From: an uncultured Nitrososphaerota archaeon
Lineage (GTDB): Archaea; Thermoproteota; Nitrososphaeria; Nitrososphaerales; Gagatemarchaeaceae
Direction of reading: 5' to 3'
Assembly (NCBI GenBank): GCA_963838925.1
Contig: CAWISW010000001.1
Location: 347,745 to 411,744 of the forward strand
DNA length: 64,000 nucleotides
Shown here one piece after another: positions 1-64,000 of this stretch. A program made the translations under genes and the position numbers. The notes under the pieces were generated by a model. That model searched no databases, was not told the origin of the DNA, and saw only the letters and a list, made by a program, of their open reading frames with translations. How positions within the stretch are numbered: position 1 is the first letter of the stretch; each line of letters opens with the position of its first letter.

Positions 1-260
1 ACCGTGGCCAGGCCCATGTCGTGCATGGCTATCGAGGTCGGGATGCCGCCCCTCGACCTGTCGTCCTTCTCCTCCTTGGAGAACGCCCTCCATTCGGGGC
101 CCGTCTCCTCTATCTTTTCCTTTACCACGAACCCGCAGCTGCTGCAAACCAGCTCTCCCCCGGCGTTGTCCACGACCATGGGACCCTTCCCGCACCTGGG
201 GCACTTGTCCAGCGCCTTCTGCAACCTCATCAGCCTCGAGAAATCTCTTTCAGATGACAA
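1..260 (-). CDS. tfb: Transcription initiation factor IIB (TFB), 5' part; runs off the window edge
   Basis: Manual translation of the minus strand: KCPRCGKGPMVVDNAGGELVCSSCGFV (Zn ribbon), then GPEWRAFSKEEKDDRSRGG..HDMGLAT (B-reader). Start at TTG 260 or ATG 230. Confidence 0.92.
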   Translation of the reverse strand, partial: MSSERDFSRLMRLQKALDKCPRCGKGPMVVDNAGGELVCSSCGFVVKEKIEETGPEWRAFSKEEKDDRSRGGIPTSIAMHDMGLAT

Positions 261-374
261 GCAATACACTCCGGTAAGGCGTGAGCCAAACTTGCAAATC
301 TTTTACACCTATTTAGCTTTTGTGGAGAATTAGGCCTTCTGAGGTTCAGGTTTGCATCCGTTTTCTCCTTGGGA

Positions 375-510
375 GAATCGACGGCCAGTGCAGGTTCTGT
401 TAACTCTTCAGCTCAGGCAGTGGGCGAGTCAACTTGCTGGCATCGACTCGGAGGATTAGGGTCTTCCTCGTCCCGTTCCCCGTCACTGCTTCACCTGCCA
501 GCCCTTTCTC
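375..510 (-). ncRNA. Predicted omegaRNA (reRNA) of tnpB copy 1; boundaries approximate
   Basis: 3' region strongly conserved with copy 2. Hairpin CGAGTC..GACTCG at 425-450 whose loop (TGCCAGC in RNA sense) is complementary to GCTGGCA at 496-502 (possible pseudoknot). Conservation ends exactly at the TIR. Confidence 0.6.
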
Positions 511-1714
511 CTCCTCTATCGTGTGCGAGCGACTTTCCTCCTCTCGCCTCTCCGACCGAGGAGAAAGGGAACGGTCGAACCTGGACCGCCCCCTCTCGGA
601 TAGGTTCAGGGCCGCGTTCACGTCCCTGTAAATCCACTCCTTGCACTTCTGGCACCAGAGCATCCTCGCGTGCGCGACATCACCCCTTGCAGGATTGTGG
701 AGCTTCTCCCCACACGCCGAGCACGTCGAGGATGACCCGTAGGTCTCAGACTTTGTCAGCAGAACCACAGTCAGGCCCTTCCATGCTGCCTTGTATTCGA
801 GCATCTTCTTCGCCTTCCGGTGGGGCCACGAGTTGAGCCTGAACCTGTAGCCTGCACCTTGCCCGTTCCCTCTTTGGTACAACCTCCTGATGTCGGTCAG
901 GTCCTCGATAGCAAGCGCAGCCCCTTGCCTCGCCGCGTCATCGACGATATAGTTCGTGGCCGCGTGGAGGATCTGGTCGCTCCTGTGACGGGCCCTACTC
1001 CAGTACTTGCGGGCGAGATTCCTTCGTATCCTGACGTCGTTCCTCTTGAACGATCCGACTATCTCCCTGGTCGTCTGCCTCATCTTGACCAACTTCGTCA
1101 TCTCGACCAAGGTGACGTTTTCTTTATCACCGAACGTGATGTTCTTCTCGTTCCTGTCCAAGCCATAGACTCTTCTTATCTCAACAGGTTCGATGTGCTT
1201 CGAATAGCAGAGCGATAGCGAGTCGGGAGTTATGGTGAGGCTCCTGACCTTCCCCTCTGAGAGCTTCCTGACCGCATATTGATTGAGCTTTATGTCGAAA
1301 TACTTGTCACGTCTCAGCGGGATGAAGAGCCTCCCCTTCATTGTGATGAAGAAACCCGAGATGATACATGAAACCGGTCTCAAAGGCCTGGGATGGGCTG
1401 CTTTGATTCCTCGCTTCTCGCCTTTGTTGCGACTTTGGACGACTGCGCAGGCGCGCGTTATCGACGCGACCTTGTAACAAGAAGGAAACTCGGTGTTCCT
1501 GAGCGTCCGGTAGAATCCCTTCATCCCCTTGCGGTTCTCAATCCCATGTGCTTCGGCGTAGTTGACTGCGTCATAGGTCGCTGTTAGACATTCGTTAAGC
1601 AGACCACGTAGCTGCTCGCTGGAATGCGATTGGGTGACACACTTTGTTGCCCGCAACAATCATCTGGGATGCAATCGTATAAACGCGCCCATGAGCCGAA
1701 GAGTTACCAGAGCC
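393..1714 (-). mobile_element. Non-autonomous tnpB-carrying element with terminal inverted repeats and 8-bp TSD (copy 1)
   Basis: GGTTCTGTTAACTCTTCAGCTCA (393-415) and TGAGCCGAAGAGTTACCAGAGCC (1692-1714) are inverted repeats (20/23). CCAGTGCA is directly repeated at 385-392 and 1715-1722. The only gene inside is tnpB. Confidence 0.9.
400..1659 (-). CDS. tnpB: TnpB/Cas12f-like RNA-guided endonuclease
   Basis: RuvC-I YGLDRNEKN, RuvC-II LAIEDL, Zn finger CSACG..CQKC, RuvC-III RDVNAALN. The stop codon lies inside the right TIR. Confidence 0.9.
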   Translation of the reverse strand: MLRATKCVTQSHSSEQLRGLLNECLTATYDAVNYAEAHGIENRKGMKGFYRTLRNTEFPSCYKVASITRACAVVQSRNKGEKRGIKAAHPRPLRPVSCIISGFFITMKGRLFIPLRRDKYFDIKLNQYAVRKLSEGKVRSLTITPDSLSLCYSKHIEPVEIRRVYGLDRNEKNITFGDKENVTLVEMTKLVKMRQTTREIVGSFKRNDVRIRRNLARKYWSRARHRSDQILHAATNYIVDDAARQGAALAIEDLTDIRRLYQRGNGQGAGYRFRLNSWPHRKAKKMLEYKAAWKGLTVVLLTKSETYGSSSTCSACGEKLHNPARGDVAHARMLWCQKCKEWIYRDVNAALNLSERGRSRFDRSLSPRSERREEESRSHTIEEEKGLAGEAVTGNGTRKTLILRVDASKLTRPLPELKS

Positions 1715-1728
1715 CCAGTGCATCAAGC

Positions 1729-1736
1729 TTTTATAT
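1729..1736 (+). promoter_or_regulatory. TATA box of the membrane protein/wHTH operon
   Basis: TTTTATAT in GC-rich context, ~50 bp upstream of ATG 1787. Confidence 0.55.
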
Positions 1737-1786
1737 CGAGCCCGGCACTTTGTCGCCAGGTCGCGCTCGTGGGCTCAGAGTTGGTC

Positions 1787-2416
1787 ATGTTCGAGAACGC
1801 CCTCCAGTTCATCGGGGCGTTCGTGGCCTTTTCCATCGCCCTCGTCGCATACAAGGGTGTGCGCGAGACGAGCAGCTCCTCGATGCTCAGGCTCGCGGCT
1901 GCCTTCGTCTTCCTCGGGGCCGGGTTCGTCCTCCAGGGGCTGGACAGCGTCGGCGCGTTCGGCAGCATCCCTGGGCTCTCGACCTCCATCGACACGATAA
2001 TGGTCGCCGGCATGTTCCTACAGACGGTGGGCTACTTCTTCTTGGCATTCTCCCACGTCCTGGACGTGGTCGTCTCAAGGCGGCTGGGGCCGCTCCTCGT
2101 GCTCCTCCCGATACTCGCGGTAGGCCAGACCAGCGTGGAGACCGTCCTCCGCAGCCTGTCCTTCTACTTCATACTGTACGGGGTGCTAGAGACGGCGCTC
2201 TCGTATACAAAGTCGAGGAACCCCAACACGCTCTTCATCGCGACCGGGCTGGGCATGCTCGCCGCCGGGTGGTGGGTCTCGCTCGCGGCACCCGACCTCG
2301 TATTGTTAACATTGTTGCAGCTTTTGATGAGAGAAGTTGGACTGATTGCGCTATTCGTCCCAGTCTTGAGATTCTCGTTCAGGAAGCCAGGAGACTTGTT
2401 GAATGCCCCAGTATAG
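1787..2416 (+). CDS. Multi-pass membrane protein (hypothetical, possible sensor)
   Basis: 6-7 hydrophobic segments. ATG 1787 preferred because the upstream part of the ORF overlaps the mobile element end. Confidence 0.7.
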   Translation: MFENALQFIGAFVAFSIALVAYKGVRETSSSSMLRLAAAFVFLGAGFVLQGLDSVGAFGSIPGLSTSIDTIMVAGMFLQTVGYFFLAFSHVLDVVVSRRLGPLLVLLPILAVGQTSVETVLRSLSFYFILYGVLETALSYTKSRNPNTLFIATGLGMLAAGWWVSLAAPDLVLLTLLQLLMREVGLIALFVPVLRFSFRKPGDLLNAPV

Positions 2417-2690
2417 GACCCAGGGCAAGATCATCGCGGACATCCTGGTCACCGCCCGAGACATGAACACCGACGGCCAGGGCGTGGGGATCACCACGCT
2501 GCTCAGGCGCGGGAACGTCTCCTACAGCAGGATGACCAAGCTGATAGTCGACCTTGTGGGAGCGGGCCTCCTTCTCGAGGAGACCATGGAGAAGAACTCA
2601 AAGTATCGCATAAGCGACAAGGGGATGATGTTCCTCCAGGCATACATGCAGTTCGAGGACTTCGCCCAGTCCTACGGATTGAGACTCTAA
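2403..2690 (+). CDS. Winged-HTH transcriptional regulator (archaeal HTH_45-like)
   Basis: YRTQGKIIADIL..ITTLLRRGNVSY..LL..YRISDKG pattern; overlaps the upstream gene. Confidence 0.75.
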   Translation: MPQYRTQGKIIADILVTARDMNTDGQGVGITTLLRRGNVSYSRMTKLIVDLVGAGLLLEETMEKNSKYRISDKGMMFLQAYMQFEDFAQSYGLRL

Positions 2691-2769
2691 GGGCCTCTCT
2701 CGCGGCTTTAGGCTAGCTTTTTTACTGCCTGTAGGTGCTGTCGCGTCCGGAGCGGTCGGCTAGCAAGAA

Positions 2770-3687
2770 ATGATTGGCTTCCTAGGGGCAGGCAGGGTGG
2801 GCGCCCAGGCGGCGCTCGAGGTCGCGTCCGCCGGCATCGACGACGTCACCCTCGTGGACATCCTCCCCGGGCTTGCCGAGGGCGAGGCCATGGACATATC
2901 GCAGAAGATAGCGGAGACCGGCGTCGACGTGGAGGTGAGGGGCTCGACGGACTTCTCCGCGCTCCGCGGTTCCACGGTGGTGGTGATAACCGCCGGGCTG
3001 GCACGCAAACCCGGCATGACCCGGATGGACCTCCTGGAGAAGAACGCGGGGATAGTCTCCGCCGTCGCCAAGGAGGTCGCGAAGCACGCCCCCACGGCGG
3101 TCGCCCTCACGGTGACCAACCCGATGGACGTCATGAACTACGTGGTCCTGAGGAAGACGGGCTTCCCGAAGGGGAGGGTCGTGGGGATGGGCGGGATACT
3201 CGACCTCTCCCGGTTCAAGTCGACCATCTGCGCGATGCTCGACGTCTCGCACTCGTCGATAACCTCGCTGGTGATAGGGGAGCACGGCGAGAGCATGCTC
3301 CCCCTCCCGAGGTTCACCTCGATAGGGGGCGTCCCGCTTTCCATGCTCATGGACGAGACCCAGATCGGGCTGGCCATCGAGACGACCAGGCGCGTCGCGA
3401 TCGACGTGATCTCGAAGAAAGGGGCGACCGTGGACGCGCCGGCGAACGCGGTGGTCAAGATGGTCAAGGCCATCGCTTGGGACCGCAAGGAGGTCATCCC
3501 CGCCTCGGCCTACCTCGAGGGAGAGTACGGGGTCGACGGCCTCTGCATAGGGGTCCCCGTCGTGCTGGGGGCGAGGGGAGTCGAGAGGATACTCCCGCTC
3601 GACCTGAACGAGAGGGAGAAGGCCCAGTTCCATAGGGGCGCCAAGACCATCCGCGAGGGCATAGCCGCGATAGGCGCGGCCCTCTAG
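2770..3687 (+). CDS. mdh: Malate dehydrogenase (LDH-like)
   Basis: GAGRVG, ITAGLARKPGMTRMDLLEKN, TNPMD, GEHGESM. Confidence 0.93.
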   Translation: MIGFLGAGRVGAQAALEVASAGIDDVTLVDILPGLAEGEAMDISQKIAETGVDVEVRGSTDFSALRGSTVVVITAGLARKPGMTRMDLLEKNAGIVSAVAKEVAKHAPTAVALTVTNPMDVMNYVVLRKTGFPKGRVVGMGGILDLSRFKSTICAMLDVSHSSITSLVIGEHGESMLPLPRFTSIGGVPLSMLMDETQIGLAIETTRRVAIDVISKKGATVDAPANAVVKMVKAIAWDRKEVIPASAYLEGEYGVDGLCIGVPVVLGARGVERILPLDLNEREKAQFHRGAKTIREGIAAIGAAL

Positions 3688-3798
3688 CTCCGACCGCAAG
3701 CAAGAACTACGCGGATTGACGAAAACAGCGAGATATGGCTCGCCGTCGCTCATTTCCCCGAATACTTTTATTGCCGGTATGACGGCGTTGGGACGACA

Positions 3799-4977
3799 TT
3801 GCTCATAATAGCACTAGTGAAGGGCGTCCCGGCCAGGCTCACGAAGGTCGTGAGGGTAGACAACATCGTCCAGCGCGACGCGATGGAGATGGTCGTCAAC
3901 CCCAACGACGAGAAGGCCATAGAGGCTGCCGACTTCCTCAAGAGGAAGGTAGGGGGCAAGATAGTCACTCTCAGCATGGGGCCCGACGCCAGGCTCAGGC
4001 CCATCCTCACCCCGCTCTACGGCGCGGAGGCCACGGGGGTGGACGAGGAGATCATACTCAGCGACCCCAAGCTCGCAGGCTCCGACACGGTGGCCACGGC
4101 CTACGCTGTGGGGCATGCAGTCTACAAGATTTACGAGAGGCACGTAGTCCCGTTCGACACCCTGATCAAGCTCCTCACCGATGGAGCCTCCCTCCAGGAG
4201 ATAGAGGCAAAGGCGAGGGAGCTCTACGACCAGAACCTCATCCCCAACAAGGTGTACAACGAGGAGCCGGGTACAAGGACATCGGTGATAGGGCACCTCG
4301 TCAACGGCAACCTCTCGAGGGAAGAGGCCATTCAAAGGCTCAAGACCGAGAGGTCCAACGTAACGAAGTTCGTGATATTCGCAGGGATCAGGACGGCAGA
4401 CGGCGAGACGGGAAGCGTAGGCCCCCAGGTCGCCGAGGTCGTCTCCCAGAAGATGGGGGTGGAGGTACCGCACTCCACATACGTCGAGGAGCTCGACGTC
4501 GACCCCGACACGCTCCGTCTCCACGCCGGCAGGAGGATAGGAAGGTGGATGCAGCGCCTGGAAATCGAGGCCCCCTGCCTGATGACGTTCGCACCAGAGT
4601 ACCAGGCTAAGGAGATAAAGTCGGTAGACTTTGGGAGGGTCATCGAGAACTACTACAAGGGCAAGGTCAAGGAGCAGATGAAGTGGACAGCAGACGCCCT
4701 TGACGCCGACCCGGCCCGCCTAGGCTTCGGCGGCTCCTGCGTCATCGTGGGTCCAGCCATCATTATGGGCGCTCCAGCCTCCCAGAAGACCCTCGACAAG
4801 AGCCTGGTCTTCACCAAGAGCGTCGACAAGACGGCGTGGGAGGGCAAGGAGTACGGCCCGTTCTCAAAAGGCGACGTCGCTGACTCGCTGCCGCAGACTC
4901 TCAAGGACGACCTCTTTGCCAAGGGAGCGCTCGCGACCTACACGCTTCAGATGCTCGGACAGGAGTTGGTGGCATGA
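3799..4977 (+). CDS. fixA: Electron transfer flavoprotein beta subunit (FixA)
   Basis: ALVKGVP, NPNDEKAIEAA, LSMGP, AGSDTVATA, DGETGSVGP. Confidence 0.85.
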   Translation: MLIIALVKGVPARLTKVVRVDNIVQRDAMEMVVNPNDEKAIEAADFLKRKVGGKIVTLSMGPDARLRPILTPLYGAEATGVDEEIILSDPKLAGSDTVATAYAVGHAVYKIYERHVVPFDTLIKLLTDGASLQEIEAKARELYDQNLIPNKVYNEEPGTRTSVIGHLVNGNLSREEAIQRLKTERSNVTKFVIFAGIRTADGETGSVGPQVAEVVSQKMGVEVPHSTYVEELDVDPDTLRLHAGRRIGRWMQRLEIEAPCLMTFAPEYQAKEIKSVDFGRVIENYYKGKVKEQMKWTADALDADPARLGFGGSCVIVGPAIIMGAPASQKTLDKSLVFTKSVDKTAWEGKEYGPFSKGDVADSLPQTLKDDLFAKGALATYTLQMLGQELVA

Positions 4978-6113
4978 GCACCACAGCCCCGGCGGCCACG
5001 ACCTCTGCCAAGGTGACCCTGGCGGACTACAAGGACGTCTGGGTCTTCCTGCAGCGCGACGACGGCCACCTCTCCAACGACTCGCTGGAGCTACTCGCCG
5101 CGGGAAGGAAGGTCGCGGACCAGGCGGGCCAGAAGCTCGTGGGGCTACTGCTCGGGAACCACCTCAGGGGTCTGGCTGAGGAGGCCGTCGACCACGGCGC
5201 CGACGATGTCCTCGTGGTGGACGACCCCGCGCTCCGTACGTACAACACGATGAGGATGATAGACACCCTCGAGGCGATGACGCTGAAGAGGAAGCCCTAT
5301 GCGATAATCTTCCTAGCGACCGAGTTCGGCAGGGAGCTCGCGGCCAGGCTAGCATACAGGGTGAACACAGGAGTCGCGACTGACAACGTGGACTTTGAGG
5401 TCCAGGACTACTTCAACCCGAAGTTCAACGAGATGTTCCCCAAGACCCTTACCCAGGTCAGGCCTGACTTTGGGAGCAGGGTCGCGAAGATCTGGACGCC
5501 ACGCCACAGGCCACAGATAGCGAGCCTGAAGCCAGGGAGCTTCGCACCGCTCCCGCGCAACCCCGCAAGAAGGGCGAGCGCGAAGATCGAAAAGGTGCAG
5601 TTGCCCCGCCCCGGCAAGACCTACCCGCTCACGGTGAAGGAGCTCGTCGAGCTTCCAAAGCCCAATTTCGACCTCGAGCACGCCGACGTTGTCATCGGCC
5701 TCGGGATGGGCATCCTCCGCGGAGCGGACGGCTCTCCGAGGAACCCCATCGACGCCTTCAAGCTCGCCACCGAGCTCAAGGAGCTCATAGAGAGGAAGTG
5801 GGGCCTCAAGACGGAGATAGGGGCTTCGAGGGGGCTGGTCATGGCCAACGTGAAAGCTCTAGAGGGGATAATCACTCGCGACCACGAGCTGGGTCAGACC
5901 GGGACCCTCATCAGTCCGCAGCTCTACATCGCCCTGGGAGTCAGCGGCTCCGCCCCCCACAGGGGAGGGATCAAGGCAAAGAAGATTCTCGCGGTGAATC
6001 CCGACCCCACGGCACCTATCCACCTGGCAGCCCAGTACTCCGTGGTCGCCGACCTCTACGACTTCGTCCCGAAGCTCATCGACACGCTAGAAGCCCTGCC
6101 CGACAAAGCTTGA
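4974..6113 (+). CDS. fixB: Electron transfer flavoprotein alpha subunit (FixB)
   Basis: GRELAARLA, GASR, GQTG..PQLYIALGVSG, AVNPDPTAPI. Confidence 0.88.
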   Translation: MSTTAPAATTSAKVTLADYKDVWVFLQRDDGHLSNDSLELLAAGRKVADQAGQKLVGLLLGNHLRGLAEEAVDHGADDVLVVDDPALRTYNTMRMIDTLEAMTLKRKPYAIIFLATEFGRELAARLAYRVNTGVATDNVDFEVQDYFNPKFNEMFPKTLTQVRPDFGSRVAKIWTPRHRPQIASLKPGSFAPLPRNPARRASAKIEKVQLPRPGKTYPLTVKELVELPKPNFDLEHADVVIGLGMGILRGADGSPRNPIDAFKLATELKELIERKWGLKTEIGASRGLVMANVKALEGIITRDHELGQTGTLISPQLYIALGVSGSAPHRGGIKAKKILAVNPDPTAPIHLAAQYSVVADLYDFVPKLIDTLEALPDKA

Positions 6114-7834
6114 GTGCCACCGGCGCCGAATACGACGCGATCGTGGTAGGGGCCGGACCCGGAGGGTCGGCTGCGGCGCTCACGCTGGCCCGCAAGGGGG
6201 CGAAGGTCCTCCTCATCGAGAAGGCGAAGGTGCCCGGTGAGAACAACGTCTCGGGGGGCGTGCTCTACGGCGACTTCACCAAGGGGTACGGCCTGAAGGA
6301 CCTGGTCCCCGAGTTCGAGTCGGAGGCGCCCCTCGAGCGGAAGGTCCTCTCGCACGAGGTCAACATCCTCTCGGCTCCAGACACGAGGAGCGGGACCTAC
6401 CAGCGCTACCACCTCGACGGGAACTCCTTCCTCGCCAGGCTCGGCTTCTTCACCGTCGAGATCCAGACGGGACACGACTACACGGTGCTCCGGAGCGAGT
6501 TCGACCGATGGTTCGCCGAGAAGGCCGCCGATGCCGGCGCGGTCCTCATGGCGGGGACGACCGTTCGGGGGCTCCTGACCGACGCGCCCGAGAAGAAACC
6601 GGAGGGCGTCGAAGACGAGGGCGAGCACGAGCCCGCGGTCATAGGCGTTAAGACATCAAGGGGCGACATCCGCGCGAAGCTCGTGATCGACTGCTCCGGG
6701 GTGACCTCGAACCTCGTCGAGGAGGCCGGGCTCAGGGGGCAGCTCGGGCCGAGGCAGCTCTACCACTCGATCAAGCACGTCTTCCGCCTCTCGAAGGACG
6801 ACGTGGACAAGAGGTTCAAGCTCAGGGAGGGCGAGGGCCGCGCGATAAACTGTTTCGGCGACTTCATGCAGGGGGTGAGCGGGAGCGCCTTCATCTTCAC
6901 CAACCGCGACACGGTCTCTGTGGGGGTCGTCGCCTCCGTCGACTCGATGGTGCGCGCCTTCACGGAGCACTTCGACGCAGCGGGCACCCTGCGCGACGTG
7001 CTCGACGCCTTCGAGGCGCACCCCTACACCTCGGACCTCCTAAAGGGGGCCGAGCCCCTCGAGTTCTCCTCTCACAACATCCCCCGCGGGCACGTCGCGA
7101 TGCTGAAGAAGCCGTACGCCAGCGGCTACCTCCCGACTGGCGACGCCCTCGGGGCGTTCATCAAGATCGGCCCCCTCTTCGACGGAATGAGGCGCGCCAT
7201 CGCGAGCGGGATCATGGCAGCCGAGGCATACCTCCTCGCGAGCGAGTCGGGCTCCTTCCGCGCGTCCAACCTCTCCCGCTACAAGGACATGCTCGCCCCC
7301 CTCTACGAGGACGTGAACAGGTCTGGGAGGGAGAGCTTCTTCGCCGAGAGCGGGTTCGCCTACGGCACCCTCCCTCGCCTCCTCTTCTCTTCCTCGGTCT
7401 TCTCGAAGAAGGTGAAGTTCGAGGCTGCGACCGAGCCCAGGGCGGTGAAGAGCCCCCCGCCGCCGTCCGATGCTGACGGGCCCTCGGCCCGGATCACGGT
7501 CGACCTCGAGGCCGCTTCCAAGTCTTCTGTCAAGCCATGGGTCCCCATCTGCCCCGTGGGGTGCTTCACGCTGGTCACCCCGAAGGGGACGTTCGTCTCC
7601 TACAAGGACCTCTACGCCTCGAACTACAAGGCGGTCGCCTCCTCCCCCGCGAACCAGAGCGGGCTCGACGTCCTCGCCTACCGGGAGACCGTCAAGGACA
7701 TACTCGAGGGGACCCTGGCCTTCGACGGGAGCTCGTGCGTAGGCTGCGGGACGTGCGCCGAGATAGGCCCGAGGGAGCTGGTGGCGCTCGAGCCCGAGGA
7801 GGAGGGGCGGGGCGCGCGGTACAGCTACGGGTAG
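6110..7834 (+). CDS. fixC: FixC-type ETF:quinone oxidoreductase fused to a C-terminal FixX-like ferredoxin
   Basis: YDAIVVGAGPGGS, N-terminal SGG motif, GDALG; C-terminus PICPVGCF..CVGCGTC. Start TTG 6110 overlaps the fixB stop. Confidence 0.8.
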   Translation: MSATGAEYDAIVVGAGPGGSAAALTLARKGAKVLLIEKAKVPGENNVSGGVLYGDFTKGYGLKDLVPEFESEAPLERKVLSHEVNILSAPDTRSGTYQRYHLDGNSFLARLGFFTVEIQTGHDYTVLRSEFDRWFAEKAADAGAVLMAGTTVRGLLTDAPEKKPEGVEDEGEHEPAVIGVKTSRGDIRAKLVIDCSGVTSNLVEEAGLRGQLGPRQLYHSIKHVFRLSKDDVDKRFKLREGEGRAINCFGDFMQGVSGSAFIFTNRDTVSVGVVASVDSMVRAFTEHFDAAGTLRDVLDAFEAHPYTSDLLKGAEPLEFSSHNIPRGHVAMLKKPYASGYLPTGDALGAFIKIGPLFDGMRRAIASGIMAAEAYLLASESGSFRASNLSRYKDMLAPLYEDVNRSGRESFFAESGFAYGTLPRLLFSSSVFSKKVKFEAATEPRAVKSPPPPSDADGPSARITVDLEAASKSSVKPWVPICPVGCFTLVTPKGTFVSYKDLYASNYKAVASSPANQSGLDVLAYRETVKDILEGTLAFDGSSCVGCGTCAEIGPRELVALEPEEEGRGARYSYG

Positions 7835-7847
7835 ACGCTGCTCGCGC

Positions 7848-9266
7848 CTAGCCGGTGCCGGAGTTGAGCCTCTCGAGCTTGAACGCCGAGTGTATGGCCC
7901 TCACCGTCTCTTTCGCGTCTCTCTCCGCCACGATGAGCGAGATGTTCTGGTTCGAGGAGCCCGACGCGATCATCTTGATGTTTATCCCCCTGGCGGAGAT
8001 CGCCCCGAAGGCCGTGGCCGCCACGCCCTTGGTGGTCCTCAGCGACCCCCCCACTATCGCTACCGCGCTGACGTCGTTCTCCGTGAGTATGTGTCTGTAG
8101 CCGCCCTGACCGAGCAGGGCCAGCTCGAGGGCGTTCACCCCCTTCTCCATCGACGACCTCGCGACAACCATGCTGATGTTCGACTCCGACACGCTCTGGG
8201 AAATCATCAAGACGTTGATGCCGCTTCGGCCCATGACGTCGAATATCCTCGCCGCGCTCCCGGGCTTCCCCACCATGCTCGCGCCCGCCACGGTGATGAT
8301 CGCCACCTCCCTCACAAGCGCCACCGCCTTCACCACGTTCTTCGAGTAGAGCTTGGGGTTCCTCTTCACGACGGTGCCGGGGTCCTTCGGGTGGAAGGTG
8401 TTCCTGAACCTGACGGGGATTCCCTTCTCCGCGACCGGCTCCAGCGTGCGCGGGTGGAGCGCCTTGGCGCCGAAGACCGCCATCTCTCCGGCCTCCTCGT
8501 AGGAGATCTCCCGGAGGACCTTGGCGTTCGGAACGATCCTCGGGTCGGCCGTCATGAGGCCGTCGACGTCGCTCCAGATCCAGACCTCGTCCGCGTCGAT
8601 GGCGGATGCGATTATCGTCCCCGTGAAGTCCGACCCCCCACGGCCGAGGGTGGTCGTGTCCCCGCTCTGGGTGGCCCCGATGTAGCCCGTGATGACCGGG
8701 GTCTTCCCCTCCTCGAGGAGGGGAGCGAGCTTCTCCCTCACCTGGAACTTGGTCACCTCCATGAGGGGCGTGGCGTCGCCGAACCTGTCGTCGGTCATTA
8801 TCCCCGCCTCTCCGCCCGTCATGTAGACGGCGCGCATCCCGCGCTCTATCAGCGCGCCCATGATTATGGGGTTGGAGAGCCTCTCGCCGCACGCGAGGAT
8901 CGCGTCCTTCGACCTGGGGGTCAGCTCCCCGAGCACGGTGCTCCCCCGCGCGAGCTTCTCCAGCTGGCTGAGCGTGACGTTGAGCACCCCGAGCACCTGG
9001 CGCCTCACCGCCTTGTCGCTCACCGTCGCGCTGAGCGCGGCGAGGTGGCTCTTCCTTATCGAGGCGAGCCTCTCCTCAACAGGCTTCTCCAGCCCCTTCG
9101 AGGCGTCGGAGCAGAGCGCGAGGAGCTGGTCTGTGACGTCCCCCATCGCCGAGCAGACGACGACGACGCTGTGGCCCTTCCCGCTGTCCTTGACCCTCTC
9201 CGCGACGTTCTTTATGCGCTCGGCCGACGCGACGGAGCTCCCGCCGAACTTCATGATTATCTTCAT
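7848..9266 (-). CDS. lysC: Aspartate kinase
   Basis: MKFGGSSV, TTLGRGGSD, WSDVDG..ADPR, two ACT domains. Confidence 0.95.
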   Translation of the reverse strand: MKIIMKFGGSSVASAERIKNVAERVKDSGKGHSVVVVCSAMGDVTDQLLALCSDASKGLEKPVEERLASIRKSHLAALSATVSDKAVRRQVLGVLNVTLSQLEKLARGSTVLGELTPRSKDAILACGERLSNPIIMGALIERGMRAVYMTGGEAGIMTDDRFGDATPLMEVTKFQVREKLAPLLEEGKTPVITGYIGATQSGDTTTLGRGGSDFTGTIIASAIDADEVWIWSDVDGLMTADPRIVPNAKVLREISYEEAGEMAVFGAKALHPRTLEPVAEKGIPVRFRNTFHPKDPGTVVKRNPKLYSKNVVKAVALVREVAIITVAGASMVGKPGSAARIFDVMGRSGINVLMISQSVSESNISMVVARSSMEKGVNALELALLGQGGYRHILTENDVSAVAIVGGSLRTTKGVAATAFGAISARGINIKMIASGSSNQNISLIVAERDAKETVRAIHSAFKLERLNSGTG

Positions 9267-9267
9267 C

Positions 9268-10341
9268 TCAGCCCAGACCCCCGCTGATGCCGCTCATGCT
9301 GTAGGCTGAAATCGTCGCTCCCTGCCCGTTGATCTTCCCCCTGATCTCTATCAAGTCTCTCAACAACGACGAGGCGGTCTCGGGGCCTCCCGCCCCCTTC
9401 CCTATTATCACCTTCGGGCCCGAGTACTCGCACTCGAACTCGACGGCGTTGTTCGCGCCGTTTATGCAGAGGGGGTGGTCCCTCTTTATCACCGTGGGCT
9501 CGACGACGAGGCCCCTCTCCGCGGAAACCGACGCTATGAGCCTTATCGCCTTTCCCTTCTTCTTGGTCTTCAGGACCTCCGCTGAGGACATCCCCCTTAT
9601 CCCGCTCACCTTCACGTCCTTGATCCCCGCCTTGCTCAGCTGCAGGTGGTTCGCTGTGATCACCAGCTTGACCGCGCTGTCGTACCCGTCGATGTCCAGG
9701 GAGGGGTCTGCCTCCGCGTACCCCGCCTTCTGCGCCCCGTCCAGCGCCTCGGCGAACGGGACGCCCTGCTGCTCCATCCTAGTGATTATGTAGTTGCAGG
9801 TCCCGTTGAGTATTCCCCTGATCCCGATGAGCTGGTCGCCGACGGAGCAGGTCTTCCCAAAGTCGAGCACCGGCGTCCCCCCTCCCACCGCCCCGCTGAA
9901 CCTCAGCTGGACCCCGTTGTGCCGCGCGAGCTCGTGGAGCGCGTAGTACGCCAGGGAGAGCGGGCCCTTGTTGCACGTTACGACGTGCTTCCTGCTCTCG
10001 AAGGCGGCCTTCATGTGCGAGAACCCGGGCTCCCCGGTCTTGAAGTTGGTTGGCGTGGCCTCGATGAGGACCTCGGCCTCCAGGTCCCTTATCACGTCGG
10101 CGGCGCTACTCTGCCCCTCGGCCCTGCGCCCCTTCGGGCTCACCCTTCCCGTGTCCTTCTTCGACTTCAGCGCTCTCTTGAGGTCGACCCCGTGCTCGTC
10201 GATGAGCCATCCGGAGCTGTCCATGATGCCGACCACCTGGGGCACCAGCCCGTAGTTCGCCGCGAGCTCCTTCTCCTGGGCCATGAGGAGCCGGGCAAAG
10301 CTCTGCCCGACTATCCCGAAGCCGGCCAGGACCAGTCTCAA
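9268..10341 (-). CDS. hom: Homoserine dehydrogenase
   Basis: GFGIVG, HVVTCNKGP, GILNGTCNY, GYAEADPSLDIDGYD, GAGGPETA. Confidence 0.95.
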   Translation of the reverse strand: MRLVLAGFGIVGQSFARLLMAQEKELAANYGLVPQVVGIMDSSGWLIDEHGVDLKRALKSKKDTGRVSPKGRRAEGQSSAADVIRDLEAEVLIEATPTNFKTGEPGFSHMKAAFESRKHVVTCNKGPLSLAYYALHELARHNGVQLRFSGAVGGGTPVLDFGKTCSVGDQLIGIRGILNGTCNYIITRMEQQGVPFAEALDGAQKAGYAEADPSLDIDGYDSAVKLVITANHLQLSKAGIKDVKVSGIRGMSSAEVLKTKKKGKAIRLIASVSAERGLVVEPTVIKRDHPLCINGANNAVEFECEYSGPKVIIGKGAGGPETASSLLRDLIEIRGKINGQGATISAYSMSGISGGLG

Positions 10342-10449
10342 GGACGGTGCCCAGCCCCGGTTCGGCTTTAGGAGTTTCGGTGGTGCGGGCCTGCCTTCGG
10401 AAGCCTTCCGGGAATGGTTAATAGTTCCAAGAGGCCATTTTCACGCGAC

Positions 10450-11802
10450 ATGAGCGCCCCCAAGGAGCGTGCGACATTCCTGACGCAGGACGAGATACCG
10501 ACCTCATGGTACAACATACAGGCGGACCTCCCGGAGCAGCTCCCGCCGCCGCTCGACCCGGGGACGCACAAGCCCATGTCCCCCGAGCCGCTCTTCAGGC
10601 TGTTCCCGAAGGAGCTCGTCGGGCAAGAGGTCTCCCAGGAGAGGTGGATCAAGATCCCCGACGAGGTGCTCGAGGCCTATCGGTGGCTGCCGCGCCCGAC
10701 GCCCCTCTTCCGCGCGTACAAGCTCGAGAACTTCCTGAAGACTCCGGCGAAGATCTACTACAAGTGGGAGGGCGCCAACCCCACGGGGAGCCACAAGCCG
10801 AACACGGCGCTCGCCCAGGCCTATTACAACATGAAGGAGGGCACGAAGAGGCTCTCGACGGAGACGGGCGCCGGTCAGTGGGGCTCCGCGCTCTCCATGG
10901 CGGGCGCCTACTTCGGGCTCAAGGTCCGCGTCTTCATGGTGGCCGCGAGCTACAACCAAAAGCCCGGCAGGAGGACCATGATGGAGACCTGGGGCGCGGA
11001 GTGCGTCTCGTCCCCGAGCAACAAGACCAAGTTCGGCAGGTCCCTCCTCGCGAAGGACCCCAAGGATCCGGGGTCGCTTGGCATCGCGATAAGCGAGGCG
11101 ATTGAAGATGTGCTCGCCGACGACGGCGCGAAGTACAGCCTGGGCTCGGTTTTGAACCACGTCCTGCTCCACCAGACCGTCATCGGGCTGGAGCTGAAGA
11201 AGCAGCTCGAGATGCTCGACGTCACACCAGACATGGTCGTGGGGAACATCGGCGGGGGCTCTAACTTCGGAGGCTTCTGCTTGCCTCTGATGGGCGACAA
11301 GATCTCCAAGAGGCTGCGAATGGACTTCGTCGCCTGCGAGTCGAGCGCCATCCCGCACACCACCAAGGGGAAGTACACCTACGACTTTGGTGACACGGCC
11401 GGGATGACGCCGCTCCTGAAGATGTACACGCTTGGGAAGGACTACAAGACCCCGCCAATCCACGCGGGAGGCCTGAGATACCATGCGATGGCTCCGATAA
11501 TCTCCTACCTCATCAACAAGGGATACATGCGCTCCGTGGCTTTCACCCAGAAGGAGGTCTTCGAGGCCGCCGTGACCTTCGCGAGGACGGAGGGCATCAT
11601 CCCCGCCCCGGAGTCCGCGCACGAGATCAAGTTCGTAATCGACGAGGCGCTAAGGTGCAAGGAGAAGAGGGAGGCCAAGGTCATCGTCTTCAACAACTCG
11701 GGGCATGGGCTGCTCGACCTGAGCGCGTACCAGGCCTACCACGACGGGAAGCTCGAGGACTGGGCGCCGACGAAGATAGAGTACCCGAGCATGGTCGCGT
11801 AG
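10450..11802 (+). CDS. trpB2: Tryptophan synthase beta chain, type 2
   Basis: PTGSHKPNTA (PLP lysine), TETGAGQWG, GGGSN, IHAGGLRYH, PAPESAH, SGHGLLDL. Confidence 0.93.
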   Translation: MSAPKERATFLTQDEIPTSWYNIQADLPEQLPPPLDPGTHKPMSPEPLFRLFPKELVGQEVSQERWIKIPDEVLEAYRWLPRPTPLFRAYKLENFLKTPAKIYYKWEGANPTGSHKPNTALAQAYYNMKEGTKRLSTETGAGQWGSALSMAGAYFGLKVRVFMVAASYNQKPGRRTMMETWGAECVSSPSNKTKFGRSLLAKDPKDPGSLGIAISEAIEDVLADDGAKYSLGSVLNHVLLHQTVIGLELKKQLEMLDVTPDMVVGNIGGGSNFGGFCLPLMGDKISKRLRMDFVACESSAIPHTTKGKYTYDFGDTAGMTPLLKMYTLGKDYKTPPIHAGGLRYHAMAPIISYLINKGYMRSVAFTQKEVFEAAVTFARTEGIIPAPESAHEIKFVIDEALRCKEKREAKVIVFNNSGHGLLDLSAYQAYHDGKLEDWAPTKIEYPSMVA

Positions 11803-11809
11803 TCTGCCA

Positions 11810-13152
11810 AACGGGCGGTGGACCGCCCTCGGCTTCATCCGTGAGGTAGGGCGAATGGGCGCTTAAATCGAATTTGCAGTTTTGGGTTTCGGCCCAATTG
11901 AAGTCAGCTCTCCGGTTTCGTCTCTATCCGAACAGAAAGCAGGAGTGGAGGCTGATAAGGATGGTCGAGGCCGGGCGGCGACTGTGGAACATTGCTCTCT
12001 GCCACAGGAGACTGCGATGGGAGCAGAAGCGACTCTCCACCTCTTACAGCCAACAGTGCTTGATTCTTACTGCAGAGAGGCGCTTAGACCCGTTCTTGAA
12101 AGAGCTGTACTCACAAGCGGGTCAAGAGATACTCAAGCGCCTCGACAGGGCATTCCAGTCGTACTTCGACGGACGGGCAGGATATCCGAAGTTCAAAAAG
12201 TTCTCCGAATCGGGGTCGTTCACGTATCCTCAGGCTTACAAAGGATCTGTAAAGCCAGACATAGTGCGGAGGAGGCTCTTCCTCTCAAAGGTGGGAAATG
12301 TCAAGGTGGTTTTCCACAGAGAACTGCCTTCCGGGAGCGCGAGGTTGAAGACCTGCACCATTGTTAGGGAACCGAATGGCGAATGGTACGCGTCTCTGGT
12401 CTACGAGGTATACAGGGAATGGCCTCAACCGTGTAAGGCGTTTACATCGCCGGTTGGAGTGGATTTAGGACTGAAATCAGTCATAACCACAACCGATGGA
12501 ATCAAGATTGCACACCCTCAGTTCCTCAGGAAATCAGAGAGGCGGCTGAAGCATCTGAATCGAGCGCTTTCCAAAACGCTGAAAGCTTCGAGGAATAGAG
12601 AAAGAGCTCGCATAAAACTTGCGATCTGCTCGTCGACCGTCACGAGACAACGGACAGATTTCAATCAAAAACTGAGCCCATCACTGGTGCGGAAGCACGA
12701 TTTGATTGCCTTTGAGGACCTGAAGGTCAGGAATATGGTCAGGAACCGCGTTGTTGCGAAGTCCATTATAGATGCCGGATGGCATCAGATTCGAATCCTT
12801 ACAGAATACAAGGCAACATGGGCAGGGAAGCTCGTTGTGGGGGTGCCGGCAGCCTACTCGAGCCAGGAATGCTTCTTTTGCGGCACGCTAAACCAGGTTC
12901 CTCTAAGCGTCCGCGTCTTTGACTGCCGAGGTTGCGGCCGGACGTTGGACCGCGACCTAAACGCGGCGTGGATAGTGCTGAAGCGAGGATTCGCTCAGGT
13001 AGGGCAGGACATGCCCGAACTCAAGCCTGGGGAGACAGGACCTCTACCCGTCCCGGCAACGGGACGCGCAAGCCCCGTCGGTGAAGCAGGAACTACACGC
13101 GGCGAGCATCGAGCCGCTGGAATCCCAAAACCTCAGGTGGGAAGGATGTCAC
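11810..13152 (+). mobile_element. IS200/IS605-family (IS1341-like) tnpB-only element; left boundary approximate
   Basis: Subterminal hairpins at 11813-11845 (GGGCGGTGGACCGCCC; CTCGG..CCGTGAG). Right end ..GGATGTCAC. No TIR or TSD seen. Confidence 0.65.
11898..13152 (+). CDS. tnpB: TnpB (IS605 OrfB type with N-terminal HTH); no stop within the element, ORF reads on to 13565
   Basis: RFRLYPN HTH, GYPKFK, VGVDLGL, IAFEDL, SQECFFCG..CRGCG, DRDLNAA. Confidence 0.88.
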
Positions 13153-13568
13153 TTTTTCGACTCGCGCACGTAGTCTTCGAAGATCGCCTTGACCTTGTCG
13201 GCGGCGAGGCCGGAGCCCTCGGTCACCCCCTTGTCGGTGACCTTGATCTTCTCCATCACGATTATGGCCCCTATGTCCTCCCTCACCGAGACCAGCCCGG
13301 GGAACACCCTGTTGAGCCTCTCGCCCAGGGCCTTGAAGTCGAACGGCCTGTCCGTCAGCCTGATCTCGCGGACGTTGTCGCCGTTCATGGCGACCTTGAA
13401 GACGTTGGGCCCCGCCCCGACCACCTTGTCGAGGACGATGTTGAGCCTCTCGTCCGCCCCCACGAGCTGGCCGTTGTACTCCTTCCCATCGGCCGTAACA
13501 ACCACGACGTGCCTGCCAAGGAAGGCGTTCAACTCCTCCCCGAACTTTCGAAACACAACCGATGACAT
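13149..13568 (-). CDS. Sm-like (Lsm) RNA-binding protein, SmAP3-type with C-terminal domain
   Basis: VVVVTADGKEYNGQLVGADERLNIVL Sm1 motif plus C-terminal FDFKALGERL..PGLV..G..A; start at MSSVVF. Confidence 0.85.
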   Translation of the reverse strand: MSSVVFRKFGEELNAFLGRHVVVVTADGKEYNGQLVGADERLNIVLDKVVGAGPNVFKVAMNGDNVREIRLTDRPFDFKALGERLNRVFPGLVSVREDIGAIIVMEKIKVTDKGVTEGSGLAADKVKAIFEDYVRESKK

Positions 13569-13619
13569 CCGATTCGATTCCTGAACCTCCCGAGAGGGTA
13601 TATAGGAATTATTTCGGCC

Positions 13620-14959
13620 GGCGCTGGTAACTCCTCGGCGCATAGGCGCATATATTTGAATAACGCGAAAATGATTATTGCGAGCGACAAGGTCCGTCAC
13701 CCAGTCCCATTCCAGCCAGCAGCTTGCAAGCTTGCTCTCAGAGTGTCTGACGATGACTTGCAACGCCATTCACTACGCCCAAGAACACAAGATCAAGAGC
13801 CGCAGAGGAATGAAAGGGTTCTACAGGACGCTCAAGGACGTCGAGCTGCCTTTGTGCTACAAGGTCGGGTCGATATCGCGGGCTTGCGCCGTCGTCAACA
13901 GTCGCGAAAAGAGCGAGAGGCGAGGAGTCGCGGTCGGCCACCCCAAACCTCTTCGCCCGGCCGTTTGCATCACCTCGGGGTTCTTCATCACGATGAAGGG
14001 GAGGCTCTTCATCCCGTTGAGGCGTGACAGGTATTTCGACGTCCAGCTCAATCAGTACATAATGGACTGGCTCGCCGACAAGAAAGTGAGGAGCCTCACC
14101 ATTGCTTCCGACTCGCTCTCACTCTGCTACTCGGAGGACATCCGTCCAGCCCCTGTCAGGAGGGTCTACGGCGTCGACAGGAACGAGAAGAACGTCGCCT
14201 TCGGGGACAGAGAGAAGGTCATCCTGGTCGAGATGAAGAAGATTGTCAGGGTCAGGCAGACGACGAGGGAGATAGTCGCCTCGTTCAAGAGGAACGACGT
14301 CAGGATGCGAAGGAAGCTCTTCCGCAAGTACTGGAGGAGGGCGAACCACAGGGGCGACCAGATCCTCCACGCGGCCGCGAACTACGTCATCGACGTGGCG
14401 GCGAAAGACGGGGCCGCGCTAGCCATCGAGGACCTAAGGGGCATCAGGAAGCTGTACCGCAGGGGGAGCGGTCAGGGACCTGACTATAGGTTCAGGCTCA
14501 ACTCATGGCCGCACTGGAAGGCCAAGAAGATGCTCGAGTACAAGGCCGCTTGGAAGGGAGTGACGACGATTGCGCTCACGAGGTCTGACACCTATGGATC
14601 CTCGTCGACGTGCTCGGCGTGCGGGGAGAGGCTCCGCAGTCCTGCGAAGGATGATGTCGCGCACCGGAGGATGCTGTGGTGTCAGGCCTGCAGTAGGTGG
14701 ATAGACAGGGATGTGAACGCGCCCCTGAACCTGTCCATGAGGGGGCGGTCGAGGTTTGACCGTTCCCTTCCTTCCCGGTCGGAGCGCAATGAGGAGGAGG
14801 AAAGGCGCTCGCAACAAGCAACTCCCTCTTCCATCCCGACCGTGAAGGAGGAAGGGCTGGCAGGTGAAGCGGTGACGGGGAACGGGACGACTACCCTAAT
14901 CCTCCGAGTCGATGCCAGCAAGTTGACTCGACGGCGTGAGCCGAAGAGTTAACAGAACC
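13620..14959 (+). mobile_element. Non-autonomous tnpB-carrying element with terminal inverted repeats and 8-bp TSD (copy 2)
   Basis: GGCGCTGGTAACTCCTCGGCGCA (13620-13642) and TGAGCCGAAGAGTTAACAGAACC (14937-14959). TTTCGGCC is directly repeated at 13612-13619 and 14960-14967. Confidence 0.9.
13678..14952 (+). CDS. tnpB: TnpB/Cas12f-like RNA-guided endonuclease, paralog of 400-1659
   Basis: YGVDRNEKN, LAIEDL, CSACG..CQAC, DRDVNAPLN; colinear with copy 1. Confidence 0.9.
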   Translation: MRATRSVTQSHSSQQLASLLSECLTMTCNAIHYAQEHKIKSRRGMKGFYRTLKDVELPLCYKVGSISRACAVVNSREKSERRGVAVGHPKPLRPAVCITSGFFITMKGRLFIPLRRDRYFDVQLNQYIMDWLADKKVRSLTIASDSLSLCYSEDIRPAPVRRVYGVDRNEKNVAFGDREKVILVEMKKIVRVRQTTREIVASFKRNDVRMRRKLFRKYWRRANHRGDQILHAAANYVIDVAAKDGAALAIEDLRGIRKLYRRGSGQGPDYRFRLNSWPHWKAKKMLEYKAAWKGVTTIALTRSDTYGSSSTCSACGERLRSPAKDDVAHRRMLWCQACSRWIDRDVNAPLNLSMRGRSRFDRSLPSRSERNEEEERRSQQATPSSIPTVKEEGLAGEAVTGNGTTTLILRVDASKLTRRREPKS

Positions 14960-14977
14960 TTTCGGCCCGAAGTGCGA
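14850..14977 (+). ncRNA. Predicted omegaRNA of tnpB copy 2; boundaries approximate
   Basis: Hairpin 14905-14930 with loop TGCCAGC complementary to GCTGGCA at 14856-14862; same motifs as copy 1. Confidence 0.6.
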
Positions 14978-15040
14978 GAGCGGCGAAAGGTGGCGCGCTT
15001 CCTCGCAAACGTCAATAACGGCCCGTCGTCGGAGGCCCTC

Positions 15041-16882
15041 GTGAGCGCAAGAAGGCGCTACCTCGCGTTGCGCTTCGTGGTCACCTTCCTCGCCGCCCTC
15101 TCGCTCGTGGACCTCCTCTCGATGCTCGCCGTAGTCGGCTTCCACGCCTACTCGCCTTCGGCGGTCGCGACGGGGGTCCTGGCGCCCATGACGTTCATCC
15201 TGGCGGGAGCGTCGTCGGCCGCGCTGGCCCTTTCGCTCGTCTACGCCCTCCTCGCCTACCCGGCCTACCGCAACACCACGCTCCTCCTGGCTCTCATCGT
15301 GCTTGGGCTCCTCGGGGCCCACCTCTACACCATCAACACGCCCCCGCTGGGCACCACGGCCTCGCTGAGCGCGCCGATCGGGCACCCGGCCAACGACAAC
15401 CTCGTCACCCTGTCTTCGAGCCTCACCGGGACGACCCTCCGCGCCACTGTCGCCGTCTCGGACGTCTCGGGCAGCGACGCGGTCGGCTCGCTGTCCATCG
15501 CCGTGGGGAACACCGTGCTGCCCACCTCGGGATGGACGTTCGCCCCGACCACGGTCACCGCCTTGCAGCCTGGGTCGATCGACTCGGGCAACTGGTCCCT
15601 GCAGTCCGCCCCCTCAGGGCCCGTCACCCTCACCTACGAGGACCTGAAGTGCTACGCCACCGACAAGCAGGTCGACGGCTGCATAATGGACGAGGTCTAC
15701 TACGTCCCCGCCGCGCAGACCCTGCTGGCCGGCGAGAAGTGCGCCCCCTACGCGGACAACTGCAACCTGGAGCACCCCTTCCTATCCAAGGCCTTCATCG
15801 CTGCGGGGATAGCAATCTTCGGGAACGGGACATTCGGCTGGAGGATCTTCGAGGTGCTGCTGGGCACGTTCAGCGTCCCGGTCCTCTTCGGCATCTGCTG
15901 GTCGGTGACCCGCAACCAGAGGCTCTCCCTCTACGCCTCCTTCCTCCTCGCCTTCGAGACGCTCTTCTTCGCCCACTCCAGCATGGCGGTGATAGACGTC
16001 TCCGCCATCTTCTTCGGGCTCCTCGGCTTCCTGTTCTACTTCGCCAAGGTTCGCTGGTGGAAGTTCGATTCCATCGCCCTCACGGCCATCGCGTTCGGCC
16101 TCTCGGCACTCTGTAAGGAGACCGCGATCATGCTCCTCTTCGTCCTCCTCGCCTACCACCTCCTCTTCGGAGACGGGAGCAGGACGCGCCGGGTCCTCTC
16201 GTCCGTCGAGCTCGTCCTGTCCGTCTTCCTGGTCTTCGCCGTGGGCCTCCAGATCTACGACAGCCTCTTCGGGGCGGGTTCGGCGACCACGTTCCTGGGG
16301 CAGGTGGAGTTCATCCTGAAGTACGGGGCCTCGCTCACGATGACCCCGACCAGCCAGGGCTGGATCGACACGGTCCTGAAGACCCCCATCACGCCATGGA
16401 ACTGGATAACATACTACTCCCCGGTCGGATACCTGATCACCAACGTGAAGGTCACCACGGGGACGTCGTCCTACTCGTACGTCTCGGCCGGCTACTACGG
16501 CATCACCGACCAGTTCGAGGTCTGGATGGTCTACCTCTGGGGTGCCTACGCCGTCTACCTCTGGTGGAAGACCAGGGGGACGCAGTTCGCCACCGAGTCG
16601 GACGCGAAGGACTTCAAGGTTGTGCGCCTCGCGCTCGTCTGGTTCCTCGTCATCTTCCTCGCGTACCTCGCCCTCTTCTACTACGGGCGCATCACGTACC
16701 CATACTACTTCATCCAAGCCGTCCCGGCGCTCGCCGTGGGCGCCGCCTACTTCCTTACGAGGGGCTGGTTCCCGAAGCAGATAGCCTACATCGTCCTCGC
16801 CGGAGTCCTCCTCTGGTTCTTCATCTTCTACCCCGACAAGAGCTTCCTCCCGACGCAGCTCAGGGTCTGGCTGGGGCACTGA
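15041..16882 (+). CDS. GT-C glycosyltransferase (PMT/GT39-like) with an extra extracellular domain
   Basis: MDEVYYV, NLEHPFLSK, FGWR, CKE motifs and many TM helices; start placed by alignment to the downstream paralog. Confidence 0.8.
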   Translation: MSARRRYLALRFVVTFLAALSLVDLLSMLAVVGFHAYSPSAVATGVLAPMTFILAGASSAALALSLVYALLAYPAYRNTTLLLALIVLGLLGAHLYTINTPPLGTTASLSAPIGHPANDNLVTLSSSLTGTTLRATVAVSDVSGSDAVGSLSIAVGNTVLPTSGWTFAPTTVTALQPGSIDSGNWSLQSAPSGPVTLTYEDLKCYATDKQVDGCIMDEVYYVPAAQTLLAGEKCAPYADNCNLEHPFLSKAFIAAGIAIFGNGTFGWRIFEVLLGTFSVPVLFGICWSVTRNQRLSLYASFLLAFETLFFAHSSMAVIDVSAIFFGLLGFLFYFAKVRWWKFDSIALTAIAFGLSALCKETAIMLLFVLLAYHLLFGDGSRTRRVLSSVELVLSVFLVFAVGLQIYDSLFGAGSATTFLGQVEFILKYGASLTMTPTSQGWIDTVLKTPITPWNWITYYSPVGYLITNVKVTTGTSSYSYVSAGYYGITDQFEVWMVYLWGAYAVYLWWKTRGTQFATESDAKDFKVVRLALVWFLVIFLAYLALFYYGRITYPYYFIQAVPALAVGAAYFLTRGWFPKQIAYIVLAGVLLWFFIFYPDKSFLPTQLRVWLGH

Positions 16883-16900
16883 TCCCGGGGAGAGCCCTGC

Positions 16901-18448
16901 GTGAACGCGCTAGAGCGACACCCGGCGCTGCGCTTCGTCGTCGCCTTCCTCGCAGCGGTCTCGTTCGTGGACCTCTTCGCGATGCTCGTCATCGTGGGAC
17001 TGCACGCCTACTTCCCGGCCGGCGTGGCGACGGGCGAGCTCTCCCCCATGACCTTCGTCCTCGCGGGAGCCTCAGGGTCAGCGCTCGTCCTCTCGCTGGC
17101 CTACGCCCTCCTCGCCTACCCTTCCCGTCGCAGGACCCTCCTCCTCCTGTCCCTCCTCGTCTTGGGGCTCCTCGGCGCGCACCTCTACACCATCAACACG
17201 CCGGACACGGCGAACTGCAATGACACCGCAAAGAACGTCCAGGGCTGCGTCATGGACGAGGTCTACTACGTCCCCGCCGCCCAGACCATGCTCAGCGGCG
17301 AGAAGTGCGCCCCCTTCCAGGTGAACTGCAACCTCGAGCACCCGTTCCTCTCCAAGGCCTTCATCGCTGCGGGGATAGCGGTCTTCGGGAACGGGACCTT
17401 CGGCTGGAGGATCTTCAACGTCATCCTCGGCACCTTCAGCATCCCCGTGCTCTTCGGGCTGTGCTGGACCGTGACCAAGAACGAGCGCCTCTCGCTTTAC
17501 GCGGCCTTCCTCCTCGCCTTCGAGACCCTCTTCTTCGTCCACTCGAGCATCGCCGTCATCGATGTCGGGGCGATATTCTTCAGCCTGCTGGGATTCCTCT
17601 TCTACTTCGCAAAGGCGCGCTTATGGAAGCTCAGCCACGTCTCGCTCGCCGGGATCGCCTTCGGGGTGGCGGTCCTCTGCAAGGAGACGGCGGCTCTCCT
17701 GTTCATCATGCTGATCTACTACCACCTCTTCTACGCTGAGGGCAACCGCGGCGCGGTGGCGCGTTCGACGGCCGTGCTCTGCGCGTGGACCTTCCTCGTA
17801 TTCGCTGTGGGCATGCAGATCTACGACGGCGCCTTCGGCGCCGGGACGGCGACCACCTTCATAGGCCAGACCTACTTCATCTTGGGGTACGGGGCCTCTT
17901 TCGTGATGACCCCGACGAACCGAGGGTGGCTCGACTCGGTCTTCAACACCCCCATAACGCCACTGAACTGGGTGACCTACTACTCGCCAGTGGTATACCT
18001 CGTCACCACCGTCAAGGTGACCGCGGCCTCTGGGAACTATTCCTACGCCTCCGCCGGATACTACGGAGTCACCAGCCAGATTGAGGTCTGGCTGGTCTAC
18101 CTTTGGGGCGCCTACACCGTCTACCTCTGGTGGAAGACCAAGGGCAAGACGTTCGCCTTGGAGTCCGAAGCGCGCGAGTTTCGCCTCGGGCGCCTGGCGC
18201 TGGTCTGGTTCCTCGTCGTGTTTCTAGGCTACGTCGCCCTCTACTTCTACGGGAGAGTGACCTATCCCTACTACCTCATCGAGGCCGCCCCCGCGCTGGC
18301 GATGGGCGCCGCGTACTTGCTCACCCGGGGCTGGTTCCCGCGGCCGGTGGCCTATCTCCTCCTCGCGGGGGTCTTCATCTGGTTCTTCGTCTTCTACCCT
18401 GACAAGAGCTTCCTCCCGACGCAGCTCAGGGTCTGGCTGGGCCACTGA
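16901..18448 (+). CDS. GT-C glycosyltransferase (PMT/GT39-like), tandem paralog
   Basis: Same motifs; identical C-terminus FYPDKSFLPTQLRVWLGH. Confidence 0.8.
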   Translation: MNALERHPALRFVVAFLAAVSFVDLFAMLVIVGLHAYFPAGVATGELSPMTFVLAGASGSALVLSLAYALLAYPSRRRTLLLLSLLVLGLLGAHLYTINTPDTANCNDTAKNVQGCVMDEVYYVPAAQTMLSGEKCAPFQVNCNLEHPFLSKAFIAAGIAVFGNGTFGWRIFNVILGTFSIPVLFGLCWTVTKNERLSLYAAFLLAFETLFFVHSSIAVIDVGAIFFSLLGFLFYFAKARLWKLSHVSLAGIAFGVAVLCKETAALLFIMLIYYHLFYAEGNRGAVARSTAVLCAWTFLVFAVGMQIYDGAFGAGTATTFIGQTYFILGYGASFVMTPTNRGWLDSVFNTPITPLNWVTYYSPVVYLVTTVKVTAASGNYSYASAGYYGVTSQIEVWLVYLWGAYTVYLWWKTKGKTFALESEAREFRLGRLALVWFLVVFLGYVALYFYGRVTYPYYLIEAAPALAMGAAYLLTRGWFPRPVAYLLLAGVFIWFFVFYPDKSFLPTQLRVWLGH

Positions 18449-18530
18449 CCGTGCCGATTCACGAACGTGTTAATCCTGACCCGAATTGCGAAGGTTTTTC
18501 TACATCAACGCGCACCCACGCGCAGACACC

Positions 18531-19274
18531 TTGAGCCGGGTAGCTGAGGTCAAGTCGAGGATATCCTCGGTCGAGCTCCTCTCCACGCTGAAGAAGAGCT
18601 ACAGCTACAAGGAGCTCTCGTCCATCCTCGGCCTCTCCGCGCCCATCCTCAGCAGGTACGTCAGGGGCCACGTCCTCCCGAGCCCCGCGCGCTCGGACAA
18701 GTTCGTCGCGGTCTTCCGCGAGAGGCTCCTGAAGAAGATGGTCAGCGACCACATCAGGCTCACCAACGAGGGGGCCTACGACCTCACCCGCGTCGTCCTG
18801 GACGTGGGCCTCCTCAAGCAGATAGCGAAGGTCGTCTACAGCGAGTTCGAGCCCTCTCGCGTGGAGAAGGTGCTCACGATGGAGGTGGACGGCGTCCCGC
18901 TGGCGGTGGAGATAGCGGACGAGTTCAACGTGAGCGTCGCGATCGCCAAGACCGAGCGCGACCTCGCGGCGGAGGAGTTCTACGAGCAGAGGATGGTCTA
19001 CTCGCCGGACGCGGTGAAGTACCTCTACATCCCGAAGACCTCCCTCAAGAAGGGGGAGCACGTCCTCATCGTGGACGACCTGATCCGCTCAGGAGTGACC
19101 CTCGACGCGCTCGTGCGCCTCGCCGAGAAGGCCAGGGCGCGGCCCGTGGGGATCTTCACAATAGCCTCCTTGGAGGCCTCCCTCCCGAAGCTGAAGGAGC
19201 GCATGAAGCTGAACTGCCCCATCGAGACCCTCGTCACGCTCGAGCCGCCCAAGAAGCAGCAGTACAACTTCTAG
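18531..19274 (+). CDS. HTH plus phosphoribosyltransferase-domain protein (PurR-like regulator)
   Basis: N-terminal SYKELSSILGLSAPILSRYV HTH; PRPP motif VLIVDDLIRSGVT. Confidence 0.82.
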   Translation: MSRVAEVKSRISSVELLSTLKKSYSYKELSSILGLSAPILSRYVRGHVLPSPARSDKFVAVFRERLLKKMVSDHIRLTNEGAYDLTRVVLDVGLLKQIAKVVYSEFEPSRVEKVLTMEVDGVPLAVEIADEFNVSVAIAKTERDLAAEEFYEQRMVYSPDAVKYLYIPKTSLKKGEHVLIVDDLIRSGVTLDALVRLAEKARARPVGIFTIASLEASLPKLKERMKLNCPIETLVTLEPPKKQQYNF

Positions 19275-19289
19275 GAGGGGTAGCGAGGA

Positions 19290-20168
19290 TTGACAGGGCC
19301 GGCGTCCACGTTCGAGATAGACGACGAGTACGTGGAGGCCAGGATCCCTCCCAGGAGGCGCGACTCCCACAAGGGGATGAACGGGGTCGTCTGCGTGGTG
19401 GGCGGAAGCAGGACCTACCACGGGGCGCCCTTCCTCTGCGCCATGGGCGCGGCGCGCACCGGGGTCGACCTCGTCTATGTGGCGGTCCCGAGCATGGTGG
19501 CCGGCCCCATCAGGTCGCTCTCGCCCGACCTCATTGTCATCCCCCTCCCAGACAGCAAGCTCACGCGCGGCAACGCCTCGAGGCTCGCGAGCTGGCTGCC
19601 AGAGCTCGGTTGCATCGGGATAGGCCCCGGCCTCGGACCCCAGAACCCCAACGAGCTCAAGAACGCGCTGGCGATGCTCTCCGCGAAGTGCCGCACGCTC
19701 GTGGTGGACGCCGACGCCCTCCGCCCCTCAATCCTCGAGGCCCCCGAGGCCCAGAGGGCGAAGATGGTCGTCACCCCCCACGCCAAGGAGTTCGAGAGGC
19801 TCTTCGGGGTCGACCTCCCGGACTCGCTCGACGGGAGGGTCGCCGCTGTCAGGAAGGCGGCCGCAGAGCACGGGCTGGTGGTGCTCTTGAAGGGGCCGAC
19901 CGACGTGGTAAGCGACGGCGACAAGGTCGGGCTCAACGACATCCACTCCCCCGCGATGACGGTCGGCGGGACGGGCGACGTCCTCACCGGAGTCACGTCG
20001 GGCCTCGCCGCGAAGGGCGTGGGAAGGTTCGAGGCCGCCTGCTGCGCGGCCTACATCAACGGCCTCGCGGGGGCGGAGGCCGCCAAGGAGCTCGGCATGC
20101 ACATAGTCGCCTCCGACGTCGTGGCGTGCATCGCCAAGGCGATGAAGCGGTTTGACAAGCTCGAGTGA
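19290..20168 (+). CDS. nnrD: ADP-dependent NAD(P)H-hydrate dehydratase
   Basis: SHKG..G.V.VVGGS..YHGAP, GPGLG, DADAL, TPHAKEF, GGTGDVLTG. Confidence 0.9.
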   Translation: MTGPASTFEIDDEYVEARIPPRRRDSHKGMNGVVCVVGGSRTYHGAPFLCAMGAARTGVDLVYVAVPSMVAGPIRSLSPDLIVIPLPDSKLTRGNASRLASWLPELGCIGIGPGLGPQNPNELKNALAMLSAKCRTLVVDADALRPSILEAPEAQRAKMVVTPHAKEFERLFGVDLPDSLDGRVAAVRKAAAEHGLVVLLKGPTDVVSDGDKVGLNDIHSPAMTVGGTGDVLTGVTSGLAAKGVGRFEAACCAAYINGLAGAEAAKELGMHIVASDVVACIAKAMKRFDKLE

Positions 20169-20856
20169 CGCCGACGGGAGTCGGCCTGGGCTCCACTCCA
20201 AGTGGAGGGGAGTGGTGGACTCCCTCGAGGCGATCATCCCGATCTACGAGAAGGGCTCTAGCCGGATCTCCCTATTCTCGGACAGGGCGATGCGCGAGGA
20301 GGTGGCCTCGTTCGCCGTGGAAGGGGAGAAGGGGGCGCCGGTCCTCGACCTCGGGGCGGGTCCGGGCACCCTGTCGAGGGTCGTAGCACGCGCGGGTGGG
20401 GCGCCGGTCCTCGCGGACGCGTCCAGGAAGATGCTCGCGAAGGCGGCCGAGTTCGACCGGGTGCAGTGCGTCTTCGAGAACCTCCCGTTCAGGCCGGGCG
20501 CCTTCAGCGCAGCGGTAGCGGGGTTCTCGCTCAGGGACTCGAAGGACCTCGAGACGGCTCTCGCGGAGATACGCCAGGCGATACGCCCAGGGGGGAGGTT
20601 CGCGTTCTGCGACCTCGGAAAGCCTACCTCGAAGGCCAAGGCGAGCCTGGTCGGCGCCTACATCCGCGTCGCCCCCCCGCTGATCGGTTTCCTCACGGGC
20701 GGGCGCTCGGGACTCAGGTTCGGGTCGCTCCGCGACACGTACAAGCTCGTGCTCGACAACAGGTCCCTCGCGAAGGTACTCTCAGGATACTTCGGCTCCG
20801 TGGCCGTCAAGGAGAGGCAGTTGGGCGGGTCGATCGTCGTCCGCTGCTCTGCCTGA
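20152..20856 (+). CDS. Class I SAM methyltransferase (UbiE/MenG-like)
   Basis: VLDLGAGPG, ENLPFR, FSLRD, RPGG. Confidence 0.8.
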   Translation: MTSSSDADGSRPGLHSKWRGVVDSLEAIIPIYEKGSSRISLFSDRAMREEVASFAVEGEKGAPVLDLGAGPGTLSRVVARAGGAPVLADASRKMLAKAAEFDRVQCVFENLPFRPGAFSAAVAGFSLRDSKDLETALAEIRQAIRPGGRFAFCDLGKPTSKAKASLVGAYIRVAPPLIGFLTGGRSGLRFGSLRDTYKLVLDNRSLAKVLSGYFGSVAVKERQLGGSIVVRCSA

Positions 20857-20901
20857 CTCTTAGGGGGCGAATTGTTTATAACCTAATCATTCGGCGCCGA
20901 T

Positions 20902-22659
20902 GTGTTTTCCTTGCAGTACAAGTGGATAGTGCTCTCCAACACCACCATCGCCATGCTGATGGCGTCGCTCGACGGCACGATAGTTCTCATCTCGCTCCCG
21001 GCGATCTTCAACGGGCTCAAGATCGACCCGCTCTCATCCTTCCAGTACCTCCTCTGGATCCTCTTCGGGTACAGCCTCGTGACCGCCACGCTGCTCGTGA
21101 CCTTCGGGCGGATCTCGGACATCTACGGCAGGGTGAAGCTGTACAACCTCGGGTTTGCCGTCTTCACCATCGGCTCCGTCCTCGGCTATCTCACCCCGAA
21201 CACGGGGGACGCCGGGGCGCTCGAGCTCATCATCTTCAGGATGGTCCAGGGGGTTGGCGCCGCGTTCCTCTTCGCGAACGGCGTCGCCATACTCACGGAC
21301 GCGTTTCCTGAGAAGGAGCGCGGCCAGGCCCTGGGCATCAACATGGTCGCGCTCATCGCAGGGTCGATGCTCGGGCTGACGCTGGGAGGGGTCCTAGCGA
21401 CCATCAACTGGCGGTACATCTTCCTCGTGAACGTGCCCATAGGCGTCTTCGCGACGGCGTGGGCCTACCTGAAGCTGAAGGAGGTCGGCGCAGTGAGGCG
21501 CAGGCAGAAGATTGACGTCTGGGGCAACCTCACCTTCGGGGGCGGCTTGACACTCCTGATGCTCGGCGTGACCTACGGGCTGCTCCCCTACGGCACTTCC
21601 TACTTCGGGTGGGGCAGCCCTTGGGTGGTCGGTTCCATGCTCGCGGGCGCAGCCCTCCTCGTCGGCTTCGTCTTCATCGAAGGGCGGGTGAAGGACCCGA
21701 TGTTCAGGCTCGACCTCTTCAAGATCAACGCCTTCAGGGCTGGGAACATCGCCTCCTTCCTGTCCTCGATAGGCAGGGGCGGGACTCAGATAATGCTCAT
21801 CATCTTGCTACAAGGGATATGGCTTCCGCTCCACGGCTACGCCTACAAGTCGACCCCCTTCTGGTCGGGGCTCTACATCACCCCCCTCCTCGTGGGGTTC
21901 GTGGTGATGGGGCCCATAAGCGGCCGGCTCGCAGACAGGCGGGGCGCGAGGGGGCTGGCCACGGGCGGCATGCTCATCTCCGCGACGTGCCTCCTGCTTC
22001 TCACCCTGCTTCCCTACGACTTCGTCTTCTGGCAGTTCGCCCTCATACTCTTCGTCATGGGGCTTGGAGGGGGCCTCTTCGCCAGCCCCAACACCGTCGC
22101 GATAATGAACTCCGTCCCGCCCGAGACGAGGGGCGCCGCATCTGGGATGCGGGCCACGGTCCAGAACACAGGGATGAGCGCGAGCACCGCCGTCTTCTTC
22201 TCCATAGTCCTAGTAGCCCTCGGGTCAAGCCTCGCGCCCGCCCTCACGGCGGCGGTGACGAGCGCCGGCGCTCCGCAGCTGGCAAGCGCCTTCAAGGGCC
22301 TTCCGCCCACCGCCGCGCTCTTCGCGGCGTTCCTGGGCTACAACCCCATCGGCTCCCTCATCCCCCCCGCCGTGATGGGCTCCCTGCCGGCTGCGGCGCA
22401 GAGCCAGCTGACCGGCCTCACTTTCTTCCCCACCGCCATCGCGCCGGCCTTCATGTCCGCCCTGCACGACGCCTTCTACATCGCGTCGGCGATGACCTTC
22501 ATCGCGGCGGCCACGTCGTGGTTCGGGATGCGCAGCGCGCAGCCCGTTCGCAAGGCGGTCGCGGTGGCCCAGCAGGAGCAGGTGCCGCAACCTGTCCCAA
22601 TCGCGGAGTCCGCGGCGCCCCCGGGCAGTGTCGATGAGGCGGTCGGGAAGAGGCAGTGA
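20902..22659 (+). CDS. MFS transporter (DHA2-like)
   Basis: [24 protein letters not shown]; ~14 TM. Confidence 0.9.
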
Positions 22660-22665
22660 CTCGGC

Positions 22666-23166
22666 TTGGGCTCGCAGAACTCGACGATCAAGAAGGGCAA
22701 GGCACCCGCGCCGCTCGACGAGGTCGAGCTCTGGCGCTCCCTCGCCAACGACTGGAAGCGGCTCCAGCGTGGCGCCGAGAAGAACATAATGCGCCTGGAC
22801 CTCACCGTCGCCGAGCTCCGGATCCTGAGGGTCCTGCGCGAGCAGGGCACCTCGCCCATGAACCGGTTCTGCAGGGAGACGATGCTCTCGCAGCCCACCA
22901 TCACGGGTGTGGTCGACAAGCTCGAGGAGCGGGGCCTAGTAGGGCGCGTCAGGAGCCGCGAGGACAGGAGGGAAGTGCTCATAGCGATCACACCGAGGGG
23001 GGAAGAGGCCTTCGTGAAGGGGATGGACCTTCACAGGCAGTTCGTCAAGAAGGCGCTCTCCGTAATGACAGCCGACGAGGTGGACACCCTCGCGTCCCTC
23101 CTCAGGAAGCTCGCCGACGCGTCTGACGCCATCGTCCAGGCGTCAGCGATTCCCACTGCGGGATAA
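22666..23166 (+). CDS. MarR-family regulator
   Basis: SQPTITGVVDKLEERGLV.R..DRR..ITPRG. Confidence 0.9.
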   Translation: MGSQNSTIKKGKAPAPLDEVELWRSLANDWKRLQRGAEKNIMRLDLTVAELRILRVLREQGTSPMNRFCRETMLSQPTITGVVDKLEERGLVGRVRSREDRREVLIAITPRGEEAFVKGMDLHRQFVKKALSVMTADEVDTLASLLRKLADASDAIVQASAIPTAG

Positions 23167-23197
23167 GAGGCGCCAGTCCGCGGCGCAGACCGAAGGC

Positions 23198-24166
23198 TCA
23201 CGAGGCCTGTCGAAGGAGAGCTTCCAGGTCTGCGAGCAACCCCTGGACTTCTGAGCTCGGGACCGAGCACCCGGCTGCCCTTTCGTGCCCTCCTCCGCTG
23301 CCTCCGTGCTTCTGCGCTATCATCCCTATCTCCTTCCCCAGGTGGATCTTGCTCTCCGAGGTGCTTCGAAGGCTGAACTCCGCCACGCCTCCGGCCTTCT
23401 CCTTGTAGGCGACGCCGAGGGGTACGCCGAACGCCCCGAGGAGCAGCTTCGCGACGTTCCCGGTGGCGCTCTCGCCCGTCTTCATGTAGGCCAGCCTGCC
23501 GAGGCGGGTCCCCTTCGCCCTGACGTCCTCCGCGAGCTTCCTCACGACCTCTGCCTGCTCGATCGCATGCTTTCCGACGTCGTCTATCTCGTGAGGAGCC
23601 TTCATCTTCGCAAGCTCCTTGACCAGCATCTCCGGGTAGGCGTAGTCCCTGCCGTTCTTGGCGAGTGCGTAGGCGAGCATCGTGCACTCTAGGAGGACGA
23701 ACTGCCTGTCGAACGTCTCCATCATCTGGCTGGCGTTCGCGCTGGTGTCCATGTAGTCCGTCACTGCCCCGTACAGCGCCAAGAGGCGCGCCCCCTCGGG
23801 CAGGTCCTCCTTGTATCTCAGGAAGGTCAGCATCGCCGCGGAGTCCCTCACGTCGTGCCTTAGGTCGACCCCCGTCTTGACGATCTGCTGCTTCGCCTCC
23901 TCGGTGAGGTAGTGGTGGTCGACGTACGTGACCGGCATCCTCTTCGCGAGCGCCGCCAGCCTCGAGACGAAGTCGGGGAAGTTAGACGCGTTCGTCCCGA
24001 GGTCGCACAGCGTGAGACTCGTGGCCGTCTTCGGGACCCCGTCGAGCTCCTTGAGGAGGTCGTCGTAGTCTGTGAGCCTGAAGGTGCCTCCCTTGGCCGC
24101 CAGCACGATCGCGGCGGAGGAAACCCCGTCCACGTCCTTGATGTGAGAGATGCAGTGATGCGCCAA
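23198..24166 (-). CDS. DHH/DHHA1-family phosphoesterase
   Basis: SHIKDVDG, LCDLG, YVDHH, GGGHERAAG; start TTG 24166. Confidence 0.85.
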   Translation of the reverse strand: MAHHCISHIKDVDGVSSAAIVLAAKGGTFRLTDYDDLLKELDGVPKTATSLTLCDLGTNASNFPDFVSRLAALAKRMPVTYVDHHYLTEEAKQQIVKTGVDLRHDVRDSAAMLTFLRYKEDLPEGARLLALYGAVTDYMDTSANASQMMETFDRQFVLLECTMLAYALAKNGRDYAYPEMLVKELAKMKAPHEIDDVGKHAIEQAEVVRKLAEDVRAKGTRLGRLAYMKTGESATGNVAKLLLGAFGVPLGVAYKEKAGGVAEFSLRSTSESKIHLGKEIGMIAQKHGGSGGGHERAAGCSVPSSEVQGLLADLEALLRQAS

Positions 24167-24233
24167 CTTGAAGGTGCGTGCGGACGTCGGGGTCAGCGCA
24201 TATAAGGAAACCTCGGCGAGACCCGACGCCATC

Positions 24234-24605
24234 ATGATAAGCGCTCCCAGGGGCCTCCTCAAGCTCGTCTCCCTACAGCTCTTCTCGGAGTCCTCCCTCT
24301 CGGGCGCGGAGCTCCAGGAGGAGATACGCAAGACCAGCGAGGGCGTCTGGAAGCCGGGGCCGGGCTCGATCTACTTCCTCCTCGACGAGCTGCGCAAGGG
24401 CGAGCTGATCGTCGAGCTCCCACACAAGGGAGGGACCATCAGGCGCTACGTCATCTCGAACAAGGGCAAGGCGGAGCTCACCAAGCTGAGCGGGAAGATC
24501 GACGAAGAGGTCAGGAGGCAGCTGAGGCTCCTCGCCTACTGCTGCGACCACACGTCGAACTCAAAGCTCGCCGACGGTCTGCGCAAGCTCTCTGAGGCGC
24601 GCTAG
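24234..24605 (+). CDS. PadR-family regulator
   Basis: WKPGPGSIYFLL..RRYVISNKG. Confidence 0.85.
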   Translation: MISAPRGLLKLVSLQLFSESSLSGAELQEEIRKTSEGVWKPGPGSIYFLLDELRKGELIVELPHKGGTIRRYVISNKGKAELTKLSGKIDEEVRRQLRLLAYCCDHTSNSKLADGLRKLSEAR

Positions 24606-27600
24606 CTCTTTGGCACTCTGCTCAACTTTGGCGTGAACCCGCGCCTCACCACGAAGACGTACGCGGCGCCTATGAAGACGACCAGCGTCGCCACGGCGAA
24701 CGTCCTGATGTCGGTGTAGTCGGTGGCGAAGCTCGCGTGCACCGTGCCCGGCGAAAAGATCGACACCGCTGTCTGCAGCTTGAGCGCCGAGGCGGACTCG
24801 ATCTGGGTGCCGGATACGCCAAGGGTCCAGCCTTGGAACATTATCTCCACCGTGCCCGGTATTGCGGTTAGGGTAACGTTGCGTCCAGGAGGCGGGTAGA
24901 TTGTCGCGTTCGCCCCTGCCTGGACCGTCCCGCTTATCGAACCGTACGAGTATGCCACCGACCCCTGGCCGTCGGTGGATATGTTGAGGCCGGGGAAGAA
25001 GATGGCGGTCTCGTTCGCGGCGCCTGTGACAAGCAGCGTCGGCGAGATCGTCGTGCCGTTGTACGAGAACGCGGTCGCTCCCTGCCAGTAGGCGAAGGCC
25101 CATTGCCTAGCGGTCGTCTCGTTCAGGACCACGGTCGACCCCTGGTCGTGCCACTCGTTCTGGGTCCCCTCGGCCCCGCCTGCTGGCGTGCTCACGCCCA
25201 CCTCCACGTAGAACTGGTGGGCGTACTGGACGTCGAGCTTGGTCGGCTGCGCGATTATGGCTGCGGTGGTCTGGTTTGACATCCAGCGCTCCCCGTGCGT
25301 GCCCGGAAGCAGGAGCGGGACCTCCCAGGTCGACCCGGAGTCCATCCAGAAGCCGGTCGCCGAAGGACCCAGTGGGGACAGCAGCGTCGCCCCTTCGGAC
25401 GTGTAGTTCAAGCTAGGCACGGGGGGCGAGCCTCCGGACCCCTGGACCGTGTAGTGGAGCGTGTCCAGGTACTGGTGGTAGTACATCAGGTCGCCGCTGA
25501 GAGGGGCCGAGGCGATGCCGGAGGGGTTCGTCTTCGTTATCCACTGCTCACTCGGGGACGAGCTGGGGAGAAGCGCGCTCGCGGCCCAGCTTGTGCCCGA
25601 GTCTAGCCAGAATGTCGTTTGGGTGGCGTTGAGCTGTGCGAGACCCTGAACTCCCAAGGAGGTGTAGTTCAAGCGAGGATTGCTGTATGCCCCTCCATCC
25701 AAGACGCCGAAGTTAAGAACGAACGCGTACTGGTGGTAGTAGAGCTCGGTCAGAGAACCGGCTTGGTTGATGACCCCTAACGGGCTTCCAGCGAACCAAC
25801 GCTCTACCGCGGAGGAGCCCACCAGAGGATTCGTGTAGTTGAACGAGGAGCCCGCGTCTACCCAGCTCTGGGACCCCCTTGCGGAGGCGCCGAATGACGT
25901 GAAGAGAACCGAGGGAGGTTGATAAGCTGTGCCACCTCCAATGACGCTGTAACCGAAGGTGATGAAGAACTGGTTGTAATACTGCAACGACACTGTCTGT
26001 CCAGCGGTCGCGGCACCATTATTGACCGAGCTGTCCCACCGTTCGCTAGACGTAGATCCCGCAAGGGCCGAAGGGACCGTCCAACTGGATCCTGAGTCCA
26101 GCCAAACTGAAGAGGCCGACCCGATCAGCGGAAGGTTGTCCGGTGCGCCGAAAGCGGTAAAGTTGAGTCGGGGGGTCGAGGGTGAAGTTGTAGAGCCGAT
26201 GAGGGAGTACTCGAATCCCTCGAGCACCTGCGAGTAGTAGCTCGACGTGTGCTGATTACCCCCTGCTACGTCTGTGAAGGCGTTCTGAGAGGTGGCCCAC
26301 CGTTGCGTCGGTGAGACCTGCAAGAGACCCAAGCCCGCCTGAGTGTTGTAGTCTGTCCAGCCTTGACACGAGAACGTTCCAGAGCCGGTGGTGACCGAGA
26401 TTGTGCAAATGGTCTGTCCGGCGCTGTCCAGCGTTGTGCCGTTGACGACGATCGAGCCAGGGGTGGTCCATGATGCCGGGCTCTTGGGGGATGCCTGGTA
26501 CGTGTTCTCGACCTGATAGTAGATGGTGGCGGAGAAGGTCTGGCAAGAGCTAGAAGAGCAGCTTCCGACTGTCAGGGAGTTCAAGCCGGCTGAGGAGAGG
26601 TATCTCGAGTTAGTCCCGGCCGGAGGAAGGGTGATGGTAATGGGCGAACACCCGGAGGACGCTTGGAAGTTGTAAGGTGTTCCGTTTGCCGGGATAGACG
26701 TCGGTGAGACCGAGCACCCTGAGAGGGAAACGGTGGTCGGAGGACCTGAGTTAGCCACTGTGATCTGTATCGTCTCGTTGACGTTTGCGGTTATTGAAAA
26801 CGTTCCGCTGCTAGCCACGTTGTTCGTGTCGCCGGAGTACACGGCGGTGATTGTGGCGGACTGTGTCGGAGTGTATGTTATCCCACACGAGGCGGATGAG
26901 AGGGTGCACGGGTTTGCCGAGAAGATGCCACCCTTGTCTGTCGATTGCCAAGTGATGATTCCAGTTGGCGAGTACCCAACGACCGTCGCGCTGCAGGTGC
27001 TAGGCTTGCCGACGAGGAGGGTCGCGGGGGAGCAAATCACGCTTGTCGTGCTCGTCGCGGGAGAGACGGTAAGGGTGGTGGAGCCTGAGCTTCCGATGTT
27101 ATTGGAATCGCCTGAGTACGTTGCCAATATTGTCGCGCCTCCTGCCCCGGTTGTCGAAACCGACACAAAGCACGTTCCGGATGCGAGGGTGCAAAATGTT
27201 GGCGAGGAGGCAAGAGACGTCGTCGCGGTGCCTGAGAACTGAGTGAAGGTCACAGTTCCAGTAGCGCCGTTGGGAGGGTAGCCAGACACGGCTGCAGTGC
27301 AGGTGGTCGGTGAAGGCGACCCTACAATCACCGTCGATGGCGCGCAACTGACAGCTGTGGTCGACGTCGCCTGATTCACCGTCAGGGTGAACGTTGCCAT
27401 CCCTGAGTTCGTCGGCGTCGCGCTGTCGGTAACAGTGACGGTCACGGAGAACGACCCGGACCCTACGCCGCTTGGGACGCACGTGATTGAAACCGAATTT
27501 GAACTACTGCAACCAGCAGGCAAGCCCGACCATGCATAGGTGTACGGTGTCGTCCCGCCCGTCGCTGGGGGCGTGGAAATGGTTGTGGACTGGCCCACGA

Positions 27601-27730
27601 CTATTGGGTTAGGCGCTGCCGAGGGCGAAACGGTCAAGCTCGCTGCATAGGCTGGCTTCGCGGCAAACAACAAGCCCAAAGCGATGAGTACGGTAAAGAC
27701 GAGAAGCGCACTCCCGTGCCCCTTTCTCAT
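24602..27730 (-). CDS. Large secreted Ser/Thr-rich surface protein (Ig-like repeats, C-terminal TM anchor)
   Basis: Signal peptide ..AYA; ATYSGD.NN..SS Ig repeats; W.D.G../ERW/YYHQY repeats; C-terminal TM followed by RR. Confidence 0.8.
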   Translation of the reverse strand: MRKGHGSALLVFTVLIALGLLFAAKPAYAASLTVSPSAAPNPIVVGQSTTISTPPATGGTTPYTYAWSGLPAGCSSSNSVSITCVPSGVGSGSFSVTVTVTDSATPTNSGMATFTLTVNQATSTTAVSCAPSTVIVGSPSPTTCTAAVSGYPPNGATGTVTFTQFSGTATTSLASSPTFCTLASGTCFVSVSTTGAGGATILATYSGDSNNIGSSGSTTLTVSPATSTTSVICSPATLLVGKPSTCSATVVGYSPTGIITWQSTDKGGIFSANPCTLSSASCGITYTPTQSATITAVYSGDTNNVASSGTFSITANVNETIQITVANSGPPTTVSLSGCSVSPTSIPANGTPYNFQASSGCSPITITLPPAGTNSRYLSSAGLNSLTVGSCSSSSCQTFSATIYYQVENTYQASPKSPASWTTPGSIVVNGTTLDSAGQTICTISVTTGSGTFSCQGWTDYNTQAGLGLLQVSPTQRWATSQNAFTDVAGGNQHTSSYYSQVLEGFEYSLIGSTTSPSTPRLNFTAFGAPDNLPLIGSASSVWLDSGSSWTVPSALAGSTSSERWDSSVNNGAATAGQTVSLQYYNQFFITFGYSVIGGGTAYQPPSVLFTSFGASARGSQSWVDAGSSFNYTNPLVGSSAVERWFAGSPLGVINQAGSLTELYYHQYAFVLNFGVLDGGAYSNPRLNYTSLGVQGLAQLNATQTTFWLDSGTSWAASALLPSSSPSEQWITKTNPSGIASAPLSGDLMYYHQYLDTLHYTVQGSGGSPPVPSLNYTSEGATLLSPLGPSATGFWMDSGSTWEVPLLLPGTHGERWMSNQTTAAIIAQPTKLDVQYAHQFYVEVGVSTPAGGAEGTQNEWHDQGSTVVLNETTARQWAFAYWQGATAFSYNGTTISPTLLVTGAANETAIFFPGLNISTDGQGSVAYSYGSISGTVQAGANATIYPPPGRNVTLTAIPGTVEIMFQGWTLGVSGTQIESASALKLQTAVSIFSPGTVHASFATDYTDIRTFAVATLVVFIGAAYVFVVRRGFTPKLSRVPKS

Positions 27731-28120
27731 CGTAAACGTCCTCCTGTTTCCAAGTTGGGTTCGCGTTTAGGGGATGCCCTAGCCTGCGGTATAAGCTCTC
27801 GGATGCCAACTTCCATTCTTCGCACTTACAAGCCGAGAGGGAACGCAACCATCGCCAGCAAGAAGGCTAGGATGACCGCCACATGGTGGAGGTGGAAGTG
27901 CAGCTTTATCCGGGTCTTGAGAAGGAGCGCCTTGACCACCAATACGACGGCGGCAGTCGCCACTCAAATCAGGCCGATTTTTGGTTCTTTCGGCGGCTCC
28001 CCCGCACGAGGGCATCGCGGGCCACCGTGGATTTCTGCCGTTTTCCATAACATTTTGACGCCAAGTTCTGGTAGGAGGTCTAAGAACGATAAGTAACGGA
28101 CGCGTCATCTACGTGTTGCG

Positions 28121-28436
28121 ATGATTCGAAGGTCAAAGCTTGAAGTCTTCATGGACATCATGAAGGTGGTCGCAGAAGAGAGAGAGATGAAGCGCACGAG
28201 GATCATGTACAAGGCGAACCTCGCCTGGACCGTGCTCAACGATGCGCTCGACTCGATGGAGAAGAAGGGAATCCTCGAGAAGCAAGGAGACTCCCTCTGG
28301 CGTCGTCGTGACCCCAACCCCCGACGGTCTGAACCTCCTGAAGAGATTCCAAGAAGTGGAGTCAGTCTTCATGGAGCCGACCATCAGCGCGGAAGGGCTC
28401 ATCTACCCGACGCACAGAATGGAAATCCTGCGCTAA
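28121..28436 (+). pseudogene. HTH_45-like winged-HTH regulator with a +1 frameshift near 28280 (probably sequencing error)
   Basis: RRSKLEVFMDIM..TRIMYKANL..GILE continues in another frame as SKETPSGVVVTPTPDGLNLL. Confidence 0.7.
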
Positions 28437-28569
28437 ACACGCGCAAAAAGCCTCTCCGTGCGACCGTCTTCCTAGGTCCATGAGTGGGCCCGCGCTCAAG
28501 GGCGCTAGCTCACGGCCAAACGGATTCGAAGACGTTATATCCGCAGGCGCGGTCGTACCATCCCGTCTG

Positions 28570-28938
28570 ATGGACTCCAACGAAGAGGTGCTTGCAGAGC
28601 TCCGCAAGATCAGCGAGCTCCTCACGAAGCCCCCCGCGCCCCCACAGCCCAAGGGCATGGCGCAAGAGTTCAAGGCGTTCCTTTCGGAGTACAAGGTCCT
28701 TGGCCTTGCCGTGGCCTTCATCCTGGGTATCTACCTCGGAAACGTGGTGAAAGCCCTCGTGACCGACATGATACTCCCCATACTCTCATACGCGCTTCCT
28801 CCGGGGAAGGACATCAACACCCTCATGGCCGGACCGTTCGGCGTGGGCGACTTCGCCAACAGCGTCCTCACCTTCCTCATCGTCGCCTTGGTCATATTCC
28901 TCATAGTAAAGGCGGCAAACCGCTTCAAGATACAATAG
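28570..28938 (+). CDS. mscL: Large-conductance mechanosensitive channel
   Basis: EFKAFL..VLGLAVAFILG..VKALVTDMILP..GDFANSVLTFLIVA. Confidence 0.88.
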   Translation: MDSNEEVLAELRKISELLTKPPAPPQPKGMAQEFKAFLSEYKVLGLAVAFILGIYLGNVVKALVTDMILPILSYALPPGKDINTLMAGPFGVGDFANSVLTFLIVALVIFLIVKAANRFKIQ

Positions 28939-28980
28939 GAGGAACGCCCCCACCCAGGAGCGCCGCCCCTGGCCGGCGCT

Positions 28981-29298
28981 CTAGGGCCGCACGGCGTTCG
29001 AGACCAGCGAGTTGTACTCTCTCTGGAGCCTTGCCAGGACGCCTGTCCCTGCGGTCGTTATCCTGAGCCTGTCGCCCCCAATCCCCGGCTCGACCACGAC
29101 GAACCCCTCGCCCACGAGCTCCTTCTCGAGGCGCCCGAACTCTCTCCCGCTGGGGTTGAGCCCGTAGCGCGAGTGCAGCCGAGCGAGTATCTCCCATTCG
29201 CTGAGCGTTGATTCCCTGAGCAGCGTCAGCACGAGAAGGGTGAGGTTCTGCGTGAGCCAGGCCGTGCGAAACCTGGACAGCACCCAACTCGATACCAA
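28981..29298 (-). CDS. PadR-like winged-HTH protein
   Basis: LLVLTLL..EIL..L..EGFV..ITTAG. Confidence 0.6.
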   Translation of the reverse strand: MVSSWVLSRFRTAWLTQNLTLLVLTLLRESTLSEWEILARLHSRYGLNPSGREFGRLEKELVGEGFVVVEPGIGGDRLRITTAGTGVLARLQREYNSLVSNAVRP

Positions 29299-29323
29299 CC
29301 TGACGCATCGCCGCCCTTGCGAA

Positions 29324-29698
29324 TCAAGCTACGGTCCGCAGTTCCTCTGTCAATCCTTCGCTGAGCTGCATCTGGATCGCCCGGAATTCGCCTCTCCAGG
29401 CCTTTAGCAGGGACTGCCCGAGGTGTGACGCCTCCAAGAGGACCGTCCTGCCGTTCTTCTCCTTTACGATCAGCCCTTGGTCAGCCATGTGGTCGATCAC
29501 GGGATAGACCTGGCCGGGGCTTAGGAGCGTGTGGAACCTCTCATGCAAGAGCGTGATGATGTCGTATCCGCACAGCTTTCCCTTTTCGAGATAGTTCAGT
29601 ATCAGGTACTCGAGCAGGGAGTTCACCATCCCACGCCTGTACTTGCGGACGAAACGGTCTATCTCAACAGCTGATGCCGGATTCACCAATTGTGACAC
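29324..29698 (-). CDS. PadR-family regulator
   Basis: LCGYDII..LSPGQVYPVI. Confidence 0.82.
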   Translation of the reverse strand: MSQLVNPASAVEIDRFVRKYRRGMVNSLLEYLILNYLEKGKLCGYDIITLLHERFHTLLSPGQVYPVIDHMADQGLIVKEKNGRTVLLEASHLGQSLLKAWRGEFRAIQMQLSEGLTEELRTVA

Positions 29699-30339
29699 GT
29701 CAGTCCACGTTTACGGTAATCACTTAGATAAACGTTTGCCGAACGATGAGACGAAGCAGTCATCTCGAGTAGCAAGGGGCCGTCGTTCGTTCGTCCTAGT
29801 TGATTTGCGGGACGGTGATGGCTTCGACTTCAGGATTGCGAAGCGATGGGAGGGATCGCGCCGACCCCTGAATGCTACTTGGCTTTGGTCGGGACCGACT
29901 CTGGAGTCGGCTTCTCTTCGAACGATATGGCGAGCTTCAAGTTGACGTTCTCCTTCGAGACAGCGATGACTTTCTCTACCACTGGGCTCCACCTGACATG
30001 CAATCATAGAATTACTTTAGGAATTTAAGCAGTGCCAGCAAATGCATAACGTAATGCGTGCGCGCTCATGAAGAATCTGAATCTAGATTCGCGGCACAGG
30101 TACCCGGTTCGGATGCGGTGCGGATTTCGACGTTCGTTGGTCAAACGGGGTCCGAAATTAACCCAAACATCAAATCGGGGCTGGTCTTATCATGCGGAAC
30201 GGAGACAAAGTAAATATCTCATCCCGCGCGATGCGACGCTTGGAAGCGGTCAGGAACGACAAAAGATGCTCCGAGGCGACACTTCCCTTTTTCGCAAACG
30301 CTAATATATTATATGGGTAATTTGACGGTGGACTCCTAG

Positions 30340-31431
30340 ATGGCAACTAACCTTACGAAGCTCATCGAAGCGATCAACCGCGTCGGCATCCAGAACGTGT
30401 CCTTGCTTTCGCGGATGACCGGGATGCCCACCGAGACGATCCGCTACACGATGAAGAAGAGGTTCCCGAACATGGGCCTCAACATCAGGACACCGTTGAA
30501 CCACAGCGCGATGGGGCTCGAGCGCTATTTCGTAAAGCTCAAGCTAACCGAGGCGGCGGAGGAGTCGCTCTCGTCGATAGTCCAGGGACTCTCTTCGAAG
30601 GCCTTCCTCACCTACTGGTGCGAGGCGCCCCTCGAGCGCAAGTACCTTTCCTTCTTCTCGGTCCCCGTGTCTTTGGTCGACGAGTTCACGGGATTCCTGG
30701 ACAGGCTCGTAAAGGACGGAGTCCTCGTCGAATACAACCCGGAGCGGCTCGAATGGTCAAGGCACCCCGAGCTGAAGAGCAGGTATTACGACTTCGCAAC
30801 GGGAGAGTGGTCCATCAACTGGGACAAGATCAAGAAGGCGGGAGAAGCGCCGCCCGCGCCAGACTACCCGGACGAGCCATCCGGGTCGCCCGCCATCGAC
30901 GTCATCGACACGCTCATCATCAAGGAACTCGAGCTAGACTCGTGGCGCAACATCGCAGAGATCGCGCGCAAGCTGAAGCTGAACGAGAGGACCGTGAGGT
31001 GGCACTACAGGAAGCACGTCGTGGACATCGCCCAGTCCAGCTATGTGAACTGGAAGCCGGTGACCCCGAAGGAATATGGGAAGGCCGTGGGACTGGTCCA
31101 CGAGTTCAAGGACATCTCGAAGGAGAGACTCGCCAAGGTCAGGGTGGTCTTCAACAACTTCCCCTTCCCATGGTTCGAGGGCGGACGAAAGGACGGATAC
31201 TACCAGGTGCAGTCCGCCATCCCGGGGCAGTACTACATGGAATCCTTGCGCTTCCTCAATGCGAGCCTGGCCGGCGTGGTGGAAGACTGGAAGGCATGGA
31301 CCGTCGACGTCGCGTCCACGCTCTGGTACACAGTGCCTTACGAGAACTTCGATGACAAGAGGGGCTGGTTCTTTGACAAGGAATCCGCGCTAGAGGCCGT
31401 GCTGCCTCAGAAGATGAAAATAAAGCAGTGA
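30340..31431 (+). CDS. Tandem-domain Lrp/AsnC-like HTH regulator
   Basis: Two HTH motifs (SLLSRMTGMPTETIRY; IAEIARKLKLNERTVRWH), each followed by a putative effector domain. Confidence 0.7.
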   Translation: MATNLTKLIEAINRVGIQNVSLLSRMTGMPTETIRYTMKKRFPNMGLNIRTPLNHSAMGLERYFVKLKLTEAAEESLSSIVQGLSSKAFLTYWCEAPLERKYLSFFSVPVSLVDEFTGFLDRLVKDGVLVEYNPERLEWSRHPELKSRYYDFATGEWSINWDKIKKAGEAPPAPDYPDEPSGSPAIDVIDTLIIKELELDSWRNIAEIARKLKLNERTVRWHYRKHVVDIAQSSYVNWKPVTPKEYGKAVGLVHEFKDISKERLAKVRVVFNNFPFPWFEGGRKDGYYQVQSAIPGQYYMESLRFLNASLAGVVEDWKAWTVDVASTLWYTVPYENFDDKRGWFFDKESALEAVLPQKMKIKQ

Positions 31432-31435
31432 GGGC

Positions 31436-31666
31436 CTAGTTAGGCCCCCCAGAACCGCCAGGGTCTCCGCCCGATATCATGTGGAGGTTAGGCCCGCCAG
31501 ACCCTCCCGGATCCCCACTGGTGATCACGTGAAGGTTTGGTCCCCCAGACCCTCCGGGATCTCCGTTGAAGATTCCGTGCACTCCATGCGCCATGAGGGC
31601 GAACGCGACGAACGTCACGGCGAACGGAGCGACCTTGATCAGCTTGCTCAGAAGTCGACTATTCAT
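31436..31666 (-). CDS. Small secreted peptide precursor with three GDPGGSGGPN repeats
   Basis: Basic plus hydrophobic leader; three identical 10-aa cores encoded with only synonymous differences. Confidence 0.8.
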   Translation of the reverse strand: MNSRLLSKLIKVAPFAVTFVAFALMAHGVHGIFNGDPGGSGGPNLHVITSGDPGGSGGPNLHMISGGDPGGSGGPN

Positions 31667-31859
31667 TGGACGAATGGCGTGGGGATTACTATTACCGCAC
31701 TATGCAGGCCCGAGTTACTAATCCAGATACTGGATTCACTGGCCGCGAATCTACACGATTAAGGATGTCCAGTTTTCATGCGATTGGGCAGGTCCGCGGG
31801 GTCTGCGTTACCGCATTCATAACCGCTATATACCATTATCATGAATCCGGAAACCAGAT

Positions 31860-32339
31860 TTGGAGATGCCTGCCGAAAGAGGGACGCGGCCCAGCCACGA
31901 CGAGCTCGAGGCGATCCTCAGGGAAGGGATTCAGGACGGACTCCGCAGTGTCCTCGGTCAGAGCGGGCTCCAGATGGTGCTGAAGGAGTGCCCGCTCGAG
32001 CTCATCACCGCCGAGCCGGCGCGATTCCACGAGTTCCTGAAGGGCATATTCATGGAGGGCGGGGCGTTGGTGATTGAGCGAGAGATAGGCAGGAGGCTGC
32101 TTCAAAGACTGGGCGACGAGTTCGACCCGGCGCGGCACTCACGACATAGGTGGTTGGTTGCTGCCACCACAAGGAATAACGGGTCTGCGAGGGTGTCCAA
32201 GGAAGAGAGGGAAGTCCTTAGGCGGTTCCTCTCGCCAGAACCGCTTCCCAAGGAACGCATCGGCAGGGCGAACGTCGGGGCAGCACCGATCGAGGTCACC
32301 GCGGCCAGCTTCGCGCGCGCGTTCAAAAAGGGAACATAG
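31860..32339 (+). CDS. Small cytoplasmic protein resembling thaumarchaeal signalling output domains (NitrOD5-like)
   Basis: I..GL.SVLG.SG..VL..P..F...L..IF..GA..IE pattern. Confidence 0.5.
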   Translation: MEMPAERGTRPSHDELEAILREGIQDGLRSVLGQSGLQMVLKECPLELITAEPARFHEFLKGIFMEGGALVIEREIGRRLLQRLGDEFDPARHSRHRWLVAATTRNNGSARVSKEEREVLRRFLSPEPLPKERIGRANVGAAPIEVTAASFARAFKKGT

Positions 32340-32342
32340 ACA

Positions 32343-33134
32343 GTGCAGCGGTTCGTCGGCGCCCTCAGCTCTGTAGTCGTAGCCTTGCTGGTGGCCCTTC
32401 TGTACGCGTTGAGGCCAGAGCCGTTCATCGCTCTCGCCCTCGTGTTCCCCACGCTGACCAGCGTCTTCATCACCGCCCCGTCTCTCGTGGTCGCCTACGT
32501 GGCGGCGAGGGCGTACTCGCGGGAGGGGGTGCTCAGCGTGCTCTTCTTGGGCTTGGGGGCGGTGGTCTTCGGCTCCACCGCCCTTCTCGCTTCTGTGTTC
32601 GTCGACACCGAGGGGCGCAACTTCACGGCGACCGTCTTCGCGACGGGCGCCCTGCTCTCCGCTGCCCTCAGCTTCGCTTGCGCTTACCTGACTTATCTAG
32701 GTGGCACGCCCAAGGCGGCCAGCAGCCGTCTTGTCTACGCGTGGGTGCCGCTGACGGTGTTGGCGATCGTCGCGATCATGGTCGGGGCAGCCACGGGCGC
32801 CTTGCCGCCTTTCTACGCCGAGGGCGTGGGGACCACAGCCCTAGATCAGGCGGTGCTGTTGGCGGCCTCGCTCGCTTTCGTCTGCGCGGCGGCGGCGATA
32901 TTCGCGGTCTTCTCGTCTTCCAGGTCTGGCGTCCTCTTCTGGTACGCCACGTCCTTGTGCGCGACGGCCGTTGGGCTGGTTGAAATCGCGTTCTCGAACG
33001 GCGACCTCAGCTCAATCACTATGCGGGGCGGCTGGGCGACCTTGTATCTGGGAGGGGTGTTGTTGGTGACGTCGGTGCTTTCCGCCGAGAGGTTGAACGG
33101 GCTGCCTTCGGGGAGGAACGGACGCAAGGCTTGA
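32343..33134 (+). CDS. Multi-pass membrane protein (putative membrane sensor domain)
   Basis: ~8 hydrophobic helices, no catalytic motif. Confidence 0.65.
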   Translation: MQRFVGALSSVVVALLVALLYALRPEPFIALALVFPTLTSVFITAPSLVVAYVAARAYSREGVLSVLFLGLGAVVFGSTALLASVFVDTEGRNFTATVFATGALLSAALSFACAYLTYLGGTPKAASSRLVYAWVPLTVLAIVAIMVGAATGALPPFYAEGVGTTALDQAVLLAASLAFVCAAAAIFAVFSSSRSGVLFWYATSLCATAVGLVEIAFSNGDLSSITMRGGWATLYLGGVLLVTSVLSAERLNGLPSGRNGRKA

Positions 33135-33189
33135 CGCCGGGACCAGGTCTCGATGCTCCTGGCGCTTCCCGTCAGGGAGACACCAGACC

Positions 33190-34563
33190 TTGACCGACCT
33201 CGCAACGACCCTAGGCGTTACCGGCGCCTTCGTCATCGAGGTGGGGGCTGTCCTTCTTGCGCTCAGGAACGTCCTCGGACAGAAGCTGACCAGGGTCGTC
33301 GACACGAAGGCCGTGCTCGTGTTCGCGCACGTCTTCATCCTCGCGATCTTCGCGCTGGAATACATGAGGTTCTTCCTGTCGTCCTCCGTAGGCTTCATGG
33401 ACTTCTACACCTTCGGAGTGGTCTCGCTGATCCTCTGGATTGGGATCCTCCTCACGTCCCTTGCCTACATCGTCTTCTTCCGTCCGAGCGAGCGCAGCTT
33501 TGGGCAGAGGGTCGTGGCTCTCGTCACGAGCAGGCTCTTTCCCTTCGGCCTCATGCTAGTGCTCTTCGTGGCGTACATCCTGGCGGTGGACGGGTTCCTG
33601 ATAGCCACGAGCCCGTTCTCCTTTGTCACTCTCCGCGACCTGACGGGGCAATCTGGCACGGTGCCCCTCTTCAACGGGACGCTGAAGGCTCTGGTGCTCT
33701 CGCTCTACCTTGTCTTCCTCCTCTTCCCCTCGCTGCAATTCGTGCTTGCGATCCGCTCGATTTCGGACCCTCAGACGAAGCGGGCCGTCAGCGTGCTGAT
33801 CTGCGGCTGGGACATTATCGCGCTGGACGGGCTCTTGATCTACGGGTTCCTGCCGTCCCTCGGCGTCAACGCGTTAGGCCCAGGGCAGCTGATAGCGGGG
33901 CTCGTGCTCGGCGTCACCGGGTACTCGATGCGCAAGAGCTCCGTCCTCGAGAAGATGTTCGAGCAGGTCGAGGCCAAGTCCCCTCGAACGGAGCCGGTTA
34001 TTAATGGGGTTCTAGCGAGCGAGCGTCCCGTGTCAAGCTACAAGGGGACGATGCTCTTCGAGGCCGACCCGTCGGCGAACTACGAGCGAGCGGTGAAGGA
34101 CTTTGCCCTTGAGATGATCGCTAGCGGGCGACTCGTGTTCGCGTTCACGTCGAGGGGGAGCCCCGTCTACCTACTGCTCAAGGACATCCCCGGCCTGCGC
34201 TTCTTCATCCTCTCTGAGAGTTCCTATCCCAAGCCAAGCGGAGGCTCCCTGGAGGTGATGGTCCCGCGCAGCGACTACGCCGTACTCCTGAACGTCATGG
34301 ACGAGACCGTGACGCACAGCCCTGAGAAGCCGAAGGCGATTATCTTCGACAACATCTCGTCGCTCATCCTCGACGCGGGGTTCCAGGAGTGCTACAAGTT
34401 CCTGAGGCAGGTGAACGAGATACTCAGCCACGGCGACGTGGTCTCAATCTTCCTCGTGCTCTTGAAGGCGCACGACGACAAGACGCTGAACATCGTCAAG
34501 AACCTGTACTCGGGACACCTGATATTCGACGCGACCGGACTTCGCGTCCTGAAGCAGGGCTGA
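33190..34563 (+). CDS. 7-TM membrane protein with a C-terminal DUF835/KaiC-like inactive ATPase domain
   Basis: N-terminal TM bundle; C-terminal AIIFDNISSLI..G...YKFL (Walker B-like), no Walker A. Confidence 0.65.
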   Translation: MTDLATTLGVTGAFVIEVGAVLLALRNVLGQKLTRVVDTKAVLVFAHVFILAIFALEYMRFFLSSSVGFMDFYTFGVVSLILWIGILLTSLAYIVFFRPSERSFGQRVVALVTSRLFPFGLMLVLFVAYILAVDGFLIATSPFSFVTLRDLTGQSGTVPLFNGTLKALVLSLYLVFLLFPSLQFVLAIRSISDPQTKRAVSVLICGWDIIALDGLLIYGFLPSLGVNALGPGQLIAGLVLGVTGYSMRKSSVLEKMFEQVEAKSPRTEPVINGVLASERPVSSYKGTMLFEADPSANYERAVKDFALEMIASGRLVFAFTSRGSPVYLLLKDIPGLRFFILSESSYPKPSGGSLEVMVPRSDYAVLLNVMDETVTHSPEKPKAIIFDNISSLILDAGFQECYKFLRQVNEILSHGDVVSIFLVLLKAHDDKTLNIVKNLYSGHLIFDATGLRVLKQG

Positions 34564-34588
34564 TGCCTGGCCGTCTTCTGAGCGCGCA

Positions 34589-35380
34589 TTAGGCCCTGGA
34601 GAGGCGCGCCTCTTGAGGCACGCTCTCGGTCGCCTTGCCGCCCAAGACAAACCCAAGCTCGTCGCCTTCGAAGCGGACCTTCTCGACGGTGTAGCTGGTC
34701 GCCATCAGGCGGCCGGTGGCCCCCGCGACGACCCCGGTGAGGAAGTGGTCGTGGATCCGCGTCTCCGTCGCTGAGATGATGGGCTCCCGCACCTTCACGA
34801 CGAACCCGTCGGTCGTCCTCCTCATCTCGGTTATCCCCATCCCTGCCGCCCTGAGCATCACCTTGAGGTTCTCGACGGACGTCTCGGCGTTCGCCTTGCT
34901 CCCCAACTTCTCCTGGATGTGCTTGGCGAACTCCTCGCCGCACGCCACTCCCGCCTCATGGAGGATCGCGAGGCCTCCCGTACCGTAGGTCAGCACCAGC
35001 CTCGAGGCGATGGACAACCAGGCGCTGTCCGTCATTAGGAAGCCGCGGACTTTGTCGTCTATCATTATCGGGAACAGGAACTCCTCGAAGACCACCCTGT
35101 CCTTCCTGACCGCGTTGGCCTCCTGGACGAAGTCCAGGTCCCTCACGGTCTTGAGGAGCGCATCGATCCCCACCTTGGACTCTCCCATCTCGAGGTATGC
35201 CACGATGTCCGCGGTCTTTCCCCTCGTGGCCTGGATGTGCATGGAGAGGATGTCCACGTTCTCCTGAGCCAGAAACCCCGTGATCTGGTGCAGGACGCCT
35301 ATCTTGGACTTTACGTTAAGGTGCAGCTCGTACGCGTCCTTGCTCGGAGGGGAGGTCAGGTTGAGGATTCTCGGTCTCAA
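34589..35380 (-). CDS. ACT-domain plus V4R-like ligand-binding protein
   Basis: SKIGVLHQITGFLAQENVDILS (ACT); ILHEAG..CG..GMG..HFLTGVVAG (V4R-like); start uncertain. Confidence 0.7.
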   Translation of the reverse strand: MRPRILNLTSPPSKDAYELHLNVKSKIGVLHQITGFLAQENVDILSMHIQATRGKTADIVAYLEMGESKVGIDALLKTVRDLDFVQEANAVRKDRVVFEEFLFPIMIDDKVRGFLMTDSAWLSIASRLVLTYGTGGLAILHEAGVACGEEFAKHIQEKLGSKANAETSVENLKVMLRAAGMGITEMRRTTDGFVVKVREPIISATETRIHDHFLTGVVAGATGRLMATSYTVEKVRFEGDELGFVLGGKATESVPQEARLSRA

Positions 35381-35671
35381 AGCAGGGATTCGGAGGAATG
35401 TTCGCCTTGCGCGATAAAAGTATGATGAATCCAGCATACACTTTCTAAATATTTGAGGTCCAGTTTCGATGTCCCGATGCTGTGGAGTCGAGGGTCTGTC
35501 AAGATCGGGCGTGCTCGTATTCGCTACCCCTCTCTGTTGCCATCCGAACCTCGTGACAGGCCTTCTCATCGCAGGCCGTCACTAGTTTCAGCGAGCCGGA
35601 GGACTCCGTCCGGACGTTCTCCACGGGAACCGAAGGACTGATGAGGAGCCTTTGAAGAAGAGGGAGAGAAC

Positions 35672-38600
35672 TTGAGGGGAAATCCAGCGGTCCTACCCCC
35701 GGTCGCCACGCTCCTGGCTCTGGCGTTGCTTCTCCTGATGGGGTCAACCGGCGCGTCGGCGGCGCATGCGTTTGAGTTTGGGAACGGAGGGTTCGGAGGG
35801 AGCGGAATGCAGGTTCCTCTGACAGCAAGCTACTCCACCATCGGTGGTGGCGGGAGTCAGGTTGTGGACGCACTGACTTTTGTGAACAACGGCGTACAGC
35901 AGACGGTGGCTCTTACCACGACCCCGACGATATACATGGTCGACTCCGGGACCCAATGGAGCGCGCAGACCATCCTAAACGGTTCGACCAGCACCGAGAG
36001 GTGGATCACCTCGCAGGATGTCGCTGGAACGATAGTTGCGCCATTTGCAGTCGTATTCACATACTATCACCAGTACCTCGTGACATTCAACTTCAACGTC
36101 ACCAACGGTGGGGCTGGGTTCTCCAGCCCATCCGTCAGATTTGTTCAAATGGGCGGGATTGTCTCCTCACCCGCTCCAGAGGTGGTGTGGGTCGACGCTT
36201 CGTCAACCTATTCGTATGACTCGCAACTACCTGGATTCTCTTCGACCGAGAGATGGGCCTCCCAGACCGTGGGAACCGGGACGATAGCCAGCTCATCGAC
36301 TGTGCTCGTGACGTATTACCACCAATACCTCGTGTCCTCCAGCTATTCCATTGTTGGCGGTGGAAGCCCCACGCCTCCTTCCTTGTCGAGCACTGCTTTC
36401 AAGGCCCCGGTGCAATTTGCCCTGACTGGCAGCACTCAGAGCTCCTGGTTCGATGCCGGTGCTCCCTACTCCTGGAGTCCAACGCTGACAGGGAAGTCGA
36501 CCGAGACTTGGGTGGGGACCGTCATCCTGCAGATGCCTTCTGGAAACGTGCTTTCGACCGACAACAACGGGACCGTCATTAGCGCGCTCTCGATTACCCC
36601 TGCCTATCACCACCAGTTTCTCGTGAGCGTCGACTTCGCATTCGTAGGCGGCACTCCGACCGGCCTCACCCCTCCGGCATTCACCTACGAATACTTCGGC
36701 TCCCCGACGGCCGTGACGTCGAACACCGTCGTGTGGGTCGATAGCGGCACCCAGTACACCCTCCCTGAGGCGGTCTGCTGCACGAGTTCGCCTGGTCTGG
36801 AGAGATGGGAGCTAAACAATTCCACGACAGGGGTCATCTCCTCCGCTACGACGATTAGCTCGACCTACTTCCACCAGTACATGGAGTTGTTTTCCTACTC
36901 GTTCCTGGGGCAGCCTCCGCCCTCCCCTTGGACGCCGCCCGAACTCAGCTACCTCGCCGCAGGGAGCGCCCAGCAGGTGGCGCTCCTCCAGACTCCGCTA
37001 GGTGTGTGGGCCGACGCTAACTCGGCGTATTCCGTCACCAGCACAATCTCATCCTCGAGCCAGAGCGAGAGATGGTTCGCCCAATCTTCCGTAGGGAGCA
37101 TTCAGTCGACGCAGGGCAGCCCAATCATCGTCCTCTACAACCAGCAATACCTCATCACCATAGTCGGAGGAGGTCTCCCCACTCAGTGGGTGAACGCGGG
37201 GAACAACACGACGCTCATGACTCCCGGAGTGTACGGACGTTCGGCTGGAAGCGGATACAGAGTGGTCTCCTACCAGATAGATTACGGTGCCGTGGTAAAC
37301 ATAACCCAACCCTCGGATATCGTGTCGATCCAACTATCGATCAACGGCCCTCACACCATCGCATTCCAGTCAGTAAGGCAGTTCCAGGTTTCCCTTGACT
37401 CAGGGGCCACCGGGGCACTCTCGTCAATAACCCCTCCCACCGTGTCGGGAGACAACTACTGGTATGACTCTGAATCGCCCATACGGGTAGTACTCAACGG
37501 CGACTGGGGACGGGCGAACGGGGTCGGGCAGCGCATCTCAACTATCTCTGCCACTGGACAAGCTACCATTCAGGTCAACGGGATAGGCCTGGTGCAAGCC
37601 TTTGCCACCCCGTCTCTCCAGACGCCCATCACGATCACCACCACGAGCGCCACCCAGTACGAGGTGGTCCTGAACAAGGGGGCGATGGCTGCGTTCGCCT
37701 CCATCTCTCCCCCGTCGACCTTCCCCAACGACACCTTCTGGTACGACGCGGGCTCACCAGCCGTCACCGTTGTGCTCGACGGCGTCTACTCGCGCGTCGG
37801 CGGGACGGGCTTCAGGGTCTCGTCCTGGGCGGTGGACTCAGGTCCGGTGACCCAGGTCGCGTCGACCGGCACCATCACCATAGTCACCAAAGCGATGACC
37901 TCGGCGCACTTCCTGAACGCGTCGACCGTCACCCAATACCAGATCACGCTCGACAAGCCAGGAAGCGCGGCCCTGGCCTCCATGACCAACCCGTCGATTC
38001 CGCTCGACTCCGGCTGGTACGATGCATCCACGCCGGTCGGGGTGATCATGAACGGTGCATGGAGCCGCTCCTCAGGCGCAGGCCAGAGGCTGGCGGGCTT
38101 CTCCCTGAACGGTGGGCCCGAGGTCAGCGTGGCTTCCACGGGCCTTGTAACAGTCCTCAACTCGACGAAGCTGTCATCGTCCGAGGCCATCACGACCTCC
38201 ACGGTGACCCAGTACCTCGTGACGCTCGACGGCGGCGCCACCTCCGCGCTCAGCTCGATCACCTCGACCCCGATTCCCAAGGACGGGTACTGGTTCGACA
38301 GCGGGACGCCGGTGAGCGTGTCCCTGAACGGCGTCTGGGCACGCACGTCCACGACAGGCACAAGGCTGACGTCCTATTCCGTGAACCTTGGAGCCTCCAC
38401 CACTGTCCTCTCCTTAGGTCACGTTCAGGCGCTCTCCCTTCCAGGGATATCGGGACCTGAATCGATCTCAACCAAGACGGTGTCCCAGTATCGCCTCACC
38501 TCGACGCCCATCGCCTGGGCATCGCTGACCAACTCGACGCTCCCAGGAGACGCAGCAGGGTGGTTCGACTCGGGGACAGCCGTGAAGGCCGTCTTCAACA

Positions 38601-39637
38601 ACGTGTGGGGCCAGAACTCGACCGGCTCGAGGGACGACGTGGTGAGCTACACGGTCGACAACGGCGCCAAGACCAGCGTCACGCGCTCAGGGACTGGGAC
38701 CTTCGCGGTAGCCCTCACGATGTCGGCATCCCACACCATCGCCATCGCATCGGTCACGCAGTACATCCTCGGGGTCGTGGGCCCCGGTCAGGTGACGGCG
38801 AGCCCGCCCTCGCCGACAGGGGACTCGTACTTCGACTCGGGCTCGAAGGTCACCTTCACCGTACCGCGCGTCTGGAACGTAACCTCGAGCGCTGGGCAGA
38901 GAGCGCTGCTCGTCTCCTATTCGCTCAACGGTGGGACCCCGGTCGCAGTAGCACCCTCGACAAGCTCCGCCAGCTTCACGGTGCCCGCGGTGACCTTCAC
39001 CGGGTCCCAGCTGCTCGTCCTCAGCGCCCTCGACCAGTATCAGGTGACGTTCCAGTTCTTTGACGCCCACGGAGCGAACCCCGTCACGCCCAGCGGCGTA
39101 CAGATTGGCGTGGGGAACGCCACGGTGGACGTCCAGGGCCAGTCCGCTTGGCTGGCGAACGGGACGTCCTTCAGCCTGATCAACGTTTCATGGGAAGGGG
39201 CCAGCGTGGGTCCGACGCCCCCTCCGACGTACGAGGTCAAGGCCGCCCCTCTCAAAGTCACAATCGAGACTCGGGTGTACCCCGCCTCGTTGAAGGCAGT
39301 CGACCTCTTCGGACTCCCAGTCTCAGGCGCGCAGGTCTCGATGACGCTTGCGAACGGGACGGTGCTCACAGGGACCACCAAGGGAGACGGCACCTTCGCC
39401 GTCCCGATGATACCGCTTGGGACGTTCACCGCCAAGGTCTCCAGCCTCGGGACCAGCGCCCAGGTGGTGGGGAGCGCCTCCTCGCCCGCGGTCGCACAGG
39501 CCAAGGTGGCCTTCAGCCTCGTCTCGCTCATCGTGGTGGTGGCGATAGTCGTCGGGGCCGGGACTGCGGGGGTCTTTCTGCTGAGATGGTCCAGGAGCAA
39601 GAAGGGGTCAGGCGGAGCGGTGTCCGAACAAAAGTGA
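35672..39637 (+). CDS. Giant secreted repeat surface protein with C-terminal TM anchor
   Basis: Signal peptide; many W.D.G/ERW/YYHQY and TQY.V.L..GW(Y/F)D repeats; C-terminal TM. Confidence 0.8.
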   Translation: MRGNPAVLPPVATLLALALLLLMGSTGASAAHAFEFGNGGFGGSGMQVPLTASYSTIGGGGSQVVDALTFVNNGVQQTVALTTTPTIYMVDSGTQWSAQTILNGSTSTERWITSQDVAGTIVAPFAVVFTYYHQYLVTFNFNVTNGGAGFSSPSVRFVQMGGIVSSPAPEVVWVDASSTYSYDSQLPGFSSTERWASQTVGTGTIASSSTVLVTYYHQYLVSSSYSIVGGGSPTPPSLSSTAFKAPVQFALTGSTQSSWFDAGAPYSWSPTLTGKSTETWVGTVILQMPSGNVLSTDNNGTVISALSITPAYHHQFLVSVDFAFVGGTPTGLTPPAFTYEYFGSPTAVTSNTVVWVDSGTQYTLPEAVCCTSSPGLERWELNNSTTGVISSATTISSTYFHQYMELFSYSFLGQPPPSPWTPPELSYLAAGSAQQVALLQTPLGVWADANSAYSVTSTISSSSQSERWFAQSSVGSIQSTQGSPIIVLYNQQYLITIVGGGLPTQWVNAGNNTTLMTPGVYGRSAGSGYRVVSYQIDYGAVVNITQPSDIVSIQLSINGPHTIAFQSVRQFQVSLDSGATGALSSITPPTVSGDNYWYDSESPIRVVLNGDWGRANGVGQRISTISATGQATIQVNGIGLVQAFATPSLQTPITITTTSATQYEVVLNKGAMAAFASISPPSTFPNDTFWYDAGSPAVTVVLDGVYSRVGGTGFRVSSWAVDSGPVTQVASTGTITIVTKAMTSAHFLNASTVTQYQITLDKPGSAALASMTNPSIPLDSGWYDASTPVGVIMNGAWSRSSGAGQRLAGFSLNGGPEVSVASTGLVTVLNSTKLSSSEAITTSTVTQYLVTLDGGATSALSSITSTPIPKDGYWFDSGTPVSVSLNGVWARTSTTGTRLTSYSVNLGASTTVLSLGHVQALSLPGISGPESISTKTVSQYRLTSTPIAWASLTNSTLPGDAAGWFDSGTAVKAVFNNVWGQNSTGSRDDVVSYTVDNGAKTSVTRSGTGTFAVALTMSASHTIAIASVTQYILGVVGPGQVTASPPSPTGDSYFDSGSKVTFTVPRVWNVTSSAGQRALLVSYSLNGGTPVAVAPSTSSASFTVPAVTFTGSQLLVLSALDQYQVTFQFFDAHGANPVTPSGVQIGVGNATVDVQGQSAWLANGTSFSLINVSWEGASVGPTPPPTYEVKAAPLKVTIETRVYPASLKAVDLFGLPVSGAQVSMTLANGTVLTGTTKGDGTFAVPMIPLGTFTAKVSSLGTSAQVVGSASSPAVAQAKVAFSLVSLIVVVAIVVGAGTAGVFLLRWSRSKKGSGGAVSEQK

Positions 39638-39683
39638 CAACCCATCCCCCTAAATACGTTAGAGGGCGAAGGAAGAAGATAGA

Positions 39684-42164
39684 ATGAAGGACAGAGCGAG
39701 GGGAGGGGCTGCACTTGCCCTTGTCGCGTGCTCCTTGCTGGTCCTCTCTGGTCTCGCCTACCCTCACGCGAGCGCAGCTTCGACCTCTACGACAACCACG
39801 ACAACCTCCTCCGCGGCCGCCCCCGCGCAGGGGTCGACGCCCGAAGCGCTCTTCATCTCTGTGATACCGCCGAAGCTGCCCGCGGACGGCGGGACATACC
39901 CGGCCATAGTCGTCTCCCTCCAGAGCTCTGCGGGGAAGGCGTCTCTCGCCCTCAACGACACCGTGGTCTTCCTGACCTCGTCGCAGGTCGGCGTGGGAAC
40001 GGTCTCGAGCCAAGTCACGATACCAAGGGGAGCCGGCTTCGCCATCGCAAACTTCACGGCGGGCACGACCCCGGGCACCACGTCGATCTCGGCGTCCTCT
40101 GCGGGCCTCAGCTCGGCCTCGGGCCAGGTGACCACGGTGACCCCCAGCGGGCTCGCGTCCCACCTGAAGATAATCCCGGTCCCCGGTTCCCAGCTCGTCA
40201 ACCCGACGGGCCAGGGCACAGTCCTCGTCGAGACCCTGGACTCGGCAGGTCTCCCCGCAAAGACGAGCTCCGCGGTCACAGTGGCTCTCTCGTCCTCTAA
40301 CAACAACGTGGTCAACCTCCCGGACGACACGCTCACCGTCGCGAGCGGCTCCGTGCTCTCCTCCGTCCCCTATGACGTCGGGGTCTCCCCGGGCACGGCG
40401 ACGATAACGGGGTCCGCATCCGGGTACAACTCCGGCGCGGGCACGGTGACCGTCCAAGGTCCCTCACCCTTCGCCATCTCGATATTCGCGGAGCCCGACC
40501 CCCTGCCGACCTCGGCCTCTGGGCGCCTCGTCGTCACCCTCACCGACCCCGAGGGCAACCCCGCCCGGGCGCCCTCGCCTATCACCGTGGCGATCGCCTC
40601 GTCCAACACGACCGTGGTCTCCTCTGACCAGTCAGCGACGATACCCGCCGGCGAGATCTACGCCGTGGCCTCCTTCACGTCGGGCGCGGCCCCCGGGACG
40701 GCGAACCTGACCGCCTCCGCGCAAGGCCTGGCCTCCGACTTCGCCGTGGTCAGCGTGGTCAAGCCCTCCCAGCCCGTCAAGATCAGGCTCATCACGGCCC
40801 CCAACCCCGTCCTGGCCGACGAGGGCTCCTACGACTCGGTAATGGTGGCCCTCACCGACGCAGCAGGGGACCCGGCCGTCGCCTCCTCGAGCATAACGGT
40901 CACCCTCTCGTCCTCCAACGACAACGTCGGGACAATCGGCGGGAGCATCAACATCCCCGCGGGTTCCACCTACGCGGTGGCCTCCTTCGCCTCCACGTTC
41001 TTCGTCGGGAGCACCTCCATCACCGCGCTAGCGCAGAACCTCCAGTCCGCGACCGCGACCATGAGTAGCTACGGTCCTATCCCCGCCAAGGTGGTCGTCC
41101 AAGCGCTCCCCTCGAACCTGCCCGCCGACGGCGGCTCCTACTCAGCCCTCGAGGTGATGGTCGAGGACGCCAACGGGCTTCCGGCCGTAGCGCCTGTGGG
41201 CATCCCTGTCCAGCTCGCCAGCTCGAGCACCAACATAGCCATGGTGAACTCGACCGTCGTCATCGCCGCGGGCCAGAGCTACCTCCTCACCGACGTCGAG
41301 ACCACCATCTCGCCGGGGACGGCAAACATCACCGCCACCTCCTCTGGCTTCCCATCTTCTTCCACAGGATTCACCACGACGAGCCCCGCGCCCTCGCAGC
41401 TGGGGTTCTACATCGCCCCCTCCAGCGGAATCCAGTCCCTAGGGCGGGGCGGGGACGCGGTCATCGCGGTCCAGCTCCAGGACTCGACCTCCTCTCCTGC
41501 GCGCGCCAGGCAGGACACGCAGATCGTCGTGACCAGCTCCAACAGCAGCGTCATCTCAAAGCCGATCCAGCTCGACATCCCCGCGGGAGCGGACTATGCC
41601 TCGGCCCTGCTCAACACGACCTCGCCTGGGTCTAGCGTCCTTACCGCGTCCACCAGCGGCCTCGCCTCTGCGACCGCCAGCTTCACCGAGCTATCCGTCC
41701 CGGTCTCGATCACGCTCACCAGCTCCGTGCCGGTCATCGCGATAGGCGGGGTCGCGTCGCTCCAACTCCAGCTCCAGGTCATGGGCTCGCCGCTCGCCGG
41801 CGCCAACGTCACCTTCCAAGCCACCTCAGGCGAGGTCAGCCCGGCGACAGGGGTCACGGACTCCTCCGGTCAGCTCAGCAGCACGTTCATCGGGCAGCAG
41901 AACGGGGTCTCCACCATCACGGCGACGGTGAGCGACCCACTCATCGGCAACGGGACCGCCGGCACGAACGTCCTCATCACCCTACCAGGCGCGGCAGGAG
42001 CGGGGACGACAACGCACGGGGGCCTGGGCCTTCTCGGGACGCTTCTGCCAGTAGTCCTGGTCGTCGTTGTGATCGCCATCATCGCCTTCGGCGTGAGGAG
42101 GATAGTCAAGGGCAGAAGGGCTACCGCAGAGGAAGTCGAGGAGAAGGGCGCCGAGGGCTCCTAG
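39684..42164 (+). CDS. Ig-like (invasin/Big_1-type) repeat surface protein
   Basis: Repeated LPADG.S, V.L.SS, PGTA.ITAS units; GVTDSSGQ; C-terminal TM. Confidence 0.78.
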   Translation: MKDRARGGAALALVACSLLVLSGLAYPHASAASTSTTTTTTSSAAAPAQGSTPEALFISVIPPKLPADGGTYPAIVVSLQSSAGKASLALNDTVVFLTSSQVGVGTVSSQVTIPRGAGFAIANFTAGTTPGTTSISASSAGLSSASGQVTTVTPSGLASHLKIIPVPGSQLVNPTGQGTVLVETLDSAGLPAKTSSAVTVALSSSNNNVVNLPDDTLTVASGSVLSSVPYDVGVSPGTATITGSASGYNSGAGTVTVQGPSPFAISIFAEPDPLPTSASGRLVVTLTDPEGNPARAPSPITVAIASSNTTVVSSDQSATIPAGEIYAVASFTSGAAPGTANLTASAQGLASDFAVVSVVKPSQPVKIRLITAPNPVLADEGSYDSVMVALTDAAGDPAVASSSITVTLSSSNDNVGTIGGSINIPAGSTYAVASFASTFFVGSTSITALAQNLQSATATMSSYGPIPAKVVVQALPSNLPADGGSYSALEVMVEDANGLPAVAPVGIPVQLASSSTNIAMVNSTVVIAAGQSYLLTDVETTISPGTANITATSSGFPSSSTGFTTTSPAPSQLGFYIAPSSGIQSLGRGGDAVIAVQLQDSTSSPARARQDTQIVVTSSNSSVISKPIQLDIPAGADYASALLNTTSPGSSVLTASTSGLASATASFTELSVPVSITLTSSVPVIAIGGVASLQLQLQVMGSPLAGANVTFQATSGEVSPATGVTDSSGQLSSTFIGQQNGVSTITATVSDPLIGNGTAGTNVLITLPGAAGAGTTTHGGLGLLGTLLPVVLVVVVIAIIAFGVRRIVKGRRATAEEVEEKGAEGS

Positions 42165-42217
42165 GTTCCGACTTTCCAAGTATACTTTATCAACCGGACT
42201 CCGCGTTTCCAGCGCAC

Positions 42218-43417
42218 TTGGACGAACGGGCTCAGAGGCTCCTGATGCAGTACGGCCTTTCTGACAGGGAGTCCCTCGTCTATCTCAGCCTCCTCTCCAA
42301 CGGGACGCAGAGCGCGGGGGAGATAGCGAAGGCGGTCGAGATCCGCAGGATGGAGGCCTACAGGATAATCAAGAGGCTGGCGGACTCCGGGATAGTGGTG
42401 GCCACCCCCGGTAACCCGGTGAAGTACACTGGGGAGCCCATCGAGCAGGTGGTCGCCATGATGATGGAGCGCCAGATGAAGAAGCTCGAGGAGATGGAGA
42501 AGGGTCGCGCGGAGGTCGTCTCATTCGGTAGGACCCTCGCCCAGCCCTCAGCAAAGCAGCGCGAAGAGTACAGCTTCAAGATGGTGCAGGGCCGCGAGCA
42601 GATCTACAGCCAGATCATGAGGATGGTCGCCGGCGCGAGCGCCAGCCTCGAGATGGTCCTGACGCGCAACGACCTGCACCAGCTCCACCTCATGGGGCTC
42701 GCTGAGGGCCTGAAGGATGCGAAGAAGCGCGGGGTGAAGGCCCGAGCCATCAGCGTCTCGGACCACCAGACCACCGAGGCCTCGGAGGCGATTCTGCGCA
42801 CCGCCGACCTACGGCACTCGGACGACTTTGCAAAGAGCAGGATCGTAATCGCCGACCACTCCCAGGTGCTGGTATCGCTTGTGCTCGACGACGTCGTGGG
42901 AAGGAAGAACGAGAAGGACGTCGCCATCTGGACCAACAGCGGCGACTACGCCGGGACCATGGTCCCGATGTTCGACAAGGCCTTCTCGGGCAGCGTCGAG
43001 GCAAGAGAGCGCCTCCGCGACCTGAAGACGGGCAAGAAGTCAGAGGAGCGCGCAAAGGCGATGATAGACATAGTGAAGGCCTCGCTCCCGCTCGAGGGCT
43101 GGACGGTCGAGGCCCCCAGCATCGTGAAGGGGACCTCGGGGGCGGAGTACGAGGTCGGAGCTGCGATATCGAACGGAGGCAAGGGCTTCGCGCTCGAGGT
43201 CGTGATGGGGAACGACGAGGAGTCCACCCGCGAGCACATCATCGCCGCCGTGATGAAGGGGATCGAGATCAAGACCCCGAGGCTGGTGGTCGTCGCCTCG
43301 CCGTTCAGCGGGGACGAGCTGCAAAGGCTGGCGAACCTGGTGGGCGTCGTCCTGATAGACGGCGCAGACCCCGTGGCCGCCGCCGCGCGGCTCAGAAAAG
43401 AGATCTCTTCGGGCTGA
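42218..43417 (+). CDS. TrmB-family regulator with an extra C-terminal restriction-endonuclease-like domain
   Basis: YGLSDRESLVYLSLL..EIA..AY..L...G; PLD-like effector IVIAD; C-terminal GTSGAEYEV. Confidence 0.8.
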   Translation: MDERAQRLLMQYGLSDRESLVYLSLLSNGTQSAGEIAKAVEIRRMEAYRIIKRLADSGIVVATPGNPVKYTGEPIEQVVAMMMERQMKKLEEMEKGRAEVVSFGRTLAQPSAKQREEYSFKMVQGREQIYSQIMRMVAGASASLEMVLTRNDLHQLHLMGLAEGLKDAKKRGVKARAISVSDHQTTEASEAILRTADLRHSDDFAKSRIVIADHSQVLVSLVLDDVVGRKNEKDVAIWTNSGDYAGTMVPMFDKAFSGSVEARERLRDLKTGKKSEERAKAMIDIVKASLPLEGWTVEAPSIVKGTSGAEYEVGAAISNGGKGFALEVVMGNDEESTREHIIAAVMKGIEIKTPRLVVVASPFSGDELQRLANLVGVVLIDGADPVAAAARLRKEISSG

Positions 43418-43439
43418 GAGCGGATCTAGCGGCTCGCGG

Positions 43440-43793
43440 TCAGGTGGTCTGGTAGCCTACGGTGATCAGGATGAACTCGTGCAGGGCCTTGGTCAGCGAC
43501 CTTATCCCCTCGATCTCGTCCTTCCGCATCCTTAGGAAGGGCAGCGTGAACAGTACTGAGACTGTGGTGACGGGGACCTTGTCGCTCCCGACCACCGAGA
43601 GCTTCACCTTCTTGTAAGCGTCGTCGAACGAGAACGTGTAGAAGTTCTTCCTCTTCGAGCCCTTCTCGAATATCAGGGAATGGTCCTCCTCCCTAGTGAA
43701 CTTGTACTTGAAACCCGTGAGATACTTGACGCAGAGGTCTCTTACGTCGCCCCGCCTCGCATCGATAGTGAAAGTCTCCAGATGCTCAGCCAT
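43440..43793 (-). CDS. Hypothetical protein
   Basis: 117-aa ORF with host-like codon usage; ATG 43793. Confidence 0.6.
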   Translation of the reverse strand: MAEHLETFTIDARRGDVRDLCVKYLTGFKYKFTREEDHSLIFEKGSKRKNFYTFSFDDAYKKVKLSVVGSDKVPVTTVSVLFTLPFLRMRKDEIEGIRSLTKALHEFILITVGYQTT

Positions 43794-44000
43794 TGCACGA
43801 AGTAACTTCTCTGAGCATATAACGGGGGTGAACAACTTGTTCTCCGCGAGCGGCCGGAGAGCCGACGAGAGGAGGCCCGCCGTCCATGCAAGGCCGTCTT
43901 TGCATGGTGGGCCCGTCCGGAGCCCGCCGGGGGGCGGTCCGTATGCCCGGAAGTTACACACTCTTTTAAATAGTAAGAAGGCATTCTTTTTGTAAAATCT

Positions 44001-47000
44001 TTGAAGCTCCCGAAGGCGTGGCTCTTTGAGCTCACGATAGTGGTGCTCGCCGACTTTCTTATCGGCTACCTGACGGTAGAGAGCCTCGACTCGTTCACCG
44101 GGGCGCACTACAGCCTCCCCATATCGTCGCTCCTCGTGACCACCCTGGGCCTGTCGCCGCTCGCCTCGGGCCTCGTCGTGGGGGCGGGCCTGGTCTCCGT
44201 CTCGGGAGCGTTCGTATATTGGCTCTGGAGGTACACCCCCCAGATCCTCACGAGCCGCCTCAGCGCAGGCAGGCCTGCGGCCCAAGCCGCGCCCAAGGCG
44301 AAGAACGAGGGGATGAGGGTGGGGGAGATGAAGTTCGAGGAGAGCACGGCGACCCACCCGTTCGTGGACGTCGTCCAGCTAGAGGGCTACCCCCTGAACA
44401 TCTACGCCGCCGTGACGAAGGAGGAGGGAAGGGAGGGCTACACCTACGTCGTCATCGAGCCGACGCTCTCCGAGGCCGAGAAGGCCAGCCTCGACGACAT
44501 CAAGAAGCTCCTGATAGACGAGCTCGACGTCGACCTCAGGAACATCGAGAGCGCACAGAAGGCCGAGGTCTATATCTCGACCAAGGTCAAGGAGCTCGCG
44601 CGGAAGTACGGGTACAAGATCCCGCCGCCCACGATGACCAAGCTCCTCTATTACCTAACCCGCGACTTCATCCACCTCGGCAAGATCGAGCCGCTGATGC
44701 GTGACAAGCTGATAGAGGACATCAGCTGCGACGGCGCGGGCATCCCCATCTACATCTGGTACCGCGACTACGAGTCGATACCCACGAACATCACGTTCGA
44801 GACCGACGACGAGCTCGACACCTTCGTCTCCAAGCTCGCGTACTCCGCGGGCAAGCACGTCTCCCTCGCGGAGCCGATCGTCGACGCCTCGCTCACGGAC
44901 GGGAGCAGGCTCCACCTCACCTACGGCAAGGAGATCACCCAGAAGGGGAGCACGTTCACGATAAGGAAGTTCAGGGTCGACCCGCTCACCATCGTCGACC
45001 TCATCCGCTACAACACGCTCAGCTCCGACGTCGCGGCCTACCTCTGGTACCTCATCGAGAAGAAGCTCGCCCTCCTCGTCGCCGGCGGGACCGCCTCGGG
45101 GAAGAGCATCCCTCACGACGAGAAGGTCCTCGTGTACAAGGGCGGCAGGCAGGTCCTTGTCTCGATAGGGGGCCTTTTCGACGAGATGGCTGCTTCTGGG
45201 ACCAGCATCAAGGAAGGCGTCTACGAGACTATCGAGTGCGAAGGACTTCAGACCGCTGCGTTCGGCTCCGACCTGAAAGTCGACCGGTTTGACGTGAAGT
45301 CGGTGGTTCGGCACCCCGCTCCGGACACGATCTACGCCCTCAGGACAAGGTCTGGGAGAACAGTCAGAGCGACGGGGGATCACTCGGTCTTCACAATCTC
45401 GGGCGGTGACGTTACGCCGTTCCCGACAGCGAGTGTAACGCAAGGCATGTTCATCGCGGTCCCTCGATACACCCCAGAGTCGCCTTCGCCACCCAGAATC
45501 ATAAACCTCCTAGAGATTCTTGCCAGAGGCCGCACGCCCGTCTACGTGGAGAACGTCGCAGGCCTAGTCCAATCCGCGGTCGAGAAGCTCGGCGAGCATG
45601 AAGTGTCGCGCATTCTAGGTATCAGACTGCGCTCCATCCGAGAGGGAGTAAAAGACGGCTTTCTCGCCGCGAGGGTCGACAAGTTCCTCGATCTGGCGGC
45701 AGCAGCCGGCATTCCTGTCAAGACTGAGAGCCTATGGGTTCGGTCCAAGACACACCGGAGGTTCAAGCTGAGGGCAGAGCTGCCGATGACCAAGTCCTTG
45801 GCAAGGTTCCTGGGTTACTGGACAGCGGAAGGGATGTATCAGGAGAAAGGAGTCTCCCTCTTCCAGCTGGATCCTCTGACGAGAACCGACATGCTCGACT
45901 CCGCCCTGGTTGCCTTTGGGCTCGCTGGACGCAGCAACAAGGGAGACAGGACGAGAATGGACTTCAATTCGAGCTTAGTCATGGCTGTCCTCAAGGGGGT
46001 GTTTGGAGAGGGGAGCGGCTCAGGGAGCAAGAGGATTCCCGGAATCATCCTTGGGGAGTCCAACGAGTTCATGGCTGAGTATCTCCGCGCCTATTTCACT
46101 GGAGACGCTTCGGCCGGCTCCGTCATCGAAGCCTCGACGAAGAGTCGAGAGCTGGCCTATCAATTGCTGTACGCGCTAGCTCGGTTCGAAATCGTCGCGC
46201 GCACGAGTCCTAAGATCGTAAACGGAAGAAAGTACCATAGGGTGTCCATCTTCGGACAACCAAACCTGAAGAGGTTCGAGGAGAAGATCGGTTTCGTCGA
46301 CAGGGCTAGGCAGTCCAAGCTTCGAGACGCTGTTGCCGCGCAGATCCAACCGCACACCAACGTTGACACCATTCCAGGGATCGCCCCGCTCCTGAAGGAA
46401 GCGTTGCTCTTCAAGCACGGCAAGGAGAAGAGAGAGGTGTGGGACGACTGGCATTCGTACTGGTCGCCCACAAAGCGAAAATCGATCGGAAGGTCGACTC
46501 TGATCTCCTTTGTGAAGGAGACAGGGGCGCAGCAAAGCGTAGAGCAGAGGCTATCGGCCCTGGCCTATTCTGACATCTTCTGGGATGAGGTCGTCGAGGT
46601 CGAGAAGACCGACTATGACGGCAAGTATGTGTATGACTTGGAGGTGCCTGGAGCACAGAACTTTGTGGGTGGGGCGGGAGGCGTGTTCCTACACAACACG
46701 ACCACATTGAACGCTTTGTCGATGTTCATCGAGCCAGGCGAGAAGATCGTTTCGGTCGAGGATACTCCAGAGTTGAATCTGCCCCATGAGAACTGGATCC
46801 AGTCCGTGACGAGGGGCGTCGGGACGGCCGGCGAGATCACCATGTTCGACCTCGTGAAGGCGTCCCTCAGGCAGCGCCCCGACGTGCTGATAGTGGGAGA
46901 GGTCAGGGGAGAGGAGGCCTTCACGCTGCTCCAGTCCATCGCCAGTGTGACAGGCGATAGCGAGGTGTTGGTCAAACGAAATGGAATCACGAGTCTCGAG

Positions 47001-48900
47001 GGCATCGGTGGGCTCGTAGATAGGGCGTACAAAGGCGACCTCGAGCGCATCCCTGTGGCAATGGACGGGGTCGAGGTTCTGACTTTCGATTCGCAAAATC
47101 GCATAGTCTTTGCTCCAGTTCGATATGCCCTGCGGCATCGGGCGGACGAGATTTACTCCGTGCGCTATTCGGGGGGTTTGGTCAAAGCCACAGCAAGCCA
47201 CTCAGTATTTGTTTTCGACGAGGACGGCAACCTGACCGCGAAGCCCGTGAAAGATCTGACCCGAAGCGACGTGATGGCGAGTTTTTGCGGCTCCGACGTT
47301 CCGCGCGAAGTGCCTGTAATTAACGTACGAGAACTACTGGAGGCCGAGAGCTCCGAACGATTGATCGATTCGAGGGAAAGAGCGACCTGTCCCCGGTGTG
47401 GTTCGAACGAAACGATAAGGAAAGGTAGGTATTCAACGGACTGGCGCTACATCTGTAACAGTTGCAAGAGGATCTTCAATGGCAAGACGCAGATGGTCCA
47501 GCCTCGAAAACGAGCTCTTACAGTCGGATGGCACCATGTTGGTAGCCTTTGCGCGCTCCAAGACCCTGCCTCCTGAGATAGCGGTCGACCCTGAATTCGC
47601 GGAGGTGCTCGGAGTGTACCTGGCCGACGGCTGCGTGAAGCATGACGGGAAGGCCAGCAGAATAAACTTCTCGCTCGGCAAGGGCGAGAAGGAAATCTAC
47701 GTCCCGGTCCTGAACAGCTTTTTCGCCCGGTTTAATGTCGAGCCGACCGTGGACGACCGAGGAAGCTATGTCATGCTTGACTTCAATCACACCCTGCTGG
47801 CAAAGCTATTCGAGTCCCTTTGCGGCGCCAAGCTGACCGAGAAACGGCTGCCCAGCTTCATCTGGGGGGCTCCCACCGGAATCGTAGTCTCCTTCCTTGA
47901 GGGCTGGAAGGCGGATGCCAGGCGAAAGACGAAAAGGACAGATGTCAGCTATAGCTCCGTGAGGCCGGACCTCGTTCGATCCATATCGTGGTTGGCAAGG
48001 ATGAATGGCATGACATCATTCATCTCCGAGCGCAGCAGCAAATACCAATCGGTCTACACTTCCGCCCATGAAGGGGCGAAGAACCGGGCGATTCCAGCAG
48101 CTCCCATTCTGAAGCTCAAGCGGCTCTTGAAATCAACCGCATGGAGATACTCGCCCTCGCCGCGCGCAAAGACCATCCGAAAAATCGTTTCCGAGAGAGC
48201 GCTCGAGGAAATAATAGCAAAGAGAACGAGGAACATGACCGAGGAAAGTGAACGCCTCGTCAAGACAATTCGAGGACTGATCAAGGGTTCGATGATAGCG
48301 TCGAGGGTGCTGAGCGTGGAAAAATTGCCGTTTGAAGGATTCGTATACGACTTGTCCGTCCCTGAGACAGAGGCCTTCTTCGGAGGAGACTCACCGGTGG
48401 CTCTGCACAACACTGGTCACGGCGGCCTCGGGACGATCCACGCCGACTCGGTGGAGGCGGTCATCAACAGGTTGACCACCGAGCCGATGAACATCCCCCG
48501 GAGCCTCGTGGGGACGACCCTCGACTGCATCGTCATGCAGCTCAAGATCAGGATGGCCGACAGGTCGGTGAGGCGGGTCGTCGCCGTGACCGAGGTCGTG
48601 GGCCACGACTCGAGGACCGACGAGATAATCCTCAACGACGCCTTCAAGTGGGACCCCGTGGTCGACAAGTTCGCCTTCACCGGGAGGAGCAAGCTCTTCG
48701 ACAAGATCACCCAGAAGTTCGGGACAAGGCCCGAGGAGATACGCCGGGAGATAGACGGGAGGAAGGTCTTCCTCGACTGGCTCGTCGCGAAGAACATCAG
48801 GGGCCACGAGGAGGTCTCGAACCAGGTCAGGGAGTTCTACGCGGGTCCTTACGCGGTCATCAACAAGGCCAAGGTCGAGCTGGAGGGCCTGAAGGCATGA
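44001..48900 (+). CDS. Type IV pilus/secretion ATPase (VirB11/FlaI-like) with two inteins; +1 frameshift at ~47500 inside intein 2
   Basis: IEDISCDG, GSTFTIRKF, Walker A GGTASGK|T, VEDTPEL, RQRPD..VGEVRG.EA, |TGHGGLGTIHADS. Confidence 0.9.
45105..46697 (+). mobile_element. Intein 1 with LAGLIDADG homing endonuclease, inserted in Walker A
   Basis: Starts SIPHDEK; block B RATGDHSVF; FLGYWTAEG and YLRAYFTGDA; ends VYDLEV..NF..FLHN|T. Confidence 0.92.
46944..48411 (+). mobile_element. Intein 2 with Zn ribbon and LAGLIDADG domain (frameshifted)
   Basis: Starts SVTGDSEV; KATASHSVF; LGVYLADG and FLEGWKADA; ends VYDLSV..F..ALHN|T. Confidence 0.88.
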
Positions 48901-49799
48901 CAACGAAGGGCAGCGGCTCCAGCATAGGGTTCTTCGGCGCAGCCTACGTCCTCATGCAGCCCTACCTCAACCGCTTCGACAGGTACTTCACCGAGCTCGG
49001 CCCCCAGCTCTCGAAGGCGGGCCTGCGCATCACCTACAAGGCCTACGTCGCGGGGACGGTGATGGCGTCGCTCGTCGGGATAGTCGGCGGGGCTCTCGCG
49101 GGCTTCCTGACCGCGGTCTACCTCAACACGTTCCTGGTCTTCCGCATCGCGATGCCCTTCGGGTTCGCCCTGATGGGGGGCGCCGTCACCTTCGGCGCCT
49201 TCTACATCTATCCACAGTTCCTCGCGGGCTCCCGCAGGCGCAAGCTCGACTCCCAGCTCTCGTTCACGGTCGGGCACATGGCCGTCCTAGCCTCGGCGGG
49301 CATGACGCCAGAGAAGATGTTCCACTCGCTCGCGGAGGAGGACTCCACGGACGTCGTCAACCAGGAGGCGAAGATGGTGGTGAGGGACATGAACCTCCTG
49401 GGGATGGACCTCCAGCACGCCCTCGAGGCGGAGCAGAAGCGGTCCCCCTCTGAGGCCTTCGCGGACTTCCTCGACGGCTTCATCTCGGCCTCCAAGACCG
49501 GGGGCGAGGTGAAGTCCTACCTGCTCAGGACCGCCTCTTCGCTGATGCTCGACAAGCGGCTGAAGGCGAGGTCGATAGGGGAGTCCGTAGGGTTCGTCGC
49601 CGAGCTGTACACCATCCTCCTGGTCGTCACCCCCCTGCTCCTCCTCATCATGTTCTCGGTCATAGGCATCGTCTCGGGGAGCATAGGCGGGTTCAACATC
49701 CTCACCCTGATCTACATCATCACCTACGCGATGGTCCCGCTCGGGGGCCTCACCGTCCTCGTCGTCGCGGACTCGACGATAAGCAAGGAGCTCGCGTGA
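48897..49799 (+). CDS. Type II secretion F-domain (TadC/PilC-like) membrane platform protein
   Basis: RRRKLDSQL..MAVLASAG..SPS..FLDG..TGG. Confidence 0.85.
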   Translation: MTTKGSGSSIGFFGAAYVLMQPYLNRFDRYFTELGPQLSKAGLRITYKAYVAGTVMASLVGIVGGALAGFLTAVYLNTFLVFRIAMPFGFALMGGAVTFGAFYIYPQFLAGSRRRKLDSQLSFTVGHMAVLASAGMTPEKMFHSLAEEDSTDVVNQEAKMVVRDMNLLGMDLQHALEAEQKRSPSEAFADFLDGFISASKTGGEVKSYLLRTASSLMLDKRLKARSIGESVGFVAELYTILLVVTPLLLLIMFSVIGIVSGSIGGFNILTLIYIITYAMVPLGGLTVLVVADSTISKELA

Positions 49800-49800
49800 C

Positions 49801-50670
49801 ATGAAGCTCCGAGAGCTGCACTACAGGAGGCCGCTGATGTACGGGATCACTGCGGCGGCGGCGGCGGCAGCCGCGGCGGTGATCTTCGTCGCCAACGCCT
49901 TCCTACGGGTGCCCCTGCCCTTCCCGCTGGTCACCATGATAATCCTGGCGGCCATAGGGTGCTACGTCTTCCCCGGGCTCGCCGAGCGGTCGTACAACAG
50001 GTGGCGCACCAAGATAGACGACAACATCCCGAACATGCTGGCCGATGTCGCGGGGAGCGTGCGCAGCGGTTTCAACATCACGAGGGCGATGGAGATCGCG
50101 GCCGAGACCGACTACGGCCCCCTCACTGAGCAGCTCAAGATGGACAAGATCCAGCTATCGTGGGGCCTCACCTTCGAGCAGGTGATGCACAACCAGGAGA
50201 AGCGCGTGGACTCGCAGCTGGCCAAGCGCACCTTCGCGTCGCTGGCGCAGGCGAGCAAGTCGGGCGGGAAGATACAGGACGTCCTCGACGCCATCCAGCA
50301 GCACACTACGGAGCTCCACCAGATCGAGAAGGAGACGAAGAACGCCCTCCGCCCGTACATCTCGACCATCTACATCGCGGTGGGAATATTCCTCGCCATC
50401 TCGGTCGTCCTCATCGACAGCTTCTTCACGCAGATATTCGCCTCGCAGGCAAAGGTCGGCGCCACGGGTGGCGCCTCGATCTTCGCGGGCCTGGGTGGCC
50501 TCAACCTCCCCGCCCTCAAGCAGGCCTTCCTCCAGATGGGCCTGATGGAGGCGGTCTTCGGAGGCCTGGGCGCCGGCAAGCTCGGGGAGGCGTCCTTCGC
50601 GGCCGGGTTCAAGCACGTGATAGCGCTGGCGGTCCTGAACATCGTGGTCTTCACCATATTCGTGAGTTGA
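49801..50670 (+). CDS. Second T2SS F-domain (TadC-like) protein
   Basis: IDDNIPNMLAD..SG..YGPL..SGG..AGKL..G.KH. Confidence 0.85.
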   Translation: MKLRELHYRRPLMYGITAAAAAAAAAVIFVANAFLRVPLPFPLVTMIILAAIGCYVFPGLAERSYNRWRTKIDDNIPNMLADVAGSVRSGFNITRAMEIAAETDYGPLTEQLKMDKIQLSWGLTFEQVMHNQEKRVDSQLAKRTFASLAQASKSGGKIQDVLDAIQQHTTELHQIEKETKNALRPYISTIYIAVGIFLAISVVLIDSFFTQIFASQAKVGATGGASIFAGLGGLNLPALKQAFLQMGLMEAVFGGLGAGKLGEASFAAGFKHVIALAVLNIVVFTIFVS

Positions 50671-50678
50671 GATAGAAG

Positions 50679-51683
50679 ATGCAAACATCGGCAGAGAGCA
50701 AGTCCGGGCGGCAGAGGGTGCTGAGCGACCCCAAGACCAGGGAGCTCCTAAGGCGCCTCATCGTGGACAGCAAGTCCCTCGCCCCCGAGGTGGGCCCCGA
50801 CGGGCTGATGCACTACTTCACCGCAGAGGAGGTCATCGGCGACGCCCGGGCGACCGAGGCATGGATCGAGGAGATGCTAGCTGGGGGGATTCTGAAGAAG
50901 ACCACGTACAAGGACCTCGTGACCTGTCCTACCCACCTGAGGGCAGACCCGCTCATCCAGCTCGAGTGCCTAAAGTGCAAGGCGAGGAGGATGAGGAAGA
51001 CGGCCCTCGTGGAGCACCTCTACTGCGGCTACATCGACGCCGACTCGAAGTTCGACAAGGGAGGGTTCCTCGTTTGCCCCAACTGCAAGAGGTCGATACA
51101 CAAGGCGGACGAGCTCCGGAGCTCGGGGGTCTGGTACGAGTGCCAGAACTGCCTCACCAAGACCAGCCTCCCCAAGGTCGTCTTCACGTGCAGGGACGGG
51201 CACGAGTTCGGCACCTCGGACATCAGGCTGGCGGCCTCGTACACGTACATCGTGGAGGAATCGGTCGTGTCCCAGCTGAAGAACACGCTGATCCTCGCCC
51301 CGGCGCTCGTCGAGCTGCTCACCTCGATGGGCTACTCTGTCTCGTCCCCGGCCACGCTCCAAGGGCGCTCCGGTACCAGCCACAGCCTAGACGTCTACGG
51401 GAAGATAGTTGCCGGCCATCTCGGTGAGGAGAGAGACATCGCGATCCAGATATCGGTCGACGCGGTGGCCGTGGAGCCCAGCGCGGTCATCTCGTTCTTC
51501 GCGAAGACCTACGACCTCAGGCCGAGGCTATCGGTGCTCATAGCGATCCCGTCGGCCTCAGAGGCAGCGAAGCAGATCAACTCAGGGTACGGGATCACGC
51601 TGGTCGAGGACGCGGACGGGTCCGGCGCTGTCCAGAAGGTGAAGGCTCTGCTCGAGGGGTCGAGCAGGCCTCATAGCCCATAG
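50679..51683 (+). CDS. Multi-Zn-ribbon (TackOD1-like) protein with a C-terminal restriction-endonuclease-like domain
   Basis: CPTH, CLKC, EHLYCGY, CPNC, CQNC, C..GHEF; C-terminal GRSGTSHSLDV. Confidence 0.7.
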   Translation: MQTSAESKSGRQRVLSDPKTRELLRRLIVDSKSLAPEVGPDGLMHYFTAEEVIGDARATEAWIEEMLAGGILKKTTYKDLVTCPTHLRADPLIQLECLKCKARRMRKTALVEHLYCGYIDADSKFDKGGFLVCPNCKRSIHKADELRSSGVWYECQNCLTKTSLPKVVFTCRDGHEFGTSDIRLAASYTYIVEESVVSQLKNTLILAPALVELLTSMGYSVSSPATLQGRSGTSHSLDVYGKIVAGHLGEERDIAIQISVDAVAVEPSAVISFFAKTYDLRPRLSVLIAIPSASEAAKQINSGYGITLVEDADGSGAVQKVKALLEGSSRPHSP

Positions 51684-51696
51684 GGAGGCTACCAGA

Positions 51697-53268
51697 ATGA
51701 GGCCAAAACACGGAAGGCGGTACCGCGGGCGGCACGGCGTGAGCGAGATCGTCTCCACCCTCTTGCTCGTCGCCATCGTCGTCTCGCTCGGAGTCCTCGT
51801 CTTCACGTTCGCGAGCAGCGGCCTGGGCTCGTTGACGGGGAGCTTCACCGGCCTGATGTCGGGACAGGGGAACGCAGCCGCGGAGCACTTCACGGTGGAG
51901 CAGGTCACGTTCACGCCCCCCGTCGGGGGTTTTCTCACAGTAACTCTCACCAACAGCCAGACCACCGCCACCTCCGCGTCGTTCCAGCAGGAGGTGACCT
52001 GGGACCCAGCCACCTACTCTGCATATGAATCGTCGAGCCTCGGGAACGTCCGGTTCTGCACCACCTCCAGCTGCACCACGCAGCTGTACTCCTGGCTCGA
52101 GTCGTGCGGCACGTCTGCCACCCCCTCCTACACGAGCTGCACCTCTGGCAGCGCCTACGCCATCGCCTGGGTGAACCTCGGCTCCCTTGTCGTCCCTGCG
52201 ACGGGCGGGGGGACGCTCACGATATACATGGTCTTCGGGGCCACGACCACGAACTTCGACGGCGTCTACTGGGGGGAGTCGCCTCAGCTCTCCTCCACCT
52301 ACGGGCAGTACGACAACGGCGCGTACGTCTTCGCCGCGTACTTCAACGGTAACACGGCCACTTCGAGCTTTTCGGTGACGCCGGGTGGAACCTACGCCGT
52401 GGCCCAGTCGGTGGGATTCGCGGGCCCAAACGCGGGGACGATCAACGCGATACACGTGACGGGCGCGGGGGCCGCTAATCCCGACACTTCCTGGGCGTTC
52501 AACACGGCCATGACCAACGCCGGCATCATTACCGAGGCGAGCTTCTACAACGCAAACCCTGGCACCGGGTCGGGGATCGGGGGTCTCGCAGACAGCGGGA
52601 CGGCCTCGGGCGTCCTTAACGGGATCGGCGTGGGCGACGGGGCGGGCACGAGCTACTTCGACGAGGACACGGACGTCGCCGGGGCCGTGACCACCGGCAC
52701 GGGCTCAGCGGGGGCGGGGACGGCGACATGGCTGTACTCGAGCCTGACGTACGCGAGCAAGGCCGAGACGTCGTTCTACGCGCAAATCACCCCCGCGCTC
52801 TACGGGACGCCAGGGCAGACCGCTGGGACTGGGTACTCGCACACCGACACCGTCGCCAACCCGCTCGCCGCTTCGACTAACCTATACTTCGGCACGTGGT
52901 CGGCGACCAGCGGCGGCTTCCCACTGTCCATGTACTACAACTTCATGCGCGCCAGGCTATATCCCCCCGCCGGAGTCATGCCCGCAACGTCGCTCGGAAC
53001 CGCAACGCCGTCAACAACCACGGGAGCGGACGTCTACGTGAGGAACGTCGGGACCATCTCCTCGACGCTGGTCTCCGTCTACGTCGTGGACCAGTCGACC
53101 GGCACCTTCGTCGGCCAGTTCCCGATAAGCACCGTCCTGAACGTCGGTACGTTCGTGGACGTCCCTTACACCACCGTGGACTTCTCCTACTCGCACGGCC
53201 AGACATACTCCTTCACCGTGACCTCGATTTTGGGGAACAGCGTGACATTCGATGCGAAGGCGGCATAG
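51697..53268 (+). CDS. Archaeal type IV pilin with a large inserted domain (DUF2341-like)
   Basis: Class III signal RHG|VSEIVSTLLLVAIVV; NVRF..LYSWLE..WVNL..IYM insert. Confidence 0.85.
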   Translation: MRPKHGRRYRGRHGVSEIVSTLLLVAIVVSLGVLVFTFASSGLGSLTGSFTGLMSGQGNAAAEHFTVEQVTFTPPVGGFLTVTLTNSQTTATSASFQQEVTWDPATYSAYESSSLGNVRFCTTSSCTTQLYSWLESCGTSATPSYTSCTSGSAYAIAWVNLGSLVVPATGGGTLTIYMVFGATTTNFDGVYWGESPQLSSTYGQYDNGAYVFAAYFNGNTATSSFSVTPGGTYAVAQSVGFAGPNAGTINAIHVTGAGAANPDTSWAFNTAMTNAGIITEASFYNANPGTGSGIGGLADSGTASGVLNGIGVGDGAGTSYFDEDTDVAGAVTTGTGSAGAGTATWLYSSLTYASKAETSFYAQITPALYGTPGQTAGTGYSHTDTVANPLAASTNLYFGTWSATSGGFPLSMYYNFMRARLYPPAGVMPATSLGTATPSTTTGADVYVRNVGTISSTLVSVYVVDQSTGTFVGQFPISTVLNVGTFVDVPYTTVDFSYSHGQTYSFTVTSILGNSVTFDAKAA

Positions 53269-53623
53269 CCAGTTGAGACACAACAGAGACGGTCAGGAGA
53301 AGATTTCGTACTCCTCAAGGCGCGCAGTCAGCGAGGTAGTCGCGGTCCTGCTTCTGGTGGCCATCGTCGTCAGCATAGGGGTGCTCGTCTTCACCTTCGC
53401 CAGCGGCTCGGTGAGCGCCCTCGGGCAGGCCTCCGCTGGACTGGTCGGGAGCCAGGGGAACGCCGCGGCAGAGCGCCTGGTGGTGGAGGACGTCTCTTTC
53501 ACCTTCACCGGCCCGACCTTGGGAGCGGACGTCTACGTGAGGAACGTCGGGACCATCTCCTCGACGCTGGTCTCCGTCTACGTCGTGGACCAGTCGACCG
53601 GCACCTTCGTCGGCCAGTTCCCG
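53022..53623 (+). repeat. Identical 103-bp direct repeat in adjacent pilin genes (53022-53124 and 53521-53623)
   Basis: GGGAGCGGACGTCTACGTG...GGCCAGTTCCCG is identical in both copies. Confidence 0.9.
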
Positions 53624-53767
53624 GTTAGCACCGCGCTCGCCCCCGGCGCCCTGGTTGACATCCCTCACACTACGCTCACATTCACTCCCTCGCACGGAAA
53701 CACGTACTCCTTCACCGTGACCTCGTCTCTCGGGAACAGCGTGATCTTCGATGGAAAGGCGAGCTAG
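53252..53767 (+). CDS. Archaeal type IV pilin (minimal scaffold)
   Basis: RRA|VSEVVAVLLLVAIVV; DVYVRNVG; YSFTVTSSLGN. Confidence 0.85.
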   Translation: MRRRHSQLRHNRDGQEKISYSSRRAVSEVVAVLLLVAIVVSIGVLVFTFASGSVSALGQASAGLVGSQGNAAAERLVVEDVSFTFTGPTLGADVYVRNVGTISSTLVSVYVVDQSTGTFVGQFPVSTALAPGALVDIPHTTLTFTPSHGNTYSFTVTSSLGNSVIFDGKAS

Positions 53768-53771
53768 CACC

Positions 53772-54962
53772 ATGAGACATCGGCACGGGCGGCGCGGCGT
53801 CAGCGAGATCATCGGGGTCCTTCTCATGCTCGCGATAGTCGTGTCTTTGGGCGTCCTCATCTTCACGTTCTCGAGCGGGTCGATGAACAGCCTGAGCGAG
53901 AACTACGCCGCGGCGATGACGAACCGCAAGGGCGGCGCGGCGGAGAAGTTCCAGGTGGAGCAGGTCACCTTCTCGACGGGAAGCGCCGGGACGCTCGCGA
54001 CCGACGGCTCTGCCACAGGCTGCTTCGGAGCGACCACCCAGACCGCGCCCTGCACGGCTAGCACTACCACGGCGAGCACCGGCACGCTGACGACGACGAA
54101 GTCGCCCGACGTGATCGTGGTGTCCATAGACGACGAGAACGCCCCGAACGCAGTGATCGACACCGTCAAGACCGTGACGGCCACAGGGCTCACATTCGTG
54201 CCGAGGTCGTCCAACACCCTGGGCACTCCAACCTACCAAGACCTCGAGGTCTGGTACGCGATCGCCTCATCCGCTTTCTCAGGGGCGATCACAGTGACCC
54301 TGAATAGCGCGACCGACGACGCCGTCATAGTCGCCTTCGGAGTCTCTGGCGCGAACACCGCCTCGCCTTGGGACCAGAACCCCTCGTTGCCGGCAACGGC
54401 GACCGGCCCAACCGGGGTAGCGCCTAGCGTGGGCGGAGTCGCGACCAGCAACTCGAACGACATCATCCTTGGGTTCCAGGCGAACGGCGACAGCACCGCG
54501 GTGGGAGCCACGACCGAGACCGCTGGCTCGGCATTCGGTTTGGTCGCGAACTACAACAACGGAGGCGGAGCTAACGACGCGGACGGAGCGGCCGAGGACA
54601 AGGTCGTCACCGCAACCCAGACGGGGGCCACGGTGGCGTTCGGGACGAGCATAACATTGGCTGATCCGTGGCTGGTGATAGCGGACGCGATAGAGGCATC
54701 CCCGGCCCCGATAGCAGGCGCCGACGTCTACGTGCGCAACCTAGGGACGGTCCCCACGACGCTCGACGCGGTATACATCGTGGACACCACGTCGAATTCG
54801 TTCGTGTCCCAGACCACCGTAGGCACGACGGTGAACGTCGGCTCGTACGTTGACATCTCGCACTCGACGCTCGCCTTCTCCGGCACGCACGGGCACACCT
54901 ACTCGTTCACCGTGACCTCCTCTTTGGGGAACAGCGTCGTGTTCAGTGAGGAGGCGACGTAG
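53772..54962 (+). CDS. Archaeal type IV pilin with an inserted domain
   Basis: RRG|VSEIIGVLLML; same C-terminal scaffold. Confidence 0.85.
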   Translation: MRHRHGRRGVSEIIGVLLMLAIVVSLGVLIFTFSSGSMNSLSENYAAAMTNRKGGAAEKFQVEQVTFSTGSAGTLATDGSATGCFGATTQTAPCTASTTTASTGTLTTTKSPDVIVVSIDDENAPNAVIDTVKTVTATGLTFVPRSSNTLGTPTYQDLEVWYAIASSAFSGAITVTLNSATDDAVIVAFGVSGANTASPWDQNPSLPATATGPTGVAPSVGGVATSNSNDIILGFQANGDSTAVGATTETAGSAFGLVANYNNGGGANDADGAAEDKVVTATQTGATVAFGTSITLADPWLVIADAIEASPAPIAGADVYVRNLGTVPTTLDAVYIVDTTSNSFVSQTTVGTTVNVGSYVDISHSTLAFSGTHGHTYSFTVTSSLGNSVVFSEEAT

Positions 54963-57900
54963 GCTGCACTTCAAGTCCGGGAGGAGGGCAGGCGTCTCGT
55001 CGATCGTCGGCTCGATCTTCTTCGTGCTGATAATGATAGTCGCGATAGCCTCGCTGGTCACGATATTCAACTCCTTCACCGCGTACAACACCCAGGTGAA
55101 CAAGGCGAGCAACTCCAACCTGCAGGCGGCGGACACCGAGCTCTCGGTGACCAGCGGCCAGTTCGGGGCGTTCCCTCCGTCCACGACGTCGAACTTCAAC
55201 GCAGCAACAGCCTGCGCGACCACCTCCACACAGACCACAAACACCGGGCATCTCTTCTACGCAGCGAACATGTGGTGGGACTTTTACACTTGCAATGGCT
55301 TCTACCAGTACTCGACCTCCTTCGACGGCGTGACCTGGCAGGCGGAGACCACCGTACCGGGCGTGATCACAACCGGCTACACCGTGGGGCCGTACTGGAA
55401 CATCGACGTCGTCGGGACCACGATCTACCTTGCGGTCGCGGGGGTCGGTCACGCCTACTTCCAGCTCGGCATAGGCACCCTCTCGCAGGGCGGGACGGAC
55501 TCCGCTCCGGCGGGCACCATCTCGTGGGCATCGGCCCCGGCCACGGTCGCGACAAGCGCCGCCGTCGTCACGGTGGCGGGTCCCATCCAACTCGAAGCCG
55601 ACAGCTCGGGGAACGTCTGGGTCGCGACCGTCCAGGGCGCTACGGCCATCGGTGTCTACGAGCGCCAGGCCTGTGCATCGGGAGTCTCGGCCGCCGATGG
55701 CTGGGAGCCGAACGCATGTTCGAGCGCAACAGCGCCCACGAACTACGCGCCTGCGGCCCTGACTGGCCTGTCCGCGAACGCCAACATGATAATGATGGCG
55801 GCACCCAGCACGCTGAGCTCGACGGGCGTGGCCCTCCTCTACGAGACGGGCTCTGCGACCGTGCCATCGACCGGGTCCCTAGGCCTCTTGACCGCGTACG
55901 ATAACCCCCTCCCGACTTGGAACCCCGCCATATCATTGGCCTCTGTGACCCTTGACTATTCCCTGACCTCTTCCTCGTCGGTGTGGATTTCGAACACGAT
56001 ATACTTCGCGGGCTTCGCCGGCACGGCAGTCGGCGACAACACTTGCACAGGTGGCCAAGTTTGCTATCTCCGTTTCTGGACGGTGGCGTTCTCGACGTTG
56101 TCGACAGCTACGGTCAGTTCGGATGCGTCTGCATCGGCTCAAATCGAGAGCAGCAACCACCCGTGGCAGGCTGCCTTGACTTCCTCTGGGACGACCCTCG
56201 CGCTCTTCGATGCCTATCCCACTTCGACCACGGTGCAATACTACACCAGCAGCACCCTGGGCTCGATATGGAGTTCGGCGATACCGCTAGAGTCGGCAGA
56301 GACCGCGGTCAACGGGCTCGACCCAGCAGCCTCTGGCGTCTTAGCCGTCACCTGGGCGAACACCGCTCCGAACGTGAGGTTCGCCGCGCTCTCGACGTTC
56401 ACCCTCTCCAACGGGAGCCCGTTCGGGGTCCACGTGGTCGACCTCTACGTCTACAACCCGTCCACCAACGCGCTGGTCGCCCACTGGTATTACAATTCGA
56501 CCGGCACGGGTGCGGAAGACTTTGACTACTGGGTCGGGCAAGGGAACACGATGTCCATCCCAGTCCGTTTCATCTGGGCCGCGAATACGGCCTACCTCAT
56601 CACCTTCTCGACCGACACGGGAGTCACCGCCCAAACTACTCTCACAACCCTCCCCGGAGGGACGGTCTCCTGCCCGTCGGGGAGCTTCTTCTCGCAGCTG
56701 ACGCCCACAACCGAGTGCAACCCGGCCAGCGGCTCGACGAACCCCAACCTGGTGTCGGGCGCCGGCACGTCAACGTGCACCGACACCACCCTGACCACCG
56801 CGCTGATGATGGGCATGGGCATGAGCTACACCACCAGCGCCTCGACCTCGGGGAGCCTCTACCTTAGCTTCGCATTCCAGGTCACGTCTCCCGCCACCTC
56901 AGGGGTCACGTCGACGTGGCAGCTGTTCTACGGGTCGGGGACTGCGGCCGCGTGCAACGCAGCCGCCGCGGGGACGGCCCTCGGCCAGGCTTTCGTCGTG
57001 AGGAGCCAAGCAGCGGTGGCGAGGGGCCTGTCGCAGTCGGTCAGCACGACGATATCGGGGCTCGCCCCGAGCACGACCTACTGGTTCGACGTGGAAGCCT
57101 CCGACAGCAGCGCCGGAGCGTGGATCTACTCCAATCCCGACATGGGTGTGGTGGAGGTCCAGTCGACGAACTCCCCCATCCTGTCGACGTCGACCAACAT
57201 CAACACCTGCACGGACGCCACCCTTACGACGGCGCACATGATGGGGTTCGGCACCAGGTTCACCACCCCCGCGTCAGGCTTCAGCGGGAGCGTCTTCGGG
57301 AAGCTCACCTTCAACGTCGCGGGTCCGGCAACCGCCGCGATCAGCTCGAGGTACACGGTCACCTACGGGAACACGGCAACCCCGGCATGCAACGCGGGGG
57401 CCAGTGGGACGACCTCGGGCAACCAGTACACGGTGACATCTCAGGCGGGCGTCGCCAGCGGATCGGCGCAGAAGACGGGGTTCGTGCTCACGGGCCTGAC
57501 GGCCGGCACGACCTACTGGGTGGACGTCCAGGTCTCGGACACGACCACCGGGGCTTGGGTCTACTCAAACCCCGTCCTAGCTGTCATGATGATGCCCACC
57601 GCGACGAACTCGCTCCCCAACGCCGCGGGCACGAGCAACACCAACACGTGCACGGATGCCACAGCCACGACGTACGAGATGATGGGGCTCGGAGTCAAGT
57701 ACATCATCCCGTCTTCAGCGGAGGGAGACCTCTACATCACCGTCACGTTCGAGGTCACGATACCGGCGACGTCGGGTGTCAACTCGCAGTGGCAGGTAGC
57801 CTACGACACGGGCGTGGGCGTGACGTGCAACACCGCCCCCCAGGGAATACAGGTGGGCAACACCTACACCGTGACGAGTCAGAGCGGGGCCAACACGGGT

Positions 57901-58051
57901 GCCCTATCCCAGTCGGAGACGTTCGTGCTTCCAGACCTCCAGAAGGTCGCCGGGCGCGACAATATGGATAGACGTCGAGGCCTACGACAGCACGGCAGCA
58001 GGCTGGATTTATAGCAACCCCGAGGTCTCGGTGGCGATGTTCCCGGCGTGA
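54946..58051 (+). CDS. Giant pilin-like adhesin with three C-terminal repeats; +1 frameshift at ~57952
   Basis: RAG|VSSIVGSIFFVLIMI; three TCTD..MMG.G..YW.DV..W.YSNP repeats. The third repeat finishes in the shifted frame (IWIDVEAYDSTAAGWIYSNP..*). Confidence 0.78.
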
Positions 58052-58064
58052 GAGGCAAGACGAG

Positions 58065-58646
58065 ATGAAGTTCCAGAGAAAGAGGGGCGTCTCGGTCATC
58101 GTCGCGACCCTTCTCCTCATAGCGATTTCTGTAAGCGCCGCGATAATCGTCTACGTCTTCGTGGGCGGGCTCGCCGGCAACCTGACGCAGAACGGGGGGC
58201 AGCCGGTCACCGAGAAGCTCACAATCCAGTCCTACAACTTCGAGATTAGCCCTGGATCATGCGGATGCGCCATGCAGATTCTCGAGATTTTTCTTCTGAA
58301 TCCCGGGCCCGCCGTGACAAAGATCAGCGCGGTGTATTACGATGGGAACCTCTTGACTCTGAACATCAACCCTCCCAATCCGTTAGACGCGGCCATCGCG
58401 AACTACGATTGCTACCCGGTACCTTCTTCAACGATATTGGCTTCGACCAATTCGCAAGAGTTCCACTTTTCGAGTTCGGCATCGTTCGGGTCGATAACTC
58501 CATACGCGGTGACGAACGTAGGACAGATTGTGATCACCTTCGATTCAGGTCACGCTGCGGCTTACGGGACAGGACACACCGTCAAGGTAGTGAGCTCCAC
58601 AGGCGCGACAAACGTGTACACTGTGGTCGCCGGAATAAGCGGATAG
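58065..58646 (+). CDS. Archaeal type IV pilin
   Basis: KRG|VSVIVATLLLIAISV; C-terminal HTVKVVSSTG. Confidence 0.85.
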   Translation: MKFQRKRGVSVIVATLLLIAISVSAAIIVYVFVGGLAGNLTQNGGQPVTEKLTIQSYNFEISPGSCGCAMQILEIFLLNPGPAVTKISAVYYDGNLLTLNINPPNPLDAAIANYDCYPVPSSTILASTNSQEFHFSSSASFGSITPYAVTNVGQIVITFDSGHAAAYGTGHTVKVVSSTGATNVYTVVAGISG

Positions 58647-58830
58647 GAACGATGCCTGGGCCCTTCCCATTCATGAGAATGGTATCATCGCTTTAAGTTC
58701 TGGTTCATCCCTCAACCAGAAGGGTGGGTCTGAGAATGAGCTCTCTGGGAGAAACTCACGAACGTAATCCCGAGGCGTCCATGACATTTCGAATCAGCGT
58801 TAAATCAGATTCCTATGCGAGGGAAACGGG

Positions 58831-59487
58831 ATGTCCTTGCTGAGGCCTAATAGGTTAGGCACATCTAGGCACAAGCTTCTCGCGTTCTCGGTGATGTTGC
58901 TCCTCGCCGCCTCGGCGCTCCTGGTGGTCTCTTCGTTCCCTGCGGCGCATGCGTCGGGTCCTAGCAACGTAGGGACGACAAGCAACCCCTACGGCTTGGG
59001 CTTCGCCTCCGATGACTACGTATGCGGGGCGAGCGGCCTCTTCTGGGTCTTCTACAACGATGGCACCAGCTGGGGTTGGCAGACGAGCACCGACGGCCAG
59101 TCTTGGTCGTCTCGAACTACCTTCAGCAGCTCTGTTCCCGCACCCGCAGTCGGGACTAACGACATGACCTTCTACTGCTCGGGGAGCACCGTCTACTATG
59201 TCGGCGGGGCCGAGAGCCCGGACACGCATTTCTACTACGACAGTGGCACCCTGAACTCCAACGGAGGCATCGCGTGGAACGCCGAGTCGCCCGTATCCAC
59301 TCAGGGGTTCCTGGTCAAGTATCCCTCGATTACGGTCGACAGCGCCGGACACGTTTGGGTGGCAGTCCAATCACAGAACACAGGAACCGGCGGCGTGTAT
59401 TACAACGAGGTCTACGAGCTTGCTTCTGGCGTGTGGACTTCGTCGCTCACACTATCTTTCGGTTACACCCCCATTCCCCAGTTGACA
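58831..59487 (+). CDS. Secreted protein (BNR/Asp-box-like), truncated at the chimeric junction
   Basis: Signal peptide ..AHA; TSTDGQSWS; resembles the N-domain of the 54946 pilin; coherent sequence stops at ~59487. Confidence 0.65.
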
Positions 59488-61165
59488 ATTACCTTCTCGG
59501 CCTTCCTGACTCGTATTTGCAAGGTTCGGCGCAGCACGAAAGCGTGCGCAGCACGTCCCTTTATCTGTACGCGCAAGATAGCTGGAAAATACGACCTGCA
59601 TTGACCTTGAACTACGGCCTGCGTTGGGAATTAAACACGCCCATCGCGGATGTCGGCATGCGCACGCAAACCTTCCGTCCGGGACAAAACACTTCCGTCT
59701 TTCCTTGCCAACTCAGTCCCAACAACCCTTTGGTTGGGGTGTTCGGGACCACCGATTGTGGGCCGGGGAGTCCGGGCGAGTCTGTCTTTCCGCAAGGGTT
59801 GGTGGTGCCGGGGGACAAAGGCATCTCCGACGCCTTGACGCAAACCTATTACCGGGCATTCGCACCGCGAATCGGCCTTGCCTGGAGCCCCTCATGGAAC
59901 GATGGCGCGCTGGCGAAGATTACGGGAGGGCCAGGGATGACGAGCATCCGAATGGGGTGGGGGCTTTTCTACAATCCGATCGAACAGCTCGTGCTCGAGC
60001 AATTCAGCGGCGAACCCCCCTTCGGAGGGAGCGTCTACCTTTCAGAGACCCTCTTCAATACTCCCTTTGTGGGTCAAAACGGTTCGATCTCGCCGAATCC
60101 ATTCAATGGAATATTGAATCCGACTCGAGGTCAGCCGGTCGACTGGTCCTCATTCCGGCCGATCCTGATGTTTGGGGAGCTTCAACCCAATATCCGCCCG
60201 CAGTATGCGGCTCAATATAATTTCAACATCCAGCGCGAGCTGACGCGAAACATGGTGCTTCAGGTGGGGTATGTGGGCTCGCAAGGGCATCGCTTGCTGG
60301 CCACCCACGACGTGAACTACGGAAACGCGCAAGCCTGCCTGGATTTGCAAAGCCTCTCAAACTACTACGCCAATTCCAATCCTGCGCTATCCTCCAGCTT
60401 GGCGTGTGGCCCCTTCTACGCCGACAGCTCCTTCACAATTCCGGCAAATTCCATTCCTGCCGGAATGAGTGTGCATCTTCCTTACGGGTCAGTGCCCGTG
60501 GTGTCAGGGCCCAACAACCCCGCCATAACTTTGGTAGGGCTCCGCCGGTACTCCTCACCGTTCTGCCAGCCAACCACGGGCGTCGGATGTCCGCCCGATG
60601 GCACTCCTGTCTTCGCCAGCATTTTCGCGCAGGACACCATCGCCAACTCGAGCTACAACTCGTTGCAGGTATCCCTCGAGAGGCGCTTCTCCAAAGGCCT
60701 CCAATTCCTTGCCGCCTATACTTGGAGCAGATCATTTGATGAGGCCTCGAGTTTCGAGAATACCCTCAACCCGCTCTGCTTCCGCTGCACGCTGTCCCCT
60801 TCACTATTCAACGCCGACCAGCGCTTCGTGCTGAGTTACTACTGGGAGTTGCCTGTTCCGGAAAGGCCAGGGCTGGTAGGGAAGGTTGTGGATGGCTGGG
60901 GTCTGTCGGGCATCTTTAGTCTCCAGAGCGGGTTTCCCATCCGAATCACTTCCTCGAGCGACCTCGAACTCGAGAACAGCCAGGACTTTGAGTATCCCGG
61001 CGAGCCTGACTTGGTCGGGAAGTTCAGAACTCAGAACTCTCGCAAGTCCGGTTGCGCCCTTGGGACCGGCCCCACGGCAGGACCCGGCGCAACTGCATGC
61101 CAGCCTGTCCCCAATCAGTTCTTTGACCCCAATGTATTCGCTCCCCAGGCTCTGGGAACAATCGT
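59485..61165 (+). CDS. Internal fragment of a bacterial TonB-dependent receptor (Oar-like, Acidobacteria-type)
   Basis: YAQDSWKIRPALTLNYGLRWE, FAPRIGLAWSP, QYNFNIQREL, SSYNSLQ, YTWS; both ends missing. Confidence 0.85.
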
Positions 61166-61336
61166 AAAGAGTCCGGAGGACAAAGTTTTTCTCTGGGGCT
61201 AATTCGGCATAGCCTGCAGGATTGGCGAGTCTACATGGTTACCCGTCAGAGGATAAACGCACCAAAGGGACTAGACCTTTTGGAGCAGTCTATCTGGGCC
61301 ATAGCTGGGATCCGCTTGGTGGATGCCTAGCTCGGG

Positions 61337-61578
61337 TTGGACCTGAACAAGCAGTTCACCCTGGCCGATCTACTGCGGCAATCGGTCTACAGCCGCTTGG
61401 CGGGCTACGAGGACCTCAACGACGCCGAACGACTGGCAGCCGACCCGACGTTCCGATTGATCAGTTCGCAGAAGATCTCGGGACCGGGGCGCGGCGGTGA
61501 CCTCGACCTTGCATGGGTTCGAGACCGAACTGCTGACCAAGGAAGAGAATCTGATCGGGCTGATGGCGTTGAAATCGT
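61337..61578 (+). pseudogene. IS1380-family transposase fragment
   Basis: LADLLRQSVYSRLAGYEDLNDAERLAADP. Confidence 0.75.
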
Positions 61579-61666
61579 AAATTCCGGTTGAATCCGAAGA
61601 CGCCTTCTCTTGCCCGATGGTGCGCCGGGCCACTCGTTTCTGATATGTTATTTCGCGAGGGAGGCT

Positions 61667-62386
61667 CTAGATGTGGAACTCGCTTTCCGCAGGTTCGATG
61701 ACCCCGGCAAAGACTTTGGAGAAATTGGCGAGCATGTAACCGGCGAGCTCCTGCAGGCGACGTTCCTTCAAGTTCGACCAGATGGCTGCTGCTGACTCGT
61801 GCGGAGACCACCATTCAGGATGCAAGAGCAACTGAATGGGGGCGCGCCTCTCGTCAAGCCACGAGAACAGGCGAGCATGGAAGGCGTCGCTGCGGCGCGA
61901 ATCAGAGAGATAGCGATCCTCGCCCCAAACGTTAGTACCATAACCATTGGCAAAGTCTGCGAAATCCTTTCCCAGCACAGCGGGCGAAGGACGATGGAAA
62001 CTGACGGCCATGTCGATGGGCTCGCAGCAGTCATGAAACCATTGGAGCGAGCGCAGGACCTTAGCGCCATCGGCGCCAATGAGATTTTCGTCGACGTGCA
62101 AGCCGACACAATGACCCATTTCGCGGAGCTTGCGGATGATCTCCCGCGAGCGCGCGCTGAAGGGATTGTAGGTCTCGGCATTCAACTGAAAGAAGATGTT
62201 CGAGGCTGCACCCTCGCCCGCGGCAATTTCGCCGAGGCGGAGAGCACAGGCAGGAGAAATGTCGACGTCGTGGCGCAAATAGAAAGGCTGGGCGACCGAG
62301 GCTGGACGATCCAGGCGCAGAAAGGAGTATCCGCGCTCTTTGGCCCTACGGATGATATCGCGAAACGAGGTATAAGAGAAGATCAC
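61667..62386 (-). CDS. Polysaccharide deacetylase-like protein (bacterial)
   Basis: LRHDVD, GHCVGLH, SFHRP, YLSDS, QLLLHPEWW. Confidence 0.75.
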   Translation of the reverse strand: MIFSYTSFRDIIRRAKERGYSFLRLDRPASVAQPFYLRHDVDISPACALRLGEIAAGEGAASNIFFQLNAETYNPFSARSREIIRKLREMGHCVGLHVDENLIGADGAKVLRSLQWFHDCCEPIDMAVSFHRPSPAVLGKDFADFANGYGTNVWGEDRYLSDSRRSDAFHARLFSWLDERRAPIQLLLHPEWWSPHESAAAIWSNLKERRLQELAGYMLANFSKVFAGVIEPAESEFHI

Positions 62387-63140
62387 GGAGCCAGCCCTTC
62401 AATCAGATAATTGTTCTTTTCAAAGGAGAAGTAACCTTGATTGGCGATGTCCACCTCGGCCTGGCGCTTGAGGAGCGGCTCGAGAGCAGAATGGTAGTAG
62501 CCAGCGGCGCGGAAGAAGGCGAGGACATCGTCGGCGGAGGTGATGTGCAGATCATTTCTGCGGAGAAAGACGCGGACATCTTCGAAATAGGCGCGGGAGT
62601 AGGGTTCGAGAAAATTAGGTCCGAAATGCGTGGCCTGATCGAGCTCGGGGCGGCGGAGACCGAGCGTTTGAGGGTCTCACGCAGGCCATTAGGAGCGTTG
62701 GGCGTGCAGACCAGTAAGCGGCCGTGCGGTTTGAGAGCCAGGCGCATGGCATCGAGAGTGGCGATGTGGTCTGGGGAGTACCAGAGGGCGTGGATAGAGT
62801 AGGCGAGGTCGTAGCGGCGGACAGGAAAACGAGCAATGGTTTGCGCGGCATCTTTCATGTCTCCTACGGCTGTGGACAGGCCGCGACGGTCCCCGCCTCC
62901 CTGGCGTAGCTTTTCGACTGATTCGGCGGAGAGATCGAAGGCCGACACAGTGCCGTTGTCCTGAAGTTGTTCGAGAATGCGCAGAGAATGCGTGCCAACG
63001 CCACAGCCGACATCCGGCACGTCCATGCTTGGCTGCACGGCGAGATGCTTGAGGACCCAGGCATGAAAGTCGAAGGCAGCATAGCGTTTGTTAATCTGAA
63101 GACGTGTTTCCAGGCTGTCTGTAGCCGTCACATTCGGCAT
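62383..63140 (-). pseudogene. Class I SAM methyltransferase, frameshifted near 62665 (bacterial)
   Basis: DVGCGVG, DLS, LKPHGRL; the C-terminus continues in another frame. Confidence 0.65.
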
Positions 63141-63336
63141 GTTCGCGATAGGCCATGATTTCTCCGAACTAGGCGGAGTAACGTTTTCGAGTCAGTGCGC
63201 CATACTTCCACCCGTTCAGGATATACTTGAAGCCTGAACGAGGCATAGCAACAAGCTGGACTTTGTTGCCGCTGGTGAACTTTAGCAACGTCTCCGTCCA
63301 TTCCCATTTGATCCGTTGCCTCAGGGGCTCGAGTCC

Positions 63337-63552
63337 TTATTCACGAGCAGCTTGAATGTCGGAGCTCCGCACCCCACGCGCAAGAGCATCGAATTCTTTC
63401 TCGTTAAGACGGTAGGCGGTGTACGCACCGGAAACGCCAGCGCCGATGACGGCGGTGTCCACTCGTGTGGGAACAGTCGTTGGTTTATTCATTCGTTCTT
63501 GCTCCCCATCCTTGGAACTCATCGTGAGCCTGATCTTGCAGTCCTCGATCAC
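63337..63552 (-). other. N-terminal fragment of an FAD-dependent oxidoreductase
   Basis: VDTAVIGAGVSGAYTAYRL, then the sequence breaks off. Confidence 0.55.
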
Positions 63553-63639
63553 TGACCAAATTCATGCGTCAGCTTCGACAATCTCGGGTTATTGCAGGAA
63601 GAAGCCGGCTGAAATGTTATCGTCGCATAGCCCAACGCC

Positions 63640-63850
63640 AACAAGGACGAGTGGGCTGACGACGGCAAATTTGACGCTGCCATCGGACCAGCGGTTCTTT
63701 ACATCGACTTGATAATTGGCGACGAGACTTCCGCCGGCAACAGGTTGCAGGCATCGCTGGAATTCGCCTTGTGCAAAAGGCCGGCCGAAAGTAATCGGCC
63801 GCCCAGATTGGTTCGGGCCATCGGTCTCGTAGAGCCTTACGCTTTCGTTA
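63640..63850 (-). other. Fragment of a bacterial secreted protein
   Basis: RPITFGRPFAQGE..QVDVKNRWSDGSVKFAVVS. Confidence 0.45.
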
Positions 63851-64000
63851 GGTGGGGATCCGGGGGGGCTCTGGGTCCGGTTGAATTGCCCCCTAAATGG
63901 TAAGGTGCTGACTGTGCGCCCAGGCAGCAAAGTGCAAATAAGAGCATTCCCAGTTTCTTCATCCGATATTCTCCAGCCGACGGTTTCCAGCAATACGTGG

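What the first reader, a model, noticed from the sequence alone, without database searches (positions are those of the whole stretch)
385..14967. TnpB carried by a TIR/TSD (IS6-like DDE) non-autonomous transposon: a candidate new chassis for an RNA-guided nuclease
Seen: two diverged tnpB-only elements (393-1714, 1322 bp; 13620-14959, 1340 bp). Each has ~23-bp terminal inverted repeats (left GGC(T/G)CTGGTAACTC(T/C)TCGGC, right GGTTCTGTTAACTCTTC(A/G)GCTCA read inward) and a different perfect 8-bp target duplication (TGCACTGG in element orientation; TTTCGGCC). Left/right-specific TIR differences are shared by both copies. The RuvC D/E/D residues and the Zn finger are intact. Known: the usual TnpB hosts (IS200/IS605 with Y1 transposase, IS607 with serine recombinase) have neither TIRs nor TSDs. 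GG(C/T)(A/T)CTGT ends with 8-bp duplications are hallmarks of IS6-family DDE elements (IS26 GGCACTGTTGCAAA, IS257 GGTTCTGTTGCAAA). Inference: TnpB was captured by an IS6-like element and is mobilised in trans, paralleling eukaryotic Fanzor capture by DDE transposons. I cannot confirm novelty without a literature/database search.
Basis: partly seen in the sequence, partly recalled or inferred. Interest (0 to 1): 0.92.

Follow-up and report, generated by a model that had tools for sequence, protein, structure and literature searches.

The report
TnpB nuclease riding IS6-like transposon ends
Two (three genome-wide) small mobile elements in this archaeal genome carry only a TnpB RNA-guided-nuclease gene, yet end in the inverted repeats and 8-base target duplications of the IS6-like DDE transposons living in the same genomes, so they look like hitch-hikers moved by that transposase.

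Summary
The window holds two tnpB-only elements: 393-1714 on the minus strand and 13620-14959 on the plus strand. Each has ~25-bp imperfect inverted ends and a perfect 8-bp duplication. A third copy lies at G000:C2:422318-423654.

Both same-genus genomes examined have these two sites empty, with a single 8-mer homologue.

The same genome holds three IS6-like DDE transposons with GGTTCTGTT ends and 8-bp duplications. A same-genus genome has one whose 18 terminal bases equal the tnpB elements' right end. No Y1, serine-recombinase or ISL3 transposase was found.

Of 43 tnpB loci examined across the class, 21 have such ends plus an 8-bp duplication with at most one mismatch. No locus carried a transposase.

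TnpB is under purifying selection, and its catalytic residues and zinc finger are intact. Its 3' end folds into a covarying RNA-like structure that includes the right inverted repeat.

The best reading is a non-autonomous IS6-like element, moved in trans, with a TnpB/omega-RNA cargo. Mobilisation and RNA guidance are inferred, not shown.

Solo TnpBs on DDE transposon ends were described in 2023 (IS630 and others). IS6 is not named in the text I could read. I rate this a new variant of a known kind, of moderate interest.

The parts
385..392 (.). Target-site duplication of el1, copy at the low side (CCAGTGCA)
   Evidence: The identical 8-mer stands at 1715-1722. Same-genus G406 and G412 have a single homologue at the empty site.
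393..1714 (-). el1, a tnpB-only element of 1322 bp
   Evidence: Homology with el2 and el3 begins and ends exactly here.
393..417 (-). Right-end inverted repeat of el1 (3' of tnpB); reads GGTTCTGTTAACTCTTCAGCTCAGG inward
400..1659 (-). tnpB ORF of el1 (419 aa, TTG start); the stop lies 7 nt before the element end
393..594 (-). Candidate omega-RNA scaffold of el1, overlapping the 3' end of the ORF and the right repeat
   Evidence: Consensus fold with compensatory changes. Synonymous differences are lower in the last 55 codons.
1690..1714 (-). Left-end inverted repeat of el1; reads GGCTCTGGTAACTCTTCGGCTCATG inward
1715..1722 (.). Target-site duplication of el1, second copy
13612..13619 (.). Target-site duplication of el2 (TTTCGGCC)
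   Evidence: A single homologue stands in G406 (TTTCATCC) and in G412 (TTTCAACC).
13620..14959 (+). el2, a tnpB-only element of 1340 bp
   Evidence: In two soil-metagenome runs, 4 and 2 contigs stop matching exactly at 14959.
13620..13644 (+). Left-end inverted repeat of el2
13678..14952 (+). tnpB ORF of el2 (424 aa, TTG start)
14740..14959 (+). Candidate omega-RNA scaffold of el2. Its last stem pairs GTTGACT with AGTTAAC of the right repeat; the 7-nt tip stays unpaired.
14935..14959 (+). Right-end inverted repeat of el2
14960..14967 (.). Target-site duplication of el2, second copy; also the presumed start of the guide
   Evidence: The guide role is an inference.

Best explanation
el1 and el2, together with el3 elsewhere in the genome, are non-autonomous members of an IS6-like DDE transposon family of Nitrososphaeria.

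Each keeps the family's ~25-bp terminal inverted repeats. The consensus reads GGTTCTGTYAAsTy..CGG. Each is flanked by the 8-bp duplication that a staggered DDE cut leaves. In place of the transposase each carries one cargo, an intact TnpB nuclease gene.

The 3' end of that gene, together with the right inverted repeat, encodes a structured RNA that is the likely omega-RNA.

The elements are moved in trans by the long IS6-like transposase (383-406 aa, with an N-terminal zinc-binding extension). That transposase is encoded on separate elements with homologous ends.

Transcription running out of the right end would add the duplicated 8-mer and the flank as the guide. TnpB could then cut unoccupied copies of the site.

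What is shown: the boundaries, the duplications, the empty sites, the homology of the ends with transposase-bearing elements, the intact and selected TnpB, and a covarying fold. What is inferred: trans-mobilisation, the existence and 3' end of the RNA, and any guided cleavage.
For: 1. Discrete insertions. All 3 copies in G000 have perfect and different 8-bp duplications. Both sites are empty in both same-genus genomes examined, G406 and G412. Each has one homologue of the 8-mer, 5-6 of 8 bases alike, on flanks that are 71-83% identical.

2. Breadth. Of 43 tnpB loci examined, 21 have GG[TC]TCTG-type inverted ends plus an 8-bp duplication with at most 1 mismatch. The duplication is perfect in 17. 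One of the 21 (L029) has only ~10 matching terminal bases. These loci come from 17 genomes, and TnpB pairwise identity is 27-78%.

3. Partner elements. G000 has 4 PF13610 genes, and their best NCBIfam hit is the IS6 transposase. Three lie in elements with GGTTCTGTTC ends and perfect 8-bp duplications:
- C2:509147-511129, duplication CTTTTTCG
- C3:179310-181693, duplication AGCATAAC
- C3:395264-398037, duplication TTACAAAC

4. A close in-genus partner. G412 has a 4626-bp element with a perfect duplication. Its transposase is 60% identical to G000's. Its first 18 terminal bases equal the right end of el1 and el2.

5. Shared consensus. The 25-nt consensus of 19 tnpB right ends, 19 left ends and 20 IS6-like ends is nearly the same. 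Over positions 9-20 the best identity is 9.16 of 12, against 5.50 for shuffles (maximum 6.37 of 200).

6. No other candidate transposase. PF01797 (Y1), PF00239 (serine recombinase) and PF01610 (ISL3) gave no match in G000. PF00872 hit only weakly, inside the IS6-like genes.

7. Co-occurrence. PF13610 is present in 39 of 54 genomes with this TnpB, against 154 of 347 without. I counted this by hand; related genomes are not independent.

8. Same target context. An all-A/T hexamer lies within 25 nt of the duplication on the left-end side in 5 of 6 G000 elements (3 tnpB, 3 IS6-like). It lies on the right-end side in 0 of 6. The background is 2.2% for all positions and 8.1% outside long ORFs.

9. 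Cargo. The catalytic D/E/D residues are kept in 15, 14 and 14 of 15 proteins, and the cysteines in 12-14 of 15. dN/dS is 0.24-0.31 among the three copies.

10. RNA. The consensus fold has 42 pairs, 14 of them with compensatory changes. The last stem pairs with the right repeat and changes along with it. In 12 of 15 single-sequence folds, repeat positions 8-20 form the 3' arm of a hairpin. Synonymous differences roughly halve in the last 55 codons.
Against: - No experiment or read evidence shows movement by the IS6-like transposase.
- In G000 itself the resident IS6-like ends match the tnpB ends at only about 17 of 22 bases (my count). The near-identical partner is in another genome of the genus.
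- The three copies are 77-82% identical, so they are old.
- 15 of 54 TnpB-positive genomes showed no PF13610. Most of these are fragmented assemblies that are 89-99% complete.
- No element carrying both transposase and tnpB was found in any locus examined (positions). A capture event is therefore not directly seen.
- 22 of 43 loci lacked a clear left repeat or duplication by my scripts. 11 of those still have the right-end motif. 2 have repeats but no duplication.
- No conserved motif that could serve as a TAM stands directly upstream of the duplications.
- The NCBIfam TnpB and IS6 scores are mostly under their cut-offs.
- Rfam has no match.
Confidence: 0.78

Rival explanations
1. These are relics. 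They arose on an IS6-like chassis long ago, but in this genome they no longer move. TnpB persists for another reason, such as a host-beneficial or selfish nuclease function.
For: The copies are 77-82% identical. The resident IS6-like ends differ from the tnpB ends at about 5 of 22 positions. Left-end tips are degenerate in many relatives, while right ends are kept. 15 of 54 TnpB-positive genomes have no PF13610 match.
Against: The duplications are still perfect in all 3 G000 copies. Both insertions are absent from two same-genus genomes, so they are lineage-specific. G408:C1:52913-54143 has 24/24 identical repeats and a perfect duplication. Six metagenome contigs diverge exactly at the right end, so other insertion sites exist in the same community.
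Confidence: 0.25
2. These are ordinary IS200/IS605 (IS1341-group) or IS607 tnpB elements moved by a Y1 or serine transposase. The repeats and duplications are coincidence.
For: TnpB is usually found there, which is established knowledge. PMC3119063 (passages) describes archaeal IS1341-type elements as lacking inverted repeats and duplications. A hairpin is present at the right end.
Against: Perfect 8-bp duplications were found at 17 elements, each with a chance of 1/65,536. ~25-bp inverted ends are shared with DDE elements. G000, at 87% completeness, has no PF01797 or PF00239 match. The left end shows no hairpin signal, with a median z of 0.08.
Confidence: 0.02
3. The elements are autonomous. 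TnpB itself, or an unrecognised host enzyme, makes the staggered cut and inserts the element.
For: No transposase lies in cis in any locus. Some TnpB-positive genomes lack PF13610.
Against: The ends are homologous over ~25 nt to those of elements that encode a DDE transposase. Transposase-free short elements with the same ends and perfect duplications exist (502 and 763 bp), so the ends move without TnpB. That TnpB is an RNA-guided nuclease not needed for transposition is recalled from the literature, not tested here.
Confidence: 0.04
4. A different DDE family with 8-bp duplications, such as ISL3 or IS256, is the mobiliser.
For: 8-bp duplications and GG-starting repeats are not unique to IS6. 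This is recalled, not tested.
Against: G000 has no PF01610 match. PF00872 hits only weakly (20 and 16 bits), and inside the IS6-like genes. The transposase-bearing elements with matching ends carry PF13610, with NF033587 as the best family.
Confidence: 0.03

Closest known systems
DDE-associated TnpB branches (DDE-1 to DDE-6) and solo TnpBs with the same ends; Altae-Tran et al. 2023, PMC10691335 (section 9 read in full)
   Same: A prokaryotic TnpB sits inside a transposon with inverted terminal repeats. Its 3' end is close to the transposon end. Solo tnpB copies bear the ends of transposase-bearing elements, which suggests trans-mobilisation.
   Different: The only DDE family named in the text is IS630. 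A 2026 review lists ISL2, IS630 and IS1031. 'IS6' as a whole word occurs 0 times in the main text. In those cases TnpB and the transposase are co-encoded; here no co-encoding locus was found.
Fanzor1 and Fanzor2* on eukaryotic TIR/TSD transposons; Bao & Jurka 2013, PMC3627910 (listing and abstract only); Yoon et al. 2023, PMC10711439 (passages)
   Same: A TnpB-family nuclease rides as cargo on cut-and-paste-type elements with inverted repeats and duplications. Non-autonomous copies encode only the nuclease. The repeat is predicted to be part of the guide-RNA scaffold, as in the stem found here.
   Different: Those are eukaryotic or viral hosts and other transposon superfamilies. There the duplication is also folded into the scaffold. 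Here the 8-mer is different at every site, so it can only be guide or spacer.
IS6 (IS26) family; Varani et al. 2021, PMC7986276 (passages)
   Same: 8-bp target repeats, short inverted repeats and a PF13610-type DDE transposase. Longer clades with an extra zinc finger or N-terminal domain are known. Two MITEs and one member with a passenger gene (ISDsp3) are known.
   Different: The review lists archaeal members only from Halobacteria, Thermococcales, Methanococcales and Sulfolobales, lists a single passenger-carrying member, and mentions no TnpB. The elements here are 1983-4626 bp and carry passengers. NCBIfam IS6 scores are 99-142 bits against a cut-off of 125, with 1 of 4 above it.
IS1341-group tnpB-only elements of IS200/IS605
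   Same: One gene (tnpB), about 1.3 kb, non-autonomous, with the likely guide RNA at the 3' end.
   Different: Those have no inverted repeats and no duplications, and depend on a Y1 transposase (PMC3119063, passages). All three points are contradicted here.

Membership tests
TnpB (OMEGA effector) | RuvC-I D, RuvC-II E and RuvC-III D catalytic residues | tested here: met
   D 15/15, E 14/15 and D 14/15 in an alignment of proteins from 15 bounded elements. All are present in el1-el3.
TnpB (OMEGA effector) | TNB / zinc-ribbon domain with four cysteines | tested here: met
   PF07282 at 55 and 51 bits against a 26.3-bit cut-off. Cysteines kept in 12-14 of 15 proteins.
TnpB (OMEGA effector) | Score over the curated NCBIfam cut-off for guided_TnpB (NF040570) | tested here: not met
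   75.1 and 69 bits against a cut-off of 100. It is still the best-scoring family. The best solved relative has E = 4e-8, over the C-terminal part only. This is a divergent member.
TnpB (OMEGA effector) | Omega-RNA encoded at the 3' end, running to the element's right end | tested here: inconclusive
   A covarying fold has 14 of 42 pairs with compensatory changes. A right-end hairpin appears in 12 of 15 elements. Synonymous change is lower in this stretch. There is no RNA data and no Rfam family.
TnpB (OMEGA effector) | RNA-guided, TAM-dependent DNA cleavage | not testable with these tools
   This needs a biochemical or interference assay.
IS6 family (partner elements with transposase) | IS6-type DDE transposase | tested here: met
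   PF13610 scores over its cut-off in 4 of 4 genes and in the G412 gene. NF033587 is the best NCBIfam family for all 4. Only 1 of 4 is over its 125-bit cut-off, and one scores 124.8.
IS6 family (partner elements with transposase) | 8-bp target duplication | tested here: met
   The duplication is perfect in 5 transposase-bearing elements: three in G000, L054 in G152 and the G412 element. The feature is taken from PMC7986276.
IS6 family (partner elements with transposase) | Short terminal inverted repeats of the family's type | tested here: inconclusive
   Repeats are present and begin GGTTCTGT. That this matches IS26/IS257 ends is recalled. The review's logo is a figure, and the string does not occur in its text.
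IS6 family (partner elements with transposase) | About 0.8 kb with a single ORF | tested here: not met
   The elements are 1970-4626 bp and carry passenger ORFs. The review does list longer clades h and i.
IS6 family (partner elements with transposase) | Cointegrate-forming transposition | not testable with these tools
   This needs a genetic assay.
Non-autonomous derivative of that IS6-like family (the tnpB elements) | Ends homologous to the autonomous elements, the same duplication length, and no transposase | tested here: met
   ends; 8 bp; no transposase in loci L005-L036.
IS200/IS605 (IS1341 group) | No inverted repeats, no duplication, and a Y1 transposase in the genome | tested here: not met
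   Repeats and duplications are present. PF01797 gave no match in G000, which is 87% complete.
IS607 | Serine recombinase, no repeats and no duplications | tested here: not met
   PF00239 gave no match in G000. Repeats and duplications are present.
DDE-associated TnpB branches of Altae-Tran 2023 | TnpB co-encoded with a DDE transposase between inverted repeats, in at least some members | tested here: not met
   None of the loci searched by tblastn had one (L005-L036). No TnpB and PF13610 matches lie close together in the lists. Those lists are truncated, so a rare composite may exist.
DDE-associated TnpB branches of Altae-Tran 2023 | Placement in one of their named branches | not testable with these tools

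The most novel reading that the evidence does not exclude
A whole, old clade of active TnpB nucleases in Nitrososphaeria lives on an IS6-like chassis, a transposon type thought to copy itself without excising. Its right inverted repeat serves twice: as the transposase site in DNA and as the last stem of the omega-RNA.

With no excision there is nothing to restore. TnpB would then act as a drive against empty alleles or competitors. Each insertion would write its own 8-mer plus flank as the guide. The family's oriented insertion a few bases from TATA-like boxes would supply the AT-rich context the nuclease needs.
Probability: 0.2. Interest if true: 0.8.

Novelty: new variant of a known kind. 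Interest (0 to 1): 0.56.

Why it matters
TnpB's accepted role is to cut the scar left when an IS605- or IS607-type element excises, so that the element is copied back.

A large archaeal clade of intact, selected TnpBs on the ends of an IS6-like DDE transposon does not fit that picture in a simple way. If this family behaves like IS26, it does not excise. That makes the question 'what is TnpB for on a DDE transposon?' testable in a prokaryote, beside the eukaryotic Fanzor cases.

There are practical consequences too:
- These genes are likely to be mis-filed as IS200/IS605 elements.
- Their true boundaries are easy to call from the repeat plus the 8-bp duplication.
- They are compact, divergent nucleases whose guide scaffold includes a transposon repeat.

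Tried and rejected
- **Empty-site reads.** Contigs of three soil-metagenome runs laid on window 1-17000 showed no joint skipping either element. These are contigs only, so this is no evidence either way.
- **RNA evidence.** No RNA holder was listed for the stretch.
- **Rfam.** No match at E up to 1 on the loci holding el2 and el3.
- **Composite element.** I looked for transposase plus tnpB within one pair of repeats. tblastn of three G000 transposases against loci L005-L036 gave nothing. By eye there are no neighbouring matches.
- **Fourth IS6-like gene of G000** (C2:411369-412277, 302 aa). No ends were found by the inverted-repeat search or the motif scans.
- **A TAM-like motif** directly upstream of the duplications. 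No consensus appeared among 15 sites.
- **Strict repeat script** (16 nt, at most 4 mismatches). It missed elements with degenerate left tips, so I added a right-end-anchored search.
- **Short inverted pairs of the end motif.** Four of the eight examined (460, 468, 586 and 1005 bp) had no duplication and are not counted as elements.
- **Supplements of Altae-Tran 2023.** These were closed. Whether one of their DDE branches is IS6-like stays open.
- **Literature searches.** 'TnpB' with 'IS6 family' (whole word) gave 6 papers, none on this. 'TnpB' with Thaumarchaeota, Nitrososphaer* or ammonia-oxidizing archaea gave 1 paper each; none is on this, judged from title and abstract.
- **Structure prediction, complex prediction and the large protein searches** were not run. 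They would not have changed the reading.

Full report
**1.

- el1 is window 393-1714 (1322 bp, tnpB on the minus strand). It is flanked by CCAGTGCA at 385-392 and 1715-1722.
- el2 is window 13620-14959 (1340 bp, plus strand). It is flanked by TTTCGGCC at 13612-13619 and 14960-14967.
- Similarity between the copies starts and stops exactly at these ends.
- BLAST of both elements against the whole genome found a third full copy at C2:422318-423654 (1337 bp), flanked by TAAGAAGG. The genome is G000: 1.84 Mb, 3 contigs, 61% G+C, 87% complete.
- The copies are 77-82% identical in DNA.
- Their inverted ends match at 21, 18 and 20 of 25 positions, by my count on the strings printed.

**2. The cargo is a divergent but intact TnpB.**

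- Both window proteins (419 and 424 aa, TTG starts) hit Pfam PF07282 only.
- In NCBIfam the best family is guided_TnpB, at 75 and 69 bits. This is under its 100-bit cut-off.
- The nearest solved structure matches only the C-terminal part, at E = 4e-8.
- I aligned the proteins of 15 bounded elements, which are 27-78% identical pairwise. RuvC-I D is kept in 15/15, RuvC-II E in 14/15, RuvC-III D in 14/15, and the four cysteines in 12-14/15.
- Among the three G000 copies dN/dS is 0.24-0.31, so the protein is under purifying selection.

**3. The insertions are real and lineage-specific.**

- Searching the flanks in 20 genomes of the same family found the orthologous places in both same-genus genomes.
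- In G406 the two flanks of el2 lie 65 nt apart. The place reads ...GGGTATATAGGAATTCTTTCATCCCCCGGG..., with one TTTCATCC where G000 has TTTCGGCC twice.
- The flanks of el1 lie 39 nt apart in G406, with one CTCGTGCA against CCAGTGCA in G000.
- G412 is likewise empty at both places, with TTTCAACC and CCCCTCCA and no end-like motif in the interval.
- The 8-mers match at 5-6 of 8 bases, on flanks that are 71-83% identical. This is what divergence would give.
- Contigs of two soil-metagenome runs (4 and 2 contigs) match el2 up to exactly 14959 and then run on into unlike sequence. Relatives of the element therefore sit at other sites in that community. No contig joined across an empty site.

**4. 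The genome holds IS6-like transposons with the same kind of ends.**

- PF13610 (DDE_Tnp_IS240) is found in four genes of G000.
- For all four the best NCBIfam family is the IS6 transposase, at 124.8, 101.4, 98.9 and 141.7 bits against a cut-off of 125. An IS1/IS1595-type zinc domain lies upstream.
- Three of them (383-398 aa) lie in elements with clear ends:
  - C2:509147-511129: 1983 bp, ends GGTTCTGTTCAA..., duplication CTTTTTCG.
  - C3:179310-181693: 2384 bp, duplication AGCATAAC.
  - C3:395264-398037: 2774 bp, duplication TTACAAAC.
- In each, the transposase stop lies a dozen or so bases (12-28) inside one end, much as the tnpB stop does. The rest of each element holds passenger ORFs.
- By my count, the tnpB right end and the C2 element's end share 17 of 22 bases.
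- G000 gave no match to Y1 (PF01797), serine recombinase (PF00239) or ISL3 (PF01610) transposases. IS256 (PF00872) hit only weakly, and inside the IS6-like genes.

**5. A near-identical partner exists in the genus.**

- A motif scan of five family genomes gave inverted pairs of the end motif. I examined 8 pairs, and four had perfect 8-bp duplications:
  - a 4626-bp element in G412;
  - a 1231-bp element in G408;
  - two short elements, of 763 bp (G413) and 502 bp (G414).
- The G412 element has ends GGTTCTGTTAACTCT[C/T]CGTCATCG, so its first 18 bases equal the right end of el1 and el2. It carries a 406-aa transposase that is 60% identical to G000's, plus an 804-aa N6-methylase / restriction-like passenger.
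- The G408 element is another tnpB-only element, with 24/24 identical repeats.
- The other four pairs had no duplication and are not counted.

**6. The association is wide and old.**

- P0002 found relatives at E ≤ 1e-30 in 54 of 401 genomes drawn from the class, G000 included. It also found two named MAG records, one titled Nitrososphaerales archaeon.
- I examined 43 tnpB loci in all: 3 in G000, 2, 29, 8, and 1.
- 21 of the 43 have GG[TC]TCTG-type inverted ends plus an 8-bp duplication with at most one mismatch. The duplication is perfect in 17. One of the 21 (L029) has only about 10 matching terminal bases.
- The 21 come from 17 genomes.
- The other 22 break down as follows:
  - 2 have repeats but no duplication (L024, L030).
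  - 11 show only the right-end motif, or are cut by a contig end at the left.
  - 9 show nothing my scripts could find; two of these loci are cut.
- Four rows come from genomes the tool flags as unpublished: L035 (perfect duplication), L024, L036 and L020. Without them the counts are 20 of 39, with 16 perfect.
- No locus from L005 to L036 holds an IS6-like transposase.

**7. The ends of the two kinds of element are homologous beyond the tip.**

- Consensus of 19 tnpB right ends: GGTTCTGTtAAGTcTTCGGgTGATG.
- Consensus of 19 tnpB left ends: GGTTCTGTTAAGTctTCGGgTGATg.
- Consensus of 20 ends next to IS6-like transposase genes in 7 genomes: GGTTCTGTTAAaTTgaCGGGacATg.
- Over positions 9-20, each tnpB right end matches its best IS6-like end at 9.16 of 12 positions on average. 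Shuffles give 5.50, with a maximum of 6.37 in 200.
- The right-end tip is invariant GG, while left-end tips vary.
- PF13610 occurs in 193 of 401 class genomes. By hand count it is in 39 of 54 with this TnpB and in 154 of 347 without. Leaving out the five unpublished genomes gives 35/50 and 153/346.
- Related genomes are not independent, so I read this as description only. Fifteen TnpB-positive genomes show no such transposase.

**8. An RNA-like structure ends in the right repeat.**

- The last ~90 nt before the right repeat are far better conserved than the rest of the element.
- A consensus fold of the last 230 nt of seven elements gives 42 pairs, 14 of them with compensatory changes. The last stem pairs GTTGACT with AGTTAAC inside the repeat. 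In L008 and L009, where the repeat differs, the partner differs too.
- Folded singly, 12 of 15 elements put repeat positions 8-20 in the 3' arm of a hairpin and leave the 6-7-nt tip free. The median z is -1.3 at the right end and 0.08 at the left end.
- Synonymous differences fall from 0.35-0.50 to 0.19-0.25 in the last 55 codons.
- This fits an omega-RNA that overlaps the ORF end. It also parallels the Fanzor guide RNAs, in which the repeats are predicted to be part of the scaffold (PMC10711439, passages).
- There are no RNA data and no Rfam match, so the RNA is inferred.

**9. How it most likely works.**

- Shown: these are bounded insertions of a non-autonomous element, and their ends belong to the IS6-like family present in these genomes.
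- Inferred (about 0.8): that family's transposase moves them in trans. The short elements of 502 and 763 bp show that the ends move without any cargo.
- Inferred (about 0.5): transcripts leaving the right end carry the 8-mer and the flank as guide, and TnpB cuts unoccupied sites.
- No TAM-like motif stands directly upstream of the duplications.
- If the family transposes like IS26, without excision, the usual 'restorative homing' rationale does not apply. That IS26 behaves this way is established knowledge of the family (PMC7986276); it was not tested here. This mismatch is the open question.

**10. Compared with what is known.**

- Altae-Tran et al. 2023 report six DDE-associated TnpB branches, all with inverted terminal repeats. 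[quoted passage not shown] Only IS630 is named (PMC10691335; section 9 read in full, other passages by search).
- A 2026 review lists ISL2, IS630 and IS1031 (PMC13565253, passages).
- The 2021 IS6 review knows one passenger-carrying member, two MITEs, no TnpB and no Nitrososphaeria (PMC7986276, passages).
- My literature searches found nothing on TnpB with the IS6 family or with these archaea.
- I therefore rate the finding a new variant of a known kind. The concept is in print. What appears new is the IS6-like chassis, its spread in this class and the absence of any cis-linked form.

**11. Verdict.**

Interest: 0.56.

Noticed in passing
Left-end flanks of el1, el2 and el3 (window 1723-1747 and 13587-13611) and of the three IS6-like elements of G000: A TATA-like, all-A/T hexamer lies 4-15 nt from the duplication, always on the left-end side (upstream of tnpB or of the transposase). 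It is found in 5 of 6 elements on that side and in 0 of 6 on the right-end side. The background is 2.2% for all positions and 8.1% outside long ORFs. By eye it also holds for L074, L078, L082 and the G412 4.6-kb element, but not for L071 or the G408 1231-bp element. The criterion was framed after seeing the data. This may be an oriented, promoter-proximal target preference of this transposon family.
   Followed up: partly
window 11874-13565 (+): A second, canonical TnpB of 563 aa (HTH_OrfB_IS605, OrfB_IS605 and TNB domains) ends 54 nt before el2. Part of it is multi-copy in genomes of the family, at ~80% identity. G000 holds 8 TNB-domain genes in all. One of them, near C2:546487, has an IS6-type right end but no duplication was found.
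   Followed up: partly
window 13590-15060: el2 sits between a TATATA box and the start of the downstream PMT-family glycosyltransferase gene (14936-16882). In G406 the box and that gene are contiguous. The gene is now 1.35 kb from that box and may depend on read-through from the element.
   Followed up: no
G000:C2:509147-511129, C3:179310-181693, C3:395264-398037; L128 (G412:C1:1251536-1256161): The IS6-like elements of this lineage are long (1983-4626 bp) and carry passenger ORFs. The G412 one carries an 804-aa N6-methylase with HSDR_N and Eco57I-like parts, a restriction-modification-like cargo. The 2021 IS6 review lists only one passenger-carrying member.
   Followed up: partly
L124 (G413:C2:131053-131815) and L127 (G414:C42:17636-18137): These are short elements of 763 and 502 bp with the same end type and perfect 8-bp duplications. 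They look like MITE-like members of the family.
   Followed up: partly
Loci L014, L015, L018, L019, L022, L031, L032, L036, L073, L079: The right end (...ACAGAACC just after the tnpB stop) is kept where no left repeat can be recognised. Across bounded elements the right tip is invariant GG, while the left tip varies. The right end may be held by a second constraint, namely the RNA.
   Followed up: partly
window 14959: In the two soil-metagenome runs that hold this stretch, 4 and 2 contigs match up to 14959 and then diverge with differing sequences. Close relatives of el2 therefore sit at other sites in that community.
   Followed up: no
window 1723-13611: The 11.9 kb between the two inverted copies holds housekeeping genes: malate/lactate dehydrogenase, ETF subunits, an FAD oxidoreductase, aspartate kinase, homoserine dehydrogenase and a PLP enzyme. 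Each copy has its own duplication, so the pair is not a compound transposon.
   Followed up: yes

Follow-up and report, generated by a model that had tools for sequence, protein, structure and literature searches.

A candidate TnpB guide RNA ending in the terminal inverted repeat of an IS6-like archaeal element

Introduction

The biology of TnpB has been worked out in IS200/IS605 and IS607 elements, which excise without leaving a scar and make no target-site duplications (TSDs). The locus described here raises the question of an OMEGA nuclease housed in a DDE transposon, that is, in an element whose insertion duplicates the target and which is probably never excised.

IS200/IS605 elements have neither terminal inverted repeats (TIRs) nor TSDs according to the available text of a review (PMC13565253), where the DDE families given as carrying TnpB are ISL2, IS630 and IS1031. 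For DDE-associated TnpB branches, the available text of Altae-Tran et al. (2023, PNAS, PMC10691335) describes TnpB genes lying between inverted terminal repeats, with the 3' end of the gene less than 250 bp from the end of the element, and solo TnpBs whose ends resemble those of transposase-carrying relatives. The main text of that study names IS630 and has no occurrence of IS6, IS26 or IS240, and its supplementary tables may include the present clade. IS6-family elements transpose replicatively and are not excised, replicative cointegrate transposition being known for IS26-type members; in its available text, the review of this family (PMC7986276) contains no occurrence of TnpB and records a single member with a passenger gene. 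No link between IS6 elements and TnpB was found in the literature searched.

Here we describe an element and an RNA that are a variation on the known TnpB/omegaRNA theme, in an IS6-like setting, found in a 64,000-nucleotide stretch of DNA from an uncultured Nitrososphaerota archaeon (hereafter, the window). We put at about 60% the probability of our main reading, in which a non-autonomous transposon carries a guide RNA of the TnpB type (omegaRNA, or reRNA) whose 3' portion is the right-hand region of the element and whose guide starts at the TSD.

Results

A TnpB-like gene lies between inverted repeats and target-site duplications

The genome contains three copies of an element of about 1.33 kb, two within the window and a third on another contig (identity 100, 82 and 77%), and all three are bounded at both ends by TIRs of about 22 bp and an exact 8/8 TSD. 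Copy 2 (13620..14959, + strand, 1340 bp) is flanked by TTTCGGCC at 13612..13619 and 14960..14967 (+), and copy 1 (393..1714, - strand, 1322 bp, with its ORF at 400-1659 on the same strand) by TGCACTGG at 1715-1722 and 385-392 (-); the TSD of the third copy is CCTTCTTA, likewise an exact 8-mer. Over its first 14 positions, the left TIR of copy 2, GGCGCTGGTAACTCCTCGGCGC (13620..13641, +), agrees with the reverse-complemented right end at 11, and the right TIR, GAGCCGAAGAGTTAACAGAACC, occupies 14938..14959 (+). The string GTTAACAGAACC is found twice in the window (14948-14959, +, and 393-404, -), and the TIR pattern, allowing zero or one mismatch, matched nothing genome-wide except the six ends of the three copies.

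The initial annotation had placed the limit of conservation at the end of the element, and two observations agree with this: similarity between the copies ends after ..GAACC, and six public metagenome contigs (four from one run and two from another, in a single study) match as far as 14959, beyond which their sequence is different. Among the metagenome contigs of those runs, no empty allele was seen, that is, no joint across the element (window 1-16000). The copy-2 locus is empty in five genomes of the same genus, where the orthologous loci retain GGGTATATAGGAATTA followed by a single TSD-like 8-mer. A TATA-like box to the left of copy 2 (13599-13604, +) is host DNA and is present in the five empty alleles.

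In every full-length copy, tnpB is the sole ORF that the TIRs enclose; in copy 2 it spans 13678..14952 (+) and encodes a protein of 424 amino acids matching Pfam Cas12f1-like_TNB at 51 bits (cutoff 26.3). Its stop codon, TAA at 14950-14952, falls within the 22-nt right TIR, as had been noticed earlier. The NCBIfam guided_TnpB score of the protein is 69 bits against a cutoff of 100, and neither OrfB_IS605 nor HTH_OrfB_IS605 matched it. The protein can be aligned to TnpB and Cas12f structure chains, and in an alignment of 15 proteins the RuvC residues D167, E251 and D345 and the zinc-finger residues C335 and C338 are invariant, with C312 and C315 nearly so. Judged by its sequence, the gene product is a divergent TnpB with intact catalytic residues. 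Proteins of this clade are small, about 380-425 amino acids, and the element family occurs in Nitrososphaerota, Bathyarchaeia and other archaea.

With tnpB as the only ORF between the TIRs, and with a transposase encoded by none of the 20 ORFs neighbouring tnpB in relatives, the TnpB-like protein might itself be taken for the transposase of this TIR/TSD element. We find this barely credible, as fresh TSDs also surround miniature elements (MITEs) that have no tnpB, and DDE transposons that carry these TIRs and make 8-bp TSDs are present both in this genome and in relatives. Moreover, we know of no TnpB that integrates DNA.

IS6-like transposons share the ends of the element

No DDE transposase is encoded within the TnpB element, and in this genome the strict TIR pattern did not reveal any autonomous partner whose TIRs were nearly identical; partners were found via relatives and then by a protein search of this genome. 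The TIR type of the TnpB element also flanks elements encoding DDE_Tnp_IS240 (49-56 bits, cutoff 27). Four transposase homologues are present in this genome, two of them inside elements that have an exact 8/8 TSD and a TIR agreeing with the right TIR of the TnpB element at 18 of 22 positions. The partner transposases, of 377-424 amino acids and with an N-terminal zinc-binding domain, score 124.8, 101.4 and 110.4 bits with NCBIfam IS6, against a cutoff of 125. The ends of the TnpB element, with an 8-bp TSD and short TIRs starting with GG, are themselves as in the IS6/IS26 family. Because its TIRs and TSD length are those of IS6-like DDE transposons, we consider the TnpB element to be non-autonomous and most likely mobilised in trans by their transposase.

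A predicted, covarying RNA ends at the outer tip of the right inverted repeat

The last ~110 nt of the element had been described as more conserved between copies than the DNA just upstream, and pairwise identity among the three genomic copies bears this out, at 87-93% for the last 108 nt (14852-14959) compared with 48-68% for 14770-14851 and 77-83% for the body of the ORF. The predicted scaffold runs from about 14739 to 14959 and takes in the final ~70 codons of tnpB, and across the element family the predicted RNA is ~130-220 nt long. Its 5' end probably lies near 14739, at the start of a predicted hairpin with a covarying stem and a conserved loop (14739..14769, +), which extends the RNA beyond the interval 14850-14980 to which it had been assigned. 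Next comes a variable expansion (14770..14851, +), which folds as a long hairpin, is missing in distant relatives and is deleted in compact scaffolds, followed by the conserved core (14852..14959, +; 122.3 bits with covariance model R1). In copy 1 the core matches the model at 393-506 (-, 113.1 bits), and the predicted upstream hairpin and variable stretch reach about 590.

Five helices make up the proposed structure of the core, all on the + strand. P1 (GCTGGCA/TGCCAGC, 14856-14862 with 14913-14919) is a long-range helix around two small ones, P2 (14877-14880 with 14901-14904) and P3 (14884-14886 with 14894-14896); then come P4 (14922-14929 with 14946-14953), P5 (14932-14935 with 14940-14943) and the 3' tail AGAACC (14954-14959). 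In this structure P4, P5 and the tail all draw on the right TIR: it holds the 3' strand of each of the two helices, its outer part is made up of GAGUUAAC, the 3' half of the terminal stem, and AGAACC, and in the stem GTTGACTC/GAGTTAAC it is the GAGTTAAC strand that lies inside the TIR.

A nucleotide alignment of the core was possible across 27 loci encoding proteins with only 28-78% identity to the query. In 26 sequences, 88.7% of the cells of the proposed structure are paired, compared with 73.8% in shuffles (0 of 500 reaching 88.7%) and 26-44% when the partners were slid by one to three columns. Both sides have changed in 16 of the 26 pairs, and compensatory changes are present in four helices. 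At pair 85-134 of P4, for example, the combinations are CG (12), GC (6), UA (2), UG (2) and GU (1), with none of the 23 unpaired and three more sequences gapped. The pairing of GCTGGCA with TGCCAGC, which the initial annotation had proposed as a pseudoknot, is real (95% of cells paired, five of seven pairs compensatory), but it becomes a nested long-range helix once the stem GTTGACTC/GAGTTAAC is in place. When 14739-14959 was folded without constraints, the minimum-energy structure reproduced these helices (z = -4.72), and its stability was reached by 0 of 200 shuffles.

A hairpin CGAGTC..GACTCG had also been put forward. The 26-nt string containing it does occur twice in the window (14905-14930, +, and 425-450, -), where 100 shuffles gave an expectation of 0, but it is unconserved in relatives: as a helix it has only 66.7% of cells paired; at two of its pairs 10 of 26 sequences are unpaired, and at another pair 15 of 26 are. 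For copy 1, the minimum-energy structure has this hairpin in place of P4. The hairpin and the better-supported stem GTTGACTC/GAGTTAAC are mutually exclusive, and the hairpin was discarded as a candidate conserved helix.

The terminal GAACC probably pairs with GGUUY in the upstream hairpin loop (GAGGTTT, 14751-14757, +), a candidate pseudoknot like that of other TnpB RNAs. Loop and tail are complementary at five of five positions in 101 of 112 scaffolds, compared with 5 of 112 for a control 5-mer; the pair consists mostly of invariant bases, with both sides changed in only three scaffolds and mismatches in 11 of the 112.

The predicted RNA accompanies related TnpB genes and persists in RNA-only MITEs

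No Rfam family matched in the window at the gathering score, and a search with window 13400-15400 returned no RNA sequencing run carrying the stretch. A covariance model built from homologues, a check that the initial annotation had suggested, found the RNA behind every related TnpB locus searched, with an end that is always ..AGAACC. Matches to this model (R1) number seven places in this genome and 17 places in 26 sources; they were obtained in 24 of 151 genomes of the order and in 39 of 39 fetched loci, and 80 named MAG loci yielded 83 matches, while none of nine autonomous DDE loci was matched. RNA-only MITEs of 218-360 bp retain TIRs, TSD and scaffold and lack the tnpB ORF. The earlier proposal of an omegaRNA-like RNA ending at the outer tip of the TIR is thus supported by covariation, by R1 matches at TnpB loci and by these MITEs.

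Conservation of the 3' end might instead reflect nothing beyond the C-terminal tail of TnpB and a transposase-binding TIR, with no functional RNA. The tail, GLAGEAV.GN..ILRVDASKL, is conserved at the protein level (E397, A398, I408, L409 and K415 invariant among the 15 aligned proteins), and there is at least one codon whose third position is free to vary (GCN within GAAGCNGTG). Protein and TIR constraint would not, however, account for the compensatory changes in four helices, for the scaffold kept by MITEs that have no ORF, for conservation running 7 nt beyond the stop codon to the tip of the element, or for R1 matches that accompany proteins just 28-40% identical to the query, and we regard this explanation as very unlikely.

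A sequence motif precedes the left target-site duplication

The proposal that the guide starts with the TSD receives indirect support from the flanks of 48 distinct insertions, comprising 31 of 80 loci and 17 new ones from 76 named-MAG loci (four duplicates dropped). No confident TIR and TSD were present in 49 of the 80 and 55 of the 76 loci, which were truncated or decayed, contained Ns or were missing the left end; L046 (implausible length, 2053 bp) and loci whose downstream sequence was shorter than 20 nt were left out of the flank counts. Across the 48 insertions the TSDs have no consensus. Two nucleotides 5' of the left TSD (position -2), T is present in 40 of 48 insertions (1.1 bit); a purine stands at -1 in 37 of 48 and T at -3 in 28 of 48. 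At -2 of the mirrored right flank, T occurs in 18 of 48 (Fisher p = 8e-6 vs left). A TSD without consensus preceded by T at -2 fits a target-adjacent motif (TAM) adjoining a guide that starts with the TSD.

The initial annotation had guessed at a T-rich TAM. At the level of the family this guess holds, given the T at -2, but the two copies in the window fit it loosely: the four nucleotides ahead of the left TSD are ATTA in copy 2 (13608-13611, +; its candidate TAM) and TTGA in copy 1, with GTTT in the third genomic copy. The window's own subfamily, with ATTA, GTTT, TTGA, CTTT, TTAA, CGCT, TTTA, TCAA and GTTA at this position, matches the motif only loosely.

The RNA could also be an omegaRNA whose scaffold includes the 8-nt TSD and whose guide starts after it, as in eukaryotic Fanzor. 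For Fanzor1 and Fanzor2* with TIRs and TSDs, the available texts of PMC10711439 and a review (PMC13565253) draw TIR and TSD as scaffold and have reRNAs running about 15 nt past the TSD. In the present family, 48 TSDs without a consensus make a conserved scaffold from the TSD impossible. Such an arrangement would also put the TAM in the last bases of the TSD, where the best preference, T at TSD position 7 (22/48), is not strong, and the sharp motif sits 5' of the TSD instead. We therefore think it improbable that the guide starts after the TSD.

A different explanation accepts the RNA and takes the left-flank motif to be something other than a TAM, reflecting target choice by the DDE transposase or survival of insertions downstream of host TATA boxes (promoter capture). 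Runs of six or more A/T at about -22..-6 are found on the left in 17 of 48 omegaRNA elements and on the mirrored side in 6 of 48, and autonomous elements, which are without the omegaRNA, have them in 7 of 10 and 3 of 10, respectively. As the run is also present at autonomous elements, this asymmetry belongs partly to the landing or survival sites of the family rather than to TnpB; the host TATA-like box beside copy 2 agrees with such an account, and T at -2 is itself present in 4 of 10 autonomous elements. That frequency is nevertheless lower than the 40 of 48 in omegaRNA-bearing elements (Fisher p = 0.009, with a small autonomous control), and no position of the TATA region exceeds 0.24 bit, compared with 1.1 bit at -2. 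Furthermore, a dimeric DDE transposase would be expected to favour symmetric targets, and the motif is missing on the mirrored flank. The autonomous control was drawn from 85 fetched loci (40, 40 longer re-fetches and five earlier), of which 15 had credible GGTTCTG-type TIRs and a TSD of at least 7/8, and 10 of these were usable, as they did not abut another element; the best matches in the loci outside those 15 were chance inverted repeats and were dropped. On balance, a motif unconnected with TnpB seems to us rather doubtful, and we retain the reading of the motif as a candidate TAM.

Discussion

If the guide starts at the TSD, transcription out of the right end of the element would yield a guide composed of the 8-nt TSD and then the right flank; for copy 2 this would be TTTCGGCC followed by CGAAGTGCGAG.., with the right-hand TSD supplying nucleotides 1-8, a role suggested by the flank motif. 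Such a guide would match the unoccupied allele completely, and there the match would follow the candidate TAM, the motif of the left flank with T at -2 and a purine at -1. Where the element is inserted, the complete match would come after ..AACC, which is not the motif, and the left junction would match the guide over 8 nt only. With a guide RNA made partly of the end repeat of the transposon, each new insertion would probably redirect the nuclease to the copy of its landing site that is still unoccupied. Because IS6-type transposition proceeds without excision, the classical role of TnpB, re-cutting the excision site, would not apply as such. A likely role for the nuclease would be to cut empty alleles, into which the element would then be copied during repair; such homing or retention would be well suited to polyploid archaea.

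More speculatively, TnpB and its RNA may not be mere passengers, and reading of the TAM may be coupled to the final site of the element, a proposal that we consider unlikely but of wider consequence. TnpB might cooperate physically with the DDE transposase at integration, or TSD-seeded homing might fix only TAM-adjacent insertions in polyploid cells, and either route would give insertions in a fixed register of TAM, 8-bp TSD and TIR, with host TATA boxes typically lying just upstream. Were such coupling true, the TIR would have a dual use, as transposase binding site and as a guide-RNA stem with a pseudoknot, and RNA-guided transposon maintenance would extend to a replicative, TSD-making DDE transposon.

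The family offers a compact natural case, combining a ~1.3-kb element, a TIR-embedded stem, variable TSDs, a candidate TAM, autonomous partners and RNA-only MITEs. It opens to test the distinction of self from non-self at two junctions, homing in polyploid archaea, and the joint evolution of a guide-RNA scaffold and the site to which a transposase binds. In addition, a divergent clade of small TnpBs with a defined scaffold joins the pool of candidate genome editors.

Like the TnpB of IS200/IS605 elements (ISDra2; IS1341-type solo tnpB), the present system pairs a RuvC and zinc-finger nuclease with an RNA that overlaps the 3' end of tnpB, its scaffold ends at the right boundary of the transposon, and its guide would come from flanking DNA. 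The candidate pairing of the scaffold 3' end with the upstream loop is comparable to the pseudoknot of ISXfa1, an IS607-type TnpB, as given in the available text of PMC10711439. Unlike IS200/IS605 elements, the TnpB element has TIRs and TSDs, and Y1 TnpA is not part of it; the TAM cannot be a TnpA target site, and the first eight bases of the guide would be duplicated target. With TIRs of 22 bp and exact 8-bp TSDs in three of three copies, the element is not a member of IS200/IS605, although its nuclease is homologous.

The 8-bp TSDs, the short TIRs starting with GG, the DDE_Tnp_IS240 core of the partners and the MITE derivatives are all as in IS6/IS26 (PMC7986276, available text), whereas the partner elements, at 2.0-5.5 kb and with extra ORFs or restriction-modification-like cargo, are unlike the ~0.8-kb IS6/IS26 elements. 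Fanzor1 and Fanzor2*, as described in the available text of PMC10711439, resemble the TnpB element in being non-autonomous, in having TIRs and TSDs, in encoding only the nuclease and in placing TIR bases in the guide-RNA scaffold; they differ in that their TSD belongs to the scaffold and that Fanzor1 is without a pseudoknot, whereas here the TSD is variable, the motif lies 5' of it and the pseudoknot candidate is kept. The element is also like the DDE-associated TnpB branches of Altae-Tran et al. (PMC10691335), with TnpB inside inverted repeats, the 3' end of the gene less than 250 bp from that of the element, and ends shared with transposase-carrying relatives, and the TIR-embedded stem, the proposed start of the guide at the TSD, the flank motif and the RNA-only MITEs go beyond the account given in the available text of that study.

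A TnpB element inserted with inverted repeats and 8-bp target duplications

The element carrying the proposed guide RNA (copy 2; 13620-14959, + strand, 1340 bp) has a second copy in the window (copy 1; 393-1714, - strand) and a third on another contig, and these two are 82% and 77% identical to it. All three copies have terminal inverted repeats (TIRs) of ~22 bp (left GGCGCTGGTAACTCCTCGGCGC, right end ..GAGCCGAAGAGTTAACAGAACC) and are flanked by exact 8-bp direct repeats (TTTCGGCC, TGCACTGG and CCTTCTTA). Because the copy-2 locus of five same-genus genomes lacks the element and holds a single TTTCGGCC-like 8-mer after conserved host GGGTATATAGGAATTA, copy 2 is genuinely inserted and the 8-mer is a real target-site duplication (TSD). 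Compared pairwise, the three copies are 87-93% identical over 14852-14959, 48-68% over 14770-14851 and 77-83% in the ORF body. The initial annotation held that conservation halts exactly at the right end, and similarity indeed stops at 14959 in all comparisons. Six metagenome contigs from one study also match as far as 14959 but differ from there on, as expected of this element inserted at other places. The tnpB stop codon (TAA, 14950-14952) does lie within the right TIR, as had been noted, and the sequence strings quoted with it are present where they were placed, in the two window copies only. For the membrane-protein gene that follows copy 2, the longest ORF (14936-16882, +) has a GTG start within the right TIR of the element; since element-free relatives align only from ~15040 (GTGAGCGC..) on, the true start of this gene is probably downstream of the insertion.

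The sole ORF between the TIRs encodes a protein of 419-435 aa in the three copies that matches Pfam Cas12f1-like_TNB (51-55 bits, cutoff 26.3) and keeps the RuvC D/E/D residues and zinc-finger cysteines. As its NCBIfam guided_TnpB score (69) falls under the cutoff of 100, it appears to be a divergent TnpB. An unrelated second TnpB of ordinary IS605 type (11874-13150, +; Pfam OrfB_IS605, TNB and HTH_OrfB_IS605) lies ~470 bp 5' of copy 2; its frame is open until 13565, through the antisense of an Sm-like gene, and the stop at 13150 is tentative.

The element shares its ends with IS6-like DDE transposons

According to passages of a 2026 review (PMC13565253), TIRs and TSDs are both absent from IS200/IS605 elements, and membership of that family was therefore excluded. 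In the source genome a strict TIR pattern had no match other than the six copy ends, and in relatives no transposase was found among 20 neighbouring ORFs. When the TIR pattern was searched for in five relatives, such ends turned up around larger elements, one of them a 2.3-kb element whose DDE_Tnp_IS240 protein (424 aa) has a zinc-binding domain at its N-terminus. Two large transposons bounded by these TIRs, each with an exact 8-bp TSD (locus L064, 537-6012, genome G165, 5.5 kb; L065, 537-5162, genome G144, 4.6 kb) carry an 804-959-aa N6-methylase/Eco57I/TaqI_C-type restriction-modification protein with a DDE transposase, plus a DUF3800 protein in one. The source genome has four homologues of the DDE_Tnp_IS240 transposase, two of which lie in autonomous IS6-like elements: those of 1983 bp (contig C2, ~509147-511130; L069 1474-3456) and 2384 bp (contig C3, ~179310-181693; L070 1479-3862), each with an exact 8-bp TSD and TIRs GGTTCTGTTCAA.., encode 383-388-aa DDE transposases with an N-terminal zinc-binding domain, along with extra ORFs that have no family match. 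The TIR of the 1983-bp element is identical to the right TIR of the TnpB element at 18 of 22 positions.

The partner transposases align to the NCBIfam IS6 model from end to end, scoring 101-125 bits (cutoff 125), and 8-bp TSDs and GG-initial TIRs are given as family hallmarks in excerpts of an IS6 review (PMC7986276). Since IS6-like DDE transposons with the same ends and 8-bp TSDs occur, some in the source genome, the TnpB element is most plausibly non-autonomous, riding on this family, and is likely mobilised in trans by an IS6-like transposase. Such a transposase is present in 67 of the 201 genomes searched in the order (a tally that takes in genome G108, flagged as unpublished): 14 of the 24 TnpB-positive genomes versus 53 of the 177 others, a comparison that is rough because of the relatedness of the genomes, which makes them non-independent.

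Of 15 credible autonomous elements, five (L066, L128, L141, L142 and L270) start exactly 8 bp past another element's ..ACAGAACC end, and L138 and L288 have GGTTCTG 8 bp past the right end. For this recurring tandem junction (end, 8 bp, end), targeting beside resident ends and dimer-like intermediates are candidate causes.

A predicted guide-RNA scaffold ends at the tip of the TIR

A protein search found TnpB relatives in 24 of 201 genomes of the order. The last ~110 nt are alignable at the nucleotide level in 27 loci, even with proteins only 28-40% identical to the query, and similarity always ends after ..AGAACC. Two structures, that of the initial annotation and an alternative, were compared on one alignment of 26 sequences. 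The long-range pairing first proposed, of GCTGGCA (14856-14862) with TGCCAGC (14913-14919), was strongly supported, with 95% of cells paired, five of seven pairs changed on both sides, and variants such as CTTGCA/TGCAAG, CGATGCA/TGCATCG, CTTCCA/TGGAAG, CGAGGCA/TGCCTCG and CGCAGCA/TGCTGCG. The proposed hairpin CGAGTC/GACTCG, three of whose six pairs are unpaired in 10, 10 and 15 sequences, was rejected as a conserved feature: 66.7% of its cells are paired. The whole alternative model is 88.7% paired (73.8% in shuffles, 0 of 500 reaching it; 26-44% with partners slid by 1-3 columns). The alternative stem joins GTTGACTC (14922-14929) to GAGTTAAC (14946-14953), its 3' strand lying within the TIR, and holds a small hairpin (14932-14943, +). 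In the 23 sequences with letters at one of its pairs, CG occurs 12 times, GC six, UA two, UG two and GU once, with none unpaired. Such a stem makes GCTGGCA/TGCCAGC a nested helix instead of the pseudoknot first read.

Further upstream, a covarying hairpin (14739-14769) bears a conserved loop, GAGGTTY. Full 5/5 complementarity between this loop and the terminal GAACC is seen in 101 of 112 distinct scaffolds (control 5-mer, 5 of 112). This candidate pseudoknot is near-invariant on both sides, with double-sided change in only three scaffolds and mismatches in 11. The poorly conserved stretch noticed earlier (14770-14851) is a variable expansion hairpin, missing from distant relatives. An unconstrained fold of 14739-14959 gave exactly the helices of the alternative model (z = -4.72, 0 of 200 shuffles as stable); because the fold of copy 1 favours CGAGTC/GACTCG (z = -1.9), thermodynamics alone would not settle the choice of stem.

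A covariance model built from the RNA alignment (R1), one of the checks that had been suggested for the RNA, matched seven places in the source genome and, across the order, 24 of 151 genomes (again taking in G108, from which no locus was retrieved). It also matched every further TnpB locus retrieved and gave no match in nine autonomous transposon loci. Elements of 218-360 bp with a fresh TSD were found to keep both TIRs and scaffold but no tnpB ORF. These RNA-only, MITE-like elements (L083 1491-1801 in G144; L067, L085, L090, L101, L103 and L111) have TSDs matching at 7-8 of 8 positions; one example is 311 bp long, with an 8/8 TSD and no ORF >87 aa. Three of them (L085, L101 and L111) have ..ATGACC or ..GTGACC as their terminus and, in the interior, resemble a different sub-type. 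That elements lacking tnpB keep the scaffold argues for selection on the RNA, not on the protein tail alone; as the C-terminal tail of TnpB is conserved at the protein level too, the 3' region of tnpB appears to be dual-coded. A weak R1 match (L079, C2:601711-601790, - strand; 80 nt, 43.9 bits), at which a search for TIRs and a TSD found none, is probably a decayed remnant. Taken together, we estimate a probability of roughly 85% that the region is a TnpB guide-RNA scaffold, as predicted, ending at the TIR tip.

Guide start, flanking motif and proposed role

Ends were set on the right by R1 and on the left by TIR and TSD for 48 insertions, 31 confident ones from 80 loci and 17 further non-duplicates from 76 loci of named MAGs spanning Nitrososphaerales, Nitrosopumilales, Bathyarchaeia, Methanomethylicota and one Asgard archaeon. 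The TSD has no consensus. Counting 5' from the left TSD, T occupies -2 in 40 of 48 (1.1 bit), a purine -1 in 37 and T -3 in 28, versus T at -2 in 18 of 48 mirrored right flanks (Fisher p = 8e-6). Autonomous elements have T at -2 less often than RNA-bearing ones (4/10, p = 0.009), though this control is small. Such a one-sided motif abutting the TSD is how a TAM would look for a guide beginning at the TSD. The guide start in the initial annotation, at the TSD, fits both the missing consensus and this motif, and we consider it somewhat probable. Its T-rich TAM agrees with the T at -2 and -3 upstream of natural insertions, but the window copies (ATTA and TTGA) match loosely and some autonomous elements share the T at -2; we regard the odds that the motif is a TAM as even.

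An A/T-rich, TATA-like stretch at ~-22..-6 on the left side accompanies 17 of 48 RNA-bearing insertions (6/48 mirrored) and 7 of 10 autonomous elements without the RNA (3/10 mirrored). In the window, the boxes are TATATA at 13599-13604 (copy 2), which the five empty alleles retain as promoter-like host DNA, and ATATAAAA at ~1731-1738 on the minus strand (copy 1). Both kinds of element tend to sit ~6-16 bp downstream of a box oriented to read into the element. Since the stretch is found in both, a position immediately 3' of TATA-like boxes, in a single orientation, is a trait of the entire family.

An empty allele would present motif, TSD and right flank in order, an occupied right junction ..AACC, TSD and flank, and the left junction would match the guide over 8 nt only. 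We tentatively propose, at somewhat below even odds, that the nuclease would cut empty alleles and thereby cause the element to be copied into them. As IS6-type transposition is replicative (excerpts of PMC7986276), the targets would be unoccupied chromosome copies, not excision scars. Putative non-cutting binding at the left junction, also suggested initially, is not favoured.

Comparison with known systems

A 2023 paper (PMC10691335, in part) described TnpBs in inverted-repeat DDE transposons, among them solo TnpBs bearing the same ends; its main text, supplementary tables aside, does not name IS6. For DDE-associated TnpB, passages of the 2026 review (PMC13565253) name ISL2, IS630 and IS1031, TnpB goes unmentioned in the IS6 family review (PMC7986276), and a literature search for IS6 together with TnpB found nothing relevant. 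The candidate GAGGTTY/GAACC pairing resembles IS607-type TnpB RNA, in which, according to portions of PMC10711439, the 3' end of the scaffold forms a pseudoknot with an upstream loop. In the eukaryotic Fanzor elements described in the same portions the TSD is part of the scaffold, whereas here it is variable and the proposed start of the guide. To what is known, these results add an IS6-like partnership of a TnpB element in archaea, a TIR predicted to double as RNA stem and tail, a variable TSD as proposed guide start with an adjacent motif, and RNA-only MITEs.

Follow-up and report, generated by a model that had tools for sequence, protein, structure and literature searches.

In bacterial peptide-regulator systems of the Rgg/SHP type, and in RRNPP systems at large, the gene of a cytoplasmic HTH protein has as its immediate neighbour a short gene for a pro-peptide with charged start and hydrophobic body, several paralogous pairs occur per genome, and the conserved, presumably active part of the peptide is C-terminal and includes an acidic residue. 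A convergent orientation to rgg is known for some SHP genes. Systems of the Rgg/SHP type further employ a membrane protease for maturation and an oligopeptide permease for re-import of the peptide (PMC7564271). In Rap-Phr systems, some Phr pre-peptides carry repeated copies of the autoinducer, which are identical in some genes (Even-Tov et al. 2016, PMC5199041). Tandem copies behind a leader also characterise the fungal alpha-factor/KEP precursors, which belong to eukaryotic systems with a G-protein-coupled receptor, and the multi-core RiPP precursors of the cyanobactin and dikaritin type. To our knowledge, Archaea have no known pheromone system based on ribosomal peptides, and a literature search with poor coverage of subscription journals yielded none.

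Here we describe a locus that, judged from its sequence, may represent the first archaeal signalling cassette based on a peptide. It lies in a 64-kb window (the whole stretch of DNA that was analysed) of an uncultured archaeon, whose genome (G000, 1.84 Mb in three contigs) belongs to a genus of Gagatemarchaeum-type, non-ammonia-oxidising Nitrososphaerota. The gene order, the paralogous pairs and the C-terminal conservation, acidic residue included, given above for Rgg/SHP and RRNPP systems recur at the locus and its relatives. As in Rap-Phr, a putative secretion signal is followed by several putative mature peptide copies whose sequence diversifies between close relatives; unlike the Phr pentapeptides with their TPR receptor, the peptide here would be a decapeptide core within a 16-aa unit, its neighbour is of another protein family and the host is an archaeon.

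The first-pass annotation had proposed a 76-aa ORF composed of a leader and three GDPGGSGGPN units, and translation of the region bore this out (Table 1), the ORF lying on the minus strand, which the annotation had not specified. The core codons it had listed are correct as well: the three cores differ from one another at 5, 6 and 6 of 10 codons, every difference being synonymous. Tandem Repeats Finder reported no DNA repeat at the peptide gene, because the DNA copies have diverged, in the cores by synonymous changes at 5-6 of 10 codons and in the spacers at the majority of positions. A repeat that is present in the peptide and not in the DNA rules out both chance and a recent DNA duplication. 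The GDPGGSGGPN motif occurs at this single locus of the genome, and the peptide gene matched no family in Pfam or NCBIfam.

Table 1. Positions of the peptide gene, its parts, its neighbours and its paralogues (window numbering; L089, L090 and L092 lie outside the window).
Feature	Position	Strand	Basis or remark
Peptide precursor ORF, 76 aa + stop	31436..31666	minus	ATG start at 31666, TAG stop 31438-31436
Leader, aa 1-28: MNSRLLSKLIK, hydrophobic stretch, AHG	31583..31666	minus	alignments and model
Unit 1: spacer VHGIFN + core GDPGGSGGPN	31535..31582 (core 31535-31564)	minus	ORF translation
Unit 2: spacer LHVITS + core GDPGGSGGPN	31487..31534 (core 31487-31516)	minus	ORF translation
Unit 3: spacer LHMISG + core GDPGGSGGPN	31439..31486 (core 31439-31468)	minus	stop codon right after core
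Putative promoter block, ~41 nt: TTAGTAAC, 6-9 nt, CTG[CA]ATAGTG, 3 nt, TAATA	31689..31729	minus	15/15 class-A loci
T-rich run CTTTATTTTCATCTTCT	31409..31425	minus	begins 11 nt past the stop, inside the last codons of the opposite-strand regulator
Tandem Lrp/AsnC-like protein, 363 aa	30340..31431	plus	convergent with peptide gene, 4 nt between stop codons
159-aa protein	31860..32339	plus	divergent from peptide gene, variable neighbour
457-aa membrane protein, C-terminal DUF835/DUF7090-like domain	33190..34563	plus	Pfam/NCBIfam scans, comparison of relatives
Further single-core peptide gene, G000, L089	C1:345641-345778	plus	
Further single-core peptide gene, G000, L090	C2:255993-256124	plus	
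Further single-core peptide gene, G000, L092	C3:164472-164600	minus	

All genomes compared are MAGs. A protein search of 41 related genomes revealed full-length multi-core orthologues in 6 of the 22 other genomes of the genus (E 1e-11 to 1e-28), each with two or three units, the best peptide match outside the genus having an E value of 0.006; a word-indexed database search with the peptide matched four small proteins. Single-core orthologues occupy the corresponding site in six more genomes of the genus, so that the gene is conserved at a syntenic site in 12 other genomes.

Between the core copies within a gene (15 pairs from seven multi-copy genes), 85 codon differences are synonymous and none is nonsynonymous, whereas the spacers of these seven genes show 12 synonymous and 64 nonsynonymous differences. 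This supports the earlier proposal that the peptide, rather than the DNA repeat, is the target of selection. Counted conservatively, the cores record at least 53 separate codon changes, all of them silent and nine of them in G000 alone; at P(synonymous) = 0.3 the neutral probability of the silent-only pattern is ~2e-28, the events not all being independent across related genomes. The divergence at four-fold sites is 63% between copies of the same gene, 67% between genomes and 74% in random draws. Since these sites are near saturation, the copies are old as DNA and have seen no recent gene conversion, which was rejected on this ground as the source of core identity.

The cores continue after GDPGG with SGGPN, NGGPN, NTGPN, PGAPN or PGEPN, further variants being present in database proteins. 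They vary between proteins at positions 4, 6-8 and 10 and are identical within each gene that has at least two intact cores; the motif is gone from the broken third unit in G012, which contains a frameshift, and from the decayed first unit in G008. Identical products within a gene and different ones between lineages are as predicted for a precursor that holds one specific peptide in several copies. By its conservation and this pattern of codon change, the 76-aa ORF is a real gene under selection on its cores.

To place the gene in a wider family, a profile of 30 peptides was searched against 1.84 billion representative proteins. It gave 89 hits (E up to 1e-3), all of 38-98 aa, which removes the concern raised in the first-pass annotation that homologues might be Gly-rich linkers of longer proteins. 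Where the sources give a name to the family proteins, it is "hypothetical protein". Most members are single-core. Exact internal repeats were found in 12 of 93 database proteins, all but one of the GDPxG type, the other case being P0072 with two copies of LEGGGNAD, a different peptide class. In 9 of the 12 multi-core database proteins, no residue follows the last listed repeat; two have a 13-residue tail that is one further full copy, and the one true exception is P0080 (6 residues). A 63-aa ORF in G011 (L035, 2776-2967, minus strand) contains five DPIGGFGPSY copies with two residues between copies and nearly identical DNA repeats; it has no leader, lies 187 nt from a regulator paralogue and may be a cytoplasmic or degenerate multi-core relative. 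As GDPxG, the doubled LEGGGNAD and the fivefold DPIGGFGPSY fall in separate branches, the C-terminal motif was multiplied independently at least three times.

In six further genomes of the genus, closer relatives of the regulator (43-70% identity) have a convergent single-core ORF of 44-48 aa downstream, two of these genomes having two such loci. The single-core ORFs share the leader type and the His-Gly end and terminate, for instance, in GDPIGPGAPT or LDGIGPGPPG. By comparison with them, the repeated unit of 16 aa corresponds to everything that followed the leader in a single-core ancestor. With the single-core form found elsewhere and the unit equal to its whole post-leader region, the multi-core form is an expansion within one subclade.

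When the 38,133 stop-to-stop ORFs of G000 were searched with a profile built without sequences of that genome, exactly four peptides were recovered (E 9e-16 to 3e-7); the hit ranked after them had an E value of 0.32. Two of the three further peptide genes, these two of 40-45 aa, are convergent with regulator paralogues; the remaining one lies upstream of a 343-aa membrane protein of no recognised kind, without an adjoining regulator paralogue, and a stand-alone Lrp/AsnC ligand-binding-domain protein is encoded 2.4 kb from it. The peptide family is undescribed and unnamed: no account of it, or of an archaeal peptide-regulator cassette, was found in a literature search in which subscription journals were poorly covered, an earlier description thus being possible.

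The protein encoded tail-to-tail with the peptide gene was modelled with AlphaFold at a pLDDT of 90.2, revealing two consecutive units of a winged HTH and a ferredoxin-like RAM domain; the RAM-type fold, beta-alpha-beta-beta-alpha-beta, is present twice in one chain. The architecture of Lrp/AsnC proteins, an N-terminal winged HTH and a C-terminal RAM domain, is thus found here in duplicate. Foldseek returned NirDL (4ch7, E 4e-9) as the best match, followed by archaeal and bacterial Lrp/AsnC regulators, and the Pfam hit of HTH_AsnC type reached 24.7 bits, below the cut-off of 27. NirDL, a fused double Lrp-like siroheme decarboxylase, likewise has two winged HTH plus RAM-type units per chain; the 363-aa protein stands apart from it and from Lrp/AsnC at 9-17% sequence identity, and its family has many invariant Trp residues. 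As the best structural match is an enzyme, the role of a transcription factor is read from the HTH motifs: two of these, together with a basic second recognition helix in the model, suggest a regulator that would bind DNA. The family has 1-9 matches per genome in 22 of the 23 genomes of the genus, and the searches run reported no known Lrp-type protein that pairs with a peptide gene.

The pairing of the two genes was followed through genus, class and phylum. An orthologue of the 363-aa protein (56-71% identity) is encoded tail-to-tail with the peptide gene in each of the six multi-core relatives, and in G000 a convergent peptide gene is present at 3 of the 4 regulator paralogues. When peptide genes within 250 nt of the regulator 3' end were counted, the arrangement known from RRNPP systems, a pro-peptide gene adjoining the receptor gene, was found, convergent and as a rule 4-50 nt apart, at 21 of 29 distinct regulator-family loci of the genus (one peptide gene being frameshifted and one leaderless; eight loci lack one), against a background of 3.3%, i.e. 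26 of 787 gene-like G000 ORFs with a convergent 28-80-aa ORF of hydrophobic start near their stop. Among regulator loci from MAG records, 13 of 14 have a peptide gene.

Sampling across the class revealed the regulator family in 37 of 301 genomes, with no match in the order's two largest families (0/180 and 0/39 genomes), which we take to be ammonia oxidisers. At 17 of 29 class-level loci there is a convergent 35-48-aa ORF with a charged start, a hydrophobic stretch, a Gly and a short tail such as PLGQRIGGPEVI, and at three more a small secreted ORF precedes the regulator gene on the same strand. A genus-only profile detected four of the class-level peptides at E <1e-3 and ranked the others high among its weak hits. 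In the rest of the phylum, 68 of 301 sampled genomes encode the regulator family, and about 7 of 19 inspected loci have a convergent small hydrophobic ORF.

When the peptide classes were placed on a 58-row tree of the regulators, they coincided with its clades. The window belongs to class A, which comprises 15 rows with a support of 100; the sister clade of class A, with 8 rows, is without a peptide. As the peptide classes follow the regulator clades, the pairing is old and co-diversified, with clade-level losses; these comparisons of gene order and descent show an old and specific link between the peptide genes and the regulator family. At L086-L088 (G062, G066 and G074; family f19), which belong to the most distant clade of the regulator, a small secreted ORF ending in a GGGDE[VI]D-type motif was observed upstream on the same strand, which is possibly a rearranged version of the pairing.

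Set against RRNPP systems, the receptor candidate differs in being tandem Lrp/AsnC-like instead of HTH plus TPR, its model matching no TPR proteins; the host is an archaeon, the peptide tail is Gly/Pro-rich and not hydrophobic, and the circuit here is a proposed one. Because of the receptor fold, the cassette would work like an RRNPP system without being a member of that family; it is best regarded as analogous to, and not homologous with, Rgg/SHP and Rap/Phr. Protease and permease-type genes of the kind used by Rgg/SHP systems are also present, G000 encoding M50 site-2 proteases and an Opp-type binding protein, which are enabling genes and not specific ones. The host family has been described as non-ammonia-oxidising archaea of acidic soils with secreted peptidases and several oligopeptide ABC transporters (PMC10640624); the portion of that text available mentions neither these peptides nor the Lrp-type regulators.

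The promoter block of the peptide gene is conserved while the flanking non-coding DNA is unalignable and the regulators are down to 43% identical. TAATAG is located at 31689-31694, 22 nt ahead of the ATG, and TAATA is found 22-25 nt ahead of the ATG across the class-A loci. By its sequence and spacing, TAATA could serve as an archaeal TATA box for an mRNA that is leaderless or nearly so, and the words further upstream are a candidate operator. The combination of words occurs once in G000; the motif was found neither upstream of the regulator gene nor elsewhere in that genome, and the paralogous peptide genes have TATA-like boxes of their own. Upstream of the regulator gene (30230-30339), a separate and unrelated conserved promoter was observed in most orthologous loci, consisting of TTTTC[GA]CAA, ~10 nt and TTATATAGGTAAT. 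A perfect 7-nt inverted repeat, AATCCAG TAT CTGGATT (31720-31736, minus strand), overlaps the 5' edge of the promoter block in this genome only. The T-rich run past the stop codon may be an archaeal terminator, its conservation being confounded by the coding sequence opposite.

The leader was analysed for signals of export and processing. It carries R4, K8 and K11, followed by ~15 hydrophobic residues and A-H-G. Gly28 is present in at least 90% of the 30 alignment rows and is nearly invariant across the peptide family; the residue at -3 to this Gly is A, T, S or G in about 46-47 of the 60 family members scored, and the Gly is usually followed by Leu, Val or Ile and then His. From these features, the leader is probably a Sec-type signal peptide or a membrane anchor. 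The near-invariant Gly and the small -3 residues would fit a signal-peptidase site, an uncleaved anchor being possible, and the hydrophobic stretch is of sufficient length for one. In the wider peptide family, the N-terminal region (e.g. MTLDEKIRYGM) is conserved far above ordinary signal peptides, and in some peptide classes it is without net positive charge, which together hints at a function of its own for that region.

Several known processing routes were considered and rejected. A type IV pilin-like (class III) signal has a short charged start and a cleavage site with Gly, Ala or Ser ahead of the hydrophobic stretch; here the conserved Gly comes after that stretch and not before it. A double-glycine leader was rejected as there is no GG motif at the leader end, and Kex2-type processing as there is no dibasic pair anywhere after residue 11. 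The resemblance to alpha-factor/KEP precursors claimed in the first-pass annotation accordingly stands for the layout of signal peptide, tandem cores and variable spacers and falls for the processing: without dibasic Kex2 sites between the units (spacers LHVITS and LHMISG), it is architectural only. No protease motif is conserved N-terminal to the cores, the preceding residue being N, S, G, A, H, F or L. A cut or a cyclisation after Asn by a legumain-type protease is a conceivable route for the cores.

The properties of the leader also accommodate an uncleaved single-pass membrane micro-protein (N in, C out) that modulates or tethers the regulator or a membrane sensor and whose tail is a multivalent surface element, an explanation we regard as rather unlikely. 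It is favoured by the predicted structure, in which the leader is one helix of 27 residues (3-29) and the tail has no predicted fold (pLDDT <50), by the strong conservation of the N-terminal cytoplasmic motif across classes, which is unusual for a signal peptide, by tails of just 12-16 residues in many family members and by membrane proteins with sensor-like domains near the genes of the multi-core subclade. These sensor-like neighbours, however, are not conserved beyond that subclade, and identical cores with drifting spacers are better predicted by a precursor than by a tethered tail. Family members, with the true exception of P0080, stop right after the core, and the combination of Gly and small -3 residues would fit cleavage by a signal peptidase.

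Analysis of the neighbourhood showed the regulator to be the sole constant neighbour across the loci. Among the six multi-core relatives, three have the gene of the 159-aa protein next to the peptide gene, and it was also seen in G017 and G020; the protein matched no Pfam or NCBIfam family, and its protein atlas matches are archaeal hypothetical proteins only, plus a weak NitrOD5 lead. The DUF835/DUF7090-like C-terminal domain is encoded near the peptide gene of each of the six multi-core relatives and is missing beside single-core ones, and a weak MASE3-like membrane protein is also among the variable neighbours. Pfam and NCBIfam scans of the neighbours otherwise yielded HTH proteins, MscL, PadR, ACT, weakly sensor-like membrane proteins and Ig-like giants. 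Three large flanking proteins, of 1042, 1321 and 826 aa (24602-27730, minus strand; 35672-39637 and 39684-42164, plus strand), contain Big_3_5 Ig-like or CarboxypepD_reg-like domains, are syntenic in all six relatives and are probably surface proteins. A 120-aa HTH_45 ORF (28121-28483, plus strand) is in one frame here and ends 4 nt into the MscL gene; with tblastn, its match in each of the six relatives is split into two pieces that overlap and differ in frame (residues 1-55 at 95-100% identity; 42/48-120 at 41-63%). Gene fusion, a frameshift or a pair of overlapping genes could account for this.

The first-pass annotation had seen no modifying enzyme nearby, and the scans likewise recognised none within about 5 kb. 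This bears on the idea that the gene encodes a multi-core modified or antimicrobial peptide precursor of the RiPP or archaeocin type, its production controlled by the regulator and its tailoring enzymes encoded elsewhere, which we consider improbable. A leader followed by repeated identical cores is indeed a known RiPP layout, and head-to-tail cyclisation, an idea taken from plant cyclic peptides, would be chemically conceivable in a core with Gly at its start and Asn or Asp at its end. Yet neither a dedicated transporter nor an immunity gene was recognised within the same distance, no tailoring gene is conserved across the loci, and the cores have no Cys and no conserved modifiable residue, Ser, Thr and Asn being at variable positions. 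Several paralogous regulator-peptide pairs per genome, moreover, resemble signalling cassettes more than toxin clusters.

The His residues at the unit starts raise the question of a secreted metal-binding peptide, for Cu or Ni, with units starting X-His after leader removal and a His-rich leader end (AHGVHG). Several units begin with LH, VH or IH, and 34 of 60 scored family members have a His after the conserved Gly and one residue; as this His is gone in several units (LG, LR, FR, FQ), the invariant core is His-free and metal-transport neighbours are missing, the explanation is very unlikely. Even less is to be said for a type I toxin-like small hydrophobic peptide under antisense transcription from the convergent gene: the ORF is small and hydrophobic and the 3' end of the convergent gene abuts it, but multi-copy Gly/Pro-rich tails under strict peptide selection are foreign to such toxins, the partner comes from one protein family and is not an RNA gene, and Rfam gave no family match anywhere in the window. 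A chance ORF or assembly artefact, for which only the exclusive use of MAGs could be adduced, can practically be dismissed in view of the conservation in many independent assemblies, the synonymous-only pattern in frame, the conserved promoter and the 89 database clusters.

Signalling is the best supported reading, and with it we infer export, a signal-peptide cut, cuts between the units, binding by the regulator and a role between cells. We give an even chance to the proposition that the gene encodes a pro-peptide with several copies of a species-specific signal, which is tied to the regulator encoded beside it. Under this model, the 28-aa N-terminal part would carry the C-terminal part across the membrane and would probably be cut off after the Gly, the exported part thus consisting of three copies of the 16-aa mature region, the selected end of which would be the C-terminal decapeptide GDPGGSGGPN. 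Tripling would raise the yield of one species-specific peptide and would require a cut after each Pro-Asn. The peptide would be the signal half of a two-gene cassette, with the convergent tandem Lrp/AsnC-like regulator as the other half, which would sense the peptide either directly after re-import or indirectly and act on the 41-nt promoter block of the peptide gene, resulting in autoinduction.

This signal model is weakened by the N-terminal conservation, the long hydrophobic stretch, the leaderless L035, the regulator-less peptide of G000 and the peptide-less clade, as well as by the lack of a conserved residue before the cores and by an enzyme being the best structural match of the regulator. 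A larger claim is made tentatively and held to be somewhat doubtful, namely that these loci are the first case of peptide-based, pherotype-diversifying cell-to-cell signalling in Archaea, in which exported pro-peptides, each paired with its own tandem Lrp/AsnC-type receptor-regulator, were duplicated and co-diversified. With the same reserve, such signalling may extend over the non-ammonia-oxidising Nitrososphaeria and other Thermoproteota, with the C-terminal ~10-mer as the signal and the multi-copy precursors as amplifiers.

The locus offers a testable candidate, comprising a defined peptide, a confidently modelled candidate receptor and a 41-nt promoter element, for which natural specificity variants exist with Ser, Asn, Pro or Thr at core position 6 and more changes at positions 7 and 8. 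Even if signalling proved to be wrong, the cores would be an unusually clean case of concerted evolution at the peptide level without homogenisation of the DNA, seen in core identity within a gene, saturated synonymous divergence and core differences from species to species. If the signalling model is true, it would assign a function to a regulator family that is widespread and unannotated, as well as to some 90 clusters of hypothetical micro-proteins from abundant, uncultured archaea of soil and peat.
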